This document shows positions 1-64,000 of a DNA stretch of 64,000 nt, one piece after another. The notes below the pieces were generated by a model. That model saw nothing but the letters and a program-made list of their open reading frames with translations, was not told the origin of the DNA and ran no database searches. The translations under genes and the position numbers were made by a program. Each line of letters begins with the position of its first letter. Within the stretch, counting starts at the first letter, position 1. The stretch is from a virus (Duplodnaviria > Caudoviricetes), in IMG/VR virus record IMGVR_UViG_3300028887_000080, positions 32,001 to 96,000 of that record. One strand, given 5' to 3'.

Positions 1-947
1 ACTCGGAGGATTCCAACCTGTTCAACGCACTCATCGACAGGGAACTCATCCAATTCCGTTATTTGGTTGACACCTTCGGACTCGGTATCGAGGAGATGTG
101 CAAGAAACAGTACACCAACCTCTGCAAGAACAGAAAATCTGCGTTCGCAATCGTCAACGCACCTTCCTGCAACGATTTCAAGAACAGCGAAGACCCGTCG
201 TTCGTAGACAAGAACAAGGCGGTTTCCGCAGAGTTCATTGCAAAGGGAGGCGACCCGAACACCAATCCTTCATTCCTGTTCTCACTTCCTGACAAGGTGA
301 ACGGTTCTACTTGGGGCGGTTATTACTACCCGTACCTCAAGGTGTATTCAAACTACACGACAATCAACGTTCCGCCCGCCGCATACGTTTCCAACAACTA
401 TGTCGCCAAATACGGTTCAGGTATGCCTTGGACTGTCGTGGCAGGTCAGAACAGAGGTGTGGTCAGCGGCAACAACGTTGTCGGTGTTGAAGCAAGTCTT
501 ATCCGCGACAACCGCGATTGGTTGGAACCTTTCGGAATCAACTCAATCATCTATGAAAACGGAGTGGGTTGCGTAATCTATGCGAACAAGACCGCACAGC
601 AGAACCCGCAGAGCGCATTGAGTTCAATCAATGTTCGCGAAGTGTGCATCTACATCCAAGACGGAATTGAGAAGATTTTGAGAAACTATCTGTTCGAGTC
701 CAACACCGCACAGACAAGACTTGAAATCAAGACCCTCGTTGACAACTTCCTCGACATTGTCAAATCAAACTTCGGCGTCTATGACTTCCATACCGTTATG
801 GATACGTCAAACAACACTAACGAGGTGATTGACAAGAATATGGGGGTCATCTCGGTCTATGTGGAGCCGGTCCGAGCAATGGAGATTTTGGTACAACAAC
901 TCACTATTCTCAAGACGGGTGCAATCGAAAGTGGAACATTTGAGTAG
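1..947 (+). CDS. Tail sheath protein (T4 gp18-like), 5'-truncated by window edge
   Basis: C-terminal sheath motifs: VAGQNRG, INSIIYENGVG..IYANKT, INVREV..YI, YLFESN, CDxxNN-like DTSNNT, VYVEPVRAMEIL. Confidence 0.92.
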   Translation, partial: SEDSNLFNALIDRELIQFRYLVDTFGLGIEEMCKKQYTNLCKNRKSAFAIVNAPSCNDFKNSEDPSFVDKNKAVSAEFIAKGGDPNTNPSFLFSLPDKVNGSTWGGYYYPYLKVYSNYTTINVPPAAYVSNNYVAKYGSGMPWTVVAGQNRGVVSGNNVVGVEASLIRDNRDWLEPFGINSIIYENGVGCVIYANKTAQQNPQSALSSINVREVCIYIQDGIEKILRNYLFESNTAQTRLEIKTLVDNFLDIVKSNFGVYDFHTVMDTSNNTNEVIDKNMGVISVYVEPVRAMEILVQQLTILKTGAIESGTFE

Positions 948-962
948 ACCTTTTTCAACTTG

Positions 963-970
963 TATAAATA
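963..970 (+). promoter_or_regulatory. T4-type late promoter TATAAATA (representative). Other + copies at ~3019, 3874, 5911, 10494, 12527, 13516, 38176, 48018, 51285, 58346, 61565. Minus-strand copies at ~14672, 21200, 23068, 31520, 47988, 50207, 50789, 51221, 54294, 57581, 58261
   Basis: Exact TATAAATA usually 20-100 bp upstream of structural/late ORFs; gp55-like sigma encoded at 48050. Confidence 0.85.
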
Positions 971-971
971 A

Positions 972-1003
972 AGGGAGAGCATTTTGTTCTCCCTTTATTT
1001 TTA
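972..1003 (+). terminator. Rho-independent terminator after sheath gene
   Basis: agggagagc-atttt-gttctccct followed by T-rich tract. Confidence 0.7.
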
Positions 1004-1015
1004 TGTTGTTTAATT

Positions 1016-2998
1016 ATGAAAAAAGACATTATTATTAAATTGTTGAACACTCCGTCAAAGGACGGCGGTATGCGAAACCTGACAGAAAAAGGCATTATGA
1101 ATAAATTTCCTGATTTATATGAATTTCTTATCGGATTTGATTTTCCAAAAGATTTTACAATAAAGCAAATGATTTATCATTACATCAATGATGATGTTGA
1201 ATGTAATATTGGTGTTTGTGACTGCGGAAAAAGGTGTAAGTTTTTAAGCATAAATGAAGGATATTGCAAACATTGTTCTGTAAAATGTTCAAGAAATTCA
1301 AAGGATGTCAATGAAAAGAGAAAGAACACCTGTTTGAAAAAGTATGGTGTGGACAGTCCTTCAAAATCAGATGTTGTAAAAGAAAAGAGGAAACAAACAT
1401 TTATAGACAAGTTTGGTGTTGAACACCCTATGCTGTTGGATGAAATTAAAGAAAAGATAAAGAATACCAATATGGAACGATATGGGGTTGAATGTGTTTT
1501 TCAATCAAATGAAATAAAAGAAAAGATAAAAGAAACAAACATAGAAAAATATGGTTGGGAGAATCCTATGTGTTCCGATGAAGTAAAAGAAAAGATAAAA
1601 GAAACCAATATGGAAAAATATGGTGTTTCACACCCTTTGCAATCGGATGAAATAAAAGAAAAGATAAAAGAAACCAATATGGAACGATATGGGGTTGAAA
1701 ATGTCGGTCAAACAGATGTAGTGCGTGAGAAGGCAAAGAAAACAAACATAGAGAAATATGGTGTGGAATGCCATTTTCAATCGGACGAAATCAAAGAAAA
1801 GATAAAGAATACCAATATGGAACGATATGGGGTGAAAAATGTTTTTCAATCGGATGAAATAAAAGAAAAGATAAAAGAAACCAATATGGAACGATATGGG
1901 GTGGAAAAACCAGCACAATGTGATTCTGTAAAGGCGAAGGCAATACAGACAACAGTTGAACGATATGGCGTGAAATATCCTATGCAGTCCGATAGAATAA
2001 AAGAAAAGGCAATGGAGACAAACGCCAAACGATATGGCGTGAAATATATAACACAATCAAATGAAATAAAAGAAAAGATAAAAAATACAAATCTTGAAAA
2101 ATATGGAGTGGAATGGTTTTGTCAAACAAGCGCGGCAAGGAATTATTCAAATGATTCAAAACCGAATTTAAGTTTTGCCGCCAGTCTTGATAAGTGCAAT
2201 ATAGTATATGACCGTGAGTATCCAATATCCCATTATTCCTATGATTTTATCGTTGGAAATTATTTGGTTGAAATAAACCCCACAATAACACACAACAGTC
2301 ATATAAGTATATTCAATGGAAAGGTAAAAAACAGTTCGTACCATTCGGATAAATCACAAACTGCTTTGAATAAAGGTTATTTCTGCATACACGTTTGGGA
2401 TTGGGATGACCAAGACAAAATTGTTAATATGCTTAAACCAAAAAATGTAGTATATGCAAGAAATCTTGAAATTCGTGACGTTTCCGTAGAATCGGCAAGT
2501 TTGTTTTTGAACACATATCATTTACAAAACACTTGTAAGGGTCAACGTGTAATATATGGTTTATATATGGACGATATGTTGGTTGAACTTATGTCATTCG
2601 GAAATCCGAGGTATAACAGGAACTATGAATGGGAACTTTTAAGACTTTGCACGCATAAAGACTACACTGTGGTTGGTGGTGCGGAAAGACTTTTCAAGCA
2701 TTTTATATTGACAAATAAACCGAAATCAATCATCAGTTATTGTGACAATTCAAAGTTCAGCGGACACGTCTATGAAAAACTTGGTTTCAAAATCCTTCGT
2801 TCATCCAAACCGACTTGTCATTGGTATAACTTGAAAACAAAACAGCACATTACAGATAATTTATTGAGACAACGTGGGTTTGACCAACTGTTCGGCACAA
2901 ACTATGGAAAGGGTACTTCAAATAAAGAACTTATGCTTGAATATGGGTTTCTTCCTGTATATGACTGCGGGCAGACAAGTTTTGTTTGGAATTTATGA
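1016..2998 (+). CDS. Hef-like putative homing endonuclease: Zn-ribbon + 12 x 23-aa YG repeats + PD-(D/E)XK domain + GNAT/Mom-like C-terminal domain
   Basis: CDCGKRC..CKHCSVKC; repeats TNxE(K/R)YGVxxxxQSDEIKEKIK; YDF..EINPTITH..CIHVWDWD; YHLQ..FGNPRYN..WELLRLC..VVGGAERL..SYCDNSKFSG.VY.KLGF. Confidence 0.7.
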   Translation: MKKDIIIKLLNTPSKDGGMRNLTEKGIMNKFPDLYEFLIGFDFPKDFTIKQMIYHYINDDVECNIGVCDCGKRCKFLSINEGYCKHCSVKCSRNSKDVNEKRKNTCLKKYGVDSPSKSDVVKEKRKQTFIDKFGVEHPMLLDEIKEKIKNTNMERYGVECVFQSNEIKEKIKETNIEKYGWENPMCSDEVKEKIKETNMEKYGVSHPLQSDEIKEKIKETNMERYGVENVGQTDVVREKAKKTNIEKYGVECHFQSDEIKEKIKNTNMERYGVKNVFQSDEIKEKIKETNMERYGVEKPAQCDSVKAKAIQTTVERYGVKYPMQSDRIKEKAMETNAKRYGVKYITQSNEIKEKIKNTNLEKYGVEWFCQTSAARNYSNDSKPNLSFAASLDKCNIVYDREYPISHYSYDFIVGNYLVEINPTITHNSHISIFNGKVKNSSYHSDKSQTALNKGYFCIHVWDWDDQDKIVNMLKPKNVVYARNLEIRDVSVESASLFLNTYHLQNTCKGQRVIYGLYMDDMLVELMSFGNPRYNRNYEWELLRLCTHKDYTVVGGAERLFKHFILTNKPKSIISYCDNSKFSGHVYEKLGFKILRSSKPTCHWYNLKTKQHITDNLLRQRGFDQLFGTNYGKGTSNKELMLEYGFLPVYDCGQTSFVWNL

Positions 2999-3047
2999 AT
3001 TTGATGTTGCGAGTATGGTATAAATATACCGAATATAATTTCCAACT

Positions 3048-3716
3048 ATGAAGAATGTTTTCAAATACGATGAGTTCGTAGGAACTGTGAACGAGAGCAG
3101 GTATGAGACAGGCAGGGTGGACAAGTACCACAACCGCGAATATAATTGGAAGGTCGTGTTTGACGACCTGAAAAAGGTTGTTCTCGGAAGAAAGAAGATG
3201 ACCAAACCCCTTTATCAGGCATTGTGCCATTTCACAATCGCACATTACAATATGTGGGGTTGGATTGATTACTATAACGGAAATTGGGGCGAACTCGCAA
3301 GCGAACTCAATCCCCATCCCTATGGTGACTTTGACGCATCCGACCGCGCCCCGTTTGATGACATTCAGAACTTTCTGAACCAACATAGCAGGAACACCAT
3401 ACAAAGCCCCTATGAGAGCGTGTCTAATGAAAACGGCGCAATCTTGAACGAGGGTCTCGTTTCAACCATCAAGGCGAAAAGCAGAATCACGAAGGTTCAG
3501 GCGGCGGTTTTTGACAAGGCGTCCGAACTCATTGAAAAGAACCCGAAGAAATACAAGGACGGAAACGATGTGTTGAGAGACCTTGAAAACGACGCGAAGA
3601 AACTTTATGAAAAGGAACTTGGTGAGTTCATCAAGAACAAGGACATCATCACCGCTGACGAATGGTGGAAGAACTTTTCAAAAAGCGCGGCAATGGTGAT
3701 TGTTCCCGAAGTGTAG
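3048..3716 (+). CDS. Hypothetical late protein with capsid-targeting-like N-terminus
   Basis: 222-aa ORF after TATAAATA; begins MKNVFKYDEFVGTVNES. Confidence 0.7.
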   Translation: MKNVFKYDEFVGTVNESRYETGRVDKYHNREYNWKVVFDDLKKVVLGRKKMTKPLYQALCHFTIAHYNMWGWIDYYNGNWGELASELNPHPYGDFDASDRAPFDDIQNFLNQHSRNTIQSPYESVSNENGAILNEGLVSTIKAKSRITKVQAAVFDKASELIEKNPKKYKDGNDVLRDLENDAKKLYEKELGEFIKNKDIITADEWWKNFSKSAAMVIVPEV

Positions 3717-3743
3717 CGGTACATAATCACCCCAACAACCACA

Positions 3744-3771
3744 AAACCTTCCGAAATCGGAAGGTTTTTTT
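3744..3771 (+). terminator. Rho-independent terminator
   Basis: aaaccttccg-aaat-cggaaggttt + T tract. Confidence 0.75.
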
Positions 3772-3778
3772 CTGTCAA

Positions 3779-3797
3779 GATATATCACTGATATATC
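3779..3797. repeat. Dispersed 19-bp palindrome GATATATC-N3-GATATATC (copies at 3779, 9633, 12504, 16564, 23134, 31545, 36729, 39198, 46053, 52043)
   Basis: Six copies with both half-sites exact, four with one mismatch, read directly from the sequence. Confidence 0.9.
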
Positions 3798-3973
3798 ATC
3801 ATTTTATACAAATGCCTGTTTTTCAGTCGTTACGGTAGAAATGTTATTTTTAGGTGTGTTGTAAAACAGCACATATAAATATATAACAGGAATGCGGAAA
3901 TCTTTTGGATTATAGAAGAAAAGAATCCGCCGAAAAAGATTAGCATTCACACAAAGAATATACTTTAAGTATT

Positions 3974-5794
3974 ATGTACAATATGGCTATCAATGAAAGT
4001 CAGGTTGTTGCTACTTGGGGACAGCACATTAAGGAATCCCTCGGTATCACTGACGAATCAAAACTCCAATGGATGTCGAAATATGCTTATCTTCACGATT
4101 TGCACGACAAGAAGATGATTGCGGAGTCTGTTGACGGACACGCACACCTCAACCCGAATATGAACATCGGCGGTATGGGCGCCATCAATTTCCCTGGTGC
4201 TGCCACCAACAACACCTATGACCGTTCACTCGCAGGTTCAGGTGACAATGTGTACAGCGTTCTTCCTTTGGCACTCCAAGTCGCTGCACAGACCATCGCT
4301 CTTGACTTGGTTCCTGTGGTTCCGATGCAAGGTCCTCACGGTCTGCTCCAATACCTTGACTATGTGTATGAAGGCGGTCGTCTGAACAATATGGGTGGAA
4401 GCGAATACACCTCTCCGTTGTATAACGGCAAACCTGAAAACTTCGCTTCTCCTTATATGATTAAGGCAAACATCACCGCTATGGACGGTGCTGGTACCGA
4501 CGCTGAAAAATTCATTTTCCGTCCGAACTCAACCTATCACTTCAAAGGCAACGATGATTATGAACTGACCTACATCTATCCTAACCGTATTGACGGTAAA
4601 CCGTTGTTCCGCGTGATTGAAAAATCACACTATGCAGGTCAGAAGATGGTCGGTGGAGAAAACGCTTCAACTCCGATTTACGTTCTCTTCGACAATCTTA
4701 TGTCAGACGGTTCCAACAAGACCACTCTCGTCTGCGATGAGTACATTGACAAAGACAATGTTAAGCACACTGACTTTGAAATGACCATCACAGCCGCCAA
4801 CGGTATTGAAAACGTCCGTGCATTTGAAGACCACGTCACTTCATTCAGCGGTGAAGGTTTCCTGAAGAAAACCGTCACAAGCAACAATCCTTACACCCGT
4901 GAAATGGGCGAGGCAACCCCAGGTCGTAAAATCGGTCTCAAGTCCTACACTTTGGACATCAAGGCAATGACCCTGAAAGTTGACTCCGCTATCACCCGTG
5001 AGCAGGTTCAAGACCTCAAGCAGTTCGGTATCGACGCTATTTCCCAAGCAGAAGCTGCACTCGTGAACGAACTCACACAGGGCATCAACAAAATCATCCT
5101 TGAAAAGATGTTCAACCTTGGTGCTCTCAATGCAGTTCAACTTCAAGAAGTTGAAGGTCGCAACCTTATCTCCGCTTGGTTCGTGAATGGTGAACCCGCT
5201 TCCACTACTGACAAAACCACTAACATTTGGTTGGGTGACAAATACAACAAAGAAACAGGCGAACTTGAAGGTAAATATGTTGCCGAAAACATTCCTTACA
5301 CCAACGTCACAGGCGGCGGTGAAGTGATGGGCACCATCCAACGTCGTATTATGACCAAAATCATCGCTGCTTCCAACGTGATTGCAGTCCGTGGTCGTAG
5401 AGGCGCAGGTACCTTCGCAGTCTGCTCCGGCACCATCGGTACCGCTCTCCAAGATTGCGCAGGTTTTATGCCTTATCCGCTTTCTAACACCATCTCCGCT
5501 AACGGCAACAGTCTGTATCCGATTGGCGCACTTGCTGGCATCAGCATCTACGTCGACCCGAATATGGCATTCAACGATATGCGCGTTGTGGTCGGTCGCA
5601 AGGGTAAAGAGAACGAACCAGGCATCGTGTTCTGCCCTTACCTTATGGCAGACAAAGTCGAAACTACAAGCGAGTTCACGATGGCACCTGTCATCTCCCT
5701 CCAATCTCGTTTCGCTTGTGTTGAGGCAGGTATCTACCCGCAGACGCAGTACTACACTTTCAGTATCAAACTCGACGGTGTAAGTCTTGTCTAA
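3974..5794 (+). CDS. Major capsid protein (T4 gp23-like)
   Basis: DLVPVVPMQGPHG, TREQVQDLKQ.GIDA..E..LVNEL..INK.I, RGRRGAGTF, G.LAG.SIYVDP, GIVFCPY, TMAP...SRF. Confidence 0.95.
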   Translation: MYNMAINESQVVATWGQHIKESLGITDESKLQWMSKYAYLHDLHDKKMIAESVDGHAHLNPNMNIGGMGAINFPGAATNNTYDRSLAGSGDNVYSVLPLALQVAAQTIALDLVPVVPMQGPHGLLQYLDYVYEGGRLNNMGGSEYTSPLYNGKPENFASPYMIKANITAMDGAGTDAEKFIFRPNSTYHFKGNDDYELTYIYPNRIDGKPLFRVIEKSHYAGQKMVGGENASTPIYVLFDNLMSDGSNKTTLVCDEYIDKDNVKHTDFEMTITAANGIENVRAFEDHVTSFSGEGFLKKTVTSNNPYTREMGEATPGRKIGLKSYTLDIKAMTLKVDSAITREQVQDLKQFGIDAISQAEAALVNELTQGINKIILEKMFNLGALNAVQLQEVEGRNLISAWFVNGEPASTTDKTTNIWLGDKYNKETGELEGKYVAENIPYTNVTGGGEVMGTIQRRIMTKIIAASNVIAVRGRRGAGTFAVCSGTIGTALQDCAGFMPYPLSNTISANGNSLYPIGALAGISIYVDPNMAFNDMRVVVGRKGKENEPGIVFCPYLMADKVETTSEFTMAPVISLQSRFACVEAGIYPQTQYYTFSIKLDGVSLV

Positions 5795-5816
5795 CCTTTA
5801 ATTAGGACTGATATTT

Positions 5817-5851
5817 AAGGGGTTGTGATTTCACAACCCCTTTTTTATTTT
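5817..5851 (+). terminator. Rho-independent terminator after capsid gene
   Basis: aaggggttgtg-attt-cacaacccctt + T tract. Confidence 0.8.
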
Positions 5852-5940
5852 TAGGAACTCATTGAAACCAATTCATAACAACAACGGCAAATCTCGATTG
5901 AAAAAAAATCTATAAATAAAGTGATGTGACATTTTTTTTG

Positions 5941-5950
5941 TATTTTTGCA
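5941..5950 (+). promoter_or_regulatory. Bacteroidetes-type -7 promoter element TAnnTTTG(CA)
   Basis: tatttttgca 17 bp upstream of the ATG at 5967. Confidence 0.5.
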
Positions 5951-5966
5951 AAGTGAAAATCAGACT

Positions 5967-7910
5967 ATGAACAGAGATGAATTGAAACGATTGTTGCTGC
6001 TTCCGAAATCGGAAGGCGGTATAAACCAAATCCAAGAAAGCGGGTTTGCGAAAATGTTTCCTGAAGAATATGCCGAATTGTGCGGCATTGACTTTCCGAA
6101 CGGGTTTACATTCAGGCAGAAACTTTATCATTGGTTGAACGGTGATTTTGGTCTTGCGCTCGGATTCTGCAAGAAATGCGGAAAGCGTTGTTCATTCAAG
6201 AACCTGTCAAAAGGTTATTTTGATTATTGCAGCAATTCCTGTGCGCAGAGTTCCGATGAGAACATAAAAAAAGTGAAAGCGACCAAACTTGAAAGGTACG
6301 GTGAAGAGAACTACAACAACAGGGAAAAATCAAAACGTACTTGTATGGAGGCGTATGGTGTTGACAATCCGTTGAAATCCGGCGATGTTGTGGAAAAGGG
6401 AAAACGCACCAAACTTGAAAGATACGGCGATGAGAATTACAACAACAGAAAAAAGGCGTCGGACACAAAACTTGAAAAGTATGGTGATTCGGCATATAAC
6501 AACCAACAGAAATACAAACAAACCTGCATTGAGAAATACGGAGTGGAAAACGTGTTCCAACTTCAGTCGGTGAGTGAGAAAATACACGACACTATGATGG
6601 ACAAATATGGTGTCGGGCATTCGATGCAGTCTCCTGTTTTTCAAGAAAAGGCGAAAGACACGAACCGCAAGCGATACGGGAGCGACTATGTTATGCAGAA
6701 TGATGAGGTGAAGCATAAGTCCCGTGACACCAATATTGAGAAGTACGGTCACCCTTGCAGTTTGCAGAATGACGAAGTTAAGGAAAAGGCGAGGAACACT
6801 ATGATTGAAAAGTATGGTGTCGAGCACAATTCGCAGACGAAGGAGTTTTGGGAGAAATACAAAGACACTTGTGTGGAGAAATACGGCGTGGAGCACCCTT
6901 CTATGAGCGAAGACGTCAAGGACAAGATGAAGCATACTTGTATTGAACGCTACGGCGTGGAGTATGCGTCGCAGAGCGATGAGTTCAAGAAAAGGGTGAT
7001 GGAGACGAACCGCAGGCTGTACGGGGTTGATTGGTATTGTATGACTTCGGAGTGCAGGTTGCACGGAAACGACAGCAAGGTGAACCTGAATTTCGCCAAG
7101 ACGCTTGAGGATTCAACAATACCGTTCGAGCGTGAATTTCCGTTGGAAGGGTATTCTTACGATTTCAAGGTCGGAAATGTGCTTATAGAACTCAACCCGA
7201 CCATAACCCACAATTCAGCGGTCAACATATATGGTGGGAACCCGAAAGACGAGAACTATCACTTTGCGAAATCGAACACTGCGGAATTGCACGGACTCTC
7301 CTGCATTCATATTTGGGATTGGGACGACAAGGCGAAGATAGTCCGTATGCTGAAACCCAAAACAATTCTGTATGCAAGGAAGTTGGTTCTGCGTGAAGTC
7401 GACGCCGTTTCCTGCGACCGTTTTTTGAACGAGCACCATTTGCAGAATACTTGCAAGGGGCAGTCTGTCTGCTTGGGTCTGTATATGGACGATGTGTTGG
7501 TTGAGGTTATGACATTCGGCAAACCGAGATACAACAAGAATTACGAATGGGAACTTTTGAGGCTTTGCACACATTGCGATTACAAGATTGTAGGCGGAGC
7601 GGAACGATTGTACAGTCATTTTGTGAAGTCATACATCCCGAAATCAATCATAAGTTATTGCGACAACAGCAAGTTCAACGGCGGAGTGTACAAAAGACTC
7701 GGAATGTCGTTGCTGCGCCTGTCCAAACCGAGCAAACATTGGTGGAACGGAAAACGGCATATCACGGACAACTTTTTGAGGCAGCGCGGGTTTGACCAAC
7801 TGTTCGGCGCCAACTACGGAAAGGGGACGGACAACAACGAACTTATGCTTGAACACGGTTTTTTGCCAATCTATGATTGTGGACAGATGACTTTTGTTGT
7901 TGAATTTTAA
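5967..7910 (+). CDS. Hef-like repeat nuclease paralog 2 (~12 YG repeats)
   Basis: Same architecture as 1016..2998; ATG start at 5967 chosen. Confidence 0.7.
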   Translation: MNRDELKRLLLLPKSEGGINQIQESGFAKMFPEEYAELCGIDFPNGFTFRQKLYHWLNGDFGLALGFCKKCGKRCSFKNLSKGYFDYCSNSCAQSSDENIKKVKATKLERYGEENYNNREKSKRTCMEAYGVDNPLKSGDVVEKGKRTKLERYGDENYNNRKKASDTKLEKYGDSAYNNQQKYKQTCIEKYGVENVFQLQSVSEKIHDTMMDKYGVGHSMQSPVFQEKAKDTNRKRYGSDYVMQNDEVKHKSRDTNIEKYGHPCSLQNDEVKEKARNTMIEKYGVEHNSQTKEFWEKYKDTCVEKYGVEHPSMSEDVKDKMKHTCIERYGVEYASQSDEFKKRVMETNRRLYGVDWYCMTSECRLHGNDSKVNLNFAKTLEDSTIPFEREFPLEGYSYDFKVGNVLIELNPTITHNSAVNIYGGNPKDENYHFAKSNTAELHGLSCIHIWDWDDKAKIVRMLKPKTILYARKLVLREVDAVSCDRFLNEHHLQNTCKGQSVCLGLYMDDVLVEVMTFGKPRYNKNYEWELLRLCTHCDYKIVGGAERLYSHFVKSYIPKSIISYCDNSKFNGGVYKRLGMSLLRLSKPSKHWWNGKRHITDNFLRQRGFDQLFGANYGKGTDNNELMLEHGFLPIYDCGQMTFVVEF

Positions 7911-7921
7911 TTCTGTTGTTT

Positions 7922-9655
7922 ATGATGAATGCGGAATGTGACACTACTATGGAAGAACTCAAAAATTTTCTCAATGCCAAACCCGTGTACTTGCAGGAAA
8001 GCAAATTTGCAGTGAAGTTTCCCGATGAGTATGTCACATTGTGCAGTTGGAAGTTTCCCGACGGGTTCACATTCCAGCAGAAACTTTATCATTATGTCAA
8101 TGGCGACAATATATTCAGACTTGGATTGTGTCCCACTTGTGGAAAGCGTTGCAGGTTCAAGTCATTTGGCAGAGGTTACTTTGAGTATTGCAGCAAATCC
8201 TGTATCTATACAAAGGAGCGTTCCGAAAAGTGCAAGGAGACAAAACTTGAACGATATGGTGACTCCAACTACAATAACATAGAAAAGGCGAAGCGTACTT
8301 GTATTGACAGATATGGTGTGGAGAACGTCTCGCTTGTTGAGAGCATATCGGAGCAGAAATCGGAAACAAGACGTAACAGGACATCGGATGAGAAAGCGGC
8401 GACAAGGGAGAAAATAGCACGGACGTGGGCGGCAAAGACAGATGATGACGTAAACAGGCATATAGAGAGTATCCGACAGGGAAAACTTGAAAAGTATGGG
8501 GACGTCAATTTTTCAAATCCGCAAAAGACAAAGGATACTAAACTTGAAAGATATGGGACACCAACCTATGTGAACCCTGAAAAAATGGTCGCGACAAAGC
8601 GTGCGAAGGCATTGGATGCAGACCCGAACATAATCAGTTTCAATACTGACGGCAGCGTGGTCAGGAGATGTGATAATCCATCCTGTGACAGGTGTGATGA
8701 AAAGTGCTATACCACATTCACGAGACTTCATTATGACAGAATCAGACTTGGGTGTATCACCTGCACCAAACTAAATCCCATTGACAGGCACACGAGCGGA
8801 GGTGAGAATGAGTTGTATGAATATGTCAGGGGGGTGTACGGAGGAACCATAGTGAAGAATGACAGGGGTGTCCTCGGAGGTCAGGAACTTGACATCTATC
8901 TTCCTGACAAGAAACTCGCATTTGAGTTCAACGGGTTGTATTGGCACAGTGATTTATACAAGGACAAGAACTATCACTTTGAGAAATCAAAATCCTGTAT
9001 GGAGAAAGGTGTGAGACTTGTCCATATATGGGAGGATGATTGGCGTTACAGGAGGGATATTGTGGAGAACCTCATATCAGGAATATTGGGAAAGCACAAT
9101 ACTTACATAAACGCAAGGAAATGTTCGGTGGGAAAGGTGGATGCAAAAACAGCGCGAGTGTTTTGTGATAAATACCATATACAGGGTTATGTGAACTGTG
9201 CTGTCAGATATGGTATTTTCTATAATGGAGAACTTGTGATGGTCTCGTTATTTGGAAAGCGCAGGCGGATTTGCGGAGGTGTCCCGAAAGAGAATGTTTG
9301 GGAACTTTACAGGATGTGTTCGGTGTTCGGAACGAGAGTTCGCGGAGGTGCGAGCAGATTGCTTGTGCATTTCATCAATGATGTCAGACCGAACTCCATA
9401 GTAACTTTTGCCGACTCCTGTATTTCTGACGGTGGAGTCTATGAGAAAATGGGTTTTGTGAAGGACGGTGTTGTGCCGCCATCCTACTATTGGGTTGTTG
9501 GCATTGAACGTGTGCCGAGATATAGGTTCCAAAAGTCAATGCTTGAGGAGTGCAAGGACAACTCTGACCTTACGGAGGATGAGGTGATGCGGTCAAGAGG
9601 ATGCCTCAAAATATGGGATGCGGGAAAAGTGAGATACATCATTGATATATCGTAA
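7922..9655 (+). CDS. Hef-like nuclease paralog 3 (fewer repeats, second Zn site, ELDIYLP..AFEFNGLYWHS nuclease variant)
   Basis: CPTCGKRC; YG repeats; ELDIYLPDKKLAFEFNGLYWHS..HIWEDDW; YHIQG..WELYRMC..GGASRL..TFAD..G.VYEKMGF..IWDAG. Confidence 0.7.
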   Translation: MMNAECDTTMEELKNFLNAKPVYLQESKFAVKFPDEYVTLCSWKFPDGFTFQQKLYHYVNGDNIFRLGLCPTCGKRCRFKSFGRGYFEYCSKSCIYTKERSEKCKETKLERYGDSNYNNIEKAKRTCIDRYGVENVSLVESISEQKSETRRNRTSDEKAATREKIARTWAAKTDDDVNRHIESIRQGKLEKYGDVNFSNPQKTKDTKLERYGTPTYVNPEKMVATKRAKALDADPNIISFNTDGSVVRRCDNPSCDRCDEKCYTTFTRLHYDRIRLGCITCTKLNPIDRHTSGGENELYEYVRGVYGGTIVKNDRGVLGGQELDIYLPDKKLAFEFNGLYWHSDLYKDKNYHFEKSKSCMEKGVRLVHIWEDDWRYRRDIVENLISGILGKHNTYINARKCSVGKVDAKTARVFCDKYHIQGYVNCAVRYGIFYNGELVMVSLFGKRRRICGGVPKENVWELYRMCSVFGTRVRGGASRLLVHFINDVRPNSIVTFADSCISDGGVYEKMGFVKDGVVPPSYYWVVGIERVPRYRFQKSMLEECKDNSDLTEDEVMRSRGCLKIWDAGKVRYIIDIS

Positions 9656-9704
9656 AAAATACATTGTTTTTTGTTATATTTAATAATAACAAAATTTATT
9701 GAAT

Positions 9705-10208
9705 ATGCCTGATTTTTCTTTTACATACAAAAATGGCGCGGTGCTTGAGTACGACGTTGGAAATTTTGACGCTTGGTGTGTATATCTGACAAGACCTGAC
9801 GGCAAGCGGATTGCTCCGAGAGACAGGGAGTATTTTTCAAGGATAAAGGATTATGACAAGGTGATTGGAGGCGGTGCTGTCTACAAAGACCTTGTCAGGA
9901 TATACAACAAGACAAACAATGTCCCGAACCCACTTGTGCTTGAGAAAATAGAGGAGTATTGCCACAGGCGCTATGACGCTTGCTGTGGAAGCGATTATGC
10001 AACTTCAATGGCAATAGACTATGGAATAATCTATATGGGTATGGTCGCGGAGGAAAACAAGAAAAACTCCGTGCTCGGAAAACGTGTCAAAAGACTTGGT
10101 TTTCATCAGGTTCTTGTTGAGAATATGGATTGCAGTTGTGCCGCGTCATACAGCAAAGGAGTCAAATCGGACGAACTTGACAAACTTTGTAAAAAATATG
10201 GTTTTTGA
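9705..10208 (+). CDS. Hypothetical protein
   Basis: ORF behind TTATATT promoter motif; G.FD.WCVY and Y.GMVAEENK..LGKRVKRLG motifs. Confidence 0.65.
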   Translation: MPDFSFTYKNGAVLEYDVGNFDAWCVYLTRPDGKRIAPRDREYFSRIKDYDKVIGGGAVYKDLVRIYNKTNNVPNPLVLEKIEEYCHRRYDACCGSDYATSMAIDYGIIYMGMVAEENKKNSVLGKRVKRLGFHQVLVENMDCSCAASYSKGVKSDELDKLCKKYGF

Positions 10209-10210
10209 TT

Positions 10211-10498
10211 ATGGAACAAAGTGAATTGGAAACGAATGTGTGTGTTTTTGCACACGAGAACAATGTATCGCCTGAAAACGTGCGTGTTATAAAAAAGTCA
10301 GAACTTGTTGTCGGGCAGACCTACAACGGCGTATGCAGAAACGCAGACCACGCAGTATGGAAAGGCGAGTGCTTTGAGTATTACAGATACAAGTTCGGAA
10401 GTTGGTTCAAGGAGGAAATCAACCATTTCGAGGATGACGACGGGTATGATGTGTTTGTGCCTATGGAGGTTGTTTCTGCGAAAGACGCCTGCATATAA
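10211..10498 (+). CDS. Hypothetical phage protein
   Basis: ORF directly following the previous gene. Confidence 0.6.
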   Translation: MEQSELETNVCVFAHENNVSPENVRVIKKSELVVGQTYNGVCRNADHAVWKGECFEYYRYKFGSWFKEEINHFEDDDGYDVFVPMEVVSAKDACI

Positions 10499-10521
10499 AT
10501 ATAGGAAACATAACACATTGG

Positions 10522-12492
10522 ATGGTTGACGGAAACAGAACTACGGCGAATGGAGACCAACTGCTTGTCAGCGTGAAGGAACCATATCTCAACCTGATGG
10601 AGATTTCGGGTTACGAGTATGTGGCTAAAGGCGAGACTGAAACATTGTACTATACAAAGGAGTTCAGGTGGTCTACGGACGGAATCCTCTACAACGATTG
10701 GAAACCCCTGACCAATGAAAACCTGAAGAATATACTCCTAACACCTGACAAACCTTTCTATCCCCAATACCGCCTCACGCAGAACGGCGACGGAGAACTG
10801 ACGTTCGAGAGCATCGCGCTCGAAACCGTCACGGAGGAAGGTCTTGTCACCTCAATACCGTTGTGCGGCATTGACGACAACAGCAACTGCTGTGGACGGC
10901 AGAACCTCGTGTTCGAGTGCTGCGGCGGCGGGTTCAATCCCTATTCGGTCGGAAACTCCTCCTATGTCTATACCCAACTCTCGCAGGTGGTTTCCAATAT
11001 GTTCGGTTTCTGCGTGCAATACTTCAAGACAAGCGCAGACCAACGCTCGAAGGACGTCATCCTGCACGAATACTCATTGCTCAACGTGATTGCGGAGGGG
11101 AATGTGAAGATTGTCGTGCCCGACAACCAACTGCCGACGAGGGAGATAAACTTCAACCCCCTTATGATGGACTATCCAGTGGTGTTCGAGGTGCATATCG
11201 TCAAGCAGGGGTTCAGGAGCGCTTTCGGTCAGGACGCCAAACCCGAAGTGGGGGACTATCTCTATTTCGAGCAGTATGTGAACAAGATGTACGAAGTGAA
11301 CGCTGTGTCCGAAACCGACGACTATCTTTACACAGGAGCGTATTGGAGGGTCAGTCTCGCGCAGTATCAGAAACGGAGCGCGGTCAAGTTCGAGACTCCA
11401 GAAATTGAACTTGCCACCGACACCCTCATATTCAACACCGACAAGTTCAACATCGAGGTCGAGAAACAGGAGGAGGATGTACGCAAACCTGAACAGTACA
11501 ACACGATAGGCAAGGTCGAGAACGACTATGTGCGCAGGATACTCGACAAGCGCCTGAAAATCGAAACGGAGAGTATATACAACAACTGGACGGTCATCTC
11601 CAAGCACCATTACGCGCTGAAGTCCATACCTCGCGGGCAGACCGCCATACAGTACAGGTATGACAGTGGGTGGGGTGAAAGTGACGACAGGATGTTCACT
11701 ATGTGGTTCAGACCGAAATACGCGAACCCGAATTTCATAGACTCTTCCAACAAGACCTATGCGGACTCGCAGTTTCCAAAGACCGATGTGATGGAAATAC
11801 TGAACGACGGCGGTTATGCCGTGTTCAGGGTTGAAAGTGTGAAAAACATATCGGAGGGTATGCTTGTCCGAGTGAACGGAACCAACTATCCGAAGGTTAT
11901 GAAAGTTGTGTCGGTGGACTATGAAAACAATCTGTTCAAGGTTAACAACAGGTATATTGACAACTGCATTGTGGTTAACGCCTGTGTCCTGCCTTCGCAA
12001 ACCAATGAGTTCCTTGTTTCGGAAGGAGGGTTTGCATTGTCATACGCATTCAAGTCCGTGTGTGTGTCGTTGGGCGGGAAAGACATTCTGTTCGACCTCA
12101 AGAAAAACGGGGCGGACGGTTTCGGAGGTCTTTTGGCGGACAGGTGGTGGGCGTTCGTCGTTATGGTGAAACCGTCGGAAAAGAAATGCGCATTGTGGAT
12201 ATACTCGTTGAGTTCGGGGAATCCGAACCTCCGCACGATGGATTCCGCAATCAGTCAAGTCTATTATTCTATGCAGGAAGTCCACGGAGACCTCACCGTC
12301 GGCGACGGGCATTTCGGTTTGCGTTCCTGTGCTATGGACATAACGAACATAAGGATATGGAACGAACTGTGCGAGGAAGACAAGCACAATCTCATTCTGT
12401 CGCAGTATGTCGTGAAGGATAGTCACAAGTGCGAACTCGTGGACAATGCACAACCTGAACTTATGCTCGACAAGGTAACCAATCCGAGATAG
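10522..12492 (+). CDS. Neck/head-completion protein (T4 gp14-like core) with N- and C-terminal extensions
   Basis: FEVHI.K..F...FG....PEVGDYLYF....KMYEVNAV resembles gp14; late promoter upstream; beta-rich C-terminus. Confidence 0.6.
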   Translation: MVDGNRTTANGDQLLVSVKEPYLNLMEISGYEYVAKGETETLYYTKEFRWSTDGILYNDWKPLTNENLKNILLTPDKPFYPQYRLTQNGDGELTFESIALETVTEEGLVTSIPLCGIDDNSNCCGRQNLVFECCGGGFNPYSVGNSSYVYTQLSQVVSNMFGFCVQYFKTSADQRSKDVILHEYSLLNVIAEGNVKIVVPDNQLPTREINFNPLMMDYPVVFEVHIVKQGFRSAFGQDAKPEVGDYLYFEQYVNKMYEVNAVSETDDYLYTGAYWRVSLAQYQKRSAVKFETPEIELATDTLIFNTDKFNIEVEKQEEDVRKPEQYNTIGKVENDYVRRILDKRLKIETESIYNNWTVISKHHYALKSIPRGQTAIQYRYDSGWGESDDRMFTMWFRPKYANPNFIDSSNKTYADSQFPKTDVMEILNDGGYAVFRVESVKNISEGMLVRVNGTNYPKVMKVVSVDYENNLFKVNNRYIDNCIVVNACVLPSQTNEFLVSEGGFALSYAFKSVCVSLGGKDILFDLKKNGADGFGGLLADRWWAFVVMVKPSEKKCALWIYSLSSGNPNLRTMDSAISQVYYSMQEVHGDLTVGDGHFGLRSCAMDITNIRIWNELCEEDKHNLILSQYVVKDSHKCELVDNAQPELMLDKVTNPR

Positions 12493-12560
12493 CGGAAAGC
12501 GCTGATATATCAATGATATATCCGCATATAAATATATGCGGAGCAATCATAGACATAATT

Positions 12561-13139
12561 ATGGCAGAGATAAAGAAAGCGAACCTTACATTTCCAAAAT
12601 CTTTCACGAAAAGGAAGAAAACCACTGAAATCATACTCCATTGCGCGGCAACGAAGGAGGGCGTGAACTACAGCGTGAACGCAATACACAATATGCACAT
12701 CAAGAAAGGGTGGAACGGAATTGCTTACAACTACTACATAGACCTCTACGGCACGATTTGGGAAGGTCGTCCCGAAGACTGCGTCGGGGCGCACACTACC
12801 GACCACAATTCAATCTCAATCGGCATCTGCTATTGCGGCGGCGTCGACAAGAACAACAAGGCGAAGGATACAAGGACGCCCGCGCAGACCGCCGCTATGA
12901 TTTGGCTGTGCAGATATTTGCACAAGAAATACCCGAACGCGACGTTCCACGGGCACAGGGAGTTCGCGAACAAGGCGTGCCCGTCTTTCGATGTCAAGAC
13001 TTGGATTAAGACGTTCGACCTGAATATGCCAGACAACGGATTGACGCCTGTCGTGAAGTCGACGGACAACGCAAAAAAAGTGGCGGACGCAACCACGAAG
13101 ATTATCGACAAGATTTCAAAACTGTTCAAGAAAAAATAA
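12561..13139 (+). CDS. N-acetylmuramoyl-L-alanine amidase endolysin (Amidase_2)
   Basis: IILHCAAT, GW.GIAY.YYI...G.IWEGR, GAH, SIGICY.GG, GHREFANKACPSFDV. Confidence 0.92.
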   Translation: MAEIKKANLTFPKSFTKRKKTTEIILHCAATKEGVNYSVNAIHNMHIKKGWNGIAYNYYIDLYGTIWEGRPEDCVGAHTTDHNSISIGICYCGGVDKNNKAKDTRTPAQTAAMIWLCRYLHKKYPNATFHGHREFANKACPSFDVKTWIKTFDLNMPDNGLTPVVKSTDNAKKVADATTKIIDKISKLFKKK

Positions 13140-13145
13140 ACGACT

Positions 13146-13520
13146 ATGAATACATTTTACCTATACACACCAATCTATATCAAAGACCTTTCAGAACACG
13201 GTTTCACGCTGAAGCGCGGACGCAAGTTCAACAGCACATTCCTTTTCCACAAGGAGTGCGCAATCGGTATGAACGCATATATCGACGAGGACGAAAACGG
13301 GGGATACATAGACACCCTGAACGTGACCGACGAGTGCGAGGGAGTGTTCGTCCGCCTGTACGAGGCGTTCAAACCTCAACTTATGGACGAGTTCTGGTTC
13401 ACTATGTGGAACTCCCTGAACGATGCGAACAAGACCGAAAGCGAATACAAAAGGGCATTGGACAATTCCGCATACACAGCAAGGCGTTTGGTTGAGAATG
13501 CAATGCGGAAAAACGTATAA
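13146..13520 (+). CDS. Hypothetical protein
   Basis: ORF contiguous with the endolysin gene. Confidence 0.6.
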   Translation: MNTFYLYTPIYIKDLSEHGFTLKRGRKFNSTFLFHKECAIGMNAYIDEDENGGYIDTLNVTDECEGVFVRLYEAFKPQLMDEFWFTMWNSLNDANKTESEYKRALDNSAYTARRLVENAMRKNV

Positions 13521-13544
13521 ATACAAAAAATAAATTTTGGAACT

Positions 13545-13943
13545 ATGACACACATAATGAGAATTGACGAGATGTCTGATGGTATAAAAAAATCTGAAAT
13601 TACATTTGAAGAATTGATTTCAATGACGGATAATTTTACAGTCAGGTGTTCTTTACGGAGTCGGTATGATTTTGTAATCAAAAGGGATTTTCTGTTTGAT
13701 ATTGTAAGAAAAAATGGAAATACAATCGACGCTACAATAGAGGAAATGGATTCCATTGAAGGTGAAACTAAAAAAATGGGTGTTCGTTACAAAAAGGATG
13801 TAAAAATGACATTTGATGAAACTGAAATGTCAATTTCGGCAAATGTTGTACTCGCTGATATTTTGAAAGACTTTGACAATGAATTTTTTAGGAAGAATGA
13901 ACTCATATCAATCGACATAATAGTAGGTGACGATGTTTTTTAG
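13545..13943 (+). CDS. Hypothetical late protein with capsid-targeting-like N-terminus
   Basis: MTHIMRIDEMS, near-identical to the N-terminus of 56977..57558; TATAAATA at 13516. Confidence 0.65.
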   Translation: MTHIMRIDEMSDGIKKSEITFEELISMTDNFTVRCSLRSRYDFVIKRDFLFDIVRKNGNTIDATIEEMDSIEGETKKMGVRYKKDVKMTFDETEMSISANVVLADILKDFDNEFFRKNELISIDIIVGDDVF

Positions 13944-13957
13944 ACATTCGATACAAT

Positions 13958-14006
13958 TTTGAAACAAAAAAGGGGAGCACATTGTGCCCCCTTTTTTGTT
14001 TCAAAA
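13958..14006. terminator. Bidirectional terminator between convergent units
   Basis: ttttgaaacaaaaaaggggagcac-att-gtgccccctttttttgtttcaaaa inverted repeat. Confidence 0.75.
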
Positions 14007-14130
14007 AATCCAAATTGGCAGATAAGCAGAAATCGCCGCTTTTACGGCATTTTATCTTTTTTATGTACACAGATACCATTTTTTGAACATAGTGTCCAAA
14101 ACAGGCGAAAACACGCCTAAAATTAAAAAT

Positions 14131-14643
14131 CTATACCCAAGTTATCTTTTTGTATTCTCCGTCTTCGTAGTAACCGAACGAAAAGCACATCGGGGTTAGG
14201 AAAACTGGTTCTGTGATGATGTTCTTTTTGTATTTGTCCGCATACCCCTTGTTCATATATGCGATTGTGATATGGGGTTTGTAGGTCGTGAACTCCGTGT
14301 GGAGGGTGTAGTTCGCCTTTATCGCGGAGTTTGTCGTATGAAGCGCTTGGCATACCACGCCGCATTTCAGGACGTCGTAGTTGTCGTTGCTGAACACGCT
14401 CACGTCTGAAAGCATTGTCTTGTAGTCGTTGAGAGGAAGCAGGTGCTTTTTCAACTGTTCAAGGTTGACGTCGTTGTCGAGACAGGGAGCGAGCGTGACG
14501 TGCGTCTCGGTTTCAAGTCCATAGACGAACGGTGAATCTGGGTCGCTCGGTTTGTACAGTTCATAGTCCTTGATGCTGTTTTGGATTCCCTTTATGTAGT
14601 CAGGTGTTTGGAAGTCCACCATCAAAAATGCGTATTTGTCCAT
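14131..14643 (-). CDS. 2H phosphoesterase (Acb1/gp57B-like or RNA 2',3'-cyclic phosphodiesterase)
   Basis: Two HxT motifs: THVTL and PHITI; 170 aa; located at the end of the tRNA operon. Confidence 0.8.
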   Translation of the reverse strand: MDKYAFLMVDFQTPDYIKGIQNSIKDYELYKPSDPDSPFVYGLETETHVTLAPCLDNDVNLEQLKKHLLPLNDYKTMLSDVSVFSNDNYDVLKCGVVCQALHTTNSAIKANYTLHTEFTTYKPHITIAYMNKGYADKYKKNIITEPVFLTPMCFSFGYYEDGEYKKITWV

Positions 14644-14695
14644 ATCTGTTTTTTTTATTATTGTCGGTTTGTATTTATAAACCGCTGCTTGTTAG

Positions 14696-14768
<73 letters not shown>

Positions 14769-14769
14769 T

Positions 14770-15069
14770 TTACACGTCCTTTGACATAAGGACGCCTATT
14801 TTTCCTTCCGTGAAAAGTCTTGCCTGTTCGAGCGTGCAAAAGATTGCGGGTCGTTCGTTGAACTCATTGTCTATGCAGATTGCGACTCTCGGTTCGGACG
14901 GTTCCTCCACATCCTCAAACCAACCGCTTCCGTTCATACAGACCTCGCTTTCATCATCGACCTCATATACGACATAGCGTTTTGCCGTTGAAATTTCAAT
15001 GCTTCCGTCAATGGCGGTTCCGAAAATATAGTTCACGCTTTCTTCTTTGATAATGTATTTGCTTTCCAT
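14770..15069 (-). CDS. Hypothetical protein within the tRNA operon
   Basis: 99-aa ORF with A-rich leader. Confidence 0.6.
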   Translation of the reverse strand: MESKYIIKEESVNYIFGTAIDGSIEISTAKRYVVYEVDDESEVCMNGSGWFEDVEEPSEPRVAICIDNEFNERPAIFCTLEQARLFTEGKIGVLMSKDV

Positions 15070-15095
15070 ATTCTTGATTTTTGTTTTTTAATTTG

Positions 15096-15166
15096 TTGTC
15101 GGTCAGAGGGTCGAACTCCGATTAGCGGAACCAGAATCCGCTGTGCTGCCATTACACCAACCGACA
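15096..15166 (-). tRNA. tRNA-Gln(CTG)
   Basis: gcgga-TT CTG GT-tccgc. Confidence 0.9.
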
Positions 15167-15168
15167 TT

Positions 15169-15369
15169 ACAAGACCATTTGAGACAATGCCGCCAACTCT
15201 TCCACGTCGTTTCCGATACGCTTAAACAAGGGGTTACATCAATGCTCACCCCCCAACGGACAGTACGTCCGCTGTATCCGACCCGTATCTCAAATCTTGG
15301 GGTGACGTCACTTCCCCGTGAGGACACGTTGTTCTCGGCATAGTCGTCATTGCCCACTTTGGTCATTGT
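15169..15369 (-). ncRNA. Putative ~200-nt structured RNA between tRNA-Gly and tRNA-Gln
   Basis: Ends pair (acaagacca / tggtcattgt, one bulge); internal atttgaga/tctcaaat and cggac/gtccg helices. Confidence 0.5.
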
Positions 15370-15370
15370 G

Positions 15371-15442
15371 AGCGGTGGACGGGATTTGAACCCGCAACCC
15401 CGACCTTGGCAAGGTCGTATTCTGCCGTTGAACTACCACCGC
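15371..15442 (-). tRNA. tRNA-Gly(GCC)
   Basis: cgacc-TT GCC AA-ggtcg. Confidence 0.93.
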
Positions 15443-15588
15443 ATCGTCTCTTTTCATCAGACTTCCTTGCAATATCCGAATCTTGTACTACCGGGCATCA
15501 ATAAGCACATCCGTCCTATTGACATTTTGAGACACACCCGTTTAATTGTTGTCTATCGTGAAACAATCTAAAGACCGCCTATGTGTTT

Positions 15589-15661
15589 GCAAGACCATAG
15601 GATTTGAACCTCCATTTCATCATTGGACGGATGATATTCTACCAAATTGAACTATCGCCGC
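15589..15661 (-). pseudogene. Degenerate tRNA-like element (loop CC GTC CA)
   Basis: D-loop agttcaatttggtagaa and GGTTCAAATCC present, but acceptor and T stems are mismatched. Confidence 0.55.
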
Positions 15662-15688
15662 CGGACGAAATTTTGGACATTTCGTTTG

Positions 15689-15759
15689 CAGGAGTGGAAG
15701 GACTCGAACCTCCGTCTACGGTTTTGGAGACCGTCGTTCTACCACTGAACCACACTCCT
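15689..15759 (-). tRNA. tRNA-Trp(CCA)
   Basis: acggt-CT CCA AA-accgt. Confidence 0.93.
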
Positions 15760-15785
15760 ATTCACCGTTGAACTACAGACTCAAG

Positions 15786-15868
15786 TGCGGACGGTGAGAG
15801 TCGAACTCACACGGGGATACCCCCACCACCCCCTCAAGGTGGCGCGCCTGCCATTTCGCCACGTCCGC
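15786..15868 (-). tRNA. tRNA-Leu(GAG)
   Basis: ccacc-TT GAG GG-ggtgg; long variable arm. Confidence 0.92.
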
Positions 15869-15879
15869 ATAATCTCATA

Positions 15880-16046
15880 GATGCAACCAATCACTTTCCG
15901 CTTTGGCGGTGTATTCGGACTACGGGTCGATTACCTCCGACGTCCTAATTACGTCCATTCTCTCTAACGGGCACTCGATGTCCATCAGTGAAGTTCTATT
16001 CGGGGCGTCGTCACGTTTCCCGCTACGGGTCTATATTGGTTGCATC
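15880..16046 (-). ncRNA. Putative ~167-nt structured RNA
   Basis: Perfect 12-bp closing stem gatgcaaccaat / attggttgcatc. Confidence 0.55.
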
Positions 16047-16187
16047 CGTTTAAGAAATTCGGCAAACGAGTTTTGTATCGTCATCTTAAACTAAATGTTG
16101 ACACAACCGCATCGCATTCTGCGGTCGCTTTGAAACGCCAACAATGTGCCCACAACGAAGGGTCACAAATCTTGCCGTATCCCATTG

Positions 16188-16261
16188 TACCGGCAGGTGG
16201 ATTTGAACCACCGTCTCCGCCTTATGAGGGCGGCGCAAGAAACCGACTCCGCTATGCCGAT
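16188..16261 (-). tRNA. tRNA-Met/Ile2(CAT)
   Basis: ccgcc-CT CAT AA-ggcgg. Confidence 0.88.
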
Positions 16262-16266
16262 GTTTT

Positions 16267-16432
16267 GAAAACAAAAACCAACAGGTGTTTTGATTAAACT
16301 ATGTATTCCTTTTTCTTGCTTATCGGGTCTCGATGACCCGTGGAACCCACCTCTGATTTGCCTTGCAGCGTCAGTGATTCTCTGTTGTCAATGCACGGAA
16401 CAGTTATGCCCTATCGCAATGTTTTTGTTTCC
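16267..16432 (-). ncRNA. Putative ~165-nt structured RNA
   Basis: Closing stem aaacaaaaac / gtttttgttt; internal cgggtc/gacccg hairpin. Confidence 0.4.
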
Positions 16433-16435
16433 AAG

Positions 16436-16524
16436 CGGAGGGGGTAGGATTTGAACCCACGGAACCCTTGCGGGTTCGGCGGTTTTCAAGACCGCTGCAA
16501 TAAACCAGACTCTGCCACCCCTCC
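16436..16524 (-). tRNA. tRNA-Ser(TGA)
   Basis: gcggt-CT TGA AA-accgc; long variable arm. Confidence 0.93.
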
Positions 16525-16587
16525 AAAAATACTCCTGCTTTAAGGCAAGTCAGGTGAACCTTTGATATATCATTGATATATCGCTTG

Positions 16588-16661
16588 TGGAGCGTGGGGG
16601 AGTCGAACCCCCGACCCCCTGCGTGCAAAGCAGGTGTTCTGGCCAACTGAACTAACGCCCC
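16588..16661 (-). tRNA. tRNA-Ala(TGC)
   Basis: cctgc-TT TGC AC-gcagg; G3:U70. Confidence 0.94.
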
Positions 16662-16774
16662 GTTTACAACCTTTACAGACCGTATGGTTACACACGGGAA
16701 GTATAACCGAACCATACGTCGGTGTGCGCTGAACCCGTATCCGCAAACGGCAGCAACCGTTCCTAATCGGACAT

Positions 16775-17160
16775 CACGGACTTTACTTTTTTATGCACCT
16801 CGCCTTTACAGCGGCACGCACACCATTTCACGCAAACCATAAAGATTGTGGACAGACTCTTTGGTGTTTATCGCTTTGTCTCCGACTTGCATCGTCGCAC
16901 TTGCGGTGTGCGAGACCGTGCCTTCTTTTTTATATATGTCATCCCTTCGGGCATTGGGCAGAAAGGAAAACATAATATATTTGAGAATTTCTCTCTCACG
17001 CGCTTGCGTGGTTCCTGTCGGAATGCTCCTTTCCAATACATTGCAGGGAACACGTCCCCGCGACCGACAGTGGTCGCCCATATATCATTTCAGGGCATTG
17101 CTCCGACAACGGGATGAAAAAGCAAGCGAATCTTATGTTCGCCAAAAAATAAAGTCCGTG
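16775..17160 (-). ncRNA. Putative ~386-nt large structured RNA
   Basis: 11-bp perfect closing stem cacggacttta / taaagtccgtg; several GNRA-capped hairpins on the minus strand. Confidence 0.6.
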
Positions 17161-17166
17161 TCGGAA

Positions 17167-17244
17167 TGGTAGCGCGGACGGGACTCGAACCCGCAATCTC
17201 CACCTTGAAAGGGTGGCGACTTAAACCAGTTTGTCCACCGCGCC
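17167..17244 (-). tRNA. tRNA-Glu(TTC), CCA encoded
   Basis: ccacc-CT TTC AA-ggtgg. Confidence 0.93.
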
Positions 17245-17397
17245 GTTCAGTGCGGTATAACCCGCACGTCCAACTGTTTGTTCATCTTGGAAAGTTGTCA
17301 ACCTGCACGACTTCCTTTTTTGAGTTTTCCGCGCACTGCCGAGTTGTACGGACGAAACTTGAGAATGAAAAAAAAATAGTCAAATAAAAAAACATTG

Positions 17398-17471
17398 GGT
17401 GGAGAGTGGGACTCGAACCCACGACCTACGGAACCACAATCCGCCGTTCTGCCAACTGAACTATCCCCACC
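17398..17471 (-). tRNA. tRNA-His(GTG) with encoded G-1
   Basis: gcgga-TT GTG GT-tccgt; G-1:C73. Confidence 0.93.
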
Positions 17472-17475
17472 AAAT

Positions 17476-17898
17476 AAGTGATTGATGTGTTGTTACACCA
17501 AATTCTCCGACGGCGGTTTCACGGACATCTCAACGGGCGACTAACTTGGCAACTACGCCCTGCGCCGAACTTTTCTTCATAGTTCGGACACCCCCGCTTT
17601 CGCGGTGAAGATTAAGAGCAATCTCCTCTCGTACTGTCGCTCCTTATCCGTCGTACCTGTCTCCGACACCGAATTGCACTTGCGCCACATCAAGGAGACA
17701 CCCGTGTTTCAACGGGATTTTAATTGAGGACAACCGTGTATTCGTGCTTGTGACTCCGTGAGGTTGCCCATACCGCACCAAGTTCGCTGGTATGGTGTTC
17801 TTGTGACGTAAATCAACTATGCGCATAGTAGTATGTAGTCACTACCTCTTGAAACTCTTTAGAGGATGGACACTATCAGTCCCACCTTTCAATCACTT
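17476..17898 (-). ncRNA. Putative ~423-nt large structured RNA
   Basis: 10-bp perfect closing stem aagtgattga / tcaatcactt filling the Ser-His spacer; many internal hairpins. Confidence 0.65.
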
Positions 17899-17899
17899 G

Positions 17900-17987
17900 C
17901 GGAGAGTGAGGGACTTGAACCCCCGCGCCGTTTTCACGACCTATCTGTTTAGCAAACAGACCCCTTCACCGACTTGGGTAACTCTCC
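17900..17987 (-). tRNA. tRNA-Ser(GCT)
   Basis: tctgt-TT GCT AA-acaga; long variable arm. Confidence 0.92.
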
Positions 17988-17992
17988 AAAAA

Positions 17993-18152
17993 AGCAAAAT
18001 CTTACACAAGACGAGTTGCGCTTTAACTCTCTTGTCCTTCGCTGTGGCGAGACCACGGATTGCTCCGCACTTTTGTTGTTAAACTTCCACAGACCCCATT
18101 CTCATCGGAATCCCAAGCGGAAAAGATTTTATCCGCACCCTTTGATTTTGCT
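17993..18152 (-). ncRNA. Putative ~160-nt structured RNA
   Basis: 9-bp closing stem agcaaaatc / gattttgct; internal gcgga/tccgc and acaaga/tcttgt helices. Confidence 0.5.
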
Positions 18153-18155
18153 ATG

Positions 18156-18299
18156 CTGTTATGGCGGGACTCGAACCCGCAGTACCGCAGTAATCCTGAA
18201 CCGCGGGCAACCTTTACGTCTCACTCCCAAGACTTCTAATCTGACCGACAATGGTGACGGTTTCAAGCGAGGGTTTGCCAATTCCCCTTCACATAACAG
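18156..18299 (-). ncRNA. Expanded tRNA-like RNA (~144 nt) with insertions in the anticodon and variable regions
   Basis: Acceptor ctgttatg/cataacag, Leu-like D-loop aattggcaaa, perfect T arm gcgggTTCGAGTcccgc; ~85 nt between the D and T arms. Confidence 0.7.
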
Positions 18300-18318
18300 T
18301 TGTGTGTTGATGAATTTG

Positions 18319-18397
18319 TAGGGGAGGTGGGACTCGAACCCACATACACCAATTACAGAATTAACGACTGTATATAAGACAGGACTGATACACCCCT
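18319..18397 (-). tRNA. Atypical tRNA-Ile(TAT)-like with truncated D arm and long variable region
   Basis: aggggtg/ctcccct acceptor; ctgt-CT TAT AT-acag; intact T arm. Confidence 0.7.
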
Positions 18398-18485
18398 ATG
18401 CGATGCCGAGAATCCCTGTCATAAATTTGCCCGCCAACGGCGGACACCCATCAACAGATGGGGCAAGGCATTGCTTGTGAAAGAG

Positions 18486-18559
18486 TGCTCCCAGCAGGAC
18501 TTGAACCTACGACCCCCTGATTATGAGTCAGGCGCACTAACCAACTGTGCTATGGGAGC
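18486..18559 (-). tRNA. tRNA-Met/Ile2(CAT)
   Basis: cctga-CT CAT AA-tcagg. Confidence 0.9.
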
Positions 18560-18565
18560 ATAGAA

Positions 18566-18927
18566 ACAAGGCGGTTTTTTTAGCGAGTACAAATTAACGG
18601 TTTGTTGCTTGAAAATAGTGGTTTGCGGAATCCGCCTTTATATGTTCAGTATTATGGAAAAAGAGAAAATTCAAAAAAACAAGGCAGGGGTTGTTAGCGA
18701 GTACAAATTAAAAGTTTGTTGCTTGGATAGGTTTGCTGCACCTGCCTTTATTATTCAGTATTATGGAAAGAGAAGATTCAAAAAAAAAACAAGGGAGATT
18801 TGTTGCGTTTCAAAGTTACAGTTTGATGCCTACAATGTTTGCTGAACCTCCCTTTAGATACAAGGTGATTTTTTTGCTTGGTTGAATTTGGATTTCACTT
18901 TGCAATGCGTTTGCTGCAATCACCTTT
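18566..18927 (-). ncRNA. Tandem array of four small covarying hairpin RNAs carrying anticodon stem-loop mimics (18566-18639, 18679-18749, 18789-18855, 18860-18927)
   Basis: Minus-strand consensus AAAG-stem-nnCAGCAAA...ASL...stem'-CTTGT; stems differ in sequence but keep pairing. Confidence 0.75.
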
Positions 18928-18939
18928 TTGTTTTAATTG

Positions 18940-19012
18940 TATCCCCGCAGGGACTCGAACCCCAATCTTGAGTTCCGTGGACTCACATTCTAATCCATTG
19001 AACTACGGGGAC
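18940..19012 (-). tRNA. tRNA-Arg(ACG)
   Basis: tgagt-CC ACG GA-actca (C33). Confidence 0.88.
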
Positions 19013-19117
19013 TTATATGGGCGGGGTTATCGTCATACCTTACTATAGTTATACGCCGAATATGATGTTATCCCCTGCGTAAACTTGTTCCAATGTACGG
19101 TTGGAGTTTACGTTTAG

Positions 19118-19190
19118 TGGGAAGGGGTGGAGTCGAACCACCATCATCGGATTTTCAGTCCGCTGCATAGACCTGCTTTGCTACCTTCCC
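19118..19190 (-). tRNA. tRNA-Phe(GAA)
   Basis: cgga-CT GAA AA-tccg. Confidence 0.9.
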
Positions 19191-19269
19191 GTTTTGCGGA
19201 TGTGTGTCTCGCGACAGGCGTCCGCAACTGATAAATATAAAAAAACACAAATAAAATGATTATCACAAG

Positions 19270-19340
19270 AGCGGCATATCAGAATCGAACTGACATATCC
19301 AGATTGGAAGTCTGGCGCACTGCCTTTGTGCTAATGCCGC
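19270..19340 (-). tRNA. tRNA-Gly(TCC)
   Basis: ccaga-CT TCC AA-tctgg. Confidence 0.9.
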
Positions 19341-19363
19341 GTGAGGCGCGCGTCCGCGCCCGT

Positions 19364-19427
19364 ACAAGAGGCGTGATGAAATGACTTATCCCAAAAGTTT
19401 TTCTTGTTTTTTGCCGAATGCCTCTTT
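19364..19427 (-). ncRNA. Fifth copy of the CAGCAA hairpin RNA family (ASL loop TT GGG AT)
   Basis: acaagaggc...ttgccgaatgcctcttt on the + strand. Confidence 0.65.
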
Positions 19428-19432
19428 TTTTG

Positions 19433-19546
19433 CCGCGGAGATTGGAGTCGAACCAATGTCAGGAGTTCCCAATAGCGAAAATTGCTGATAGGTTCTTTGA
19501 ACAAGAATCATTTGCTACTCCCGTTCTGCCGTTAAACTACTCCGCG
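19433..19546 (-). tRNA. tRNA-like gene with ~43-nt anticodon-loop insertion (Pro TGG if excised)
   Basis: cgcggag/ctccgcg acceptor, normal D and T arms, ggagt/actcc stem enclosing a 50-nt loop that ends TTGGGA. Confidence 0.7.
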
Positions 19547-19551
19547 ATGTT

Positions 19552-19885
19552 CCGACATAATGTGGTGTGAACCGCTGAAACCACAATCGCACTTTCGCTG
19601 TCGGGGCGAACTCCGCTTTGTTTCTCCGGAGCGGAAAACCATCACTGCATTCGTTTTGATTAACAATATACAGCATCACGGTATCGCACCGTGCTCTCTC
19701 CGCAGGGTCGCGGGCGTGTCACTTGACACCTATGTTGCAGTGATTGTATGTCCTCCCGCCCGTGCCTTTGCACATTATCTGCGGATTTGTATGGACACGT
19801 TTCAAGGTTGTGCTGAAACCCGACGCCATTCTAAATGTTATTTTAAGGAAGCGTTTAACTCTCCTAAAACTATGTGCGGCATAGT
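19552..19885 (-). ncRNA. Putative ~330-nt pseudoknotted RNA
   Basis: Helix 19641-49/19736-44 crosses helices 19699-705/19779-85 and 19710-16/19757-63. Confidence 0.55.
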
Positions 19886-19890
19886 CTTTG

Positions 19891-19961
19891 TTGAACTTGG
19901 AGGACTCGAACCTCCACCAACAGAACCAAAATCTGTTGTGCTGCCATTACACCAAAGTTCA
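19891..19961 (-). tRNA. tRNA-Gln(TTG)
   Basis: acaga-TT TTG GT-tctgt. Confidence 0.93.
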
Positions 19962-19966
19962 ATATG

Positions 19967-20038
19967 TGGGTCGGGCGGGACTCGAACCCGCAGTCCCCTG
20001 ATTAAGAGTCAGGTGCAGTGCCATTTTGCTACCGACCC
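19967..20038 (-). tRNA. tRNA-Lys(CTT)
   Basis: cctga-CT CTT AA-tcagg. Confidence 0.93.
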
Positions 20039-20042
20039 GATG

Positions 20043-20198
20043 TGGGCAGGGAAGGATTTGAACCTCCGAACCCGAATGGGAGCGGATTGGCAATGTGGGA
20101 AATTACGAATTTCCGAAACTTCATTATTCACATTGCGGTTTAACGTGTAACCTTCACGTAGTACAGTCCGCCGCGTTTAACCACTTCGCTACCTGCCC
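20043..20198 (-). tRNA. tRNA-Tyr(GTA) interrupted by a 73-nt intron-like insertion (20089-20161)
   Basis: gcgga-CT GTA [73 nt] AA-tccgc; otherwise canonical Tyr body with variable arm. Confidence 0.85.
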
Positions 20199-20210
20199 TT
20201 ATAGAATTTG

Positions 20211-20281
20211 TGGACATTACGGGAATCGAACCCGCTTTCACGCCTCCCGTTGCAGTGGGACACGCTACTGCCGTTATGCCC
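20211..20281 (-). tRNA. Atypical tRNA-Cys(GCA)-like with shortened D arm
   Basis: tccc-a CT GCA A c-ggga; intact T arm; imperfect acceptor. Confidence 0.6.
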
Positions 20282-20292
20282 TTGTTGTTATG

Positions 20293-20364
20293 TGTCACGG
20301 ATGAGACTCGAACTCACAATCCCCTGATTAAAAGTCAGGTGCATCGCCATTATGCTACCGTGGC
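20293..20364 (-). tRNA. tRNA-Lys(TTT)
   Basis: cctga-CT TTT AA-tcagg. Confidence 0.92.
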
Positions 20365-21189
20365 ATTTTTTATTTTTTGTATTATATTTTTAATGAATCG
20401 TTCTTTACATTCTTTTGGCATTTTTTTATACCGAGACCATCTTATTCTAAATAAACACGTCCATCCATTTTTTTGTAATACTTCAGTTCGTTTTTTGTCG
20501 TGTTTAACAATACGCTTGTCCAAATAATGTTGTTCCCCATCAACTTCAAAATATGTTTTTGTTATTGGAAATGCAAAATCCAAAAAATACCCAAATTGAT
20601 AATAATTTTGTTCATATTCAATATGTTCATCATTCAAAATTTGCTTAAAATACTTTTCACAATAACTATCACCGTGTGAATGATGATTTAATACATAAGG
20701 AACTTTATTCGGGTGCTTTTTCAAATACTTTTTTCTAATATCAGAAAGGTGCTGTTTTTCTTGTTCAGTATGCTTTATTCCTTTTTGTGGACTTTTTAAT
20801 TCACCGTTTTCATAACGGAGTTTAAGTGAAATTGCTGCTTGTTTAACACGCTCATCTGTCTCTTTTGTTAAACCTTTGTTCCACGGACGCTTACCCATCA
20901 TACCATTACGATATACTCTATTTTTGTTTTGTGGACACTTACATTCGTGTGCTTTAAGTGATTTTACACTATAACATTGTTTTCCACAGTATTTACAAAC
21001 AAGACTTTCATCTTTGTCGTAATGATAATTTTCATTACTATGTTTTTTTGAATATACCGCATAACCACAAACGTGATTTTCCAAAGGTTTTCTATTTGGA
21101 TTCAACTTACAAGTTCTTTCGTGAATACCCAATGCACAAGAACGTTTTAACATTTTGTTACAATACCTACAAATATACATCATTTCCAA
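20350..21189 (-). CDS. Free-standing putative homing endonuclease (C2H2-like Zn fingers + NUMOD-like segment + DUF559/Vsr-like nuclease)
   Basis: CRYC..HERTC, CKYCGK..HECKC, PWNKGLTKETD, KHTEQEK, YFLDFA..YFEVDGEQHY..D..R...L...GW..FRIRW; much lower GC than neighbours. Confidence 0.75.
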   Translation of the reverse strand: MEMMYICRYCNKMLKRSCALGIHERTCKLNPNRKPLENHVCGYAVYSKKHSNENYHYDKDESLVCKYCGKQCYSVKSLKAHECKCPQNKNRVYRNGMMGKRPWNKGLTKETDERVKQAAISLKLRYENGELKSPQKGIKHTEQEKQHLSDIRKKYLKKHPNKVPYVLNHHSHGDSYCEKYFKQILNDEHIEYEQNYYQFGYFLDFAFPITKTYFEVDGEQHYLDKRIVKHDKKRTEVLQKNGWTCLFRIRWSRYKKMPKECKERFIKNIIQKIKNATVA

Positions 21190-21236
21190 TATATTATTAT
21201 ATTTATAAGTACGCTAACATTGAGTTATCATCATTG

Positions 21237-21309
21237 TAGCGGGAGCAGGACTCGAACCTGCGATTACGAGATTATGAGACTCGTGAGATGACCACTTCTC
21301 CATCCCGCT
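21237..21309 (-). tRNA. tRNA-Met(CAT), initiator-like body
   Basis: agcgggatggagaagtgg 5' end; CT CAT AA loop. Confidence 0.85.
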
Positions 21310-21315
21310 ATGTTT

Positions 21316-21386
21316 ACAAGGTGGCATAACCATTAACCTTAAATTAAATAAATACTATGGAAACTGTTTTGCTGAAAACCACCTTT
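21316..21386 (-). ncRNA. Sixth copy of the CAGCAA hairpin RNA family
   Basis: acaaggtgg...ttttgctgaaaaccaccttt. Confidence 0.65.
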
Positions 21387-21390
21387 CTTG

Positions 21391-21464
21391 CTGGGATGGA
21401 GGGACTTGAACCCCCGACTTACGGATTAACAGTCCGCCGTTCTGACCAACTGAACTACATCCCA
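21391..21464 (-). tRNA. tRNA-Asn(GTT)
   Basis: gcgga-CT GTT AA-tccgt. Confidence 0.93.
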
Positions 21465-21470
21465 TTGTTG

Positions 21471-21545
21471 TGGGCAAGGCAGGACTTGAACCTGCGACCC
21501 CCGCCTTATCAGAGCGGTGTTCTGACCAAACTGAACTACTTGCCC
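21471..21545 (-). tRNA. tRNA-Ile(GAT)
   Basis: ccgct-CT GAT AA-ggcgg. Confidence 0.93.
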
Positions 21546-21623
21546 GTGAAAATTGAGTTGGTTTATGGTCTAACTCAAGACTAACGACCGCTCTTATTAT
21601 GAAAAACAATAATATGGTTTTTG

Positions 21624-21707
21624 TGGTCGGGGCGGGAATTGAACCCGCACGTCCTTTCGGACAAAGGTTTTTGAGACCTTCGCGTCTACCAATTCCGCCA
21701 CCCGACC
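21624..21707 (-). tRNA. tRNA-Leu(CAA)
   Basis: aaggt-CT CAA AA-acctt. Confidence 0.93.
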
Positions 21708-21750
21708 GCAGGCGTCAATGCGGCAAAGAGAGCGTAAAAAGGATTTATAG

Positions 21751-21831
21751 TGCGTCAGAAAGGACTCGAACCTTCACGCCTCTCGGCATCGGTTCCTAAA
21801 ACCGACGTGTCTGCCATTCCACCACAGACGC
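21751..21831 (-). tRNA. tRNA-Leu(TAG)
   Basis: tcggt-TT TAG GA-accga. Confidence 0.92.
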
Positions 21832-21836
21832 ATTTT

Positions 21837-21891
21837 ACAAGATACTTAAAATTTCCTATAATTTTTTTAATAGATTGCTGAATGTATCTTT
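21837..21891 (-). ncRNA. Seventh copy of the CAGCAA hairpin RNA family
   Basis: acaagatac...ttgctgaatgtatcttt. Confidence 0.65.
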
Positions 21892-21899
21892 ATTTCTCG

Positions 21900-21977
21900 C
21901 GTACCGTACGGGACTCGAACCCGCATTTACCTCCGTCACGATGACAGCGTGCTTACCGCTATTACACCAAACGATAC
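21900..21977 (-). tRNA. Atypical tRNA with ambiguous anticodon arm (Asp GTC or Arg TCG)
   Basis: gtatcgt/acggtac acceptor, G73, intact T arm; cacgCTGTCATcgtg versus ctgtCATCGTGacgg folds. Confidence 0.6.
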
Positions 21978-22053
21978 TGACGGGAGATTGAACGCTAAAG
22001 AATGCGGTATCGCGATTACCGCGAAGCGTCTTGTACAACCTTTGTCCCGTTTG

Positions 22054-22125
22054 CGGTCACACTGGGAATCGAACCCAAATCTCGTGATAGACAGTCACGC
22101 ATCTTAACCTTTAGACGATGCGACC
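22054..22125 (-). tRNA. tRNA-Asp(GTC)
   Basis: cgtga-CT GTC TA-tcacg. Confidence 0.92.
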
Positions 22126-22135
22126 GTTTGTCGGT

Positions 22136-22538
22136 TTATGTCCGCGCCTCTCCACGACGCTTCCAATCTTTTGCATAATTTCAGCGATTTATACACGCAG
22201 TTCCGACTACTTTGCGTGTGCCCCGTAAAAATGTGGAACATACATCTACGGACATAACTCCCCGCAGCGGAGCAGGCGTTTTTTCACGCAACGCCCCTTG
22301 CGTACCATTACGGCGGTATTGGAGACGCCGCAAGGAATTTGACCGTTTTTATGGAGACCGCCACCTGACAGGCGGTTTGTCCAATTTCTTTTTAGAATGC
22401 GGATTTCCGATAACCTTGCATTCCATTTTAAGCGTTTTTAACTTGTCAGGATTTTTGGCGCGTGTTACGCCGTTTTTGGCGCGTGTTACGCCCACGCCTT
22501 ACGACCGCGACGCGAACTTATAAGAACGCACCGGGGGA
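22136..22538 (-). ncRNA. Two adjacent putative structured RNAs (~22136-22257 and ~22259-22538)
   Basis: ttatgtccg/cggacataa and tccccg/cggggga closing stems; internal cctgaca/tgtcagg; 20-nt tandem duplication at 22452-22492. Confidence 0.45.
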
Positions 22539-22542
22539 TTTG

Positions 22543-22615
22543 AGCCGCAGGGGAGACTTGAACTCCCAACTTTCGGTTTACAAAACCGATACTCTACCAG
22601 TTGAGTTACAGCGGC
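22543..22615 (-). tRNA. tRNA-Thr(TGT)
   Basis: tcggt-TT TGT AA-accga. Confidence 0.93.
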
Positions 22616-22726
22616 ATTTGAAGGGGTGGATGCTCACTGATGGTGGGACGCCGCTGAATTTTGTGCGTATATGCCCGACCTGTTCGTTTTACATACACCC
22701 CTTTTAGGTGTTTGCTTTCTGCCAAT

Positions 22727-22782
22727 ATGTCAAAGAACTTTCGTTCGTCGGCGGCGTTAAGACCGCCTGCATTTGAATATAA
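22727..22782 (-). promoter_or_regulatory. tRNA-operon leader: TTATATTCAA promoter motif, hairpin and boxA-like antiterminator AGTTCTTTGACAT
   Basis: + strand atgtcaaagaact (22727-39), ggcgg..ccgcc hairpin, ttgaatataa (22773-82). Confidence 0.65.
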
Positions 22783-23158
22783 TAAAAAAAATCAACTTTT
22801 TTACAGATATTGAAAAAAATCTCAAAAAAAAATCGGAGGTTGCTTTCACATACCTCCGATTCTATTTGGTTTCAGTGGGGTATGGTCATTCTTCCTTTGA
22901 GTATTCATTATCTTGTTTCTGTCCGAAACTTGCACCATTGCCGTCAAAAATGCCGCAATACGCCTGTTTCGGGGATATGTGCTTCCCTGTTTTTGGCGTG
23001 CGGTTGTCGGTTGCGATGTTTGTTTTGGAAAGAATCATTGAGTTCTTTTTATTATTTTTTCGGAATATATTTATACAAGTGTTTTTGCACTGTTTCCAAT
23101 GGGTGTGAAAATGGTGCAAAACCTCTGAAAATGAATATATCGCAGATATATCTGACAT

Positions 23159-23190
23159 AAAAAAAGCGTGTGGGTGCACACACGCTTTTT
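23159..23190. terminator. Terminator at the end of the vWA operon
   Basis: aaaaagcgtgtg-ggtg-cacacacgcttttt. Confidence 0.75.
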
Positions 23191-23211
23191 GTCTTGTTTT
23201 GGAAGTTTTTG

Positions 23212-25542
23212 TTACTTTTCAGTGTCGTTGAGTTCTATGTAGCATTTTTTCAGTTGGTCGTAATCCGGTTCAATGCACCAAGACAGGTATCCAAGTAGTT
23301 GTTCTTTGATGTCGTGCTCGTATATGACAAACATAATTTTGTTTTTCATAGGCAGTAGTTTCTTCAAAGGAGTGACGTCCCAAAAGCCGCCGTCAGTCAA
23401 AAACAACCATACTGAATTTCTGTCGCTCTGTCTTGTTTTCAAGATATAGTCAACACAGTCTTTCACTTCGGTTCCACCACCTGCGTCGTTGTTCGTTGCC
23501 ATTTCGATGACAAGTTTCATTGCTGCCTCCTTGTTTTTCTTCACCTCATCGGCAACCATATATATACCTGATTTGAGGTCTATTGTGTCTGCGAACGGGA
23601 TGAGTGTGATTCCGCTGTATTGGAGTTTTGTACAGCAATTCACCAAAGTGTCGGCAAAGAGTTCAACAACGTCAAGGTTGACAGACCCTGATGTATCCAC
23701 AAACACGTTGATGTTTTGTGGGGCGGCGTCTCCCTTCGGGTGATATGGGCGCATAAGGTCGTGTGCAAGCACTCGCTTGTCACCCCATCTTGTACGGGTG
23801 TTGTCTTTGAGTTTGTGTTTTCTGTTGGCATAGATTGTGTTTGCTTCAAGGAATATCTTTACGATTTCATCCCACATTTTATGGATAGTGGTATCGTTCA
23901 TCTTTATCCTTCTGCAAATTTTCCCGATTGCTGATTTGGGTTTTTGTCTGATGATGTTGTTTCGCAATTCTTTCACCTCTTCCCTTGAAATGACGTTCTT
24001 TGAAGCGACTTCGGTGAGTGTTTCTTCAATTTCCCTGTCGCTGAAACCGCTGTTTTTCAAAGCGCCTTTCAGTTTCTCCTTAACTTCGGACTGCTTTACG
24101 ATTTTTCCGACTGCTGTCGGTTTGAATTTATAATCACCCCTTATTTGCGGACGAAGTTCCTTGCGCTTTTGGTTTTTGTTTTTTCTTGCGGCAGACCTGT
24201 TTATTTTTCCGCCGCCGCCTGCACCAAGTCCTTTTTCACCGTAATTCTTTGAATTTCCACCGCTTCCGCCGTTTGTGCGTTTGCCGTCACGATTGCCTTC
24301 TTTGTTTTGTTGACTGCCTTGACTTCCCTGTTGGTCGCTTTGCTGACTGCCTTGCTGACCGCCTTGTTGGTTGTCTTGCTGACCGCCTTGCTGACTGCCT
24401 TGCTGACTGCCTTGTTGGTTGTTTGAAAAATCACCCATAGCGTTGTCGGCGGAATTTACGGCGTCGTCTGCCGATTGTTGTGCATTTTCATTTTCATCGC
24501 GTGCTTTCTGTGCTTCCCGTCTTGCCTTGTTTACATCGCCGTTTTCAGACGCTTCAAATGCCTTGTCCGCGGCTTCTTGTGCGGCGTTTGCTGCATCCTG
24601 CGCCTTGTCAGCGAGTTCCTGTGTTTTATCGGCGAGTTCCTGTGCCTTGTCCGCTTTGTTTTTTGCATCTTTGTATTTGGGGGAATCTTCGCCGAAACGG
24701 GATTTCGCCTTTCTTGCATTGTCTCTTGCGTCATCGGCAAGTTCCTGTGCGTCGTTTGCCGCGTCCTGTGCGTCGTTTGCCGCGTCCTGTGCTGCGTTGG
24801 CTGCGTTCTGTGCTGCACTTGCGGCATCCTGTGCATTCATTTTTGAAACATCCCTGTTGTCGGAGTCGCTTCCGTATTTTTCAAGGGATTCCTTTGCCGC
24901 GTCCTGTGACATCCAAGATTCCATAGCGGCGTCCTGTGCTGCGTTTTTCGCATCCTGTGCTGCATTCTGCGCGTTCTTCGCTTCTTTTCTTGCAGTTTCG
25001 TCGTCACCGTTTTGTGCGGCGGATTTTGATTTGTTTGCTGCATTCTGCGCAGCGTTTGCTGCGTCCTGTGCTTCTTGTGCTGCTTTTTTTGCATCTTTTG
25101 CCGATTCGTTTGCTTCATCGGCAAGTGCCTTTGCGTCTTTATACTCATCGGAGCTTTCGCCAAATTCAGACTTGATTTCCTCTGCTGTGTTCTGTGCGTT
25201 CTCGGCTGCGTTCTTTGCGGACTGTGCTGCGTTGGATGCCTTGTCAGCATCTTTCTGCGCCCTGTCCGCTGCATTCTGTGCCTCGTTTGCTGCGTCGTCC
25301 GCGTTCATTTCCGAAACATCGGCGTCGTTGACGTCGTTGCTTTCACCCTGACCATTTTGTGGAACGATTGGTTTTTCCTTGTCTGTTTCTGGTTTTGGTT
25401 CGTTGTTTTGGTCTTCGTTGGAACCTCCGCCAAGCAATGCGTTTTGAAGTTCACTCACGGCATCGTCAAACCCCTGTTCGAGACCACTTTCGTATGTCGA
25501 GTATTCTTTTGGTGCAACTGAATTTTCATTTATTATTTTCAT
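23212..25542 (-). CDS. vWA (MIDAS) domain protein with long Ala/Gln-rich coiled coil and QQGS low-complexity linker
   Basis: VFVDTSGSV, GGGT, FLTDGG; ~300-aa A/Q/D/N heptad repeats. Confidence 0.85.
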   Translation of the reverse strand: MKIINENSVAPKEYSTYESGLEQGFDDAVSELQNALLGGGSNEDQNNEPKPETDKEKPIVPQNGQGESNDVNDADVSEMNADDAANEAQNAADRAQKDADKASNAAQSAKNAAENAQNTAEEIKSEFGESSDEYKDAKALADEANESAKDAKKAAQEAQDAANAAQNAANKSKSAAQNGDDETARKEAKNAQNAAQDAKNAAQDAAMESWMSQDAAKESLEKYGSDSDNRDVSKMNAQDAASAAQNAANAAQDAANDAQDAANDAQELADDARDNARKAKSRFGEDSPKYKDAKNKADKAQELADKTQELADKAQDAANAAQEAADKAFEASENGDVNKARREAQKARDENENAQQSADDAVNSADNAMGDFSNNQQGSQQGSQQGGQQDNQQGGQQGSQQSDQQGSQGSQQNKEGNRDGKRTNGGSGGNSKNYGEKGLGAGGGGKINRSAARKNKNQKRKELRPQIRGDYKFKPTAVGKIVKQSEVKEKLKGALKNSGFSDREIEETLTEVASKNVISREEVKELRNNIIRQKPKSAIGKICRRIKMNDTTIHKMWDEIVKIFLEANTIYANRKHKLKDNTRTRWGDKRVLAHDLMRPYHPKGDAAPQNINVFVDTSGSVNLDVVELFADTLVNCCTKLQYSGITLIPFADTIDLKSGIYMVADEVKKNKEAAMKLVIEMATNNDAGGGTEVKDCVDYILKTRQSDRNSVWLFLTDGGFWDVTPLKKLLPMKNKIMFVIYEHDIKEQLLGYLSWCIEPDYDQLKKCYIELNDTEK

Positions 25543-25619
25543 AATTGTCTCCTTTTATTGAATCTAATGGAAACGTGGATGTTTCCGTTGTTTTCTCTGT
25601 GTGTTTGCTAATGGCAGGG

Positions 25620-26507
25620 TTATTCTTCGCTGACAATCCCCTTGATTTCGTCGATTGACTTCATTATGTCGCCGTTGTTGTTTGCGGTTATGTTGTCGAT
25701 TTCTGTCAAGGTTCCTGAAACGTTGCGGTTGTTTTTTCTGTACAGTTTGCGTATGAGTTCCCTTGCTTCTTTGTGACCTTTTTTCCAATCACTCGTTGTA
25801 GGTATTTTCCCCTGTTGCTTCCGTTGCTGATTTTGTTTCTGATTTTGTTGTTGCTGCGACCTTGGTGAAATTGATTTTTCCTTTTTGAATTGGTCTACAA
25901 TGTTTCTGTAGTATTCAATTATGGTTTCAAACGGGCGACCGATGACATTTTCATCATAGCAACCTTTTTGCTTTATCCAAAAATCCTTTGTACACACTTT
26001 GTCCGTGACCATCATAGTGTTTATTTCCAAATCACCTGCAATGTTCATATCTTCCCACGTCGCTTTCTGCATACTGTGCTCATTCCACATTTTCATTCTA
26101 TGAATGTGTTCGAGCATAGCGTGCATTGCCTCGTGGTACAATATGTTGAAAACATTCATCATATTCATACCCAATCCATAAGGTGACGGAAGGTACAGGA
26201 AACTTATGTTGATGTAATACACCATATTTGCGTCCACCATCATAGTCGGGCAAAATTCAAGGTCGCTGACGTATATGATTGTGGCGTTTCTGAAGAACGT
26301 GTATTCGTCAGGATATTTGTTTTTGAAATATGCGAGGGCGCCGTTCACCAAGTCCACGAAATCGTGTCCTTCCACGAGTTTGCCGTCAAGCATCTGTATT
26401 TTTCCGAGTCTTATCAACGCCTTTGCATTCCCGCCTTCGATGTTGTTGTAACTTTCCAATATCGCGGAATACTGCGTTGTGTTGAATATGTAATTTTTCA
26501 TAATCAT
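25620..26507 (-). CDS. Putative zinc metallopeptidase (DUF2201-like N-terminal domain)
   Basis: PTMMVD..YYIN..F, ILYHEAMH..LEH..R, NIAGDLEIN. Confidence 0.8.
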   Translation of the reverse strand: MIMKNYIFNTTQYSAILESYNNIEGGNAKALIRLGKIQMLDGKLVEGHDFVDLVNGALAYFKNKYPDEYTFFRNATIIYVSDLEFCPTMMVDANMVYYINISFLYLPSPYGLGMNMMNVFNILYHEAMHAMLEHIHRMKMWNEHSMQKATWEDMNIAGDLEINTMMVTDKVCTKDFWIKQKGCYDENVIGRPFETIIEYYRNIVDQFKKEKSISPRSQQQQNQKQNQQRKQQGKIPTTSDWKKGHKEARELIRKLYRKNNRNVSGTLTEIDNITANNNGDIMKSIDEIKGIVSEE

Positions 26508-26563
26508 TCCTTTTATTTGACAGGAAACGGGGTTCTTGAAGGAACCCCGTTCATTCCGTTCCG

Positions 26564-29464
26564 TTATTTTTTGTTTTGACGTGATTTTGGTTGTGATGAA
26601 ATCAAGACTTGCATATTGTCTTTCGGATGGTTTTTGCCGAAGTCAATCAAAATCTTCGTGTATTCTGGTTTCGAGTTTGTGTTCATCAGGTCGCAGTATG
26701 CGTATATGCCTGCGATGAGGTTCACAACTCTTCCGCCGTCCGCTTGGTCTGAATAGTTGTTCTCAAGGAACTGTATGATTTTTTCGAGTTCATACGGCGG
26801 GATTGGCTTGCGTATGCTGTATCTGTTTTCAATTTCTTTTCTCAATGTGTTGGTGCATACGACTGCTGTTGCATCGACCTGCATAGTCGGGTTCTTTATG
26901 ACATCGTCGTAGTCGAGGTCGAAGAATGCGCCGTTCACATTGTCGAGGTATGCACTTACATAGTCGTCTGCGATGTTTGCAGGAAGGTACATACCGACGA
27001 TACGGCGGAAGATGTTCGTTCCCTTGAGTTGGTCGTACGTTTTCACACCCTGTCGTTTGCATTCCCTGTTGAGTGCCGCGATGCAGTTAGTCCAGTTTCT
27101 CGGAGTGCATTTTCTCACACCCTTTCTGTCTCGCAATGCCTCTGGGTCGATGTTGTGCCAACGTGACTTCGGACCGTCTGCGTCGAATTGGAGGTATTGG
27201 AGGGTGAAGTCGTCGAATCCGCCTTTGTCCTTTGCCCATTTGCGCCATTCTTGGAATTTCGGCACAAAGTTGCAGGCACAGGTTCTGTCTGAAAGTGCGG
27301 CAGGCATTCTCTCGAAGTTTTCCTCAACTTTAAGGTCGTCCGTAGGACGGTTGGAACATCCCATACAGAACCATTTTGAACCGAGTTTGTAACCTGACGC
27401 CGTTTCACGTTCCATCATAATCTGGGCGATGCCGAACAGTGTGTCGGGGTCGCAACGCAGGAACTCGTCGAAGATGATGATTCCGCCACCGCCGCGCACT
27501 TCAGTTTTAATGAGATTTTTGTTTTCATCGTAAATGGCGTTGACGTGTCCGTTTGCGACGTCGTTTCTAACCTTGTCGGTTTCATCGTCGCCTGTCGGGA
27601 TGAACATCGGCAACCAAGTTTTCGGCGCGTCCGATGATTTGGCACTGACGATTTTCACCAATTCGCTTGTCTTTGTAATGCCTGTTGCTTTCATCCATCT
27701 TTGAATGACAGGGTTGTTCGCTGCTTCGGCGATGTTGTTTTCGTCTATTTTGACGGGCATAGGCATAGAAAGGTCGCCCGCCTGCAAGGATGAGCAGTCT
27801 ATTACGATGATTGACATCTTATCACCTTCGTCACCGCCGTTCTTTTCAATTTCCGCATTCACTTCTTTGATGATTGTCTTCGGGATTGTGGTCTTTCCGA
27901 TACCAGGCGCTCCCCATACGATGAACGGGTTTTCCTGCGACGCTCCGTATTTAACCACATCGTCGAGGCAGGTTCTGATATGTTCGGTGAGTTCTTCAGT
28001 GTTCCAATCGTCGAGGTCGATGTTGTAGTATTCTTGGTCGTCAATGTCATCCGTTGCGTGGAGACCGACACGTCTTTCGTTGACTTCGACGGATTCCTTG
28101 AGACTTCTGCGGGTTCCTTTCGGTTTGAACACTTCAAGGAATTTGATGAAGTTGCTGTATTCTTGACTTCCGTCTTTCATTTCTTCGTAATACCCCTGTT
28201 TGTCAGGATAGTTTACGCCCTTTCCATATTCGGCATATACACCGTTGATTGGATTTTCTTTGAGAGATGTCACGATGTTTTGAGGAAGGTTGGCGCCGAA
28301 CAAGTCCATAGTCTTGTCGAATAACATTATGAAACCGTCTTTCAGTTTGATACCGACGCTTTTCAAAGATTCTTTGATTTTATTGAATGCTTTTTTGGCG
28401 AAATCACCGATTTTGCCTTCGTTCACACCGTAGCGTTCGTTAATGAACTGTGATGTTGACATCACATATTTGTTGTTGCTTTCTTCCTGTTTCATTGCTG
28501 CTTGAAGTCTATATTGTTTGTTTTGTTGAAGTTTTTGTTTCATTTCATCCGGGTTTCCGAATATGACTTGGAAATGTTTCTTTCCTACTTCTGCGTCATC
28601 CGACGCGGACTGCCCGATTATGGGAAGGTATCCAAGTTGCGGGTTTATTGTATCTTCCCATCCGTCGATTATGTATTGCTTGTCGAAATCGCAGGCACAG
28701 AACATATTTACAATGTTTGTCGCCCTTTTAAGTTCCCAATCCTTGATGCTGTCATTGTTGAATGTCGATTTATAGAACATACCTTCAAAGATTGTTCCTT
28801 TCGACACGTTCCAATCGCTCAAGTCGACATTCGGGAGGTCTTTGAAAGCAAAGACCGCGGTAAAGTCCCTGACGTCTGTCACATCGAACAATGAATACGG
28901 AAGTATTGCGTCTTGGGTTGTGAGTCCAGGATATTCTCCGTTGATGAGCATATTGTATGTCAAATCCGATGCGTAGTTGATGTCGTCATAGTCGCCTTTT
29001 ATGTATGCGCTTCCGTTTTTGTCGGTGTTGATGACGCGTTTTGATTGCTGCGGTGCCACTGTTGTGTTTCGCTTGCTTGTTGAATTTTGTTTTTTCACCT
29101 GCGACTTTTCAATGTCGTCCGTTGTGTTGTATTCCTTTTCGTCATCATCATCGTCATTTTCAGTTTCATCGTCAGGGATGTCGTCTTCAAATTCGGACAT
29201 TGCCTTCTGATAGTCGCTCCAAGCGTCCTCGTTGATTGGCTCCCCGAATGGTTTTGAGTTCAACATTTCATTGACAGAAACTGTCACTTCGTTTTCATTT
29301 TCTGAAATAAACTGCTCATACAGTTTTTTTATTTCTGAAAGCGGAAGGGTTTTGTCGATTTTCCCCCAAAAGTTCTCCGCCACGAACTTTGTGGCGTGTG
29401 ACATATTGTAGATGTTTGCGTTCATATCTTTGTCTTTATTATATTGTATGTTAAGGTTATTCAA
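26564..29464 (-). CDS. MoxR/dynein-related AAA+ ATPase with N-terminal BspA/DUF285-like repeats
   Basis: WGAPGIGKT, GGIIIFDEF.R, G.SNR..D, MPAALSDR, TPRNW; DLSDWNVS...FEGMF...FN...I.DW repeats. Confidence 0.85.
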   Translation of the reverse strand: MNNLNIQYNKDKDMNANIYNMSHATKFVAENFWGKIDKTLPLSEIKKLYEQFISENENEVTVSVNEMLNSKPFGEPINEDAWSDYQKAMSEFEDDIPDDETENDDDDDEKEYNTTDDIEKSQVKKQNSTSKRNTTVAPQQSKRVINTDKNGSAYIKGDYDDINYASDLTYNMLINGEYPGLTTQDAILPYSLFDVTDVRDFTAVFAFKDLPNVDLSDWNVSKGTIFEGMFYKSTFNNDSIKDWELKRATNIVNMFCACDFDKQYIIDGWEDTINPQLGYLPIIGQSASDDAEVGKKHFQVIFGNPDEMKQKLQQNKQYRLQAAMKQEESNNKYVMSTSQFINERYGVNEGKIGDFAKKAFNKIKESLKSVGIKLKDGFIMLFDKTMDLFGANLPQNIVTSLKENPINGVYAEYGKGVNYPDKQGYYEEMKDGSQEYSNFIKFLEVFKPKGTRRSLKESVEVNERRVGLHATDDIDDQEYYNIDLDDWNTEELTEHIRTCLDDVVKYGASQENPFIVWGAPGIGKTTIPKTIIKEVNAEIEKNGGDEGDKMSIIVIDCSSLQAGDLSMPMPVKIDENNIAEAANNPVIQRWMKATGITKTSELVKIVSAKSSDAPKTWLPMFIPTGDDETDKVRNDVANGHVNAIYDENKNLIKTEVRGGGGIIIFDEFLRCDPDTLFGIAQIMMERETASGYKLGSKWFCMGCSNRPTDDLKVEENFERMPAALSDRTCACNFVPKFQEWRKWAKDKGGFDDFTLQYLQFDADGPKSRWHNIDPEALRDRKGVRKCTPRNWTNCIAALNRECKRQGVKTYDQLKGTNIFRRIVGMYLPANIADDYVSAYLDNVNGAFFDLDYDDVIKNPTMQVDATAVVCTNTLRKEIENRYSIRKPIPPYELEKIIQFLENNYSDQADGGRVVNLIAGIYAYCDLMNTNSKPEYTKILIDFGKNHPKDNMQVLISSQPKSRQNKK

Positions 29465-31463
29465 AATCTTCTGTGTCCTTTCTTACGATTATCGAATCGC
29501 GGAGCGGTTCTCTCCAATCCCTTCCGCATTTGAAGTATTGTTCAAGCGTACCGCTTGTGAAAGTACCCCAGTTGACACTGACTTGCTCGTCATTCACCTT
29601 TGCCTCTTCAAATGTCTTTTCGATGATTTCGATGACTTCATCAACGCATTCAGGCGGAACAACCCAACCTTCATCGTTAGTGTCCCTTATCTGTATGAGT
29701 TTGTCCTTTATTTTAGACCAAATTGCAAGGACAGGAGGTGCGATTCTGACAAAATACGTCCTTCTTTTGATTGCTTCCCATTGACCGCCCATCATCTTTG
29801 CAAGTTCTTTCTGTGTCATATTCGTCATTATAATGAACCTGCTCATAACTTCGGTTTCATTTGGAACCTTGCGTTCAACCGTAGTTTGGTTCTCTTCGGT
29901 GTCATCGTCGGATGTGTGTCTTTTTGAAGAGCTTTTCGCTTTGTTTATTTTGCCAGGGCATTCTTTGAAGTATCTTTTTTTGCAGTTCATAATGTCGCCG
30001 TTTGTCACTTCACGCATACTGTAGAAACCTCCGCCGCCGCCTTCGTTTGCGTTCGGTGCCTCGATGGTCACAAAATCATCACCCTTTGCCTCAAGGACGT
30101 GCAGCCACAAAGACCGTTGGTATGCCGTTTTGAACAAGTCGGCTGTGTCGTCGAACACAAGAACCCTTCCGTTGTTATGGTATATGAAACTGTAGAGTTC
30201 CTTTGCGTTGCAGGCGCCGCTCCCCCTTTCTGCATAGTCTTTCACCTTTTTCAGACCCATACTGTCCTTGATGCTTTCCCAAGTGTAGGATTTTCCGATA
30301 CCGCCAGTTCCAGAAACAAAGACGGCTGAAGCACCGACGTGAAGGTCTTTGAGTTTTTCGGGTCTTGTCTTTTTGCAGAATTTCACAAGTTCCTCGATTT
30401 GGAAATGAAGTTCGTCCAAATCTTTGAAATATCTGTCCGTAAGTTTTTTGAACTGCTTGAAGTCCATATTGAAATATTGGAGCATAGACGTGTCTATTCC
30501 CCTGTATGTCGCAGGTGTCTGCAACTCTGTGATGTAGTTGCATTCTTGGACTTCAACTTCGCTGTGTTCTTCCGTTTCAACATCCATACCGAATTTGTCC
30601 ATATCAAATATGCAGCGTACTATTGCCGTGCAGGTTTCAAGACCAGCGCCTTTCCAACCTTTCGGTACGGATTCCAAATTTGCGATTATTCTTTTGTAAT
30701 CTTTCGCCTGATTGTCTTTTCTTTGGAAAATCTGCACCAAAATCGCAGGGTTCGTCACCTTTTCCTGTCTTATGATTTCTGCAAATTTCTTAATACCTTC
30801 AATGGTTACTGCGTCTGCGCTGACACGTCCCTCCCTTTCTTTTCCGTCAGTTCTTATGAACCTTTCAATCGGAGCGAATATATCGGATTTTTTTATTTCG
30901 CGATAATATTGCGAAGCGTTTGTGTATTCAAGTTTTTCATTGATTGAACCCTCGAAACCTGTATTGTTGTTTTCGTAAACACCTTTGAGATAAATGTCCG
31001 GATTGTTTATGATTTCAAACATAAACGAGAACATCCTGACAAGTCCCATTTTGTTTGAACTTACCGTATAGTCTGCGGTCTGCTCCTTTTTCGTGGTGTC
31101 GAATTTCGTATAATATCTTATGATTGCCGATGTTCCATTCTGTGTGGGCGATATTGAAACCGCGCTTTCGTCCTTTCCGCTGAAAACCAAAATGGTGTCA
31201 AGACCGTCAATGCTTTTGAAAAATGTGTGTGTGTATGCGTTCCAACCGCATTTTCTGTTTACAAGCGAAACAAATTCATCCGCGATTTTTTTCATTTTCG
31301 GATTGTCCGCAACAACGAGTTTGGGGTTCGTTTCACTCCCTGAATTGATGAAATCATTGAGTATGGTGTCAACGTCAACTCCGTCATCACCGTTCGCTTC
31401 CATAACAGGTTGTGTATAGTCGGCGAATTTTTTCGAGTCGATTATCTCTGAAAATTTTTTCAT
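29457..31463 (-). CDS. Second P-loop AAA+ ATPase
   Basis: GTGGIGKS Walker A, VLVFDD Walker B, FIIMTN sensor 1, AIKRR arginine finger. Confidence 0.8.
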   Translation of the reverse strand: MKKFSEIIDSKKFADYTQPVMEANGDDGVDVDTILNDFINSGSETNPKLVVADNPKMKKIADEFVSLVNRKCGWNAYTHTFFKSIDGLDTILVFSGKDESAVSISPTQNGTSAIIRYYTKFDTTKKEQTADYTVSSNKMGLVRMFSFMFEIINNPDIYLKGVYENNNTGFEGSINEKLEYTNASQYYREIKKSDIFAPIERFIRTDGKEREGRVSADAVTIEGIKKFAEIIRQEKVTNPAILVQIFQRKDNQAKDYKRIIANLESVPKGWKGAGLETCTAIVRCIFDMDKFGMDVETEEHSEVEVQECNYITELQTPATYRGIDTSMLQYFNMDFKQFKKLTDRYFKDLDELHFQIEELVKFCKKTRPEKLKDLHVGASAVFVSGTGGIGKSYTWESIKDSMGLKKVKDYAERGSGACNAKELYSFIYHNNGRVLVFDDTADLFKTAYQRSLWLHVLEAKGDDFVTIEAPNANEGGGGGFYSMREVTNGDIMNCKKRYFKECPGKINKAKSSSKRHTSDDDTEENQTTVERKVPNETEVMSRFIIMTNMTQKELAKMMGGQWEAIKRRTYFVRIAPPVLAIWSKIKDKLIQIRDTNDEGWVVPPECVDEVIEIIEKTFEEAKVNDEQVSVNWGTFTSGTLEQYFKCGRDWREPLRDSIIVRKDTEDFE

Positions 31464-31561
31464 ATCTTTGTGTTTATTTTTTTATTCAAAAACAAAAATG
31501 CGGCACATTGTGCCGCATATATTTATATGATTTGAAAATTCAGAGATATATCAGTGATATA

Positions 31562-32485
31562 TCAATCCTTTTTGGACTGCCTTCGCTCTGACAACCAATC
31601 CATATAGTCGTCAAGTGCTGTGGGACAGTATTTTTCGATGAGGTCTTTGCTCCACCATTGGAAGTGACCGCTCTGCGGCATAGGTTCGTTGAATGAAACC
31701 TCTATGCCCATTTCGTTGTAGAGTTCATCGAACCCCTCAAGACCGAAGTCGTATCCGAGTCTCGCCGCCACCATAAACTTTTGGATGAGGTCGAACAGTT
31801 TCGGTTTTGAGTTCTCGGAAGGAACGCCTCCGCAGTAGTAACGCCAATCGAGCATAAGTTTGTAGTCCTTCTGTGTATACTTCATCTGCGTGATATACTC
31901 GAACGCAAGTCCAAGTCTGTTGAGCATTTCCTTGTGCACTTTCGTCGCCTTGATGCTCCGCTCGACCGACGTGTTCAGGATTTTGTCGAACTCTTCGTCG
32001 TCGGTGCCCTCAAGTTCTATGTTCATATTCCTTGTCCATTCAGGTATCGGCATAGTGTCGTCGTATGAATTGATGACGCTGTCAAGGAACTTTTCCCTCA
32101 TACATTGGTCAAACATTTTCTGCTTGACGTTTTCTTCATACTTTTCCCTGTTCTTGTCTGTGAACTCGCCCATCCTAATTTTAGTCATAATGGTGACAAT
32201 TTCCTTGTACTGCTGTTTCGACACATTGATACCGAGCATATCGCTGACGGTCGTGTAATCCTCCTCCATAATGGCATTGGTCTCGTCAAGCATCGCCTGC
32301 ATCTCCTCAATGCCGACTTTGAGAAGGACTTGGACTTTCATACGCCAATCCATTTCGTCAGGAATACCGACCTTGTTGGACACGTCAAGGTATGCTTCCA
32401 TCGCCTTGGTAAGCCGTTTGTTTGTTTTTTTGTTTTCCTTTTTGTCTTTTTTATCTTTCATAGTATGGTTGTTTTGTTTATTCAA
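31562..32485 (-). CDS. Hypothetical protein
   Basis: 307-aa ORF on the coding strand. Confidence 0.7.
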   Translation of the reverse strand: MNKQNNHTMKDKKDKKENKKTNKRLTKAMEAYLDVSNKVGIPDEMDWRMKVQVLLKVGIEEMQAMLDETNAIMEEDYTTVSDMLGINVSKQQYKEIVTIMTKIRMGEFTDKNREKYEENVKQKMFDQCMREKFLDSVINSYDDTMPIPEWTRNMNIELEGTDDEEFDKILNTSVERSIKATKVHKEMLNRLGLAFEYITQMKYTQKDYKLMLDWRYYCGGVPSENSKPKLFDLIQKFMVAARLGYDFGLEGFDELYNEMGIEVSFNEPMPQSGHFQWWSKDLIEKYCPTALDDYMDWLSERRQSKKD

Positions 32486-32488
32486 AAA

Positions 32489-32920
32489 TCACTTGACAAA
32501 AGTCCTTTCCCCGTATAGATGCTTCAGCGACACAACAAGGTACAGTTTCATAGGAAACGATGATGAATAGTGGGGGTTTTTCATATATGCGCACACAGGC
32601 GCCTTGTCTGCAATGTCTTTGCCATAGGTCTTGACAACAGTCCCCTTTGAGACAAGTTCAAGTTTTTCCACATTTTCCCTGACAACTCTTGCAGCGTCGT
32701 TTCTTGCCTTTTTTGTATCCTTTTCGACAAATACACTTGTGAGAAGCATCCAACTTTTTTTCAACCTTTCGTTGGTTATGAGTATCTTGTCGTTTTCAAG
32801 GTCTGCAACTGCCATATATACTCCGACAGGCAACTCCATCAATTCATCCCTTCGCCATTTGTATTCTATGCAAATAACTTCTGATAATTGCTCTGCAAAG
32901 TCCGAATCGCTGAACCTCAT
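32489..32920 (-). CDS. Hypothetical protein (KNPHY..PMKLY motif)
   Basis: Start re-assigned to MRFSDSD at 32920 to avoid overlap with 32934..33449. Confidence 0.6.
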   Translation of the reverse strand: MRFSDSDFAEQLSEVICIEYKWRRDELMELPVGVYMAVADLENDKILITNERLKKSWMLLTSVFVEKDTKKARNDAARVVRENVEKLELVSKGTVVKTYGKDIADKAPVCAYMKNPHYSSSFPMKLYLVVSLKHLYGERTFVK

Positions 32921-32933
32921 TTCGGTTGTTTTA

Positions 32934-33449
32934 TTAGTTTCCTTTTCTGAATGTGATGTAGTCCCCTGAACTTTCCTTCGCGTCAAGTTCATTTTTGAAC
33001 GGAAGGTCGTCATAATCCATATTGTCGTTGTATGTATATACAACACTGCCGTCGCCGAAAAGATAGTTGAGCAATGTCTCTTTGGACTCAAGAACCGCTC
33101 CGACAAAGTTGCTTGTTCCGCCGCCGTGGTCAATGTAGTGCCAATCGCCGCTTTGCGGTTTTACAAACACCGCTTCGCAACCGTTTTCGGCAAGCGTGTT
33201 TTTGATAAAGTCCATACCCGTTGTGGTGATGTCTCCGATTACACACCCGTCCACACTGTACATTGCGGTGTAGAGATAGGAACCCCTTTCAACAGGTGTC
33301 GAAAGTTTTTCCACTTCCCATCCGTATTCACCCATATAAAATTCAAAGCATTTGGGGATTTCCATTTTTTGCGGTGCCGCGGCAATCGCGATTGTATGCA
33401 CTGAACTTGAATTGGTCTCGAAGACCGATTTTCTGATTTGCTGTTTCAT
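32934..33449 (-). CDS. 'FETNSSS' family protein
   Basis: N-terminus MKQQIRKSVFETNSSSVH; YIDH motif. Confidence 0.75.
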   Translation of the reverse strand: MKQQIRKSVFETNSSSVHTIAIAAAPQKMEIPKCFEFYMGEYGWEVEKLSTPVERGSYLYTAMYSVDGCVIGDITTTGMDFIKNTLAENGCEAVFVKPQSGDWHYIDHGGGTSNFVGAVLESKETLLNYLFGDGSVVYTYNDNMDYDDLPFKNELDAKESSGDYITFRKGN

Positions 33450-33470
33450 AATTTAACGGAATTTAATAGT

Positions 33471-34004
33471 TTAACTGTGATAATAGTTGCCGATGATATG
33501 AATGCCCTGTTCTGTGGAATCGTGCTCGAACGGTGAATCGCAGTCGTTGTTCCTGATGTAACTGTTGTAGAACTCGTCGTATGTCATCCACATCCCGTCG
33601 TCAATGCTCATTTCGGTTTCCTTGTAAAGGTCAAGACCCATATTTTTCCATTTCGCGGTTTCACTGTTGTAGTGTTTTTCCTCGAATGTATAGCAATCGT
33701 AGTCTTTGTCGCGGTTCTCGAAACTTTTTTTGTATAGTTCGAGCGATTTCACCCGTTCGTCCACGATTTTCTGCAACAATAACGCATTCTCCATTGCCGC
33801 ACTGCTGTTGTCTTCGGTGAACTCAAGTTCGTACATATAACTCCAAAAGTTCCCCCAAGTGTTGATGTCCTCACTGTGTGCCTTCACACGGGCGAGAAGG
33901 TCGCCGTTTTTCCACTTTCGGTAGTTTTCACGGTTCATCAACACAAGCGAGTGCTCGCTTGATGAGTTCGTTTCAAATATGCCGTTTCTGACCTTCGTTT
34001 TCAT
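33471..34004 (-). CDS. 'FETNSSS' family protein (paralog)
   Basis: N-terminus MKTKVRNGIFETNSSSEH. Confidence 0.75.
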   Translation of the reverse strand: MKTKVRNGIFETNSSSEHSLVLMNRENYRKWKNGDLLARVKAHSEDINTWGNFWSYMYELEFTEDNSSAAMENALLLQKIVDERVKSLELYKKSFENRDKDYDCYTFEEKHYNSETAKWKNMGLDLYKETEMSIDDGMWMTYDEFYNSYIRNNDCDSPFEHDSTEQGIHIIGNYYHS

Positions 34005-34007
34005 AGT

Positions 34008-34916
34008 TTATTTCTTTTGGTTGTTTGCAGATTGTTTTCTGACATCGTTGAACATTTCAACGACATCCATATTTCCGATTGGTTTTCTTTCTGTGGACAA
34101 TGAGTTCATCGCATACTCGTTCTTCACGAGGTCTGCATAGAAGGTGTAGTTGCCGTCGTCTCCCATATAGAACTCCTCCCATTCCTTGTCGGACATAATG
34201 CGCTTCACGTCCAACTGCTTTATGGCAAGGTTGTCAAAACTGACCACCTTGAACCACTCGGTCATTTTCGGAAGGACTGTATAGAGGTACATCCTGTTCG
34301 CCTGCATCTCGTCCGCGTTCTCCTCCTTGAAGGACACCCCGCGACCCAAGTCTTTGTAACCGAGTATGAGGATTTTTATTCCCCTGTCCTTCAATTTGTC
34401 AATGTCCGTCTTTGACAGCACGCCGCAGATGGTGTGCAGCACGCAGTTCTTCAACTGTGACATCATATCAATCAGTTCGTCATTCGCCTCAACCAATGAA
34501 ACCCCGATTCCGTACAGTAGGTTTCTTTCCTGAAAGTCCTTTATCTTTTCAAGGTTGTTCGCCAACTGCTTTTGGTTGACCGTGATGTTGGTGATGATGT
34601 GCTTTCCTTTCAGGAACACAAGAAGTTCCTCAAGTTGGGGATGGTTCATATCGTTTCCGTTCAGAGCGAGTTCCGTGTACGGGCGCAGTGAATTTAGAAA
34701 CCTGCTGTTGAAGTCAATGCGTGAGTGTTCCCCGTTCGGCGTGCAGTTCTCATAACAAAATTGGCAACTGATTTGGCAGTTGTCTGTAATTTTTACGTCA
34801 ATGTTCTCTGGAAATTCGGGGACAAACTCATCATCCTCCGTGCGGCGGATTTTTGTGCCGTCATCATAGATGGTCACACGATAGTTTCCGTTCTTGTATG
34901 CTCCAAGTCTTTTCAT
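34008..34916 (-). CDS. Radical SAM enzyme
   Basis: DVKITDNCQISCQFCYE (CxxxCxxC); NITVNQ; SFDNLA. Confidence 0.9.
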   Translation of the reverse strand: MKRLGAYKNGNYRVTIYDDGTKIRRTEDDEFVPEFPENIDVKITDNCQISCQFCYENCTPNGEHSRIDFNSRFLNSLRPYTELALNGNDMNHPQLEELLVFLKGKHIITNITVNQKQLANNLEKIKDFQERNLLYGIGVSLVEANDELIDMMSQLKNCVLHTICGVLSKTDIDKLKDRGIKILILGYKDLGRGVSFKEENADEMQANRMYLYTVLPKMTEWFKVVSFDNLAIKQLDVKRIMSDKEWEEFYMGDDGNYTFYADLVKNEYAMNSLSTERKPIGNMDVVEMFNDVRKQSANNQKK

Positions 34917-34926
34917 ATTACTGTTG

Positions 34927-35934
34927 TTAAATGGATAATTCCGAAATTGTATAATGTCCTATAATCTCTATTGCGTATGGGGGTATGTTGTCCGCAGAAA
35001 AAACGGACAGCGGTGCAAAATTGTAGTCTATTGAAAAGTTCACGTTATTCGGTATTTTTGATATGTCAATCCTGTAAAACGTATATTCCTTGTCATTCAC
35101 ATAGGGTGTCCTGCTTTTTGTCTTTCCTGCATACAGCATATCCGCCACACTTTGCAGACCTTCATTTATGTTTATGATTTCCTCATTCAGCATATACACT
35201 CTGTCTGGGTATCCGAACTGCTCGTTCTTTGATTTCGGAACGAGTCCGTTTTTCAGTATTTTGTGTTCCTTTGAAGTGGGTGAAACGTGATACAGATATG
35301 TCTGTTGTCTTATTTTGTCATTTATGAACTCCTGTACCCTCTGCTCATATTGCAGCACCACCCATTCGTCCATATTTCCGATTTTGGGAAACAATGCTTT
35401 CACATCAACATTGCACGAGCGGTAATAACCGAAACACTTCATAGATTCGTCCATAAGAAGGATGTTGTCGTTAATGTTCGGTATTATTGCAAGGACATAG
35501 GTGTATGTGCCGTCAGGGTTCTGCGGTGTCTGTATCTGCCAATCTTCAAGGTCATAGAACGGAACTATTGCATTGTATGCGTTGATTGCCGACGCGGATA
35601 TGTTCAGCACCCATTTTGCATTTCCGTCCAACACCTGTCGGATTTGTTTCGGCAACACCTTGTATTTGATGGACGGTTCGTATTTTTTGGATATGTGTTT
35701 CTTTACCGATATTGGTTTCAATGATGAGGTCACACCTTCAAGAAGACATTTGTCGTTACCTATATTCCCACTCAAAGGATTTCCGAACACCTTGTGCGTG
35801 TTGAATACAGAGAGGTCTTTCGTCTGTTTCACGATTACCTCTGTCGGTATTTGCGCAAGGTCATTCTGCGTGATTGCAGAAGAAATCACAGCATTCACAT
35901 CATAGTATTCGTTTATTCTTTTTATGTGTTCCAT
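34927..35934 (-). CDS. Protein with C-terminal ADP-ribosyltransferase/Tpt1-like domain
   Basis: YLYHVS....KILKNGLVP....YPDRVY...YRID...NIPP. Confidence 0.55.
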   Translation of the reverse strand: MEHIKRINEYYDVNAVISSAITQNDLAQIPTEVIVKQTKDLSVFNTHKVFGNPLSGNIGNDKCLLEGVTSSLKPISVKKHISKKYEPSIKYKVLPKQIRQVLDGNAKWVLNISASAINAYNAIVPFYDLEDWQIQTPQNPDGTYTYVLAIIPNINDNILLMDESMKCFGYYRSCNVDVKALFPKIGNMDEWVVLQYEQRVQEFINDKIRQQTYLYHVSPTSKEHKILKNGLVPKSKNEQFGYPDRVYMLNEEIININEGLQSVADMLYAGKTKSRTPYVNDKEYTFYRIDISKIPNNVNFSIDYNFAPLSVFSADNIPPYAIEIIGHYTISELSI

Positions 35935-35952
35935 AATTGAATATAATAAAAA

Positions 35953-38097
35953 TCACTTCATTTCTTCAATTCTTATTTTTAATGTGTTCCTGAAATACCA
36001 TTCCCCGCGAACGCTCTCCTTCCGTTTTTCTTCAGGGACTCCGTTCAGGATTTCCTCCATAACCGATTTCGGCATAGCGATGTTGCAGGACAGCCACTCG
36101 GATGACTTCAGGAGCATACGCTCCCAATCCTCGTCCTTGAATGTTTCCTTTACGAAGTCCATTGCCTTTTCGATAATCTCGTTGATTTTCTTGTTCACGG
36201 AATCATTGTCATCCGTTCGCATAAGCATTCCGCCATTCGTCCCGAACGGGTCTGTGAGGTATGTCGTGACGCAGGGGGTTCCCGTTGCGCCGAGCACGCT
36301 CATACCGCATTCCCTCACCATTCTCGAAGCGAGTGACGTGGCGCGCATTATGTCCTGCGAGGCGCCTGTCGTTATGTGTTTATTTCCGAACACCTCGCAT
36401 TCCGCGGCATAGCCAGCGAGACAGACCGCGATTTCCTTCACGCAGTCCAAAACGGTCATAAACTCCGTTTCCTCCGTGTTGTCTTCCTGCATAAATCCGT
36501 TCGCTTTCTGCGACACGGTTCCTGACACGAGTTTGGCGGGAAGTTTGCCGAAGAGTTTGGCATACATAACGAAATGCCCGCTTTCGTGAACCGCCGTCAA
36601 TGCTTGGTTTTCGTCCGCCTTGTTTTTCCGTTTCCCTTCAAGTCGCAACTGCTGCGGGAATTTCATCTCGTCTTTCATTACAGATTTGTATTCCCAAGAC
36701 GCAATCACATTTCCGTCCTCATAGGTGAAATATATCGTTGATATATCACCCTTTCCGCTCGACATAGCGTGCATTATGATTGACGGGAGTTTGGTCTGTA
36801 TGATTTCATAGGCGGATGAGAACACGGGTCTCGTCCCGTGAGTCGGGAAAACGCCGTCCCTGTATATGATGTCGTATATGCTGTCGTCGTATTTTATCTC
36901 TATGCCGTATTTCTCTTTCACGGTTTGGGCATAGTTTCCGAGATAGAGTTTGATGATGTCCTCGAAGTTCTTTTTCGAGAACGACGGGTAGAGAACCATA
37001 ATGTTTCCGAGTCTTGCAATCTGCTCGTTCCTGAACCTCACGCCGAGCGCCTCCTTGATGTCCACGAGTGTCATTCTCTCCGTCTTTATCCTGAATTGGT
37101 CGGGTTCCATATCGGGGTCGACGTTGTACGCCATCTCGTATGCCTCGTCTATGTTCCCCATAACGAAGACGAGCGACTTGCTGAAGTTCACGTCATACCC
37201 GCCGCGCATAGACTTCTGTATTCTTTGGACATACTTGTATAGGTCGTCCGCGTTCATATCCCGCATAGAATCCATATATTCCTCGTATGTCATATCGTGC
37301 TCTCCTGATATGCACGTCACCTCGTAGATTGGACCGAGCAGGTCGCTCGACACCCAAAACGTTATGTCGTTGTTGCAGGCGCAGTCGAAATGGTCGCACC
37401 AATACTTCCTGTTTCCGCACTTGTAGTCCTCGAACTCTCCGAGGTTGCCCGACACATTGAAGTTCGCCGCGAAGTCGCCTTTTTTATCTATGGGGAGTAT
37501 ATTGAATATGTGCTCGCCGTTTTTGAGGACGCCTTTCTCTACAACGCCTCCGAGTTCGCATACCATCTTCAGGATGGACGCCGCGTTGGTCATCTTGTTC
37601 TTGAAGTAGTTGCTGAACGTCCTGTGGAACTTTCCCGTGTCAATCACTTCCCATATCGTTTTCAGGGAGGTTTTGTTGTCCTTTTCCTTCCCTTCCGAAT
37701 CTATGGTGGCGGCGAATTGAAACTCGTCGAACACGAACACCCTGTTGGATTTCGTGTTGCCCATATTTTCAAGTATCTTGTCTTCTATGTCCTCCGAATC
37801 CTCCTCCCCGATTTTGGCGAGGTTGTAGACGCACATATCCTCTTTTATGTCGAGAAGTTCGCAAAGTCTGTTCACAAGACTTGTCTTTCCGCAACCAGTC
37901 AGTCCCCACAGGCATATAGTTATCGGTTTCGTCTGTAGGTCAGGAAACACATACCATCCCCTCACGTTGTCTATTATGGTGTCTATAACACCGTCTATTC
38001 CGACAAACTCTTTCTTGAGTTGCAGTTTTGCATCCTCAACTGCCTTGAATTTGTTTCTGATTTCTTCGTTCTGCATAGTTCGCCTGTTTTGGTACAA
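35953..38097 (-). CDS. Soluble AAA+ ATPase fused to an FtsH-type (M41) zinc protease
   Basis: WGLTGCGKT, FVFDEFQ, QIARLG; TAVHESGH, LAGYAAE..FG, TTGASQDI..AT; no transmembrane segments. Confidence 0.85.
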   Translation of the reverse strand: MYQNRRTMQNEEIRNKFKAVEDAKLQLKKEFVGIDGVIDTIIDNVRGWYVFPDLQTKPITICLWGLTGCGKTSLVNRLCELLDIKEDMCVYNLAKIGEEDSEDIEDKILENMGNTKSNRVFVFDEFQFAATIDSEGKEKDNKTSLKTIWEVIDTGKFHRTFSNYFKNKMTNAASILKMVCELGGVVEKGVLKNGEHIFNILPIDKKGDFAANFNVSGNLGEFEDYKCGNRKYWCDHFDCACNNDITFWVSSDLLGPIYEVTCISGEHDMTYEEYMDSMRDMNADDLYKYVQRIQKSMRGGYDVNFSKSLVFVMGNIDEAYEMAYNVDPDMEPDQFRIKTERMTLVDIKEALGVRFRNEQIARLGNIMVLYPSFSKKNFEDIIKLYLGNYAQTVKEKYGIEIKYDDSIYDIIYRDGVFPTHGTRPVFSSAYEIIQTKLPSIIMHAMSSGKGDISTIYFTYEDGNVIASWEYKSVMKDEMKFPQQLRLEGKRKNKADENQALTAVHESGHFVMYAKLFGKLPAKLVSGTVSQKANGFMQEDNTEETEFMTVLDCVKEIAVCLAGYAAECEVFGNKHITTGASQDIMRATSLASRMVRECGMSVLGATGTPCVTTYLTDPFGTNGGMLMRTDDNDSVNKKINEIIEKAMDFVKETFKDEDWERMLLKSSEWLSCNIAMPKSVMEEILNGVPEEKRKESVRGEWYFRNTLKIRIEEMK

Positions 38098-38202
38098 GTT
38101 TAATATAACAAAAAACGAAGGTTTTTTTAAGCGAATGGATGAAAATTATCTGAAATACTATTCGGTCTTGTTGATTATAAATATATTGAAAATAATTTTG
38201 CA

Positions 38203-38751
38203 ATGGAGCGTATTCTTAACTATGATGAATTTGTGAGTGTGAACGAGAAACTCGTTTATTCCGACGGCAAGAAGAAAACCGCGAAGAAAAAGTCTTCAAA
38301 CATAGTCGGTTATCTTGAGATGGTCACTGTGCCTGACGTCGGTGATTTTGTCGCAAAGTTCGACAGCGGAAACGGTTCGGTCAGTTCAATCACATACGAC
38401 AGTTATGAAATAGACGGCGAATATGTGGTATGGAAACTCAACGGAAGGTCTATGCGATGCAAAAGAACAAAGACGTCCATTGTAGCGAACAAGGGGAACG
38501 AGGAGAGAATCGGGATAGAACTCGACATCGTGTTCAACGGGGTTAGGTATGAAAAGATACCGTTCACATTGGCAGACCGCTCGAAGAACTATGCGAAGAT
38601 GCTCGTGAACAGGACGTTCATCAACACGATACACGGAGTGGTTGACACCTCCGCGTCGTTTATGGTGACTGAAAGACCAGACGGGTTTTCGGTGAACAAA
38701 AAAGACAGATACAGCGGAATTGTTTTCCAAACAAACGACGAGGAGGAGTGA
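38203..38751 (+). CDS. Retropepsin-like (RimK-associated type) protease with capsid-targeting-like N-terminus
   Basis: AKFDSGN, ER..IELDI.F.G, FTLADRS....LVNR.F. Confidence 0.7.
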   Translation: MERILNYDEFVSVNEKLVYSDGKKKTAKKKSSNIVGYLEMVTVPDVGDFVAKFDSGNGSVSSITYDSYEIDGEYVVWKLNGRSMRCKRTKTSIVANKGNEERIGIELDIVFNGVRYEKIPFTLADRSKNYAKMLVNRTFINTIHGVVDTSASFMVTERPDGFSVNKKDRYSGIVFQTNDEEE

Positions 38752-38752
38752 T

Positions 38753-39199
38753 ATGAAAATAATAGAGAGTTTCGCGGTTTTTGAAAAACTGCTGCACAAG
38801 GAGAAAAGCATACGCAAGGCGCTCGACAGCAATTTCTGCGTGTTCCAATACATAAAGAAGGACGGTGAGAAACGCAAGGCGTTCGGCACATTGAAGTCCG
38901 ACTTCATATCTAAATGGTGGAAACCATCGGGTGAGGAGTCACCGTCGATAGACGCGCTGCGACTTCAGGGTTATATACAGTATTGGGACATCGAGCGCAA
39001 GAACTTCAGGCAGTTCACTATGGACGAGGGTGTGCACCTTCTTGAGGAATATGCGACCGCAGAGGAAATGGCGGAAAAATACCCTGAATTGAGAAAGAAA
39101 CTCGGACTTCCCAAGTATGACGAGAAGAAAAAGGAGAAAAACGGTGACGAGAAAACCGACAAAGGGAATGACGAAAGTGGAGATGATGGAAAAAAGTGA
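38753..39199 (+). CDS. SH3/WYL_2-like (DUF2693-type) protein
   Basis: FQYIKKDGEKRKAFGTL...YWDIE..NFRQF. Confidence 0.7.
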   Translation: MKIIESFAVFEKLLHKEKSIRKALDSNFCVFQYIKKDGEKRKAFGTLKSDFISKWWKPSGEESPSIDALRLQGYIQYWDIERKNFRQFTMDEGVHLLEEYATAEEMAEKYPELRKKLGLPKYDEKKKEKNGDEKTDKGNDESGDDGKK

Positions 39200-39225
39200 T
39201 ATATCATTGATATATCGCAAAAAAC

Positions 39226-39253
39226 AAAAAGGGAGGCATTGCCTCCCTTTTTC
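39226..39253. terminator. Bidirectional terminator
   Basis: aaaaagggaggc-att-gcctcccttttt. Confidence 0.75.
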
Positions 39254-39258
39254 TGTTT

Positions 39259-39864
39259 TCAGTCGATGTTTCCGATGTACTTCTTGAGTTTTTTCTGCGC
39301 GGAGATGAACTTCGCCCTTGCCCTGTGCATAGGTATTCCGAGCGTGTCTCCGATTGAGGCGAAGTCGGTCTTGCCGTTGTTCGTCGGGATAATACCTATT
39401 CTCATCTTCACGACCTTCGACTGCATTTCGTTCAGTTTTTCAAGAGCGTTCTTGATGTCAATCATAAGATTCACGTCGTTCTGTTTGTATTCAAGCGGCA
39501 TAAGGTGTCCGTCAGGCATAATCAGGTCTTCGTATTTGTGCTTGATTTTCTCATACTCCTTGAACCCTCCGTTTGTTCGGTTGTATGGGAGATGCACCAC
39601 GTTTTTTTGGTTGTTGAGTTCGCGTTTCGCGTACTCCGTCATAAAAGGTTTCGCGTATGACCAAAATCGGTCGTTCAGGTCGGGGTCGTACTGCTCAATC
39701 AACCGCACGACGACGATTGAGCATATCTGTCTTATGTCGTCCTTTATGTCGCTCTGCATTTTGCCGAACTCATAGATGATGACATTCACAATGTTGTTGA
39801 AATCTTTTGATTTCAGGAGGTCGTCAACTGTCAGTTTTTCATTTGTGCCTTTTTCATTGTCCAT
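39259..39864 (-). CDS. Sigma70-family-like phage sigma factor
   Basis: Region 2-like DD.RQ......LIEQYDP....FWSYA; region 4-like ALEKL...Q..VV.MR.G.....DFASIG..LGI...R. Confidence 0.7.
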   Translation of the reverse strand: MDNEKGTNEKLTVDDLLKSKDFNNIVNVIIYEFGKMQSDIKDDIRQICSIVVVRLIEQYDPDLNDRFWSYAKPFMTEYAKRELNNQKNVVHLPYNRTNGGFKEYEKIKHKYEDLIMPDGHLMPLEYKQNDVNLMIDIKNALEKLNEMQSKVVKMRIGIIPTNNGKTDFASIGDTLGIPMHRARAKFISAQKKLKKYIGNID

Positions 39865-39920
39865 AGGTTTTGTTCATTAAAGATTATTCGGTATGTTCAA
39901 ATATCATTGCGTACACCGTA

Positions 39921-39957
39921 AGGCGTTTTCAGGCGTTTTCAGGCGTTTTCAGGCGTT
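39921..39957. repeat. Tandem 10-mer (aggcgttttc) x3.7
   Basis: Read directly; intergenic, upstream of the sigma factor gene. Confidence 0.85.
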
Positions 39958-40252
39958 ATTTTTGAAAAACCGTGGCGACGGTGTTTCCGTCGGAGAAGTT
40001 GTCCAAAACGTCACGTTTGTAGGTTTCACGCAAGGAATCGTCTATGTATTCGTCGAGTATCCGAAGAAGTTCGATACGCTCGAACACGAAATTTTGCGTG
40101 ATTTGGTGAATCGAGTCGTTTGCAAAATCGTCATTCACGCTGAACGTGGATGATGACAAGAGGTTGCCGCATTTCCTGTGTATTTCGTCAGCGGTTGCGG
40201 TTTCAGGGTTCACGCTCTCTTGGAGCACATAAATGTTGATTGATATGTCCAT
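39956..40252 (-). CDS. Hypothetical protein
   Basis: Start MDISINIY at 40252. Confidence 0.55.
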   Translation of the reverse strand: MDISINIYVLQESVNPETATADEIHRKCGNLLSSSTFSVNDDFANDSIHQITQNFVFERIELLRILDEYIDDSLRETYKRDVLDNFSDGNTVATVFQK

Positions 40253-40265
40253 ATTGCACAGATGT

Positions 40266-40901
40266 TTATGAATCGTATTTTTTGTATTCGGGGTATTCCT
40301 TGAAAAACACGTCGTCGAACATCCTGTCCTCAAGCACCCAAGACCAAAAGTCGTCGCCCTCTTTCGTGAGGTTCCAATCGAACCCGCCCTCGCTTCTGTC
40401 CGCGCACAGGTTTGCCGCGAACACATACAGGTTTTCCTTTCCCTGCTGCTCGCGCTGCCGTTGGAGCATTTTGATTACGACGCCGAGAGGTATTCCGGCA
40501 AGTTCACCCACGAGTTGGGAACTTGTCACGTTCGACGGGTTCTCCGTTTCGTCCACGATGACGCCGAAATCCCCCTTGTCGGAAATGTACGGAACAGTGA
40601 GGACTGTATGGGAATCCTCGCTTTCATCGTTCACGCAGTCCCACAATTTGTTTTCGGCGAACACAAGGCATTGTCCCCCGCCATAGACTATAAGTCTCTC
40701 AATCGGGAGTTCCCCCTGAATGATTTTCGCGTTCTGCTCTATTTCGTCCAAGATTGGGTTGATGCCGCTTTCCTGATACACCTTCCCCCACCGCTGCGAC
40801 TTGATGTTCTCTGTCGCCCTGTATGTTACATAGTAGGCGTTCGCATTGTTGCCCGCCTCTACGAAGTCGTCGAATGTTTGTGTGAAATGTTCTCTTTTCA
40901 T
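40266..40901 (-). CDS. Hypothetical protein
   Basis: Tightly packed minus-strand operon. Confidence 0.65.
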   Translation of the reverse strand: MKREHFTQTFDDFVEAGNNANAYYVTYRATENIKSQRWGKVYQESGINPILDEIEQNAKIIQGELPIERLIVYGGGQCLVFAENKLWDCVNDESEDSHTVLTVPYISDKGDFGVIVDETENPSNVTSSQLVGELAGIPLGVVIKMLQRQREQQGKENLYVFAANLCADRSEGGFDWNLTKEGDDFWSWVLEDRMFDDVFFKEYPEYKKYDS

Positions 40902-40902
40902 A

Positions 40903-41127
40903 TCATTGCAGTTCTATAACACGCCAAGCGTCGATATGTTCAACGCGTTTCGCGTTTTTTGTGTTCTGTTCCTTGAAAATGTTGTCCACGGCGTCATACC
41001 AAACCGTACGGACACTTTTGCGCTCGCTTTCACTGATGTCCTCGAACATATTGAGTTGCACGCGAACCTTTACTTCATAATAACCGGAATATGTCGGTTT
41101 TGTGAGATTGATTGGTATCCATTCCAT
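40903..41127 (-). CDS. Hypothetical small protein
   Basis: MEWIP...KP...G.Y.V ... IDAW pattern. Confidence 0.6.
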   Translation of the reverse strand: MEWIPINLTKPTYSGYYEVKVRVQLNMFEDISESERKSVRTVWYDAVDNIFKEQNTKNAKRVEHIDAWRVIELQ

Positions 41128-41129
41128 AG

Positions 41130-41888
41130 TTATTCCCCCTTTATGATTTCAACATTTGAATAGTCGATAGGTTTGAAATTCCCCGCGTTCATAATCAGAC
41201 TTCCCGCCTCGTCGTATCTTGAATTGAACTCGTCTTCCGCGATTGGCGTGATTTCCTCTTCGTCGAAGTCCGCCTTGTTGAGCGTGCCTATGGTGTTGAT
41301 GGAGGTGTTCCCGTAGTTCTGCATATCAATGTTGATGAACACCCGCTCGCCCTCTGAATTGTATCCATAGCAGCGGACAAACATATACGACGGGGTTTTG
41401 ACCTCGAAGTATGGCGGAAGTCCGTCGTCTCCGATTTCCTTTTTGTGTCTGCCGCCCCTTGTTTGGACAGGCGGTTTCGCCTGTACCTTATGCTCCGTCT
41501 TGGCGGTCGGTTGCTGTGCGCAGACCGCCCCCCAAATTACGTTCCCGCTTTCATCGGTTTCGATTGACGACATTGCGTCGGTGCAGAGTTTGACTATGTT
41601 CTCTATGATTTTTCTTGGCGACTCCCCGTATTGCGAATCGACTTCCTGCGCGGTTTCGGCGATTTTTTTCACTACGCCGTACAGCTTCTCCGCGATGTGC
41701 TTCGGGTCTTTCGTCTTCGCATACCATTGTAGCAGGTTCTCCACCGCGTGTTCGATTGTGTCACCGCGCTCCGTGTGCTCGTCCGCGCCGCTATTGTATG
41801 TGGCGACCCAATGGTTTCCGTTGAAGTTGAAGGACACATATTTCGCGTGCCCCCCGAACTGTGCCATAAGTTCATTGGTTGTTTTCAT
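41130..41888 (-). CDS. Hypothetical protein
   Basis: Operon continuity. Confidence 0.65.
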   Translation of the reverse strand: MKTTNELMAQFGGHAKYVSFNFNGNHWVATYNSGADEHTERGDTIEHAVENLLQWYAKTKDPKHIAEKLYGVVKKIAETAQEVDSQYGESPRKIIENIVKLCTDAMSSIETDESGNVIWGAVCAQQPTAKTEHKVQAKPPVQTRGGRHKKEIGDDGLPPYFEVKTPSYMFVRCYGYNSEGERVFINIDMQNYGNTSINTIGTLNKADFDEEEITPIAEDEFNSRYDEAGSLIMNAGNFKPIDYSNVEIIKGE

Positions 41889-42201
41889 CTTCGATATTTT
41901 CTATTTGTTCTATTTTCTTGTCTATGAGTGCGCGGAACGATTTCCACTGCGTTTCGATAAGGTCTTTGCAGCACGCGTGTTCTCGGTTTCCGAAAAGAAG
42001 GGACAGGAACTTCTTCCACCCCCTGTATTCGTCGAGGTGCTCCTTGTGCAGGGAAAGGGTTTTCCAGTTGTCGATGTAGTTGGCGGCACTTTCCCATTGC
42101 GCGACTGTCTTGCAGTCCTTGATATGCTCGTATGCGATGACTGCACTGCTGCACAGCAGCGTCAGGTTGTGCTCCATCTTTACAAACTCCATAGTTTTCA
42201 T
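41872..42201 (-). CDS. Hypothetical protein
   Basis: Overlapping start/stop coupling. Confidence 0.6.
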   Translation of the reverse strand: MKTMEFVKMEHNLTLLCSSAVIAYEHIKDCKTVAQWESAANYIDNWKTLSLHKEHLDEYRGWKKFLSLLFGNREHACCKDLIETQWKSFRALIDKKIEQIENIEDENNQ

Positions 42202-42584
42202 AGGTCGATGTGGTTTACGATTGTGTAAAGGTTTTCGTTGAACGGGAGTCCAGAGTCATTGTCATTGTTTCCAAAAGCGCCTCTCGGTGCTAAAATCCCG
42301 TCTATGTTGCACTTTTTCGATATGTAGTACACATCCCCGTTCTTGTTGGTGCGGGTCTCGGTGATGAGGTCGTAGTTCCACTCGTTGTCCTTGAACGGGT
42401 TTTCCTCGTCGTAATTGTAGATGAGGATGTCCCCCTTCTTTGGTTTGGGGTTGTTCTCCGCCACTTTTGCTTTCCGTTTCTTTGTGATGTGGTCGGCAAT
42501 CAGATTGACCACGGAAACGAAAAAACCTGCCGTGAGGATGAGTGCGAAAATAAAGAGAAATAGTCCGTATTTGTCCATTTCCAT
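42198..42584 (-). CDS. Hypothetical membrane-anchored protein
   Basis: N-terminal hydrophobic helix; TTATATTCAA motif upstream at 42605. Confidence 0.65.
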   Translation of the reverse strand: MEMDKYGLFLFIFALILTAGFFVSVVNLIADHITKKRKAKVAENNPKPKKGDILIYNYDEENPFKDNEWNYDLITETRTNKNGDVYYISKKCNIDGILAPRGAFGNNDNDSGLPFNENLYTIVNHIDL

Positions 42585-42634
42585 AATTGAAAGTTTTTTG
42601 TTTATTGAATATAATGTAATTTATGTTTTTTTTT

Positions 42635-43216
42635 TCAGATTTTTTTCCAATACTTTTTGTGGATTTTCTCACCGTCTATGTTCCCCCATTTGCAGGGTTT
42701 GATGCAGGGATAGCAGTTGAGGTCGCAGATGAGTTCGTCCACAATGTCTTTGTGCCTCGCACACACCTCTTGGAACACCCTGTTTATTTTCGCCGCCTGC
42801 CTGCCGTTCACGAATTTCGTCAGACCGATTCTGCCGTTTATGCGGACGAGACCTTTCCACAGTCTTTTCTCATAGCGCTTTGCGTATTCGGAGAACGTTT
42901 CATCTTTCTTTTGCGAAATGGCGCCTGCGTCTATTTTGAAATTGACGAAACGTCGGAACCTGTTCCAAAGGTTCCGTATGGGTTTGTACTTCAGAAGCCA
43001 CTTTTCGCTATGGGTGTCCACGTTCAGTCCGTAACCGAACAGGAGTTGGAAAAGACCTCCGTTCCAAAGGTTCACGACCTCATCCCGCACGCAACCGTTT
43101 TTTTCGGAAACATAGATATGCAACCTGTGTTTCTTGAACCCCGCTTTCAGTTCGGAGATTGCGTCATAGAGTTCGTCACCGTACAAGGCGAACCAATCGT
43201 CATAGTATTCGTGCAT
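42635..43216 (-). CDS. Hypothetical protein
   Basis: Operon continuity. Confidence 0.6.
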   Translation of the reverse strand: MHEYYDDWFALYGDELYDAISELKAGFKKHRLHIYVSEKNGCVRDEVVNLWNGGLFQLLFGYGLNVDTHSEKWLLKYKPIRNLWNRFRRFVNFKIDAGAISQKKDETFSEYAKRYEKRLWKGLVRINGRIGLTKFVNGRQAAKINRVFQEVCARHKDIVDELICDLNCYPCIKPCKWGNIDGEKIHKKYWKKI

Positions 43217-43228
43217 ATCGTAAAGGTG

Positions 43229-43861
43229 TTAGAATTCGCACTCGATTTCCTCCGACATTTTCTCGAACTCCGCCACGCACTTTTTCAGGATTGACACATA
43301 ATATGTGCTCGTGACGAGTTCGGGTTCAGCGTCGGCGTCGAAGTTGAGGAGTTCCTTGAACCCGTTGCACCAATTCCCTTGGAACACGCCGTTGTCGACG
43401 GGTTCCTGTTCGCGACCGCTGTCTTGGTTCGGTGTTTCGTCCTGTTTCGTGTACAACTTTTCGTCAACTCTTCTTTTGTGTTCGTGCCGCCAAATGATTT
43501 CGCGCATATAGATTACGGTGTGCAGACCGATTTGACCGTCGAAGTAGTTCACGTTGTATGTGATGCAGTTCATAAGGTGTGCGTCGGACATATTGCACAG
43601 CGGAACCCAAATGCGGTTTCTGTTCTCGTCGAACGTTCCCCTGCATACGTTCTCCCTGATTTCCTCGAACGGTGAGTCGTAGTAGACGCACATATTGGTC
43701 ATCTTTTCATTGTTCTTCGACATACGCACATAGGACGAACCTCCGTCGACGAAATAGTATTCGCCGTTTTTGTCCGTGTGTGATACATAGTCGTGTGTGC
43801 TGTATGAGGTCAGCACCGTCCCGTCAGGCGTTTTCCACCTGTTCAGTAATAGAGTTTTCAT
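43229..43861 (-). CDS. Conserved hypothetical phage protein
   Basis: S...HDYV.H.....YFVDGG..Y.R and RGT motifs. Confidence 0.65.
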   Translation of the reverse strand: MKTLLLNRWKTPDGTVLTSYSTHDYVSHTDKNGEYYFVDGGSSYVRMSKNNEKMTNMCVYYDSPFEEIRENVCRGTFDENRNRIWVPLCNMSDAHLMNCITYNVNYFDGQIGLHTVIYMREIIWRHEHKRRVDEKLYTKQDETPNQDSGREQEPVDNGVFQGNWCNGFKELLNFDADAEPELVTSTYYVSILKKCVAEFEKMSEEIECEF

Positions 43862-44276
43862 TGCTCTCGTTTTTTGGTTTTTCTACTTTGATGTTGTTGA
43901 GGACACTTGACAGCGTGTGCTGTATGTTGCCCCTGTATTCGTTTTCCATTTCCTGCCTGCGTTTTTCGACCACTGTCGTGAAATTCCCGACGACATACTT
44001 CAGAACCCTTGCATTCTTCATCTTTATGTCGTAACCGAACTTGTGGTTGATGACGGACGCAATGTTGGTGTTGAAGTCCGCCACAACGAATATCCCGTTC
44101 TCCTCCGACTTGATGTAGAACTTGCTCATATCGGGAACCATAAGCAGTTCGCTTTCCTGCGAGTTCAACAGTTTTCTCACGATAATCATAAGATAGCGTT
44201 CCTCTCGTTCGATTTTGATATTGCGCGACCCGATGAAGAGTATTTTCAGTCTGTGTTTGATTCTTCTGATGCTCAT
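43824..44276 (-). CDS. Hypothetical protein
   Basis: Operon continuity. Confidence 0.6.
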   Translation of the reverse strand: MSIRRIKHRLKILFIGSRNIKIEREERYLMIIVRKLLNSQESELLMVPDMSKFYIKSEENGIFVVADFNTNIASVINHKFGYDIKMKNARVLKYVVGNFTTVVEKRRQEMENEYRGNIQHTLSSVLNNIKVEKPKNESNENSITEQVENA

Positions 44277-44279
44277 AAT

Positions 44280-44468
44280 TTAATTATTTGTTGTTTTCGC
44301 TTTGTTTTCCGAATAGTGCTCGCATTTCCGTCCGCCCGTGCAACCGACAATGTTGTAGCGTTTTGGATTGTGACCGACAAGCGGGTGAACGCGCTCTGCG
44401 CATTTGCACACCCCGCAGTTCTTGATGTTGGTCTTTTCAAAGTGAAGGCAGTTCGTACACATCCTCAT
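44280..44468 (-). CDS. Small Cys-rich protein
   Basis: CTNCLHF..G.C..C..CEHY. Confidence 0.55.
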   Translation of the reverse strand: MRMCTNCLHFEKTNIKNCGVCKCAERVHPLVGHNPKRYNIVGCTGGRKCEHYSENKAKTTNN

Positions 44469-44947
44469 TTTTCCACCTTTCCCTTCAAGTGGTGTTCAAT
44501 AGCGTATTCAATCGCCTTGTCCTCCGCTTTCTCGTATGATGTGAAGTAATCCCTGCAATCAAACATCTTCCGCGTTTTTGTGTCGGTGACCGAGAACGTG
44601 TATTCAACGTCTCCGTTGTTCTTGTATGCGTAGCGTATCTGTATGATGATGCCGTGCTTGTCTCGGAACCATTTCTCAACGAGCGGTAGCGTCGGGGCGG
44701 AGCAGGTGTCACCATTCATCCATTCACAGGAGTTCCTGTTGGCGTGGAGTCCGATACGACCGCCCTTGATTTCAACAATCTTATCCTCATTCATTGCGCT
44801 GATGAGGTCAAGTCGCTCCTCAAAGGATATTGACCGTCCCTCATATTGGAAGTCGCTTGAAAAATACAGTTCGCAGGGTTCGTCAAACCCGTACTTTTTC
44901 AGGAGCATACCTGTCTCATAGGTCACGTTTTCAAGTTCAATACTCAT
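44465..44947 (-). CDS. Hypothetical phage protein
   Basis: LLKKYGFDEPC..SAPT...V.KWFRDKHGI.I..YE.AE..AI. Confidence 0.7.
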   Translation of the reverse strand: MSIELENVTYETGMLLKKYGFDEPCELYFSSDFQYEGRSISFEERLDLISAMNEDKIVEIKGGRIGLHANRNSCEWMNGDTCSAPTLPLVEKWFRDKHGIIIQIRYAYKNNGDVEYTFSVTDTKTRKMFDCRDYFTSYEKAEDKAIEYAIEHHLKGKVEK

Positions 44948-44953
44948 AGCGGT

Positions 44954-45991
44954 TTATTTGAATAAGTTTTCCGTAATTGTGTTCCCTTCGGCGTCGGCAA
45001 GCACGAAATTCTCGTTGAGAGTGCAGTCGAGTCCTTCATATACGAAATGCCTGTCGCATTCCTCGATTTTCTCGCCGTGCATAAGTTGCCATACAATCCC
45101 GTGATAGGTCTGCGGCACGCACATAATCTTCTTTCCGCCGCTTTCTATGTCCGTGCGCAGGAAAAACGTGCACACGTCCTTTCCGCTCGTGCCTTCCTTC
45201 GTGTGGGCGCGGAGGTGGTATTCGGTGCTTGTGAACAGGCTCACCTTCACATAAAAACCGTATTGTTCGAGAATTGTTGCCTCGATACGCTTGTGCATCC
45301 CAGACTTGATGAAAATGTCGGCGGTGTTCAAATCTGTCCTGAACACAAGTTCGTCAACCGACACCGCGCACAGGGAAAGTATGCCTCTGTCGATGAGTCC
45401 GCCGATTATGCCGTCTCTTGCAAGGTCTTCATATACGGTTCCCATAATGTTCCGTTCGACCGTCGTGTGGCGACTTGGGTTCAGTTGCCCGAATACGACC
45501 TGCCTGATGTATTTTGATTCTATGATGTACTCACAGTCGGTGAATTTTCGGCAGAACTCATCCCACGTCTTGCAGTTGAGCACAATGGCTGGATTGACGT
45601 ATGAGAGCGCTTGGAAGTTCGCTTTCTTCAGGTCGATTGAAATGAACACCCCTCCTGCGTTGGTGTGGTTCCATACACTTTTCGCCGCGCCGTTGAATGT
45701 GACGGGTTTGTATGCGAATATGTCCATATCGCAGTTGTTGAACGCTTCATAGTGTTCATTTTTCAACGCCTGAATCATTTCCTCGCGTTTCTGATAGTAA
45801 TAGTCAAGGAACTTGCTGGCGTCGCCTGAAAAGTCCTTGTTGACCATTTCAACAAACGCAACCCATTTGTCCCAATATCCGAGTTTGTTCATCTGTTTGA
45901 CGAACACTTCCTGTGACACCGTTTTAATCGGTATGTTGTTGTCGCTCAAAAACCGCGACACCACTTCAATTTCAAAATCGAGAACGTCCAT
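44954..45991 (-). CDS. Hypothetical protein with polymerase-palm-like motifs
   Basis: FISIDLKKANF, SKYIRQVVFG.LNP, SVDELVF. Confidence 0.55.
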   Translation of the reverse strand: MDVLDFEIEVVSRFLSDNNIPIKTVSQEVFVKQMNKLGYWDKWVAFVEMVNKDFSGDASKFLDYYYQKREEMIQALKNEHYEAFNNCDMDIFAYKPVTFNGAAKSVWNHTNAGGVFISIDLKKANFQALSYVNPAIVLNCKTWDEFCRKFTDCEYIIESKYIRQVVFGQLNPSRHTTVERNIMGTVYEDLARDGIIGGLIDRGILSLCAVSVDELVFRTDLNTADIFIKSGMHKRIEATILEQYGFYVKVSLFTSTEYHLRAHTKEGTSGKDVCTFFLRTDIESGGKKIMCVPQTYHGIVWQLMHGEKIEECDRHFVYEGLDCTLNENFVLADAEGNTITENLFK

Positions 45992-46096
45992 TTTAATTTT
46001 TTTGGTTTTCTTTATTTGAATATAATGGAATTTTTGAAGTTTTTGAACTCGTGATATATCAATGATATATCGTATGAAAAAAATATCTTCTGAAAT

Positions 46097-47962
46097 TTAT
46101 CGCAAAAGCGTGGAAACCTTGTCAATCTGCTCATACAGGTAGTGTTCCACCCCGTCCGCTTTTTTGTATTTGTCGCTGAAACGACCGCCATTGTCCTTTA
46201 TCTGCCCGTATTCTTCCACCGCCTTTGACGAGATGTGCATAGGGTCTCTCGACTTGTCTTTGATTTGGTCGGACACCAACTGTATGTCCCGTATAAATTC
46301 TTCAGGCAAATCGCTTTTCTTGAGGTCTGCGAGGAACGGGGTGTGCATAATCCTGCCCTTGCCTGCGTTGAACATAGACTCTATGTCCGCGGCGTCTCTC
46401 GGTTTGCCGTGTTCGATTTGGCAGGTGAACGCCACGTTCACGGGGAAGTCGTCGTATCCAAGTCCTTCGCCCATCTGCATTTCAACCTGCTTGCATATCA
46501 TATTTCCCATCATAGCGATTGGGTTGAGCGGGTTTCCGATGGTGACGTGCCAATACCCAGTCGGTTCCGACGACAGGATTGCGTTTGCAGGTTGTGTGAA
46601 ACCGAGTTGTCCGAGGTTTCCGTTTATAAGGGAACCAATCATATTTTGTATGGCGCCGTTGAATATGTTTTTCGCGAGGTCTACCCAATCCTTCAGCGAG
46701 GAGGGCCAACTTCCGTTGTTCTGTGACTTGATGAAGTTCGTTGCGTGTGCGACAAGACTTTTTCCGTATGTCGCGTAGTCGCCCTTTGCAAAGGCGGAAA
46801 GGTCTCCGGGTTGTTTGCCGAACCCTCCTCCGTTTCCGTAGTAACGGGTGGCGCCTCCCCAAAACGAACCCGTGCTTGTCCCCATAGTAATCATATTGCC
46901 TATGATGTCGAGCATAGCGATTTTGGGGTTCACATATTGCAGGGACTTCAATTCGTACTCGAATTTCAGATTGAAACTCTGCTCGAAGTTGAGACCCGTG
47001 TCGCGTATCTTCGTCTTTTTGATTACATCGACTGGACCCTGTGTGTACTTTTGGTATTTCTGCCACGGGTCAACCTGTGCGTACTGTCCTGCGACCTGCT
47101 GCTGTGCGGGTGTCAGACTTGTTCCTGCAAGAGCGTTGAACGCGCTCATAGAAAATCCCCTTGAGAACGGGTTTGCGCTTTTGTCGTTCACGGTGTTGAT
47201 TAACGTCGCCCCGACACCGAAACTTGAAGCGCCCGGTGTCCCTGACGTGAGAGATTGTATTTCGGAAGTCTGCTCCGCCCAATTCGTGCCCCAAGTGAAT
47301 TTAAGGAGGTCGTCCATTTTGTTCCCTGCCATCTCCGACATATAGGTTGTCGCTGTGGCGATTGGCAACAGGGCGTCCCTTGTGTTGAGTTTCGCGTGTA
47401 TCTCCTCACTGTATGCGAGGTTGAATGCCACGTCCCCGCAAGGCATACCGTATCTTCGCAATGTGATTAGGTAGTTCGGCGGTATGAACCCGTAGTATTT
47501 GTTGTAGATGAAGTCCTCTATCCTGTACCTTGCGGAGTCGATGTTCTTGTATGCCTCTATGATTTTTTGGTATGTGACACCGCCGCTTGTCCACATCCTG
47601 TTGGCGCGTGCGAGGTCATTGTCGAAATACCTCTGCATCAATTCAGGGTCGTTGCGCTTGAACATACCCATAATGCCTGTGTAGTCCACCATCTGCCATC
47701 TTGAGAACATACTGAACGGCGCTATCACGCCTACTGTCCGCACATCATAAATTGATGACGCCTTTCCTTGCGATTCGGGGTTCCCAGCGTCATCGGTCGT
47801 GAACACGACGTCGCCTGCGTACATATTCCCGTTTTCGTCAGGGGCGAACGCCCACGTCCACATAGGGGTGGACGTACCCGACACTTCCCACACATTAGAA
47901 TACGGGGAGAACATACTGTCATAAAGTTCGGGAATTTCGGGAATTTTGTTTTCCGGAGGCAT
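46097..47962 (-). CDS. Putative virion (baseplate/tail-associated) protein
   Basis: 621 aa; late promoter upstream; F.LKFEYEL and WHVTIGNP.NPIAMMGNMIC..V...G...DDFP resemble tube-fold baseplate proteins. Confidence 0.45.
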   Translation of the reverse strand: MPPENKIPEIPELYDSMFSPYSNVWEVSGTSTPMWTWAFAPDENGNMYAGDVVFTTDDAGNPESQGKASSIYDVRTVGVIAPFSMFSRWQMVDYTGIMGMFKRNDPELMQRYFDNDLARANRMWTSGGVTYQKIIEAYKNIDSARYRIEDFIYNKYYGFIPPNYLITLRRYGMPCGDVAFNLAYSEEIHAKLNTRDALLPIATATTYMSEMAGNKMDDLLKFTWGTNWAEQTSEIQSLTSGTPGASSFGVGATLINTVNDKSANPFSRGFSMSAFNALAGTSLTPAQQQVAGQYAQVDPWQKYQKYTQGPVDVIKKTKIRDTGLNFEQSFNLKFEYELKSLQYVNPKIAMLDIIGNMITMGTSTGSFWGGATRYYGNGGGFGKQPGDLSAFAKGDYATYGKSLVAHATNFIKSQNNGSWPSSLKDWVDLAKNIFNGAIQNMIGSLINGNLGQLGFTQPANAILSSEPTGYWHVTIGNPLNPIAMMGNMICKQVEMQMGEGLGYDDFPVNVAFTCQIEHGKPRDAADIESMFNAGKGRIMHTPFLADLKKSDLPEEFIRDIQLVSDQIKDKSRDPMHISSKAVEEYGQIKDNGGRFSDKYKKADGVEHYLYEQIDKVSTLLR

Positions 47963-48049
47963 TATTTTCTTCGATTTTTTTGTTATATTATTTATATGAT
48001 GGATATGACGGAAGGTTTATAAATAATATCTATTCAAAACTTATCCGTT

Positions 48050-48415
48050 ATGGGCAGAAAAAGAAGTGTAAATTACATAGACCCGAAAGAATTTTATGAC
48101 GAACTTGTCATTTCGCTTGAAAAGGACGAACTCACTCCGAGGGCGATTGAACTCTGCCAACTGCTTATCGACAGGGTTGCCAAGTGCAACCACTACAGTT
48201 GCATTGAGGACGAAGAGGACTGCAAGGCGCACGCTATGTTCAACATACTGCGGTATTGGAGGAATTTCGACCCGGAGAAATACGACAATCCCTTCTCATA
48301 TTTCACATCGTTCGCTTGGTCGGGTCTCGGACAGGGGTGGAATGTGATACATCCTGAAAAGGAAAGGGGTGTCCAAAAGATTTTCATATCAAGCATAGAG
48401 GACGCCAAAAAATGA
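48050..48415 (+). CDS. Late-transcription sigma factor (T4 gp55-like)
   Basis: NYID.KEFY, RNFDPEKYDNPFSYFT motif; consistent with TATAAATA promoters. Confidence 0.8.
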   Translation: MGRKRSVNYIDPKEFYDELVISLEKDELTPRAIELCQLLIDRVAKCNHYSCIEDEEDCKAHAMFNILRYWRNFDPEKYDNPFSYFTSFAWSGLGQGWNVIHPEKERGVQKIFISSIEDAKK

Positions 48416-48443
48416 AAAAGGTCGGTTTTGAACCGACCTTTTC
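48415..48443. terminator. Bidirectional terminator
   Basis: aaaaggtcggtt-ttg-aaccgacctttt. Confidence 0.75.
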
Positions 48444-48465
48444 TTTTTTGATACGCTTTGAACCT

Positions 48466-50169
48466 CTATTCCTTTTGGCAGTCGCAGACGAGTGTTTTCT
48501 TTTCCTTTCCGCAGGTCGGGCACACATCGCCGTCGCCGCAGGTCGGACACTCACCGTTGACCACTGTCACTCCGTCACCGTCCACAACAACCGTTTCGTG
48601 GTTGATGTCGAAGATGAGGTCGCTTTTGTTCACAACAACCGACGAACCTGTTTTGGGGTCGGTCACGGTGATTGTCGTGTATTCAGGTGCCTCCGCGAAT
48701 GCTGCGGCGTCGACATACACAATGTCGCCTGGGACGAGTGTTCCGACAATGTTTGCCACCTTGACGGGAACGCAGTTGCTGTCGCAGTCTGTTGTGTATG
48801 TGTCGGAAAGTGCGATTTCGTTGTTCTTGATTTCACATTCAAGGAGGTTGAGAGCTTCAACAAGGGAAGTTGTGTCAATGTTTTTCGGTGTCTTTTCGAT
48901 TTCAGACACGATTTTGCCGCGTTGCTCTTTCAGGAAGTCGATTCTGTCCTGAATGCTTGCACGTTCTTCCATAATCGCAGCCTTCTTGTCGCCTTCCGCC
49001 TTAAGTGCCTCTCGGAGTATGTTCGTGGCGTCGTAGTTGATGCTTTCCTTGATGTATTTGTTCGCTTCGGTTGCCGACTTGAAGAACTTCATCTCGTTCA
49101 TATAGGTGTTGTAGTTCACGTTGTTGACATAGAAACCTTCCTCGACGGAAATCAGGGTGAGGAACACGCCTGCGTTCACGTCGGAACGGAGGTTCACCAT
49201 ATTGTCAAGTTCACTAATCATATCGCGGGACTCGAACATTTTGACAAGCGTGTCGATATGATGCACATTGGTCTTGTTGAACAGACCGCTGATTGAGAGT
49301 GTGTCGCGGAGGTCGAGTGACGGGAGGTCTGTAAGGTCGTTGTTTCCTATGCAGATGCGGTTCTCGTCAATCTTGTATTCGAGTATTTTCCCGTTAACTC
49401 CGTAGTAGTCGAGCGTGTTTTCCTTTGCGTTGTAGGTCATAAGGGAAAGACCGTTCACCACGTTGTTGTAGCGTTCGTTTGAAACCTTTGTCTCAAGTAT
49501 TTTTCCGTTAGACAAGGCATAGTTCTTTCCATAGAGGTTGAACACAATGCTGTTGTTTTCGGAAATGAAAGGAGTGAACATCTTGACCATAGAGCAGCAG
49601 TGGTTTTCGACAACCGTCTTGTTCAGTTTGCTTGTGGTCTTGTATTCCTCGGATTCGATAAGGGCGATGACCTGTTTGGATTCGTTGCACCAAAATTCCG
49701 TGTCAACCGCCAATTTTTTGAGCGGTTCATAGACATCGTCGTTCAGAAGCACGTCATTGACCTGCTTGTAGAGGTCTGCATACATATTGTTGGACATCTT
49801 CTTCGCACAGGACTCCATAACCTTTGCCCCGACATATCCCCACTTGTCGATTTCCATTGTGGACTTGATGTATGCGCAAAGGGTTTTTACAGGAACGAGG
49901 AAACTCCCGTTCAGTGAGTTGTAGACATTCTCCGCAATCGAATACTTGATTGCAGGGTTCAGTTTTGATTCGTCAATCGGGATTCCAGCGTTTTTTCTTC
50001 CAATCATAACCGCAACCTCTGACGGGAATTGCTTGATTGCATTCTCGACGATTGCGTACGAACTCATTGCGGAATATGATGCACTGTCGTTTGACGCCGC
50101 GAAATCCTTGAGGTCTCTTGCTGCGCTTGCGAGATTCTCATATAATTGTATCAGATTAAATTTTCTCAT
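48466..50169 (-). CDS. Hypothetical late protein (coiled coil, C-terminal CPTCG repeats)
   Basis: 567 aa; TATAAATA upstream. Confidence 0.7.
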   Translation of the reverse strand: MRKFNLIQLYENLASAARDLKDFAASNDSASYSAMSSYAIVENAIKQFPSEVAVMIGRKNAGIPIDESKLNPAIKYSIAENVYNSLNGSFLVPVKTLCAYIKSTMEIDKWGYVGAKVMESCAKKMSNNMYADLYKQVNDVLLNDDVYEPLKKLAVDTEFWCNESKQVIALIESEEYKTTSKLNKTVVENHCCSMVKMFTPFISENNSIVFNLYGKNYALSNGKILETKVSNERYNNVVNGLSLMTYNAKENTLDYYGVNGKILEYKIDENRICIGNNDLTDLPSLDLRDTLSISGLFNKTNVHHIDTLVKMFESRDMISELDNMVNLRSDVNAGVFLTLISVEEGFYVNNVNYNTYMNEMKFFKSATEANKYIKESINYDATNILREALKAEGDKKAAIMEERASIQDRIDFLKEQRGKIVSEIEKTPKNIDTTSLVEALNLLECEIKNNEIALSDTYTTDCDSNCVPVKVANIVGTLVPGDIVYVDAAAFAEAPEYTTITVTDPKTGSSVVVNKSDLIFDINHETVVVDGDGVTVVNGECPTCGDGDVCPTCGKEKKTLVCDCQKE

Positions 50170-50224
50170 ATCTTATATAATATTTTCCTTGTGTTGTGAC
50201 ACCTTTTATTTATAAAGGACTCTT

Positions 50225-50785
50225 TCAGTCCTTGTTTTCCTTTTTAGTCTTTTCGGAAAGCGACTTCACATAGGCGTCGAAGTCAAGGACGTGACCGTTT
50301 CCTGCGTTTATCTTGCCGATGTTTTTGTCAACAGGAATGAGTTTTTCGTTTCCCTTTCCTTTCGGAGCGTCGAATTTCGGGGGCTTGTATCCACCCTTGC
50401 GCTCATCCTTCTTGAACTCCTTCTTGGTCTTGTCCGCCCTGTCGTTTGCAATGCTGTTCATATCGCCCGCATTGCCTTTTCCGCTTGTTATAACCTCCGT
50501 GTCGTCCTCGTTGGATTCCTTTATCTCGTCCTTGATGTTGACGGGTTTCCAAGCGGACGGGGTTATGATTGCAAAACCGTTCTTCGGCATAAGGTCTGGG
50601 TGCTGCATCGGGTTCGGGCATTCCGCGCATATCTCGTTGTATCTTGCGATGTGCGTGCGTGCGATTTCCTCGATGACACCCATTCCGAGAAGTATGCTCA
50701 AGACCTGCTCGTCGCTCAATCCGCATTTCTTCTGCGAATAAATCAGTCTCAATAAGTTGCTGTTCATAATAGGATAATTATTCAA
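50225..50785 (-). CDS. Hypothetical late protein
   Basis: ORF behind TATAAATA; charged C-terminus. Confidence 0.6.
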   Translation of the reverse strand: MNNYPIMNSNLLRLIYSQKKCGLSDEQVLSILLGMGVIEEIARTHIARYNEICAECPNPMQHPDLMPKNGFAIITPSAWKPVNIKDEIKESNEDDTEVITSGKGNAGDMNSIANDRADKTKKEFKKDERKGGYKPPKFDAPKGKGNEKLIPVDKNIGKINAGNGHVLDFDAYVKSLSEKTKKENKD

Positions 50786-50805
50786 CTATATTTATAAGGC
50801 AGGAT

Positions 50806-51195
50806 TTACCATCCATTGCCGTTTTTAATACGGATGCCCTCACGCCGCATATCCTGTGGGGTGATGTTTCCGAGTTTTCCAATCCAAAGTTCGTGTACGC
50901 TGTTGTATTCCTCCGTCCAACCCTTTTTCTCGTATGTGACGAGGATGCAACCATTGTCAAGCACCTCACAGGTCAGGTCGGCAACGTCAATGTCGGATTT
51001 TACTGCCGATTTGACAACATCATACACACTGTTGCCGGTGATGAGTTTGAGGTCTTTGTGCTGATAGTCTCCGTGTCTGACACTGTGTTCCTCGTGTTTC
51101 AGAAGCACATAGGGTTCGTATCTGTATCCTGTGGCGGTGGATGGCATTCTTGATTTACTGACACTCATTTCATCCACACTTTTGATATGTTCCAT
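50806..51195 (-). CDS. Hypothetical late protein with capsid-targeting-like N-terminus
   Basis: MEHIKSVDEMS; TATAAATA at 51221. Confidence 0.65.
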   Translation of the reverse strand: MEHIKSVDEMSVSKSRMPSTATGYRYEPYVLLKHEEHSVRHGDYQHKDLKLITGNSVYDVVKSAVKSDIDVADLTCEVLDNGCILVTYEKKGWTEEYNSVHELWIGKLGNITPQDMRREGIRIKNGNGW

Positions 51196-51313
51196 AATCG
51201 GTTGATATATTTTTTTACATTATTTATATTCGGTCTGTGAACTACCGCTTGGGTAAAGACATAGCGGTTTTTTTGAACAATTCGTATAAATATAGACAAA
51301 CAAAAACGGAATT

Positions 51314-52036
51314 ATGAGGATTAAAACACTTGACGAGTTCACAAACCGCGTAAACGAGGCGAAGGGTGACAACCTGCATCAATTCGTGGAGTATATGAAT
51401 GAATACGGAAAACAAGGTGAATTGGGACATTGTTCAACGACAGCGGAAAACGAGTTTTCAAAAAACAATTTTGTTTTCAGTGACGTGTCAGACACATTTG
51501 ACAATTATTCACTATGCGGTCTTGTGTTCGACTATCTTTGTGATATGGGTGAAGCGTGCGATTTGGACGAACTTAAACATTCGGACGACCCTGTTGTGGA
51601 GTACATAGAGGACGAAAACGACTTCAACGGTTATCTGATGGACGTCGCATACGATAGGATTCTGTCCAACTTGGAAACTGACAGCAGGGGGAACATCTAT
51701 ATAGAGCGTGAAATATCGGTTCCAAAATTCATAAACAAGGACAAGTTCTACAACTTGCTGAAAACCGACTACAGCGGAAAACTCGGTGTGTTCTGGACTT
51801 ATGCCAAAGGCAATGCGGAGGCGCAGTGGTCAAACCATCTTGACGGCGAATACATAACGCTGTACGGATATGTTTCACCGACCGATGTCGATTGGGACGA
51901 AACCATCAGGGCGAACCTCGATATGCCAGACGAACAGGAACTGACGTTGAAGAAAGGCGCGACAATAGAACTCGACAGGGTAAAAACAAAAAAAGGGCAC
52001 ACCATATTCCGTGGCAGTATGCTGTACAAGGCGTAA
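51314..52036 (+). CDS. Late protein with capsid-targeting-like N-terminus and ART-like C-terminal domain
   Basis: MRIKTLDEF..RVNEA; YIER..LGVFWT..EQEL motif order resembles R-S/T-ExE ADP-ribosyltransferases. Confidence 0.55.
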   Translation: MRIKTLDEFTNRVNEAKGDNLHQFVEYMNEYGKQGELGHCSTTAENEFSKNNFVFSDVSDTFDNYSLCGLVFDYLCDMGEACDLDELKHSDDPVVEYIEDENDFNGYLMDVAYDRILSNLETDSRGNIYIEREISVPKFINKDKFYNLLKTDYSGKLGVFWTYAKGNAEAQWSNHLDGEYITLYGYVSPTDVDWDETIRANLDMPDEQELTLKKGATIELDRVKTKKGHTIFRGSMLYKA

Positions 52037-52062
52037 CACCGCAATATATCAACGATATATCT

Positions 52063-52329
52063 ATGAAAGAAGACATCAACAGATACAAGGGGTTCGAGTT
52101 TCCGAACGACAAAGTCCGCACCTCCAACTGGGACATACAGAACACAGGGTACGACTACTCAAAGACGCTTATAAGCAACTCCCTTTCCAAATACCTCTAC
52201 GGCAACAAGTCGCTTGCAGGGTTCCTCGACACACTGAACGGCATAATGGTGCATCTCGTGGACTGCGTGAAATACATACGCAACTTCTACAACTACGCCG
52301 TGCCGAAAGACTACAAGAAAATCAATTAG
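52063..52329 (+). CDS. Hypothetical protein
   Basis: Start MKEDINRY directly after a palindrome copy. Confidence 0.6.
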   Translation: MKEDINRYKGFEFPNDKVRTSNWDIQNTGYDYSKTLISNSLSKYLYGNKSLAGFLDTLNGIMVHLVDCVKYIRNFYNYAVPKDYKKIN

Positions 52330-52338
52330 AAATCAGCG

Positions 52339-52656
52339 TCAGATTTCCGGGTCGACATAATAATCGACGATTATAGGGGCGCCTTCGCCCGCGTATGGCA
52401 GCGCCCGAAGCGTGTTGTACGATATGTAGTCATACGCCTCGTCCTCGTCCATACCGTCGGCGGTCATAAGTTGTCCGACCATCCTGAACATACTGTATAT
52501 GTAGCGCCCGTCTGTGTCGACGCCGACTATGCAGTTGTCGAACCCGTCGAGTTTTATCGACTCCGGATACATTTCAAACAGGTCGTCGAGAGATATTCTC
52601 ATCGGAGCGTCCTTGTCAAGCAGCGTTTTCCCGATTTTGCTTTCAGTGATTTTCAT
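52339..52656 (-). CDS. Conserved hypothetical phage protein
   Basis: DGFD.CIVG..YS..M..DEA.DY..YN....Y.GE..PI. Confidence 0.7.
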   Translation of the reverse strand: MKITESKIGKTLLDKDAPMRISLDDLFEMYPESIKLDGFDNCIVGVDTDGRYIYSMFRMVGQLMTADGMDEDEAYDYISYNTLRALPYAGEGAPIIVDYYVDPEI

Positions 52657-52752
52657 AATATTTCGGCAATTAGACCGCCTGAATGAAGTCAAAGCGGATG
52701 TTCAATTTGTTTATTTTATGTTTTCTGCAACGGAATTATCCCTTTCTGAAAT

Positions 52753-52790
52753 AATATAACAAAAAAATGGAAATTTTTTATTATATTCAA
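52753..52790. promoter_or_regulatory. Divergent pair of TTATATT(C/A/T)A promoter motifs. Other copies at ~9674+, 22773-, 35937-, 38100-, 42605-, 46016-, 47983+, 58297+
   Basis: T-tract + TTATATT recurring 10-40 bp upstream of non-structural ORFs. Confidence 0.6.
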
Positions 52791-52803
52791 TAAAAGGAAT
52801 GCT

Positions 52804-52998
52804 ATGGACATCAAATATAGAAAAGACCACGAATGGACTTCCACGCAGTGCGACCACATCCGCATCCTCGACAATGAGGGAAACGAATACCGCATAACCT
52901 GCAACAAGTTCGGGGGGATAGAGATTCTGTCGGAAGACGGAAGTGTGGCAATCGAACCGATTGTGTCAAACCATTTTGTCATCAAAAGAACGAAGTGA
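52804..52998 (+). CDS. Hypothetical small protein
   Basis: First gene behind the promoter motif. Confidence 0.6.
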   Translation: MDIKYRKDHEWTSTQCDHIRILDNEGNEYRITCNKFGGIEILSEDGSVAIEPIVSNHFVIKRTK

Positions 52999-53417
52999 TG
53001 CACACCTACAAGAAATTCACGAAAGACCAAAGAAGCACGTTCTCCTATTGGTTCGCCCATTGGCGGGCGTTCAACGAACTCGCACGCGAACTCGGCGTGT
53101 GGAAATTCCGCCACCTGTTCCACGATATAGAGAAACCGTTCCTGCGACTTTTTATGGACTACAGGAAAGTGCAGGAAATCCATCGCAGACACAACGCCCA
53201 CCATCTTGAATATCAAGGCAGGCGTAATTGGTTGGATATGTACCTTGATTGGGAGTGCTCCCGTTACACGAAAATCGCAAGTCCGAGAACCGCCGTGGAG
53301 GAGGCGAACGCGAAGTTGCAGGACGGAACTATGTCATACAACGACTACTGCGAGTTTATGCGTGTGGCGAGAAACATAAGTAGAAAGGACTATGAAAAAG
53401 GAAGCGGACAAGAATAA
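52995..53417 (+). CDS. HD-domain-like protein
   Basis: H...HDIEK...HRRHNAHH.EY...DW. Confidence 0.6.
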   Translation: MMHTYKKFTKDQRSTFSYWFAHWRAFNELARELGVWKFRHLFHDIEKPFLRLFMDYRKVQEIHRRHNAHHLEYQGRRNWLDMYLDWECSRYTKIASPRTAVEEANAKLQDGTMSYNDYCEFMRVARNISRKDYEKGSGQE

Positions 53418-53643
53418 ATTCCCGATTGAGTTCGAGTTCTTGTTTATGAACCATTGGGGCGGCATTTACATTCTCCCTTGTATGAAGTTGTGCGTCAATT
53501 ACTCAATGCCGACACTCATATTACAGTGGTGGGTGTTTCGGTTGGATGTTAAAATATACAAGCATTTGCCGAATTGGTTTATGAAATATGTATGGAGCGT
53601 CCTCAACTTCGATTTTATTAAAAAGAAGAAGTATGACAAGTGA
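53392..53643 (+). CDS. Hypothetical protein
   Basis: Overlap-coupled ORF. Confidence 0.5.
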   Translation: MKKEADKNKFPIEFEFLFMNHWGGIYILPCMKLCVNYSMPTLILQWWVFRLDVKIYKHLPNWFMKYVWSVLNFDFIKKKKYDK

Positions 53644-54088
53644 AGAAAAAGATTTATTGCGAAAAGACCTCTGCGCGAGGTTGCCGTATGATACGATTGT
53701 AAGCGTTGACAATGGTAAATATCGTGAAGATACGAAACTTCGTACATATCATCTTGCAGATTTCAACACTTGGGACGTCAGACCTTATCTCCGCCCGATA
53801 AATACCATAACAAAATCGGAAATTGCCGATGCGATTAAGTATATTTGTGATACCGATAATGTTGTATGGGACGATGGAACATCTGGTGTAGGATTCTATT
53901 TTTATAAATCAGATGGAATTAAACGCCCATTTGATGATTTCAAATTCAGATTGGGATGTTACGGACCAAAAAATATTGATTGGTTTAATAAATTCCATTT
54001 TGACTATCGTGGATTGATACCGATGGGATTGGCATTGCCATCACCTGAAGGAATGTATGAAACTAAAAGTGAACTAATTCCACCCTAA
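53633..54088 (+). CDS. Hypothetical phage protein; C-terminus altered by mini-IS insertion
   Basis: KDLCARLPY..PYLRP..HFDYRGLI..GLAL..PEGMY. Confidence 0.7.
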   Translation: MTSEEKDLLRKDLCARLPYDTIVSVDNGKYREDTKLRTYHLADFNTWDVRPYLRPINTITKSEIADAIKYICDTDNVVWDDGTSGVGFYFYKSDGIKRPFDDFKFRLGCYGPKNIDWFNKFHFDYRGLIPMGLALPSPEGMYETKSELIPP

Positions 54089-54381
54089 AGGGCGGAATCT
54101 TCGTGATTCAACGATGCTGTTTGCTTTGAATGTCCTATGGCATTCAAAATCATTTCCCGCATCTCCACACGCTTAAATTCGGTGTGTCCCACACCTACAT
54201 ATAAAACATCTGTTTTCTTGGTTTTACGGTCACAAACAGTCTGTTTTTGTTTCTGTGACCAACCACGATACCAATATTTCAAAGAACTTAATATATTTAT
54301 ATGAACCATTTTATAAACAACTTTATTCGTTCCGTTTCATATCCCACCTTGAAAGGAGGAATCTTTTCACGGAACATTTAT
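54069..54381 (-). mobile_element. Non-autonomous IS200/IS605 mini-element retaining the omegaRNA scaffold (no tnpA/tnpB)
   Basis: Minus strand: TTAC | LE hairpin ttcctcctttcaaggtggga ... ggtgtgggacacacc..gcgtgtggag..cgttgaatcacg, RE hairpin attccgccctttagggtggaat, ends TTCAC; removal restores ...ETKSK*. Confidence 0.8.
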
Positions 54382-54391
54382 GTAAATAGAT

Positions 54392-54667
54392 ATGACGAAC
54401 ATAGAAAAAGTAAGAGAACTAATCGAAGAAATATATCCATCAACCTCAATGGGTGATTATGGACTGAAAGAAATGCTATTGCTGGCGGCGATGAAATGGA
54501 AAGAACAGGAGATGATTGAGAAATTAAAAGAAATGGAAATTGAAGACGGAGATATAGAAGATTTTGCCAATGAGGAACAAAGTAGCAACTATGGGTTGAG
54601 TGAGAAGTTTATCTCACGTCTCAAAAAAGAAATGCAAATAACTGATAAACCATCACACTTAAATTGA
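54392..54667 (+). CDS. Hypothetical protein
   Basis: Operon continuity. Confidence 0.6.
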   Translation: MTNIEKVRELIEEIYPSTSMGDYGLKEMLLLAAMKWKEQEMIEKLKEMEIEDGDIEDFANEEQSSNYGLSEKFISRLKKEMQITDKPSHLN

Positions 54668-54674
54668 AAACAAT

Positions 54675-55013
54675 ATGAAAATCACAATCGTACACAACCC
54701 TGGATTCATTGAAGAGGAATTTTCGATTGAAATGAAAGGCGGGGAAATAAGCGCGGAATACGAAACCAATGACGGGGAACGTTATGTCATCGCCCGTGTA
54801 CCAAAAGGTCTCGTGAACGTTATTTACAATATGCAGAAAGGACTGCACAAAAACGACACCGTCATTGTGGAAACGGAAACTAAAACAGTAAGGGGAAAGT
54901 ATTATGCTCCTTCACAGATTGACGGCAACCCTCTTGTTTTATTGGACAACGGGATAGCAAAAGAAAAGAAAAGCAAGGAAACCCAAAGAATAAAACAAAA
55001 TAAAACAGAATAA
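54675..55013 (+). CDS. Hypothetical protein
   Basis: Operon continuity. Confidence 0.6.
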   Translation: MKITIVHNPGFIEEEFSIEMKGGEISAEYETNDGERYVIARVPKGLVNVIYNMQKGLHKNDTVIVETETKTVRGKYYAPSQIDGNPLVLLDNGIAKEKKSKETQRIKQNKTE

Positions 55014-55016
55014 AAT

Positions 55017-55916
55017 ATGGCAAACAAAGATTCTCTCGGCGACCGTATGAAAGAATACGAGGGTGTGTCGAGATACAAACTGACACGGCGTATGCCCGTT
55101 GTAATCCGCATCGACGGAAAATCATTCCATACATTCACAAGATGGTTCAACAAACCCTATGACGTCGTACTGTCCGACACGATGGGACGCACAATGAAAT
55201 ATCTCTGCGAGAATATTCAGGGATGCGTGTTCGGATACACGCAGTCCGACGAAATCACACTCGTCCTCGTGGACTATGAGAAACTGAACACCGCTGCGTG
55301 GTTCGACAACACAGCGCAGAAGATGTGCAGCATCGCCGCTTCTATGGCGACGATGGCGTTCAACAAGTTCTTCGGCGAGGAGGTCGGCAGGTTCTCAAGC
55401 AAAGTGTCCGACCCGCAATGGTATGACTATTACGGACTGCACCGCCTTGACGGAGGTATAGACCAAGAGCGAATCGCCAAACTCAATGTCACATACCGAA
55501 AGGCATACGAACGAGGAGCGATGTTCGACGCAAGGGTGTTCAACGTCCCGAAGGAAGATGTGACCAACTGCGTCCTGTGGAGGCAGCAGGACGCGACCCG
55601 CAACAGCATTGAGATGCTCGGACGCGCATTTTTCACGCACAATCAGTTGTTCAAGAAAAACTGCTCCGACATTCAGGATATGCTGATGACTTGGCACAAC
55701 ATCAACTGGAACGACGTTGACACGCGCTTCAAGCGCGGGTTTTCCTGCATAAGGAAAGAAATGGAGGTTTCTATGCCCGACACCTCAACCGCTTCGCCAA
55801 CGGCAACCGCATCCTGCGGAAAGACGACACGACGAGTGTGGGTGTTGGATATGGAGATGCCGATTATCACGCAGGACAGGGACTATATCGACAAACTTGT
55901 TTTCATCGGGGAATGA
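55017..55916 (+). CDS. tRNA(His) guanylyltransferase Thg1-like protein (3'-5' polymerase)
   Basis: DRMKEYE, IRIDGKSFH.FT, GYTQSDEI, QKM.S..AS, FDARV, WRQ.DATRNS. Confidence 0.93.
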   Translation: MANKDSLGDRMKEYEGVSRYKLTRRMPVVIRIDGKSFHTFTRWFNKPYDVVLSDTMGRTMKYLCENIQGCVFGYTQSDEITLVLVDYEKLNTAAWFDNTAQKMCSIAASMATMAFNKFFGEEVGRFSSKVSDPQWYDYYGLHRLDGGIDQERIAKLNVTYRKAYERGAMFDARVFNVPKEDVTNCVLWRQQDATRNSIEMLGRAFFTHNQLFKKNCSDIQDMLMTWHNINWNDVDTRFKRGFSCIRKEMEVSMPDTSTASPTATASCGKTTRRVWVLDMEMPIITQDRDYIDKLVFIGE

Positions 55917-56326
55917 GACTGACGGAAAGCAAAATCGTGGATGATATTAGGAGGGACGTCATCAAGGTGACGTTCGCTGTCGACGTGAAGGACAGGAGCG
56001 TCATAGATGAGCAATTCATACTCGGAAAGTACCCGTTCAACCTGTATTCCGAATACGACCCTGTTGAAAAGCGCAGGTATCTCGAAGCGTGCTTCATTTT
56101 CGACGTGAAGGGGTATGAACTCGCGGTTCCCGTCGGAAAGGGCGGTCTTTACAGAATGCGCGGGGAAGTCTATCCGAACCACGCCTGCACAGACGAGTGG
56201 TTAATCGAGGGGAGCAGGGCGGTGAACTTTATGTCATTCCTGCGGAAATCGAAAGGCACCACCTATCTGCGCATAATAAAGAACGACGGAAACCTTGAGT
56301 TTACATTGAACGGCGGTTTATATTGA
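55913..56326 (+). CDS. Hypothetical protein
   Basis: ATGA-coupled to the Thg1-like gene. Confidence 0.6.
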   Translation: MRLTESKIVDDIRRDVIKVTFAVDVKDRSVIDEQFILGKYPFNLYSEYDPVEKRRYLEACFIFDVKGYELAVPVGKGGLYRMRGEVYPNHACTDEWLIEGSRAVNFMSFLRKSKGTTYLRIIKNDGNLEFTLNGGLY

Positions 56327-56333
56327 AATTGAT

Positions 56334-56834
56334 ATGGCAAGACTTACGGACTCGGAAAATATCCGCGACATCCTCTGCGCGGAAACGCAGTACACCGAAC
56401 TGAAGTCGGAGTTCTACAAACGTGTTGTGAACAGTCACTTCAGGGATGTTATGTCCTATGTGAAGGACAGTCGGAACCGCAGGTTGGTGGATGAACTGTA
56501 TGGGGAACTGAAAGACCTGTGTTCCGCCTATGTCGGTGTGAACGGTATGGGGCGGAAGTTCGGACTCCTGTTCTACGACGATGGTTTCGGGAACGCAACT
56601 ATGGAGAGCGTGTTCGCATACCACGTCATCGCCAATGTCTGCATCATCCCCAAAAAGAAAGGTCACTACAACGAAACTTCGTTGAAGTCGGCGATGAAGT
56701 CCGACGTGCGGATTTTCGATGCCACACTGACGCGCTTGGTGAATTGGTACAAGAGGTGCGAACAGGAGTATTTCAGATGCGAGTGCACGGACATCGACGG
56801 CAACTTCTACCTGTTCGATGACTACTGCTTCTAA
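56334..56834 (+). CDS. Hypothetical protein
   Basis: Operon continuity. Confidence 0.6.
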   Translation: MARLTDSENIRDILCAETQYTELKSEFYKRVVNSHFRDVMSYVKDSRNRRLVDELYGELKDLCSAYVGVNGMGRKFGLLFYDDGFGNATMESVFAYHVIANVCIIPKKKGHYNETSLKSAMKSDVRIFDATLTRLVNWYKRCEQEYFRCECTDIDGNFYLFDDYCF

Positions 56835-56837
56835 AAC

Positions 56838-56869
56838 AAAAAACGCAGGGTTTGACGCCTGCGTTTTTT
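56838..56869. terminator. Bidirectional terminator
   Basis: aaaaacgcagg-gtttgacg-cctgcgttttt. Confidence 0.75.
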
Positions 56870-56976
56870 GTTTTGTTGATGTGTTCTGCTACCGCTTCAA
56901 CCACCGTGACATTGAAAGTGTTTGAAAACACTTGGTTTGGTTAGTGGTTCAATGGGTTGCAGCGTGAAGTTAATTA

Positions 56977-57558
56977 TTACTTTTGCTTTATCAAGCGAAC
57001 GGATACGTCAGCAGCATAAGGTTCATCTATGTCGTAAATTGCGCTAAACCCAGTTGATTTGTCATTGTTTCTAAATTCAAATGTATAAAACAAATATGCG
57101 TCTTTGCCATTTTTTCTGTATTTTTCAAATGTTGTTGTTAAATAAGTTGCAATTTCATCTTTATGAGGTTCATCTGCGGGTAAAAACAGCACGCCTCTAA
57201 AATCATTGGTATAAAAATACCGGCCATATCTTTCTATTATTGTTTTCTCGCCGTTCCATTCTACATAATCAAATGCAAACTTGCCCCAAATAGAATTGCA
57301 TTTCATAAGTTCTTCAAAGTTGCTCTTTGTTGGTAAATCTTCTTTTTTATAGCTGTTCATCGCCATATCATAAGTGATTGTTGAACCATAATACGGGTCA
57401 TATCCTTTTTTTTGTGAGAACTCTGGTTCATTTGTATTTTTCCAAAGCACAGTCCCTCCCATATCAACCCATTCCGAGTTGCTTTTAACTATATTTTCCA
57501 ATTTTGATATTAAATCATATTGTTTTGACATTTCGTCAATTCTCATTATATGTGCCAT
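56977..57558 (-). CDS. Late protein with capsid-targeting-like N-terminus and Bacteroidetes 'VDLG..W' (FISUMP/DUF1566-like) domain
   Basis: MAHIMRIDEMS; WVDMG..VLW..TN, LPT...FEEL, LFLPA, SVRL. Confidence 0.6.
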   Translation of the reverse strand: MAHIMRIDEMSKQYDLISKLENIVKSNSEWVDMGGTVLWKNTNEPEFSQKKGYDPYYGSTITYDMAMNSYKKEDLPTKSNFEELMKCNSIWGKFAFDYVEWNGEKTIIERYGRYFYTNDFRGVLFLPADEPHKDEIATYLTTTFEKYRKNGKDAYLFYTFEFRNNDKSTGFSAIYDIDEPYAADVSVRLIKQK

Positions 57559-57651
57559 AGGTTCAAATTTATATTTCCATTATTTATACGACAAAAAAAC
57601 AAACCCCGCGATTGCTCACGGGGTTTGCGGGTTTCCCATTCCGGCGGTCTG

Positions 57652-58206
57652 TTAGAGACCGATGAGTTGTTCGTCCCAATAGTCGCAGCGGAAAGTGAGT
57701 TGCGCCTCGGTTGCGTCGCTTGACGAATAGTCGAGGTCACCGCCGACCTGCAACTGACCTGTCGGGAACACGTCCTTGCAGATGATTTTGCGGTAGATGC
57801 TGCCGTCACGGTTGTACTGCACGATAATCATACTGCCGACGTACTGCGATTTCATTCCGCTCATACCTGTGAGGGGGTTCCAAATCACGTTGCACCATTT
57901 TCTCAATGTGGTGTAGATGTAGTTTTCGTTCGAGTCGTTCAAGTTCATAGTGAAAGTGACCTGCAAGTCCAAAGTGGTCTTGTCAGGGAACCCTGCGTAT
58001 GAACGCGTCGCCTGTTTGAATTTCTGTTCTGTCGTTGAAACCGACGGGTTGAGCCCGTCAAGTCCAGACACTTGTTTGACGTGTTCAAGCAGAAGAGCTT
58101 GGTCGCCTCCTGTCGGAGGGAATATCGTGACCTCGAACAATGCCTTGTAGACAGGTTCCCAATGTCTTGTACTTGGTACAGAGTTACTATAATGTGGTAA
58201 TGCCAT
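57652..58206 (-). CDS. Tail tube protein (T4 gp19-like)
   Basis: EP.Y..LFEV, RSYAG, TF..N, LRKW...I.NP.TG, YNRDG, VFP, LDYS, FRCDYW. Confidence 0.88.
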   Translation of the reverse strand: MALPHYSNSVPSTRHWEPVYKALFEVTIFPPTGGDQALLLEHVKQVSGLDGLNPSVSTTEQKFKQATRSYAGFPDKTTLDLQVTFTMNLNDSNENYIYTTLRKWCNVIWNPLTGMSGMKSQYVGSMIIVQYNRDGSIYRKIICKDVFPTGQLQVGGDLDYSSSDATEAQLTFRCDYWDEQLIGL

Positions 58207-58307
58207 AATCCATTTATATATTTTTCGGTTGGAACGCCTGTGTGGATTTCGTTCCGTTATTATTTATATGAGGTGTTTTTTTGTTCCATTTTTTTGTTAT
58301 ATTAAAT

Positions 58308-59599
58308 CGGAATTATCCCTTTTAGTCTTGTAAAAATGTGAGTGATATAAATATAGTACAGTATTTCAATCAGATGGAAAGAACGTACACATACAAGTTC
58401 AGGTTGTATCCGAACAAGGAGCAAGAGATTTATCTTGCCAATGTATTTGGATGTTGCAGACTTGTGTACAACCATTTCCTTGATGAGAAGAAACAACAAT
58501 ATGAAGAAACAAAAACAAGTGATTCATACAATGTTCAATCAGGTAAACTGACACTACTCCGCAAGACTGATGGGTATGAGTTTCTAAAAAATGTTCCTTT
58601 ACAAGTTTTGCAGTGTAGTTTACGAAATATGCACACTGCATACGAGAATTTTTATAAACACAGAAGTTCCTATCCGAAGTTCAAGAACAGAAGGGACAGA
58701 CAGTCGTTCAAACTACCACAGGAGCAATCCTTCAAAATAAAAGATAACAAACTTTACATCCCAAAACTAAAAAGCGGGATTGACATTGTAATGGAACGTG
58801 GGATTGTAGGCAAAATTTGCTTTGTAACCATCTCAAAAAACAAGGCAGGCAGATACCACATAGCAATTACTGTTAAACAGGATTACATACCTTATGGAAA
58901 GACCAATCGTTCAGTCGGTCTTGACCTCGGCATAAAGGATTTCGTCATCACAAGTGACGGAATGAAATACAAGAACCACAGGAGCATAATCAGGACATTA
59001 AAACGCAAACTAAAACATAACCAAAGGCATCTGTCAAGAAAGATACACGGAAGCAAGAGATACGAAAACCAAGTGTTGAAATGCAACCGAATCTATCAGA
59101 AGATAACAGATGTCAAGACCGATTACATACACAAAATCACTAATGAACTTGTCAGAAACTATGATGTGATAAAGGTTGAAGATTTGAACATCAGAGGGAT
59201 GATGAAGAACCACAAGTTGGCAGAGGCAATATCAGAATGTAATTGGTATCAGTTCATACAGACGCTTGAATACAAGTGCTTGTGGAATGAAAAGGAACTT
59301 ATAAAGATAGACCGTTTCTATCCGTCAAGTCAGATGTGCAGTGAATGTGGTTATGTTGAGAAAAAAGTCAGAAACCTAAATGTAAGGGAATGGACTTGCT
59401 GCAACTGCGGTTGTCATCACGACAGGGATGTCAATGCGGCAAGGAACATTTTGAAATATAATTCGGTGAGGAACACCGAAAACAGTCGTGGAGTTGTGAA
59501 ACAACTGAATGAAAAACCTAATTTGATTAGTGATTGTTCGGACAACTGTGAAGCGACTATTGAACTTGATAATTTACAAGATTAAAAGGGATAATTCCG
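58308..59599 (+). mobile_element. TIR-bounded non-autonomous transposon carrying tnpB (27-bp TIRs, 8-bp TSD TATTAAAT)
   Basis: Left TIR 58308-58334 and right TIR 59573-59599 (26/27 match); tattaaat at 58300-58307 and 59600-59607. Confidence 0.88.
58374..59585 (+). CDS. tnpB: RNA-guided endonuclease TnpB (IS200/IS605 type), RuvC triad intact
   Basis: YKFRLYPN.EQ, FGCCR.VYN, VGLDLGIK, VEDLN, PSSQMCSECG, WTC..CG..HDRDVNAARNI. Confidence 0.95.
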   Translation: MERTYTYKFRLYPNKEQEIYLANVFGCCRLVYNHFLDEKKQQYEETKTSDSYNVQSGKLTLLRKTDGYEFLKNVPLQVLQCSLRNMHTAYENFYKHRSSYPKFKNRRDRQSFKLPQEQSFKIKDNKLYIPKLKSGIDIVMERGIVGKICFVTISKNKAGRYHIAITVKQDYIPYGKTNRSVGLDLGIKDFVITSDGMKYKNHRSIIRTLKRKLKHNQRHLSRKIHGSKRYENQVLKCNRIYQKITDVKTDYIHKITNELVRNYDVIKVEDLNIRGMMKNHKLAEAISECNWYQFIQTLEYKCLWNEKELIKIDRFYPSSQMCSECGYVEKKVRNLNVREWTCCNCGCHHDRDVNAARNILKYNSVRNTENSRGVVKQLNEKPNLISDCSDNCEATIELDNLQD

Positions 59600-59618
59600 T
59601 ATTAAATAAATACGAAGT

Positions 59619-61514
59619 ATGGACAAATCGGAACTTTACAGCATAATCTTGGAGGACAGGCACATTCAGGAGAATAAATTCAGGATTGAGTATCCTGAAT
59701 TTTATGCAGAATTGTGCGATATTGAATTTCCTGAAGGTTTCACGTTCAGACAGAAACTTTACCATTACTTCAACGATGACATATCGTTTGGGCTTGGTGT
59801 ATGCGAATGCGGCAATCGCTGCGAGTTCATCTCGTTGAACGAAGGTTACAAGGCGCATTGTTCAAGGAGTTGTGCCACGAAGTCCTTGTCCGTGAAAGAG
59901 AAAAGAAAAAAAACCTGCCTTGAAAAATATGGGGTCGAGCACGAATCCAAATGCGAGGTGATAAAGGAAAAGAAACGGGAGACCTGCAAGTCGCATTACG
60001 GGGTTGAATATCCTATGCAGTCGGATGAGGTCAGAAAGAAATCAATGGAAACAAACATCGCCAATATGGGTGTTGCGTGTCCGTTTGAATCCGAAACGGT
60101 GAAGGAAAAGTCAAGAGAGACCTGTATGTCGAAATATGGCGTGGAACACCATTCAAAATCAGAGGAGATAAAAGAAAAGAAACGGAAGACGTCTATGGAA
60201 CATTATGGCGTGGACTGCCCGTTGAAATCGGATGAAGTGAAGGGAAGGATAAAGGAAACGGTTAAAGAGAAATACGGCGTGGAATACGTTATGCAGTCGG
60301 AGGATGTGAAAGGGCGTGCAAGGAAAACCAACCTTGAGCGATATGGAACCGACTGTGTCTTGAAACTTGACAGCACAAAGGAGAAAGCAAAAAGAACAAG
60401 TATTGAAAAATACGGGGTTGAACATCCTATGCAGTCGGAGGATGTGAAACGGAAAGTTTCGTCCACTTGCAAGAAACACTATGGCGTCGATTATCCCATA
60501 CAGTCGGACATAATAAAGGAAAGGACAAAGCATACCAACATTGAGAGATATGGTGTTGAATACGCAACGCAATCGGAGGAGTTCAAAAAGAAACTTATTG
60601 AAACGAACATTGAAAAATACGGTGTGCCGTACACCTGTATGCTCGATGGCGTCCGCAGACATTCAAACGATTCCAAACCGAACTTGAATTTCGCCGAACT
60701 TCTGTCGGAAAACGGGATTGGATACGAGCGCGAGTTTTCTGTCGGGAAATATGTATATGACTTCAAGGTCGGGGACACGCTTGTTGAAATCAACCCGACA
60801 ATCACGCACAATTCGTTTCTTGACATATTCGGCGGGAATGCAAAGGACAGGAAGTATCATTTTGATAAAACGTCGGTTGCTGCGGAAAACGGTTACCGTT
60901 GCATACACGTTTGGGATTGGGACGACTCCGCGAAGATAGTGAATATGCTGAAACCGAAGGAAACGCTATATGCAAGGAAACTGTCGGTGGCGGAGGTGAA
61001 CCCTGTGGAAGCGGACGTTTTCCTGTCAAAGCATCATATACAGGGAACCTGCAAGGGTATGTGCGTGTGCGTCGGACTTTATTTGGACGGCGCGATTGTC
61101 GAGATTATGGCTTTCGGGAAACCGAGATACAACAGGAAATGCGAATGGGAACTTCTGCGCCTGTGCACCGACGGCAACTATATCGTTGTCGGCGGGGCGG
61201 AGCGGTTGTTCTCGCACGCAGTCCGCGAGTACGGTATGCACAGCGTGGTGTCATATTGCGACAATTCAAAGTTCACAGGTGATGTGTATGCAAGACTCGG
61301 TTTCAAAAAAACTTCTTTTTCTTTCGGAAAGCATTGGTTCTGCAAAAAGGACAAACGCAGCCACATAACCGACAATATGCTTCGGCAGCGCGGGTTCGAC
61401 CAACTGTTCGGAACCGACTACGGAAAGGGCACGAGCAACGAAACCCTTATGCTTGAGCGGGGATTCCTTCCTGTGTACGACGCAGGTCAATACACCTTCC
61501 TGTGGACGGCATAG
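59619..61514 (+). CDS. Hef-like repeat nuclease paralog 4 (11 YG repeats)
   Basis: Same architecture as 1016..2998. Confidence 0.7.
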   Translation: MDKSELYSIILEDRHIQENKFRIEYPEFYAELCDIEFPEGFTFRQKLYHYFNDDISFGLGVCECGNRCEFISLNEGYKAHCSRSCATKSLSVKEKRKKTCLEKYGVEHESKCEVIKEKKRETCKSHYGVEYPMQSDEVRKKSMETNIANMGVACPFESETVKEKSRETCMSKYGVEHHSKSEEIKEKKRKTSMEHYGVDCPLKSDEVKGRIKETVKEKYGVEYVMQSEDVKGRARKTNLERYGTDCVLKLDSTKEKAKRTSIEKYGVEHPMQSEDVKRKVSSTCKKHYGVDYPIQSDIIKERTKHTNIERYGVEYATQSEEFKKKLIETNIEKYGVPYTCMLDGVRRHSNDSKPNLNFAELLSENGIGYEREFSVGKYVYDFKVGDTLVEINPTITHNSFLDIFGGNAKDRKYHFDKTSVAAENGYRCIHVWDWDDSAKIVNMLKPKETLYARKLSVAEVNPVEADVFLSKHHIQGTCKGMCVCVGLYLDGAIVEIMAFGKPRYNRKCEWELLRLCTDGNYIVVGGAERLFSHAVREYGMHSVVSYCDNSKFTGDVYARLGFKKTSFSFGKHWFCKKDKRSHITDNMLRQRGFDQLFGTDYGKGTSNETLMLERGFLPVYDAGQYTFLWTA

Positions 61515-61637
61515 TGGCTTTCCCGCGGTTGCCATTTTCTGAAACCCGTGCAAAAACATTCGTTATAAATATATTCCAGAGCAATGCCGTTTTTACAATG
61601 GCATTCTGGACTGAAAGAAAAATATTTTGCGCGAAAT

Positions 61638-63677
61638 ATGAAATCGAAAAACAAAACATTATTGATTGTCGAGCAGGCGATGAGCGACCTCAAAATGTCG
61701 AACAGCGGTTCCGATGTCATTTATCTTGAAGGCATATTCACGGAGTTCAAAGTAAGGAACCGCAATGGTCGCATATACGAGGCGTCGGATTTCATCCCGA
61801 AGATGAACGAACTGCTCCCGAAAATCGAGGGTCACACCCTTCTCGGAGAACTCGACCATCCTGTCAATTTCGACGTTTCCCTAAAGAACGCTTCACACGT
61901 CATCGAGAAATTGGAATACGATGAAAAGAACGACAGGGTAATCGGAAAAATCCGTCTTTTGAACACAGACGCTGGAAAGCAGGCACAGGCACTTGTCCGT
62001 GACGGCATTCCGTTGCACATCTCGTCCCGTGCCGCAGGTCAAATCAACCCGCAGACGGGTCGTGTGACGCTTGAAAAACTTTTCACATACGACCTTGTAG
62101 CCGACCCTGGTTTCGAGAACGCCGAACTCAAGCGTGTGAACGAAGCATACGGTTTCGGCAATATGGACAACGTTTACATCTATGAATGCGACTATGTTTC
62201 AGAAGAGGAAGCAACAGGTATAAATAAAGACAATAATAAAGTGAACAATATGAACATCAACGAATCCAAAACGCTCAATGTCGAGGACTTCCAAAAATAT
62301 ACCGAATACATTGCAGGCGTAATCGAAAATGTCAAAAAGAGCATCAATGAACTCAAGAACACGATTTCTGTGAACGAGAGTGTAAACGGAAAAATCGGAA
62401 AACCGAACGGAACGTTTGCCGACACCAAACAACTCGGCGAATATGTCAATTATCTCGCTGAACAACTTCAAAAGGTGAGCGACCACAGCGACTATCTCGC
62501 AAATGAACTCGAAAAAAGCAACCGCCACAACGACTATCTTGCAGAGAATCTCGAAAACGCAATCAACTACGGAAATTATCTTGCAGAAAAACTCGACGGA
62601 AACATCAGCCACAACGATTATCTTGCAGAGCAGTTGCAGAAAGTTGCAGACCACAGCGACTACCTCGCAGAGACGGTTCAGAAAACCGCCGACCACAGCG
62701 ACTACCTCGCAGAACAACTCGAAAAGGGAATCGCATATTCCGAATATGTTGCAGAAAAAGTGGCGACAACGGCGGATTATGCCGACTATCTTGCCGAAAA
62801 TGTGGAAAAGAGTATGAATTACAGCGAATATCTTGCGGAGGAATTGCAGAAAACCGCCGACCACAGCGACTACCTCGCAGAACAACTCGAACGCAACTAT
62901 GCACACAACGACTATCTCGCAGAGAAACTCAACGAGAATTATGCACACAACGACTATCTCGCAGAGAAACTCAACGAGAATTTCGACAGAACCGACAGCA
63001 TTGTGGAAAGTATGCAGCAGAACGGAATGCTTGTTGTGGAAAACAAAGCTGCATTGCAGGGAGGCGCAATCAATGAAAGCAGCGATTCTTTTGCAGCAAA
63101 CAAGTCTGTGGAAGAAACACGCAATGCGGCAGCACAAATCCGCAAGGGAATCAAATCGAACGATGAATACAAATCGTCAATCACTGAAAAAATCGACGCG
63201 CTTATCAACAAGCACAGCGGTCAGGTGAAACCCGACAATTTCCTCAACTTCCTCTCCGAAGGACGCAGAAACGAGTTCGAGTCGCTTGACGAAAACACAA
63301 AAGCCGTAATCACCGTCGCTATGAACACGGCAAATGTCGGTAACGAAGAACAGGCAAATGTTGTGTGGAAGAGCGTCTATGAGTCAAAGAAAGGTCTTGA
63401 CCTTGTCGAGAATATGCCAGCTGTCTACCGTGACAAATGGAATGGGCTTTCAGACAAGAGAAAACAGGAAATCCTGAACGAGTCCAAATTCTACAAAATC
63501 AACACGACCAACGAAATCGAATACTTCTGGTCAACCCGCGACCTCCGCGACAACACAATGGTTGTGGAACGCGTCGACACCGATTCGGCAAGAATGTGGT
63601 CGGAAGACAAAAAGCAGCAGGATGACCGTATCAGCAGCATCCTCGGACGCACAAAGAGAGGTATCTTGGGTTTCTAA
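61638..63677 (+). CDS. Prohead protease (T4 gp21-like) fused to a scaffold-like 14-aa repeat coiled coil
   Basis: LEGIF...NRNGRIY, LGELDHP, SHVI, T.AGK, ISSRAAG, TYDLVADPG; 13 repeats of xHxDYLAExL. Confidence 0.92.
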   Translation: MKSKNKTLLIVEQAMSDLKMSNSGSDVIYLEGIFTEFKVRNRNGRIYEASDFIPKMNELLPKIEGHTLLGELDHPVNFDVSLKNASHVIEKLEYDEKNDRVIGKIRLLNTDAGKQAQALVRDGIPLHISSRAAGQINPQTGRVTLEKLFTYDLVADPGFENAELKRVNEAYGFGNMDNVYIYECDYVSEEEATGINKDNNKVNNMNINESKTLNVEDFQKYTEYIAGVIENVKKSINELKNTISVNESVNGKIGKPNGTFADTKQLGEYVNYLAEQLQKVSDHSDYLANELEKSNRHNDYLAENLENAINYGNYLAEKLDGNISHNDYLAEQLQKVADHSDYLAETVQKTADHSDYLAEQLEKGIAYSEYVAEKVATTADYADYLAENVEKSMNYSEYLAEELQKTADHSDYLAEQLERNYAHNDYLAEKLNENYAHNDYLAEKLNENFDRTDSIVESMQQNGMLVVENKAALQGGAINESSDSFAANKSVEETRNAAAQIRKGIKSNDEYKSSITEKIDALINKHSGQVKPDNFLNFLSEGRRNEFESLDENTKAVITVAMNTANVGNEEQANVVWKSVYESKKGLDLVENMPAVYRDKWNGLSDKRKQEILNESKFYKINTTNEIEYFWSTRDLRDNTMVVERVDTDSARMWSEDKKQQDDRISSILGRTKRGILGF

Positions 63678-63722
63678 TCCCCTGACGCCTTCCTGTTTTG
63701 AAGAATATACCGCTTACAGGAA

Positions 63723-64000
63723 ATGACCGAACTAATCATAGCATTCTCAAGTCTCATAGCAGTAATACTTGGAACTGGCGGTGTTCTTTTCCACAAACAG
63801 AACAAACGCCTCAAAGCGGCGGAAGCGGAAGCGGCGGAAAAGGCGGTGATTGCAAAGGACTTGGAAAACCAAAAGACCGCAAGTGACGAATGGATACGCC
63901 TCTACAATGAGACAAAGGACGAATTGAACGATTGCAGAAAAAAGATGAGCGAATTGCAGAATAAACTCTATATGGCAATCGAAGTCGAGGCACAGCAGAG
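63723..64000 (+). CDS. Membrane-anchored coiled-coil protein (possible holin-like), 3'-truncated
   Basis: Open frame MTELIIAFSSLIAVILGTGGVLF... followed by coiled coil running off the window. Confidence 0.5.
   Translation, partial: MTELIIAFSSLIAVILGTGGVLFHKQNKRLKAAEAEAAEKAVIAKDLENQKTASDEWIRLYNETKDELNDCRKKMSELQNKLYMAIEVEAQQ

Follow-up and report, generated by a model that had tools for sequence, protein, structure and literature searches.

Four paralogous, probable Hef-type homing endonuclease genes with DUF7487 repeat arms and Mom-like tails in an uncultured jumbo phage

In the window, meaning the whole stretch of 64,000 nucleotides that was analysed, four genes (H1 to H4) are, judging by their sequences, paralogous copies of a common and already described selfish phage gene, the Hef-type homing endonuclease, and it is quite probable that they form a set of free-standing homing endonuclease genes of the EDxHD/Vsr-like lineage in an uncultured jumbo phage. 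The source contig is 124 kb long and about 39% complete. As shown in Table 1, the reading frames that the original prediction had placed at 1016, 5967, 7922 and 59619 are present where claimed, and they share one layout, namely an N-terminal 4-Cys zinc ribbon, a DUF7487 array, a Vsr-like nuclease and a Mom-like GNAT tail. The zinc ribbon, which had also been claimed, is visible in all four copies as a conserved 4-Cys motif, C-x(1-2)-C ... C-x3-C; likewise, the gene positions confirm that these genes flank those for sheath, capsid and prohead protease, with H1 sitting between the tail sheath and capsid genes. Possible starts are ATG 5967 for H2 and ATG 7922 for H3, and H2 also has a TTG at 5946. 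No group I intron, and no RNA family other than tRNAs, was found within the window; because a group I intron is absent from it, the four genes are regarded as free-standing and not intron-borne. A near-identity DNA search with both window ends against 50,697 phage records gave no match.

Table 1. Positions of the four genes, their domains and neighbouring features in the window.
Feature	Position	Strand	Remarks
H1: Hef-type homing endonuclease gene	1016..2998	+	660 aa; ORF and translation; PHROG 3339 E 4.5e-110; DUF7487 E 4e-67
H1 repeat arm	1313..2140	+	12 units x 23 aa, residues 100-375; exact YG spacing
H1 Vsr-like (EDxHD-type) nuclease domain	2141..2440	+	residues invariant across 45 relatives; profile matches H3 nuclease
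H1 Mom-like GNAT domain	2441..2995	+	AF2 pLDDT 95; Foldseek top is Mu Mom 8bv8; VIA Z 12.4
H2: Hef-type homing endonuclease gene	5967..7910	+	647 aa; directly 3' of capsid gene; DUF7487, PHROG 3339
H2 repeat arm	6267..7058	+	12 units, 23-aa and 19-aa forms mixed
H3: Hef-type homing endonuclease gene	7922..9655	+	577 aa; PHROG 3339; match to I-Bth0305I 3r3p
H4: Hef-type homing endonuclease gene	59619..61514	+	631 aa; directly upstream of prohead protease gene
H4 repeat arm	59898..60656	+	11 units x 23 aa
IS605-type TnpB element, abuts H4, outside the family	58298..59603	+	Pfam OrfB_IS605, Cas12f1-like TNB, HTH_OrfB_IS605
Neighbour genes	sheath 3-947; major capsid protein 3974-5794; prohead protease 61584-63677		

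The PHROG families matched by these genes are 3339 and 559, annotated as 'homing endonuclease', and the E-values against PHROG 3339 are 4.5e-110 for H1, 8.9e-92 for H2, 2e-110 for H3 and 2.3e-98 for H4; the close relatives number more than 4,600. The tblastn matches are genes annotated as Hef, homing endonuclease or F-LimVIII in Campylobacter, Dickeya and Klebsiella phages, and among the matches listed the Hef-like genes show about 27–35% identity over about 86–96% of the length. The family matches and the neighbour genes support the earlier suggestion that genes of the homing endonuclease type lie beside conserved structural genes. Hef of phage U5 was reportedly described by Sandegren and colleagues in 2005. 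Together with F-LimIII, VII, VIII and X of Dickeya phage LIMEstone1, hef of Campylobacter phage vB_CcoM-IBB_35 and genes of RaK2 and K64-1, it makes up a Hef-like set that resembles H1–H4 in belonging to PHROG 3339/559, in standing free beside conserved structural or replication genes and in occurring in several copies per genome; compared with this set, H1, H2 and H4 have long DUF7487 arms of 11–12 units, whereas H3 is nearer the shorter canonical form. As genes, H1–H4 are ordinary, being copies of a selfish element that is very common in large phages. Hef-type genes were placed in the EDxHD family by Taylor et al. 2011 (PMC3239194), and U5 Hef and the EDxHD prototype, I-Bth0305I (3r3p), are the sole experimental anchors, both being distant from H1–H4.

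From its sequence, the nuclease domain is Vsr-like (EDxHD) with its catalytic residues intact. In the H1-type nuclease, D36, E45, N47, H52, Y68-H69, K72, H85 and D88-W89-D90 are invariant in 45 relatives, D36, E45, N47 and H52 being shared by H1, H2 and H4; all four copies retain the invariant D, E, N/D and H of the nuclease. The catalytic reference is I-Bth0305I D196, N208 and H213 (Vsr D51, H64 and H69); the sequence link to this enzyme is weak and limited to H3 (phmmer, E 0.011), with the equivalents of the three residues aligned, and the H1-type nuclease profile in turn aligns collinearly with the H3 nuclease. The invariant catalytic residues and the H3 match bear out the nuclease domain of the original prediction, where it was called PD-(D/E)XK-like. 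In I-Bth0305I, as in H1–H4, the DNA-binding region (a putative one in H1–H4) is N-terminal and the Vsr-like nuclease comes after it (Taylor et al. 2011); unlike H1–H4, this enzyme is intron-encoded, carries two NUMOD/HTH motifs in place of the repeat array and has no GNAT tail. For the confident model of the nuclease plus Mom-like part, both structure lists were filled by GNAT chains, with residues 1–105 barely sampled, while a homodimer prediction for this part scored 0.00, which counts neither way on dimerisation.

The repeat arm belongs to Pfam DUF7487, with E-values of 4e-67 for H1, 1e-53 for H2, 2e-7 for H3 and 2e-67 for H4. The earlier description of 23-aa repeats, up to 12 in number, agrees with this match and with the YG anchors, which are exactly 23 residues apart; 12 units are counted in H1, 12 in H2, 4 in H3 and 11 in H4. 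The units of H2 are a mixture of 23-aa and a 19-aa variant, and H3 has merely 4 degenerate units, interrupted by a 61-aa insert; besides these repeats, H3 has an insert rich in Cys, and its nuclease is of the canonical EDxHD-like type. The repeat frame consists of K2, T6, Y11, G12, V13, Q18, S19 and K23. Residues after YGV had been called hypervariable, and the examples given (DSP, EHP, ECV, ENP, SHP, KYP and EWF) are correct for H1; the loop 15–17 is indeed among the most variable parts, but helix positions 3, 5, 8, 20 and 21 vary about equally. In the model of the H1 arm (AF2 pLDDT 91), each unit runs from a helix of 15 residues through a loop into a short turn, and the arm is confidently predicted to fold as a solenoid with one helix per repeat. 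Foldseek found no structural analogue of this model, its best hit being a TAL effector (E 0.33, TM 0.08); VIA over 48,161 chains gave no analogue either, long coiled coils scoring highest with Z 3.2; a profile of two repeat units against the PDB returned nothing meaningful and no solved relative; and a full-text literature search found no paper naming DUF7487 or describing these repeats.

The arm is mildly basic, with a net charge of +6 to +9. Fusions of DUF7487 occur with GIY-YIG, which is N-terminal (P0225), with T5orf172/MUG113 (P0143) and with DUF559 (P0148, P0189 and P0130), and the array also occurs joined to a zinc finger or an HTH. Its combination with nucleases of three unrelated families makes it very likely a modular DNA-binding arm. 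NUMODs are said to be nuclease-associated modular DNA-binding domains, as in I-TevI and Seg proteins, an account that reportedly goes back to Sitbon and Pietrokovski in 2003. Like NUMODs, DUF7487 is non-catalytic and accompanies several nuclease domains that are unrelated to one another, in either order; unlike NUMODs, it forms a long tandem array, predicted to be a solenoid, and comparison of NUMOD3 with the repeat array gave E 3, which is not significant and reveals no likeness to a described NUMOD. Thousands of phage nucleases, from three or more catalytic families, carry the arm, yet no solved structure resembles it; should its contacts with DNA follow the register of the repeats, nature would here provide a new scaffold for targeting DNA.

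The predicted structure bears out the proposal that the tail is a genuine GNAT domain of Mom-like type. For the H1 tail, modelled at an AF2 pLDDT of 95, Foldseek places Mu Mom (8bv8) at ranks 1–2 with E 2e-8; VIA gives Z 12.4 to Mom, with an rmsd of 2.5 over 129 residues and 19% identity, Mom being tied with other GNATs, for which Z reaches 13.6. At the sequence level, H2 residues 473–600 (numbering from TTG 5946) match PHROG 1384 'Mom-like' with E 3.9e-7; the cut-off of Pfam Mom PF25680, 27.1 bits, is unreached, H3 scoring 22.9 bits (E 7.6e-5), H2 and H4 about 13.5 and H1 being unlisted. A stand-alone Mom homolog gene lies in the same genome outside the window and scores 33.6 bits, above this cut-off. 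A profile of the whole C-terminal alignment returned nothing meaningful against the PDB. Since profile–profile comparison by itself links the family only weakly to Mu Mom (E 0.15), the mapping of Mom residues uses three bases, namely this alignment, a MAFFT alignment with the stand-alone Mom as a bridge, and the fold match.

It has been reported that the essential residues of Mom are R111, S124, D149 and R151 (Silva et al. 2026). The tails resemble Mu Mom in the GNAT fold, in the equivalents of R111, D149 and Y159, which are present and invariant, and in a two-helix insertion at the position of Mom's HTH-like insert. They differ from it at the place of S124, which is Glu in H1, H2, H4 and 30 of the 45 relatives and Ser in H3, and at R151, which is absent from all four copies, where N/L or S is found with a Lys two residues on, in an alignment uncertain by about one residue. 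For this domain the original prediction considered modification of DNA or sensing of modified DNA. The tail is probably not a canonical Mom glycyl-transferase; its likeliest role is that of an additional module beside the nuclease, either for binding DNA or a base or for assembly. R169, D203 and Y212 of the Mom-like pocket are invariant (R169 and D203 being numbered on a 286-residue C-terminal fragment of H1), and this conservation would seem to exceed the apparent need of a passive module, which counts against the homing reading. With strong conservation on one side and two essential Mom residues gone on the other, the role of the tail would decide between a pure homing enzyme and a cut-and-protect weapon.

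In a homing cycle, the protein would, during mixed infection, bind a related phage's allele from which the gene is missing. Binding would involve the zinc ribbon at the N-terminus together with the long arm of DUF7487 helical repeats, and the arm, acting like a modular arm of NUMOD type, would contact a long stretch of DNA with modest specificity; the Vsr-like domain would cleave close to the insertion point, and through recombinational repair the cut genome would then acquire the gene along with markers beside it. L007, whose capsid and protease are 80% and 85% identical to those of this phage, has about 230 bp between o184 and the protease gene, compared with 3.4 kb of TnpB element and H4 here; both are missing at the L007 junction, as expected for a mobile gene. 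The ends of the TnpB element match a remnant in L007, and the TnpB element could have brought this difference. The empty-site comparison is clean for H4 only: H2 and H3 are absent 3' of the L007 capsid gene and H1 is absent 3' of the L089 sheath gene, with synteny not kept.

Another function has been proposed by Iyer et al. 2021 (PMC7824862) for the already published Mom-REase fusions of jumbo phages, which show the same fusion to an REase-fold nuclease as H1–H4. In such a cut-and-protect, restriction-modification-like enzyme, the Mom-like domain would acylate adenines of the phage's own DNA, while the nuclease would attack the unmodified DNA of the host or of competitor phages. The strong constraint on the Mom-like domain, seen in the three invariant equivalents, fits this proposal; the stand-alone Mom homolog makes adenine modification of the phage DNA plausible; and the phage encodes two tRNA-Gly, Gly-tRNA being the donor of Mom (PMC13219725). 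However, S124, replaced by Glu in H1, H2 and H4, and R151 are not kept, the arm and nuclease occur without any Mom-like domain in thousands of proteins, and four paralogs, each beside a conserved structural gene, together with the presence or absence of H4, form the pattern of homing genes and not of a defence enzyme, so a cut-and-protect role is unlikely here. Decay after fixation is predicted by the homing cycle, and the loss of most repeats and the interrupted arm of H3 would fit it; but the reading of some or all four copies as inactive nucleases that persist as passengers is distinctly improbable, given that all four frames are open and full-length, with none of the invariant nuclease residues lost and the tail conserved.

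The original prediction further saw in the repeats a TALE-like DNA-reading array; its DNA-binding part stands as very likely through the fusions to three nuclease families, whereas a TALE-like code is not supported. In such a code, each 23-aa repeat would read one or a few base pairs via the loop 14–17, and the order of the repeats would give the target. TAL effector repeats are, like DUF7487, tandem and helical, with a loop of restricted alphabet at one position; in DUF7487, N, Y, H and C account for 82% of position 15 in 511 unique repeats. Several H1 repeats are up to 91% identical in DNA, and H1 units 3 and 8, compared by eye, show changes at positions 13–15 and 19–20. Among 36 clustered close relatives, which are likely orthologs, positions 15 and 17 are specific to the repeat but conserved from protein to protein, position 15 differing between repeats (0.90) and little within the cluster (0.12); in a second, more diverged cluster, however, these loop positions drift like all others. 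Variation is diffuse, with entropy highest at positions 17 and 3, then 20, 5, 15 and 16; the same 511 repeats give 183 distinct 15–17 triplets, of which the commonest makes up 4%, and no dominant loop classes; and positions 15–17 co-vary mutually and with 18 and 22, like packing residues. The mean pairwise DNA identity between repeats is 0.66 in H1, 0.55 in H4 and 0.53 in H2, so the repeats are far from identical, and TAL effectors differ further in their dominant di-residue classes and in a 34-aa unit of two helices, against 23 aa and one long helix here. The arm model has no TALE likeness, although with no solved analogue of its fold no known binding mode is excluded. H3, putatively working, manages with its few degenerate units, and the specificity of I-Bth0305I comes mostly from the nuclease dimer and not from the arm (Taylor et al. 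2011, PMC3239194). A programmable TALE-like array is accordingly considered very improbable. The broader proposal that DUF7487 is a new class of tandem-repeat DNA recognition, in which loops 15–17 (N/Y/H/C, P/V/A/S, variable) would read successive short target steps, the arm would be re-orderable and common to several nuclease families, and the Mom-like tail would act on an adenine at the site of cleavage by flipping or marking it, is given an equally slight chance.

The N-terminal module of H1–H4 is also found in a 619-aa protein encoded 3' of the L072 capsid gene; a by-eye impression of this protein as a methylase fusion was dropped, there being no Pfam or PHROG match. Separately, Atlas leads list DUF7487 fusions to HNH and N6_N4 methylase.

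The four paralogous genes H1-H4 encode predicted Hef-type (EDxHD, Vsr-like) nucleases with an N-terminal zinc ribbon, a repeat arm, the nuclease domain and a Mom-like GNAT tail, and judged by sequence they belong to an already known gene family whose members in cultured phages carry the annotation "Hef" or "homing endonuclease"; it has over 4,692 near-length relatives below E 1e-5, a lower bound. All four are real, full-length ORFs adjoining the sheath, capsid and prohead protease genes as originally predicted, and a search with H1 as the query found only these four copies on the whole contig. The source contig, of which the window comprises bases 32001-96000, is 124 kb long and about 39% complete according to CheckV, which indicates a jumbo phage with a genome of some 300 kb. 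The only H1 entry in the public protein set is P0005, a 439-aa product that covers 67% of the query at 100% identity; what the gene caller predicted is therefore shorter than the complete H1 ORF. The observation behind the original prediction is confirmed, and its interpretation is partly supported; the remaining interest of H1-H4 lies in the DUF7487 arm and the Mom-like tail.

Features in the window (window coordinates)
Feature	Position	Length	Remark
H1	1016-2998	660 aa	full-length ORF
H2	5967-7910	647 aa, counted from ATG	full-length ORF
H3	7922-9655	577 aa	full-length ORF
H4	59619-61514	631 aa	full-length ORF
Tail sheath gene	3-947		precedes H1
Major capsid gene	3974-5794		H1 on one side; H2 then H3 in tandem after
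Prohead protease gene	61584-63677		H4 directly upstream
IS605-type TnpB-only element	58298-59603		HTH_OrfB_IS605, OrfB_IS605 and Cas12f1-like TNB domains
19-residue repeat form in H2	6267-6560
19-residue repeat form in H3	8225-8560
DUF7004 protein	9699-10208		E 4e-52; ORF following H3
Thg1-like tRNA-His guanylyltransferase gene	55017-55916		Pfam Thg1, E 5e-30
tRNA array	14695-22615		about 26 genes, minus strand
tRNA match (Rfam)	20043-20198	156 nt
"tmRNA" call (ARAGORN)	20210-20592		doubtful; tRNA-Lys overlaps

The likening of these genes to homing endonucleases is supported by their Hef family membership and by comparison with related phage contigs. In L007, whose capsid, protease and o184 (the gene at the H4 junction) are 80%, 85% and 86% identical to those of this phage, the o184-protease interval is about 230 bp, compared with 3.4 kb here, where it holds the TnpB element and H4; the element, which ends 15 bases upstream of H4, is absent from L007 at this junction. 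A C5-methylase-like gene occupies the H2/H3 place in L007, and in L089 (sheath 85%) H1 is missing behind the sheath gene, the gene order further on not being conserved. This pattern of presence and absence fits free-standing homing genes, and Hef-like genes in multiple copies next to structural genes have already been described in LIMEstone1. Just upstream of its capsid gene, at 9550-9887, L007 has a short remnant to which both ends of the TnpB element match. In L072, a 363-kb relative, the gene at 13877-15736, directly after the capsid gene, has an N-terminal helical and zinc-ribbon module of the H1-H4 type (29-37% identity over about 60-105 residues), and its differing C-terminal part has no Pfam or PHROG match.

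Hef-type genes have already been assigned to the EDxHD family (Taylor et al. 2011, PMC3239194). H3 carries the canonical motif, roughly ELD...FEFNGLYWHSD...HIWEDDW, and its nuclease aligns with the catalytic domain of I-Bth0305I (PDB 3r3p) at E 0.011; the residues corresponding to D196, N208 and H213 line up. H1, H2 and H4 share a variant motif, YDF...EINPTITHNS...YH..K...H.WDWDD, in which D36, E45, N/D47, H52, Y68-H69, K72, H85, D88, W89 and D90 show no or almost no change among 45 relatives, and the variant-nuclease profile matches the H3 nuclease collinearly. Since the motif residues are kept, all four copies look catalytically competent.

The repeat array is assigned to Pfam DUF7487; exact 23-residue YG spacing occurs 11 times consecutively in H1, 10 in H4 and 7 in H2, and H3 has just four degenerate units with a 61-residue insert between them. 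A 19-residue form (K-L-E-R-Y-G-D-x-N-Y-N-N), which lacks four loop residues, alternates with the 23-residue units in H2 and H3. In the AlphaFold2 model of the N-terminal 395 residues of H1 (44-sequence alignment, mean pLDDT 91), each unit forms a 15-residue helix (positions 20 to 11), a four-residue loop (G12-x15) and a short turn (P16-Q18). About 39% of its residues are charged, and the arm is mildly basic (net charge +6 to +9). It has no sequence relative among solved domains, and the model has no solved analogue either by Foldseek (best match a TAL effector, E 0.33, TM 0.08) or by all-against-all VIA (best matches coiled coils, Z 3.2); the literature searched yielded no paper describing DUF7487 repeats.

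The suggestion that the repeats form a TALE-like array reading DNA through hypervariable positions was assessed with the 29 complete units of the window and with 511 unique units taken from 124 members of the family. The loop positions 15-17 are indeed among the most variable, but so are others: in both samples positions 17 and 3 vary most, followed by 20, 5, 15 and 16, and even "constant" positions show 1.5-2.3 bits of entropy. The TALE-like appearance stems mainly from H1, several units of which are recent copies of one another (up to 91% DNA identity), whereas those of H2 and H4 are 53-55% identical with differences scattered along the unit. Among the 511 units, positions 15-17 comprise 183 distinct triplets, the commonest of which, NVF, accounts for 4%, and they co-vary mutually and with 18 and 22 in the fashion of packing residues. 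With variation this diffuse, the TALE-like array is not upheld, and nothing in these sequences shows a one-repeat-one-base code. Position 15 draws on few residues, with N, Y, H or C in 82% of the 511 units, and in a cluster of 36 close relatives, likely orthologs with a mean identity of 82%, its difference is 0.90 between repeats and just 0.12 within the cluster, so each repeat has an identity maintained by selection; in a second, more diverged cluster, drift at these loop positions is like that of the remaining positions. The narrow alphabet and the within-cluster constancy favour a repeat-specific function.

For the function of the arm, the best evidence comes from comparison. Over 3,400 proteins no longer than 362 residues contain the array, and in ten of them that were scanned with Pfam the analysis confirmed fusions to an N-terminal GIY-YIG domain (P0225), to a C-terminal T5orf172/MUG113 (P0143), to DUF559/Vsr-like nucleases (P0148, P0189 and P0130) and to zinc fingers of the treble-clef or Ros/MucR type; HTH_28 or C2H2 fingers occur in addition among longer relatives, and the ESM Atlas offers possible HNH and N6_N4 methylase fusions as leads only. 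Like the NUMOD DNA-binding modules, DUF7487 is non-catalytic and shuffled among unrelated nucleases, on either side, although it has no sequence relationship to NUMOD3 (E 3). Because this shuffling is the pattern that defines NUMODs, DUF7487 is probably a modular DNA-binding arm.

It has been reported that Mom domains of jumbo phages are fused to REase-fold nucleases, for which a protect-and-attack role was proposed (Iyer et al. 2021, PMC7824862). The predicted Mom-like tail is recovered here: for the C-terminal 286 residues of H1 (pLDDT 95), both phage Mu Mom chains (8bv8) are the best Foldseek matches (E 2e-8 and 3.5e-7), ranking above ordinary acetyltransferases, and H2 is matched by the PHROG "Mom-like" (E 3.9e-7). 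By VIA, the H1 tail superposes on Mom with Z 12.4 (rmsd 2.5 over 129 residues at 19% identity), a score level with those of other GNATs, which reach Z 13.6, and H3 scores 22.9 bits against Pfam Mom, under the 27.1 cut-off. Mom uses Gly-tRNA(Gly) as the donor for attaching glycine to adenine N6; R111, S124 and R151 proved essential in the study's own tests, H58, Y59 and Y159 contribute, the HTH-like insert is required, and mutation of D149 greatly lowers activity according to earlier work cited there (Silva et al. 2026, PMC13219725). In an alignment of Mu Mom, the stand-alone Mom homolog of the same phage and H1-H4, R111, D149, G156 and Y159 are invariant, and their equivalents R169, D203, G209 and Y212 (numbered on the H1 fragment) are each kept in 45/45 relatives. 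At the S124 place H1, H2 and H4 have Glu (30/45 relatives) and H3 has Ser, the position of R151 is taken by N/L or S and followed two residues further on by a conserved Lys, and a two-helix segment lies at the site of Mom's insert. The tail is, on this alignment, a true and strongly constrained Mom relative, yet departs from Mom at two of its four essential positions, which makes canonical momylation unlikely; a role in base or DNA binding or in assembly appears more likely, with low certainty.

The stand-alone homolog (323 aa; G000:C1:7483-8454, equal to L090:1984-2955, outside the window) exceeds the Pfam cut-off at 33.6 bits and matches PHROG 1384 at E 5e-12, and the adenines of this phage may be modified. 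A DNA polymerase-like ORF adjoins it. The tRNA array covers 18 of 20 amino acids, Cys, Tyr and Val being absent; the Rfam match, at which ARAGORN makes no call, could be an interrupted tRNA, and two tRNA-Gly (GCC and UCC) are within the array.

Follow-up and report, generated by a model that had tools for sequence, protein, structure and literature searches.

The DNA analysed here is a 64-kb window within a 124-kb contig (G000). The contig comes from a T4-like jumbo phage, of whose genome it makes up about 39%; this phage is large and uncultured, has a Gp23-type capsid, is known from metagenomes and looks lytic. Dispersed along the window are ten copies of a 19-mer, GATATATC-N3-GATATATC, hereafter PAL, in which each 8-bp half is itself self-complementary and an offset of 11 bp puts both halves on the same side of the helix. 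Six copies are exact (those starting at 3779, 12504, 16564, 31545, 39198 and 46053) and four carry one mismatch, the left half reading AATATATC at 23134, 36729 and 52043 and GATACATC at 9633. All ten had been listed in a sequence-only reading of the window, which did not mention the four single mismatches.

Most of the copies sit at the boundaries of genes. The copy at 3779..3797 (spacer ACT) follows a bidirectional terminator by 13 nt and precedes the late-promoter box TATAAATA of the gene for the Gp23 capsid protein by 77 nt. That at 12504..12522 follows the stop codon of ORF 10522-12492 by 11 nt and stands just 4 nt ahead of the TATAAATA box of an amidase gene. At 23134..23152, PAL is flanked by the bidirectional terminator of a gene for a 776-aa protein and by the late promoter that heads a tRNA array, and at 31545..31563 (spacer AGT) it overlaps the stop codon of the minus-strand ORF 31562-32461 and stands 17 nt upstream of a minus-strand TATAAATA box. 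The copy at 46053..46071 separates a pair of minus-strand genes, 25 nt past one stop and 61 nt ahead of the next start, with a ATTATATTCAA motif between, while that at 52043..52061 fills the gap between two ORFs, 6 nt past the stop of ORF 51314-52036 and 1 nt ahead of the ATG of an 88-aa ORF (52063-52329).

The contexts that the sequence-only reading had singled out are also as described. The copy at 39198..39216 lies between convergent genes, overlapping the stop codon of a plus-strand WYL_2 ORF (38753-39199) and ending up 11 nt away from the bidirectional terminator at the end of a minus-strand sigma-like gene (39259-39864). The copy at 16564..16582 lies within the minus-strand tRNA array, with tRNA-Ala 4 nt before it and tRNA-Ser 39 nt after it, and no promoter or terminator motif was found in the spacer between these two tRNA genes. 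Two copies fall inside coding sequence, one at 9633..9651, in the final 22 nt of a DUF7487/HNH ORF (7922-9655) and followed 18 nt further on by a TTTTTTGTTATATT promoter-like motif, and the other at 36729..36747, within an FtsH-like AAA+/M41 gene, where it is read as the codons D-I-S-T-I-Y.

Copy number, spacing and placement

The frequency of PAL is not explained by base composition, as dinucleotide shuffles of the window predict 0.00 exact copies and 0.18 copies at three or fewer mismatches, and 0.54 occurrences of the octamer GATATATC as against 16 observed, every one of them in a pair. Over the whole 124-kb contig there are 20-21 copies at two or fewer mismatches, with 0 expected; 31 of the 32 GATATATC octamers have a partner at exactly N3, leaving a single lone half-site, and no decayed or intermediate copies were found. 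A site always has exactly two units and its nearest neighbour is never closer than 2.5 kb, and PAL was accordingly rejected as a replication-origin iteron, which calls for a cluster of at least three repeats beside an initiator gene. When diverged phages are included, all of about 40 copies retain the N3 length with a variable spacer sequence and invariant arms, such changes as occur falling mainly at the outermost and innermost positions, and A9 and T11 prolong the dyad. The flanks of the copies share no common sequence and show no target duplications. Mismatches in the contig are distributed as 11 in left halves and 1 in right halves, a weak strand polarity that tracks the plus strand rather than gene direction, and that becomes weaker (11 versus 4, P=0.12) when phages L141 and L089 are included.

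The spacing of PAL, described previously as quasi-regular, is indeed even: across the contig the mean interval is 5.95 kb, with a coefficient of variation (CV) of 0.42 and a minimum of 2.47 kb, and this evenness is significant (P<1e-4) against each of three nulls in which sites are placed uniformly, in non-coding DNA only, or one per gap. Neither composition nor the location of non-coding DNA thus accounts for it, and the TATAAATA late promoters of the same phage (n=38) have a CV of 1.13. Non-coding DNA makes up 13.6% of the contig, yet it holds 18 of 20 PAL copies (P=4e-14), only two or three copies on the contig being intragenic. Core and accessory regions alike carry PAL, at one copy per ~6 kb.

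The sequence-only reading considered PAL not to be tied to promoters. Half of the sites have a promoter-like motif within 30 nt, compared with 23% of random non-coding positions (P=0.007), but the other 10 of 20 copies lie more than 30 nt from any such motif, and the neighbouring motifs belong to all classes, with PAL upstream, overlapping or downstream, so that there is no fixed geometry. Five copies have a terminator within 50 nt. Two divergent late promoters enclose one copy, which is upstream of both TATAAATA boxes and so is probably untranscribed. PAL is not itself a T4-type late promoter, defined as TATAAATA ~20-50 nt ahead of starts; that role is served by 38 separate TATAAATA boxes, which PAL only sometimes adjoins or overlaps.

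Conservation and phylogenetic range

Strain L141, with 93% capsid-protein identity and 90% nucleotide identity over 9.4 kb, keeps PAL at all three comparable sites, with 46 of 48 half-site bases matching but only 5 of 9 spacer bases. At the copy at 3779, 16 of 16 half-site bases are the same while the surrounding spacer is 58% identical (P about 1.5e-4); the copy at 12504 is retained with spacer AAC in place of AAT; and the syntenic counterpart of the copy at 9633 carries a different single mismatch from that in G000. This pattern of substitution shows purifying selection on the half-sites, and not on the spacer or flanks.

More distant relatives possess the same 19-mer at 5-9 kb intervals and at similar density, with positions that are mostly different; what is kept, in 3 of about 7 comparable cases, is the neighbourhood of PAL rather than its exact position. 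In relative L058, there is no PAL at the equivalent of 16564, and a copy is instead found 179 nt across tRNA-Ala, on its other side. The homologue of the 88-aa gene in L135 has PAL at its opposite (3') end, and in L035 PAL also follows the sigma-like homologue, where it is built into the terminator. No PAL was found in relatives with 67-80% capsid-protein identity, and it is absent from G001, L143, L144 and L145, even though G001 has the same late and other promoter motifs as the phage studied here. The FtsH-like homologue of G001 reads DISKIH, coded by GACATATCAAAAATACATA, at the position equivalent to 36729; the two phages differ there by three changes, all toward PAL, and the Asp codon used in G000, GAT, is the minority choice (23%).

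Beyond phages, PAL is essentially absent from bacterial genomes: across 185,579 species, a 21-mer version lengthened by its flanks gave 6 single matches. Unrelated high-GC bacteria carry the same palindrome as a pair in the stretch from which a GntR/FCD regulator and the operon next to it diverge, an arrangement most simply read as an operator, which implies that PAL can work as a binding sequence for a protein. Unrelated contigs also contain clustered 11-bp arrays of the GATATATC unit.

Alternative readings of the repeat

Several functions could be imagined for such a repeat at the level of the transcript or of its initiation. PAL might be an RNA element, a transcribed hairpin with an 8-bp stem and a 3-nt loop read by an RNA-binding protein or nuclease that processes, stabilises or terminates polycistronic and tRNA transcripts, in the manner of T7 RNase III sites or REP elements. 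Consistent with this are the copies close behind stop codons or tRNA 3' ends inside transcription units, the five copies near a terminator, and the finding that, of 18 copies in relatives, 7 cap long bidirectional-terminator hairpins (-19 to -31 kcal/mol) that have A/T runs and whose GC flanks covary. Nevertheless, there are zero compensatory stem substitutions across the ~40 copies, a hairpin requires neither self-complementary arms nor the dyad-extending A9/T11, and the hairpins of the studied contig are weak, at -1.7 to -10.7 kcal/mol, with the A1 variants beside start codons nearly destroying the stem (just -1.7 kcal/mol at 52043). One copy, moreover, lies between divergent promoters and outside late transcripts, and 3'-end elements would not be expected to be evenly spaced, all of which makes an RNA role unlikely. 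PAL has no match in Rfam and so is not a known RNA family, and as a stand-alone intrinsic terminator it was rejected for this contig, where 0 of 21 stems extend beyond 2 bp. That PAL is instead a promoter for a phage sigma factor or RNA polymerase, whether as back-to-back extended -10-like TGATATATC elements or as an N4-type hairpin promoter, seems to us extremely unlikely. TGATATATC does match the phage's TGTTATATT promoter-like core at 7 of 9 positions, a second sigma70-family gene adjoins a PAL in two lineages, and T7-type promoters are likewise uniform; but only one copy lies between divergent genes, others lie between convergent genes, between tRNAs or ahead of terminators, copies 1-3 nt ahead of start codons would place the transcription start inside the gene, and those nearest start codons lack TG on the coding strand. 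The late and other promoter motifs are, in addition, already accounted for and common to the PAL-less G001. The T4 mode of late transcription, which is activated from nicks, brings in a further candidate, namely that PAL is a site of specific nicking or cleavage, providing T5-type fixed nicks, sliding-clamp entry for gp55-type late promoters, or starting points for recombination-dependent replication. The very high specificity without degenerate copies, the even spacing, the weak strand polarity and the many HNH-type ORFs of the genome would all fit, as would the use of T4-type late transcription, indicated by the TATAAATA boxes and by a 121-aa ORF (window positions 48050-48415) that we take to resemble T4 gp55, for which a Pfam scan gave no family. 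The polarity declines, however, once L141 and L089 are added, and no enzyme is linked to PAL, so that we regard nicking as very unlikely.

Two other possibilities concern the DNA itself. A selfish or recombination-driven repeat, spread and homogenised by a nuclease, a transposase or gene conversion and having no function of its own, would find comparators in REP/RAYT elements, in the PeSL cassettes of T4-type phages and in DNA uptake sequences, the last of which also end up in terminators, as some PAL copies do. The extreme uniformity of the copies, none of them decayed, their patchy presence and positional turnover among relatives, an indel between G000 and L141 that lies 40-70 nt from one PAL, and the abundance of HNH-like and TnpB elements in the genome could all be read in this way. 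Against it, the spacing is over-dispersed rather than clumped, the flanks lack shared sequence or target duplications, PAL is stable between G000 and L141 while the flanks diverge, and, in a hand count, breaks of synteny with G001 are not significantly enriched for PAL (6 of 31 break gaps versus 11 of 114 others); a selfish origin is accordingly quite unlikely. A REP/RAYT or IS200/IS605-type repeat in particular was rejected, the contig having no Y1 transposase (PF01797) and the flanks not being conserved. The sequence-only reading had itself predicted binding sites for a dimeric or tetrameric protein with a parS/matS-like role in segregation, packaging or injection. The first part of this prediction is supported, in that PAL copies behave like sequence-specific duplex-DNA sites for a symmetric protein, but the second is unsupported, and a narrow-sense centromere or macrodomain site is improbable. 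PAL is palindromic, evenly distributed and independent of promoter class, and its neighbourhood is kept in those 3 of about 7 comparable cases in distant relatives, yet no ParB_N domain was found in the contig, close relatives do without PAL, and parS sites cluster near an origin and do not tile genomes, as unclustered PAL does. T4-type phages package by a headful mechanism that is not known to depend on sequence signals, and partition is superfluous in a lytic phage. Given the excess of copies close to promoter-like motifs (P=0.007), genome-wide control of transcription, as by KorB/OB or stoperators, is at least as likely.

Predicted docking sites and analogous systems

The reading that we prefer, at about an even chance of being correct, is that PAL copies are high-specificity duplex-DNA docking sites for a symmetric phage-encoded protein acting genome-wide. 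Two-fold recognition of duplex DNA accounts for both the self-palindromic arms and the A9/T11 dyad. In the simplest model one dimer would occupy each half-site, giving a dimer of dimers per PAL, and selection would maintain one PAL per ~6 kb, nearly always in short gaps at gene or operon boundaries; with sites so placed, the protein's target would be the entire chromosome and not a single class of promoter. Its role may be that of a boundary, a roadblock, a long-range transcriptional regulator (compare KorB/OB and stoperators) or a chromosome organiser; the protein's binding, its oligomeric state and the effect of binding are all inferred. Searches of the contig for a candidate binder gave no match to ParB_N (PF02195, six frames), HTH_3, RHH_1, HTH_17 or MazE/AbrB, and the small ORFs adjoining PAL matched no DNA-binding family, but with only ~39% of the genome in the contig the missing binder is weak evidence against docking. 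Two further points count against it: the terminator-hairpin apices of relatives indicate structure-level selection at some copies, and the 11-to-1 polarity in G000 is unexpected for a purely symmetric site.

Docking sites of this kind may be analogous to several known systems, of which the repeats of Cluster O mycobacteriophages and KorB/OB are the nearest. Cluster O phages such as Corndog carry a 17-bp dyad, TGTTCGG-NNN-CCGAACA, in more than 30 copies genome-wide, for which a dimeric DNA-binding protein was predicted and whose function is still without assignment (PMC4351075). Like PAL, these repeats have invariant inverted arms around a variable 3-bp centre and many intergenic and some intragenic copies, and most are neither promoter-linked nor tied to rearrangements (PMC4351075). 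They differ in belonging to a siphovirus of Mycobacterium, in having 7-bp arms that are not self-complementary, in density (~1 per 2 kb with a bias toward one end of the genome, versus ~1 per 6 kb and even) and in the intragenic share (a third of Corndog copies versus about 10%). With both motif and phage unrelated, the PAL array is, on sequence grounds, an analogue and not a relative of the Cluster O repeats. On the IncP plasmid RK2, palindromic OB sites are found across the replicon, next to promoters or from tens of bp to >1 kb away, and all are read by one protein, KorB, that acts over long range (PMC11790492). A single palindromic site scattered over the whole replicon at variable promoter distance is common to both systems, whereas KorB is a CTP clamp of the ParB family with KorA as its partner, and PAL, on a contig without ParB_N, has an unrelated sequence with two self-complementary halves.

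The stoperators of Cluster A mycobacteriophages (L5 gp71), 20-30 near-identical sites in short intergenic gaps and mostly outside promoters (PMC6550527), resemble PAL in being genome-wide with a lineage-private consensus, but they are asymmetric 13-14 bp sites, oriented with transcription and bound by the monomeric immunity repressor of a temperate phage. An L5-type stoperator was rejected for PAL, which is a dyad whose weak polarity goes by the plus strand. The contig gave no HTH_3, HTH_17 or RHH match. The PeSL promoter/stem-loop cassettes of T4-type phages, repeated intergenic combinations of terminator-like stem-loops and promoters (PMC2839356, PMC4122927), likewise mark gene boundaries of T4-like genomes; they are composites of varying sequence, found above all in hyperplastic regions, and border almost all small ORFs, whereas PAL is an exact, evenly spaced 19-mer. 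PAL was also rejected as a PeSL cassette (early promoter plus stem-loop), as it has no constant partner promoter and no shared flanks. The parS and matS sites, read by the dimeric chromosome-organising proteins ParB and MatP, are, like PAL, short palindromes. Sites of the first type cluster near the origin and those of the second are confined to the Ter domain.

Dispersed, near-invariant dyad repeats are thus already known from Cluster O mycobacteriophages, and PAL extends this architecture to a T4-like jumbo phage unrelated to them. PAL adds constraints on mechanism: statistically even spacing, purifying selection on the half-sites and not on the spacer or flanks, and an array that some sublineages have and that close relatives with the same promoter motifs lack. 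It is possible, though doubtful, that PAL is one case of a widespread, undescribed type of system in which a lineage-private palindrome, evenly spaced along a large-phage chromosome, is read by a dedicated predicted protein through a mechanism other than that of ParB or KorB; such a protein might keep transcription units insulated from one another, condense or label the phage's own DNA, or give clamps or nucleases a fixed place to enter. If a cognate protein exists, PAL would represent a genome-wide DNA-protein system of large phages without an assigned role, and the comparison of PAL-positive with PAL-negative relatives would offer a direct route to finding it.

Abundance, placement and spacing of the palindrome

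The ten sites at which the sequence-only reading had seen the 19-bp palindrome GATATATC-N3-GATATATC are all present in the window, six of them exact (3779, 12504, 16564, 31545, 39198 and 46053) and four with a single mismatch (9633, 23134, 36729 and 52043). Comparison of the motif count with a shuffled background puts the palindrome far above what composition predicts, as dinucleotide shuffling of the window yields an expectation of 0.00 for exact matches and of 0.18 when as many as three mismatches are allowed, ruling out a composition artefact. The GATATATC octamer occurs 16 times in the window against 0.54 expected, always within a palindrome, and a single one of the 32 octamers on the whole contig is unpaired. 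In total the source record, of which the window is bases 32001-96000 and which is 124,221 bp long with a CheckV completeness of 39%, carries 11 exact copies, eight with one mismatch and two with two mismatches, and no copy of a reversed control pattern. Because matches at three or four mismatches either stand at background level or merely overlap true sites, the family lacks decayed members. The two-mismatch copy at contig position 18232 is probably a chance match, since it sits within the conserved peptide GDKSDNISSIY. The flanks of the copies are unrelated, ruling out a fragment of a longer repeat or MITE.

Palindromes lie mainly in non-coding DNA (18 of 20 on the whole contig, P=4e-14), which by crude gene calls makes up 13.6% of the contig. 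They are found near the ends of genes: often a copy overlaps a stop codon or is no more than about 40 nt away from it, and some occupy the entire gap up to the next start codon. Predicted terminators lie at most 50 nt from five copies. Among the settings of the palindromes are co-directional gene pairs, a single divergent pair in which the copy falls between two late promoters, a pair of convergent genes (window 39198), a tRNA-tRNA spacer (16564) and the interior of an FtsH-like gene (36729). The contig encodes 26 tRNAs. One Rfam tRNA match on the minus strand spans 156 nt (window 20043-20198) and may represent an insert- or intron-bearing tRNA, and an ARAGORN 'tmRNA' call that overlaps tRNA-Lys (window 20210-20592, minus strand) is probably spurious.

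The quasi-regular spacing of the copies, also proposed from the sequence alone, is real. Intervals on the whole contig average 5.95 kb, with a coefficient of variation of 0.42 and a minimum of 2.47 kb, and random placement matches this evenness in less than 1 of 10,000 trials, regardless of whether sites may fall anywhere on the contig, in non-coding DNA only or once per intergenic gap. Late promoters, another intergenic motif, have a coefficient of variation of 1.13. In related contigs the palindromes are 5-9 kb apart.

Promoter motifs and gene context

T4-type late promoters are represented by 38 TATAAATA boxes on the whole contig, mostly 20-50 nt upstream of start codons (for example window 3874, 12527, 31520, 38176 and 47989/48018), and these boxes take the role that a late-promoter reading would assign to the palindrome; that reading is thereby rejected. 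Several boxes directly precede, or sit in, a short hairpin, possibly a stem-loop at the 5' end of late mRNAs. Another promoter-like motif, TTTTTTGTTATATTA (variant ATTATATTCAA), stands 25-35 nt upstream of starts (window 9670, 38103, 47979, 52754 and 58293), resembles an extended -10 element (TGnTATATT) and is shared with G001, a relative without palindromes. Together, the two motifs account for ordinary promoter classes without the palindrome, and it is very improbable that the palindrome is itself a promoter. Half of the copies (10 of 20) do have a promoter-like motif no farther than 30 nt away, compared with 23% of random non-coding positions (P=0.007); the motifs are of all classes, the palindrome may be upstream, overlapping or downstream of them, and for six copies the nearest such motif is over 190 nt distant.

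The phage may possess two sigma factors. One is a 121-aa product (window 48050-48415, plus strand) that we take to resemble T4 gp55 (NFDPEKYDNPFSYFT motif); a Pfam scan assigned it to no family. The other, 201 aa long, belongs to the sigma70 family (window 39259-39864, minus strand), has RpoS region 2 (E=2.8e-5) and region 4, and might read the TTGTTATATT-type motif. The gene for this sigma-like protein adjoins a palindrome in two lineages; as reader of the palindrome the protein was rejected, a dyad spaced at 11 bp being unreadable as a -35/-10 pair. Apart from it, no credible DNA-binding candidate was found by Pfam or PHROGs among about 70 ORFs of a contig that represents about 39% of the genome, and six-frame scans of the contig for ParB_N, HTH_3, RHH_1, HTH_17, MazE/AbrB and Y1_Tnp gave no convincing binder.

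Other genes place the phage in context. Its major capsid protein is of the Gp23 type, and the capsid gene is bracketed by three DUF7487/HNH 'homing endonuclease'-like ORFs of 577-660 aa (window 1016-2998, 5967-7910 and 7922-9655), an arrangement repeated in the close strain L141 and in the relative L144. A sheath protein is encoded as well: the ORF at 29435-32947 of the source contig (G000) aligns at 94.7% nucleotide identity to a 1170-aa ORF of the syntenic L141 that bears a Phage_sheath_1C domain. The contig also encodes a Rad50/gp46-like ATPase. To the left of the window (piece L136), two neighbouring ORFs (L136:8451-9788 and L136:9791-11329) divide a family-B DNA polymerase between them in swapped order: the upstream ORF corresponds to later polymerase-domain positions, and the downstream ORF contains the exonuclease domain together with the beginning of the polymerase domain. 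The same piece encodes an 81-aa homologue of translation initiation factor IF-1 (L136:350-595, E=2e-21), with a palindrome and a promoter-like motif upstream. TnpB (Cas12f-like/OrfB_IS605) genes recur in the phage clade (window 58338-59585; L141:1-1408; L145:9362-10570; L101:5898-7145), reaching 88% identity across contigs that are diverged elsewhere, and a 320-bp element of the source contig (86067-86386) is 99% identical to one in contig L035.

Conservation among related phages

L141, whose capsid protein is 93% identical, aligns over 9.4 kb at 90% nucleotide identity and retains all three palindromes of that stretch, with 46 of 48 half-site bases the same and five of nine spacer bases. Upstream of the capsid gene, both halves are identical (16 of 16) in a spacer of 58% identity (P about 1.5e-4), whereas ACT has become TCG in the 3-bp centre. 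The identical 19-mer is also found in more distant contigs (JAEEGL01..., Ga0247609 and other Ga0265299 contigs) that share 34-88% protein identity in common genes. There, exact positions are mostly not the same and the neighbourhood is sometimes retained: the palindrome adjoins tRNA-Ala on the opposite side, stands at the opposite end of a homologous 88-aa gene, or follows the sigma-like gene. Contig L089, which overlaps the end of the source contig and extends it, comes from a metagenome that also yielded a 144-kb contig (L119). The latter carries the palindrome and promoter motifs in common with this phage and possibly belongs to the same genome; in it, a palindrome lies 15 nt past the stop of a 3251-aa collagen-repeat ORF (L119:14-9769).

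G001 (121 kb, capsid protein 80% identical) has no palindrome at up to two mismatches, and three further relatives (79%, 77% and 67% identity) lack it in the 15-22 kb retrieved around their capsid genes. Homologues of the capsid protein are found on contigs as large as 150-410 kb. Compared with the G001 homologue, the FtsH-like gene shows three changes at its internal palindrome, every one toward the palindrome. A search for a replacement motif in G001 found none, the one enriched 11-mer there only encoding FLK[DE], and by hand count the palindromes are not significantly enriched at synteny breaks between the two genomes.

Beyond these contigs, the palindrome occurs in IMG/VR only as isolated single hits, deposited phages yielded no megablast match, and the octamer retrieved nothing relevant from the full text of papers. 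A host operator is rejected, because the flank-extended 21-mer form turns up as no more than six single hits among the genomes of 185,579 species. In unrelated high-GC bacteria, a GntR/FCD regulator gene is separated from its neighbouring DHDPS-family operon by a stretch holding the palindrome and, 56 bp from it, a near copy (L049:7296-7370; also in L122, L042, L052 and further contigs of high GC content); these pairs are likely operators of that regulator and are unrelated to the phage palindrome. Unrelated metagenome contigs contain tandem 11-bp arrays of GATATATCANT with an iteron-like look (L124:506-931, L064:19-170, L066:3232-3417 and L128:3513-3542), and many metagenome hits from sample Ga0126342 are unrelated, satellite-like DNA.

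Recognition and possible roles

As RNA, the palindrome would form an AU-rich 8-bp stem with a 3-nt loop, with an energy between -6.8 and -10.7 kcal/mol in exact copies and of -1.7 in an A1 variant that adjoins a start codon. An RNA hairpin element is an unlikely explanation. What speaks against a purely DNA-level reading is that in seven of 18 copies in relatives the palindrome is the apex of a long hairpin with covarying GC flanks (ggt/acc, ccct/aggg, gaggc/gcctc and gcacc/ggtgc); A and T runs on either side make these hairpins bidirectional terminators, at energies between -19 and -31 kcal/mol. None of the 21 copies of the source contig has such an extension. For recognition as duplex DNA, some 40 copies show no compensatory stem changes, each arm is self-complementary (a property computed at 1 in 256 and needless for a hairpin), A9 and T11 lengthen the dyad to 9+1+9, and one copy sits between divergent late promoters. 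The terminator copies of the relatives may be read as a palindromic DNA tag that has been co-opted at places where a stem-loop is of use, as happens with DNA uptake sequences.

Core mismatches on the plus strand of the source contig number 11 in the left half and one in the right (P=0.006), and a leave-one-out test favours the plus orientation at 17 of 20 sites, including six of eight in minus-strand gene blocks. Right-half mismatches do occur in L141 and L089, and the pooled counts (11 versus 4) do not differ significantly. Some A1 variants are explained by overlap with TATAAATA, TTATATTA or a TAA stop, and others by weakening of the hairpin ahead of a start codon.

A selfish or recombination-driven repeat is slightly less probable than the hairpin. 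The parS/matS-like role suggested by the sequence-only reading survives as one variant of a docking-site array, though nothing specific favours it, and in its narrow form it is improbable; nick sites are a shade more so. Among published systems, the palindrome comes nearest to a 17-bp repeat of Cluster O mycobacteriophages, built as 7-N3-7, with 34 copies in Corndog, invariant arms, a variable centre and largely no link to promoters (PMC4351075). KorB and its OB sites on RK2 offer a worked mechanism for palindromes scattered near and far from promoters (PMC11790492), although no ParB domain was found in the source contig. Like L5-type stoperators, the palindrome is dispersed and lineage-private, but stoperators are asymmetric and oriented (PMC6550527), and the PeSL cassettes of T4-type phages differ in being composite and variable (PMC4122927). 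The most likely reading, in a judgement that is evenly poised, is that the palindromes form an array of docking sites for a putative symmetric phage DNA-binding protein that would act genome-wide.

Follow-up and report, generated by a model that had tools for sequence, protein, structure and literature searches.

The rrn operons of bacteria carry a boxA in the leader and long-range stems that pair the 5' and 3' sides of each rRNA unit. Stable RNAs embedded in a tRNA cluster are found in phage T4, where rnaC and rnaD are made during infection and have unknown roles (PMC3014915, PMC9697503). These RNAs, of which rnaD follows tRNA-Arg by 1 nt and rnaC follows rnaD by 6 nt, are the closest precedent for the locus described here, an array of 27 to 28 tRNA genes in a rumen jumbo (giant) phage. 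Its layout combines features of an rRNA operon and of a tRNA cluster. In the window (the whole 64,000-nucleotide stretch analysed), the minus strand between 14.7 and 22.8 kb alternates tRNAs with at least 15 non-tRNA modules of 70 to 440 nt. We consider it probable (about 0.6) that the gaps between the tRNAs are mostly tiled by separate, self-folding RNA genes of one phage RNA operon, from which tRNA processing would release trans-acting RNAs. One phage operon thus seems to use tRNA processing to yield many RNAs outside the catalogued families.

Layout and head of the array

ARAGORN called 26 minus-strand tRNAs from 14695 to 22615, and Rfam added the tRNA-Tyr listed in Table 1 and a borderline tRNA at 18319-18397; the 3' ends of these genes are CCA-less. 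In most modules the 5' and 3' ends pair with each other in a closing helix, which lies 0 to 11 nt from the adjoining tRNA or module, and the spacers that do not close as a whole are composites in which two or more closed modules abut. These data support a description of the spacers as discrete structured RNAs on the tRNA strand, placed in "tRNA slots." A sequence-only reading of this DNA had counted about ten noncoding RNAs. Our count is nearer 15 to 20 modules, among them tRNA-like RNAs, the tRNA-Tyr with its insert and the repeated R module; B, E and R are absent from the earlier list. That reading had matched nothing by eye to GOLLD or ROOL, in agreement with our Rfam search of the array, which returned tRNAs only and no GOLLD, ROOL or other family. 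GOLLD, ROOL, YrlA, tmRNA and HDV-like/theta ribozymes were excluded as identities of the modules; an ARAGORN tmRNA call built on T scored 16.4 bits against the Rfam tmRNA threshold of 47.

Table 1. Features of the array and its surroundings (window coordinates; end duplex, folding energy of the two ends; z, MFE z-score)
Feature	Coordinates	Strand	Description	Homologues
2H phosphoesterase (2'-5' RNA ligase superfamily)	14131-14643	-	Directly downstream of array; Pfam PF13563 below cut-off, PHROG 755	73
C RNA	15169-15369	-	201 nt; fills entire tRNA-Gly(GCC) to tRNA-Gln(CUG) spacer	L091, L003
Spacer with degenerate tRNA (15597-15654) and G module (~15443-15600)	15443-15687	-	Rfam tRNA 19 bits	G: two, in L093
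Closed 167-nt module	15880-16046	-	12-bp perfect terminal helix; between B and tRNA-Leu(GAG); end duplex -23.6 kcal/mol, z -4.4	
B RNA	16047-16186	-	~125 nt; directly after tRNA-Met	L090, L094, L092, L004
A RNA	16269-16430	-	162 nt, eight helices, 11-bp closing helix; between tRNA-Ser(UGA) and tRNA-Met	L091, L008, L094, L090, L171
D RNA	16727-17166	-	~440 nt; after tRNA-Glu; contains 16775/17160 stem	L003, L091, L008
Closed 423-nt module	17476-17898	-	Between tRNA-Ser(GCU) and tRNA-His; end duplex -14.5 kcal/mol	
Closed 160-nt module	17993-18152	-	Between E and tRNA-Ser(GCU); end duplex -12.5 kcal/mol (weakest of 11), z -2.4	
E module	18153-18305	-	tRNA-like: 7-bp acceptor-like closing stem, D arm, T arm, ~75 nt replacing anticodon region	Seven strong members in five loci
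Closed 75-nt module	18400-18474	-	Between tRNA-Met and borderline tRNA; end duplex -14.3 kcal/mol, z -2.0	
Four tandem R modules	18567-18927	-	18861-18927, 18790-18855, 18680-18749, 18567-18639; last ends 7 nt before tRNA-Met	L091 (two), L090, L010, second locus of this genome
tRNA-shaped RNA	19468-19560	-	~55-nt insert in anticodon loop	L091
F module	19565-19889	-	~325 nt, structured; directly after tRNA-Gln(UUG)	L091
tRNA-Tyr(GUA)	20043-20198	-	73-nt structured insert (20089-20161) right after anticodon; Rfam tRNA 47 bits	L091 (with insert); L004, G001/L168, L094 (without)
T module	20208-20281	-	74-nt tRNA-like RNA; T arm, 6-bp acceptor-like stem	L090, L004, L168 (two or three copies)
DUF559/Vsr-like endonuclease ORF	20350-21189	-	Pfam PF04480; inserted in array; own TATAAATA promoter-motif box at 21207	Similar ORFs in arrays of L003, L004
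R module copy 5	21317-21386	-	AAAGG..CAGCAAA..CCUUG; ends 7 nt before tRNA-Met	
Closed 71-nt module	21980-22050	-	Between two tRNA-Asp genes, 2 nt from each; end duplex -15.8 kcal/mol, z -3.0	
Closed 122-nt module	22136-22257	-	1 nt from next module; ends 10 nt before tRNA-Asp; end duplex -19.5 kcal/mol	
Closed 280-nt module	22259-22538	-	Starts 3 nt after tRNA-Thr; end duplex -17.2 kcal/mol, z -2.75	
Leader module	22621-22703	-	Closed; ends 5 nt before tRNA-Thr; end duplex -18.2 kcal/mol, z -4.1	L091 (first part only aligns)
boxA-like box GTTCTTTGACA	22728-22738	-	In leader	L091, L168
Promoter-like box TTATTATATTCAAAT	22771-22785	-	Array head, after upstream gene's terminator hairpin (~22830-22862)	L091, L168

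Relatives were rumen or gut jumbo-phage contigs, fetched via the 2H phosphoesterase gene adjoining the array, many of whose homologues also lie beside tRNA arrays. These arrays are heavily shuffled between relatives and hold many tRNAs of 116 to 146 nt. The earlier reading had inferred a boxA-antiterminated transcript, and a boxA-like box, GTTCTTTGA(A/C)A, and the promoter-like box upstream of it are kept at the array head in relatives, at a variable spacing, and boxA-like boxes also occur in the arrays of L090, L092, L094, L010 and L097. The promoter-like box is nearly invariant among the window, L091 and L168 (one base differs in L168), and the terminator stem preceding it covaries. Besides its one occurrence in the array, the box appears a single time at a second RNA locus, which lies outside the window. 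We take the box in the leader to resemble the rrn boxA, with putative binding of NusB/NusE.

The spacers had also been described as free of credible ORFs. This holds for A to D, among whose homologues ORFs are kept in neither frame nor position (the antisense ORF that recurs in A has a frameshift in the window copy and is broken in L094), but real ORFs do lie inside the array, namely the endonuclease gene and a 99-aa ORF at 14770-15069. No candidate protein partner of the RNAs (Ro60/TROVE, RtcB, RNA ligase or CCA-adding enzyme) was detected in the 124 kb examined, the record being about 39% of the genome.

Conserved RNAs and tRNA-like modules

A to E are conserved structured RNAs with compensatory changes well above controls. 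In A, 14 pairs covary, compared to 5.7 ± 1.7 in shuffles (0 of 500 reached 14) and at most 3 in a sliding-partner control. Identity across five phages is 82%, many unpaired stretches are invariant, and G-U pairs that are invariant show that it is the tRNA strand that folds this way. The tRNA that lies 2 to 4 nt upstream of A changes from phage to phage (Ser, Pro, Gly or Leu), and the one directly after it is usually the same tRNA-Met. Relatives repeat the order A, tRNA-Met, B, in some cases with other elements intervening. Covariation was likewise seen in B (13/44 pairs versus 2.5 in shuffles, closing helix included; MFE z-score, -2.5 to -3.2), in C (17/48 versus 5.75) and in E (11/23 versus 1.3 in column shuffles), whose members score 77 to 158 bits. 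Closing helices covary in A, B, C (inner helix) and E. T4 rnaC resembles E in that its ends pair and it carries a T arm.

D shows compensatory changes in 21 of 56 predicted pairs (z-score, -4.2 to -5.2) and, like B and E, keeps long invariant single-stranded motifs. The 17-bp terminal stem previously proposed at 16775/17160 is present in the window, but it is missing in the L008 orthologue, nothing in the L091 alignment corresponds to it, and a conserved hairpin competes with it; self-closure is therefore not always the conserved feature. Past the 16775 end of this stem lie approximately 113 nt more of conserved RNA, and a conserved hairpin region beyond D continues to tRNA-Ala (16662). Terminal stems vary by lineage while their positions persist.

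The cases for conservation of F, G, T and R are weaker than those for A to E. The F homologue was found at E = 7.5e-37, and the F hairpin at 19608-19640 carries two double compensatory changes in a strain variant; G has 4 covarying pairs. R is a repeated module of about 70 nt; in an alignment of 10 copies from a pattern search, three pairs of the closing helix covary. Transcription could end inside the array at the U-runs that follow tRNA-His and some of the R modules. In the tRNA-shaped RNA, acceptor, D, anticodon-stem and T arms are readable in both the window and L091. The tRNA-Tyr insert shared with L091 has a compensatory change in one of its hairpins.

Terminal helices and RNA-library contigs

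All 11 complementary end pairs listed by the sequence-only reading proved real, with 8 to 17 contiguous or near-contiguous complementary bases each (for example, 12 bp at 16046/15880, 17 bp at 17160/16775 and 10 bp at 17898/17476). When the first and last 25 nt of the same element were folded together, duplex energies ranged from -12.5 to -23.6 kcal/mol (mean, -17.7), compared to -8.4 ± 2.8 kcal/mol for 110 mismatched 5'/3' combinations and -7.65 ± 3.3 kcal/mol for 300 length-matched random window segments. Ten of the elements fell in the lowest 3% of the random-segment controls and 17993/18152 fell at 8.7%. With tRNA calls alone as boundaries, 3 of 21 spacers were clearly closed and 3 more were borderline (Mann-Whitney P = 0.026); the whole spacer holding 21980-22050 reached -18.4 kcal/mol, in the lowest 2% of controls. 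The ends had been placed within a few nucleotides of flanking tRNAs, which is true of both ends in five elements (15169/15369, 16269/16430, 17476/17898, 18400/18474 and 21980/22050) and of one end in the rest, the downstream one in the leader element. Ends 16046 and 18152 adjoin the B and E modules, respectively, and ends 22257 and 22259 adjoin each other. The description of the spacers as hairpin-rich is matched by MFE z-scores that are all negative (-1.3 to -5.2).

Among these elements, A, C and D are conserved with compensatory changes; for the seven with empty homologue cells in Table 1 (the closed modules between 15880 and 22538), no homologue was detected in approximately 2.1 Mb of related loci. 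The case for these seven is built on folding, end pairing and RNA-library contigs, and they could be fast-evolving filler that simply folds. Of 10 strain variants in 22259-22538, 7 fall in loops of the predicted fold, 2 disrupt a pair and 1 leaves its pair intact. The 22136-22257 and 15880-16046 modules are single copy in the genome, and 17476-17898 contains AGUACGAGAGGA at 17624-17635.

Several modules are matched by contigs from four RNA-library studies; these are assembled sequences, which give no strand, ends or abundance and may contain DNA. A contig from a size-fractionated RNA library covers C (15168-15368), and contigs from two studies cover D (16727-17175 and 16728-17158), ending at a conserved CCGU/ACGG hairpin. 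B and its 15880-16046 neighbor are spanned by 15865-16185, which fills exactly one inter-tRNA spacer, and 15883-16175; F is represented in all four studies. Further contigs coincide with 17476-17898 (17441-17838 and 17504-17881), 17993-18152 (18001-18201), the 22136-22257 and 22259-22538 pair (22121-22460 and 22074-22481) and the leader (22645-22868, extending upstream of the putative promoter).

Proposed processing, candidate roles and other explanations

The earlier reading is largely supported: what it observed is confirmed, and its interpretation is supported in part. On our reading, a single transcript would start from the one promoter-like and boxA-like head and would be cut at tRNA borders, by RNase P at tRNA 5' ends and by RNase Z or exonucleases at 3' ends, which would free the modules. 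A terminal helix would leave almost no single-stranded tail, which may protect from exonucleases and avoid interference with tRNA folding. The freed modules would be trans-acting RNAs: the 440-nt D, the compact multi-helix A, B and C, and the tRNA-like E and T. They are probably protein-binding scaffolds or decoys in a contest over host translation or RNA-targeting defences. RNA stability and function of the modules are, like their release, inferences.

The modules might instead be cis-acting processing or insulation spacers that are degraded after cleavage, which we regard as unlikely. Their closing helices would then be processing stems like those flanking 16S and 23S rRNA (substrates of RNase III or Mini-III), or would keep each spacer self-folded so that the 27 neighbouring tRNAs fold correctly. 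Such spacers would fit the rrn-like combination of a boxA-like leader with long-range stems, the conserved leader boxes, the lack of sequence conservation in seven modules, and the lineage-specific stems at persistent positions. Insulators need no conserved loops, however, yet A, B, D and E keep invariant unpaired stretches; the closing helices are mostly 8 to 12 bp, below typical RNase III substrate length; tRNAs of the same array are elsewhere separated by short AT-rich gaps, such as 21546-21622 and 21832-21898, so that modules are not needed for spacing; and whole modules were recovered in RNA-library contigs.

A graveyard of tRNA duplicates, made up of intron-bearing tRNAs and of tRNA genes that have decayed or been remodelled, with the end pairing as an acceptor-stem relic, seems to us improbable for the array as a whole. 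E, T, 19468-19560, 15597-15654 and the insert-bearing tRNA-Tyr are clearly tRNA-derived, and long tRNAs abound in relatives. Against this, A to D and the seven orphan modules have neither T nor D arm, no Rfam tRNA signal at E ≤ 10, closing helices of up to 17 bp and sizes of up to 440 nt, and the tRNA-like members are themselves conserved with covariation, unlike decay. Most improbable of all are MITE-like mobile DNA with terminal inverted repeats, or footprints of homing endonucleases or TnpB that target tRNA arrays. Module ends do form perfect inverted repeats of 9 to 17 bp, and the shuffled arrays carry DUF559 endonuclease and TnpB genes. But every module is single copy in 124 kb, termini differ from module to module, and those of orthologues change by compensatory substitutions, preserving pairing rather than sequence. 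The invariant G-U pairs can form only in RNA made from a single strand, and A, tRNA-Met and B recur in order across relatives.

Module families conserved across related phages

The window is bases 32001-96000 of a 124-kb IMG/VR virus entry with a completeness of 39% (CheckV), which implies a jumbo phage of ~300 kb, and the sequencing runs holding the stretch, DNA and RNA alike, come from bovine or other gut metagenomes. Within the window, ARAGORN called 26 minus-strand tRNAs between 14695 and 22615, to which Rfam added one at 20043-20198 and, as a borderline call, another at 18319-18397. Well over half of the array's ~8 kb is non-tRNA structured RNA, arranged in modules whose borders lie 0 to 11 nt from tRNAs or from one another.

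When GenBank phages were searched with the array by megablast, the sole match was a fragment of a tRNA-Ser, and viral contigs scanned with single neighbouring proteins (776 and 966 aa) gave no relatives. The 2H phosphoesterase encoded beside the array had 73 homologues, some on contigs of 300 to 527 kb, and ~160 loci (L-numbers) were fetched through such homologues. By protein identity the closest loci were L003 (84%), L008 (64%), L091 (63%), L090 (61%), L092 (60%) and L094 and L171 (56 to 57%). All of the closest relatives' loci contain large tRNA arrays, and gene order among them is heavily reshuffled. We sought module homologues by nhmmer, using each spacer as the query; the module families are listed in the table together with the protein-coding genes.

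Genes and RNA module families of the array, with homologues in loci of related phages
Feature	Position in window	Strand	Location or homologues
2H phosphoesterase gene	14131-14643	-	downstream of array
DUF559/Vsr-like endonuclease ORF	20350-21189	-	within array
99-aa ORF			within array
Family A	16262-16434		five other phage lineages (L091, L008, L094, L090, L171)
Family B	16047-16186		four (L090, L094, L092, L004)
Family C	15167-15369		two
Family D	16662-17166		three
Family E	18153-18305		five loci; seven strong copies, window's included
Family F	19341-19889		L091, L004, L090
Family G	15443-15600		two copies, both in L093
Family T	20208-20281		L090, L004, L168
R module (~70 nt)	18567-18927, 21317-21386		L002:1505-1576 (this genome, outside the window); L091:3720-3785, 4475-4542; L090:487-544; L010:2132-2198

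For family A, RNAalifold predicted 52 pairs in eight helices, with 93% of cells paired. Fourteen of these pairs had changed on both sides, compared with 5.7 ± 1.7 in shuffles, of which none of 500 reached 14; in a control with slid partners, at most 3 pairs had changed on both sides. Several invariant G-U pairs in A are compatible with the tRNA strand only. A covariance model of this family found no members beyond the nhmmer set. Covarying pairs also exceeded those of column-shuffled alignments in B (13 of 44 versus 2.5), C (17 of 48 versus 5.8) and E (11 of 23 versus 1.3). The closing helices covary in A, B, C (inner helix) and E. In D, compensatory changes were found in 21 of the 56 predicted pairs, and the conserved core holds long single-stranded motifs that are invariant. 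L008, in which D begins right after a tRNA, lacks the 17-bp terminal stem; this stem is without counterpart in the L091 alignment and competes with a conserved CCGU/ACGG hairpin. We rejected a coding reading of A to D because ORFs are not kept in frame among the homologues.

Family A always starts 2 to 4 nt past a tRNA, the identity of which differs from phage to phage, and usually lies directly 5' of the same tRNA-Met; B comes after that tRNA-Met, from which a second tRNA separates it in some cases. A and B are RNA genes that occupy tRNA slots. Selection maintains at least five of the module families across rumen jumbo phages; one of these matches the 'ornate' RNAs in size. The sequence-only reading had described a tRNA-punctuated operon of structured RNAs; homologues and covariation support this description for A to E, and for the remaining modules it is plausible. 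Processing, stability of the RNAs, a single transcript and a function for the modules are inferred.

End pairing, tiling of spacers and orphan modules

Complementary ends had been claimed for 11 elements of the array, and all 11 pairs are visible when the minus strand is read. The duplex formed by the first and last 25 nt of each element averages -17.7 kcal/mol, compared with -8.4 ± 2.8 for mismatched combinations of 5' and 3' ends and -7.65 ± 3.3 for 300 random segments of matching length drawn from the window. When bounds were taken from tRNA calls only, the self-closure proposed for whole spacers was clear at 15167-15369, 16262-16434 and 21978-22052, borderline at three more and not borne out at the rest. 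Some bounds of the 11 elements had been set inside spacers, away from tRNA ends. Of these internal bounds, 16046 and 18152 coincide with the ends of B and E, which homology defined independently, and 22257/22259 is the border of two back-to-back closed modules; the spacers are therefore read as tilings of closed modules. Minimum free energy z-scores were below zero in all modules (-1.3 to -5.2).

For seven of the 11 elements (15880/16046, 17476/17898, 17993/18152, 18400/18474, 21980/22050, 22136/22257 and 22259/22538), nhmmer and blastn searches over ~2.1 Mb of related loci, the rest of two relatives' genomes (G001 and G002) and four extra contigs gave no homologue. All seven are single-copy in the 124-kb record. 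Over 22136-22538, 10 of the 15 strain variants seen in an RNA-library contig fall in predicted loops, a bias that weakly favours folding of this region. Inside the orphan 423-nt module, positions 17624-17635 (minus strand) hold the 12-mer AGUACGAGAGGA, identical to the core of the 23S rRNA sarcin-ricin loop and borne on a 6-bp stem. Since this 12-mer occurs once in the window and is absent from 2.1 Mb of related loci, it may be a chance match.

Leader, RNA libraries and neighbouring enzymes

The leader of the array is conserved in the window, L091 and L168, where it comprises an upstream terminator hairpin (covarying), a TTATTATATTCAAAT box (one base different in L168) and a GTTCTTTGACA(TATTGG) box. 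Three phages keep a boxA-like GTTCTTTGA(A/C)A in their leaders, at least five other arrays contain it too, and the endonuclease ORF and the 2H gene each have their own TATAAATA box. The leader is consistent with the array forming one specialised transcription unit. The boxA-like element resembles boxA of rrn operons and may be a NusB/NusE site; by that analogy transcription of the array may be antiterminated. A sigma-70 promoter scan was uninformative (15 sites versus 14 expected).

The R modules have invariant ends (AAAGG and CCUUG) and a closing helix that covaries; within them are an invariant CAGCAAA(C) and a small hairpin, and they usually lie 4 to 7 nt upstream of a tRNA. Some copies have a trailing U-run and could act in transcription termination. 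A second RNA locus of this genome lies outside the window (G000:C1 ~15960-16310, plus strand; L002:1250-1590). There, a promoter-like box as in the array is followed by a boxA-like TTCTTTGAAA, ~200 nt free of ORFs, an R module and an 11-U run, and no tRNA was found in it.

Assembled contigs from four RNA-library studies map onto the array. A contig from a size-fractionated library (15168-15368) coincides with C within one base, two from different studies (16727-17175 and 16728-17158) both stop at the conserved hairpin closing the 3' part of D, and another (15865-16185) is exactly the spacer between tRNA-Met and tRNA-Leu. Further contigs cover 17441-17838, 17504-17881, 19362-19913, 22121-22460 and 22074-22481. 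Assembled contigs of this kind carry no strand, ends or abundance and possibly include DNA; they place the modules in RNA libraries and are not proof of stable RNAs. The endonuclease ORF (~20340-21200) and 22923-23200 are almost free of contig cover and the modules are covered, but we did not count missing cover as evidence.

Inserted DUF559/Vsr-like endonuclease genes, together with a TnpB gene in L004, also occur in the tRNA arrays of relatives (L003:1074-1763; L004:3488-4210 and 6243-7472). In several relatives the 2H phosphoesterase gene is followed by a gene for a 525- to 557-aa protein with PHA02142/RNA-ligase matches (L004:10714-12387, L006:759-2336, L170:1437-3014), and the two products resemble an enzyme pair for healing and sealing RNA ends, encoded next to the tRNA array. 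In the window the ligase gene does not adjoin the 2H phosphoesterase gene, and no RNA ligase, CCA-adding enzyme or RtcB was found in the 124-kb record, which is ~39% of the genome. Suppressor-type tRNAs are present in relatives with the anticodon CUA (L091:3349-3417, L008:318-389, L090:6531-6602, L004:8372-8443 and L170:714-786) or UUA (L168:10079-10149); none was called within the window. They hint at stop-codon recoding in parts of the phage group.

Comparison with known RNAs

The modules had been matched by eye to no known RNA, and cmscan against Rfam agreed, returning only tRNAs at gathering thresholds in the window and nothing credible on the modules at E ≤ 10 in 14000-23600. We found no published description of these RNAs in the literature. 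GOLLD and ROOL (RF01998 and RF03087) were absent from both scans. Like them, D (~440 nt, 21 covarying pairs) is a large, intricately folded phage non-coding RNA adjoining tRNA genes, but it is smaller and, as it has no Rfam match, not a member of either family. Bacterial and phage Y RNAs are also closed by a 5'/3' stem, and YrlA has a tRNA-like domain, of which E shares the acceptor-like stem, D arm and T arm; the best YrlA scores (RF02553; 26.1, 23.3 and 19.2 bits against a threshold of 69) all fell on true tRNAs and none on the 11 end-paired elements. Neither Ro60/Rsr (TROVE, PF05731) nor DUF2828 (PF11443) was found in the 124-kb record, ~39% of the genome.

Theta (minimal HDV-like) ribozymes adjoin tRNAs in gut phages (PMC10879173). 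Like the modules, they are small structured RNAs that start a few nucleotides from the 3' end of a phage tRNA, and the gut phages in question have CCA-less tRNAs and nearby RNA-end-healing enzymes. The ribozymes fold as a nested double pseudoknot of P1, P1.1, P2 and P3 with a catalytic C in J4/2, and their cleavage site is at the tRNA 3' end. A scan for this topology, with a descriptor that approximates the published one, gave 3 matches compared with 0 to 4 in shuffles, none of them starting at a tRNA 3' end. HDV-like Rfam families had no match in 14000-23600 at E ≤ 10. In HDV-like ribozymes the 5' end pairs with a central stretch of the molecule, whereas in the array modules it pairs with the 3' end. 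ARAGORN called a tmRNA at 20210-20592, but this span takes in an entire tRNA-Lys plus part of an ORF, and the Rfam tmRNA score (RF00023) is 16.4 bits, below the threshold of 47; we regard the call as an artefact. A MITE or IS-derived element would be expected in several copies that share terminal inverted repeats and target-site duplications. We rejected this reading: the modules are single-copy in the 124-kb record, and their termini are unlike one another's and covary in orthologues.

The best precedent for the array is RNAC (species 1) and RNAD (species 2) of phage T4, a couple of orphan stable RNAs in the phage's tRNA cluster that have been known since the 1970s. Both lie on the tRNA strand, as the array modules do. 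After tRNA-Arg come rnaD and rnaC, with gaps of 1 and 6 nt to the adjacent tRNA or RNA, and the array modules are likewise same-strand non-tRNA RNA genes abutting tRNAs in a phage cluster. The fold of rnaC, with paired ends and a T arm, resembles that of E, and the homing endonuclease gene segB in the T4 cluster parallels the DUF559 and TnpB genes in the arrays here. T4 has two such RNAs; in the array they number at least 15, reach 440 nt, are mostly not tRNA-like and lie behind a boxA-like leader. No kinship in sequence is expected between the two sets. Accumulation has been demonstrated for the T4 RNAs only, the array modules being known from sequence and assembled RNA-library contigs. RNAC and RNAD are produced during infection, with no role assigned to either (PMC3014915, PMC9697503). 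The array also resembles an rrn operon in its conserved boxA-like leader box and in the long-range helices that enclose each unit, although its units are not rRNAs and its helices are shorter.

In its most far-reaching form, our reading is that the array is an RNA factory, in which tRNA punctuation and an rrn-style antiterminated leader would yield 15 to 20 stable RNAs, among them the new 440-nt ornate RNA and mimics of RNAs of the translation machinery (the tRNA-like E and T and a possible sarcin-ricin-loop mimic at 17624-17635), and that these, with the adjacent RNA-end-healing enzyme, would act as decoys or sponges against host tRNA and rRNA nucleases. We consider this improbable as a whole, at roughly 15%. 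If it is true that some modules decoy defence nucleases that target tRNA or rRNA, phage counter-defence would gain an RNA layer. The modules supply new RNA families that could be curated in the manner of Rfam and, being gained, lost and reshuffled among close phages, offer a comparative system in which the function of such RNAs can be tested. TRNA-flanked release is a strategy that engineers use for guide-RNA arrays, and the array would be a natural case of it.

The tRNA-Tyr(GUA) at 20043-20198 (minus strand) contains a 73-nt structured insert (20089-20161) right after the anticodon, too short for a group I intron. One RNA-library contig (X21) weakly joins 20088 to 20162; we rejected it as proof of splicing because its shorter side is only 23 nt and an insert-free relative may be its source. 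Orthologues of this tRNA in L004, G001/L168 and L094 are without the insert. Several insert-bearing tRNAs of 116 to 146 nt occur in relatives, and the tRNA-Tyr of L091 has the same insert, with a compensatory change in one insert hairpin.
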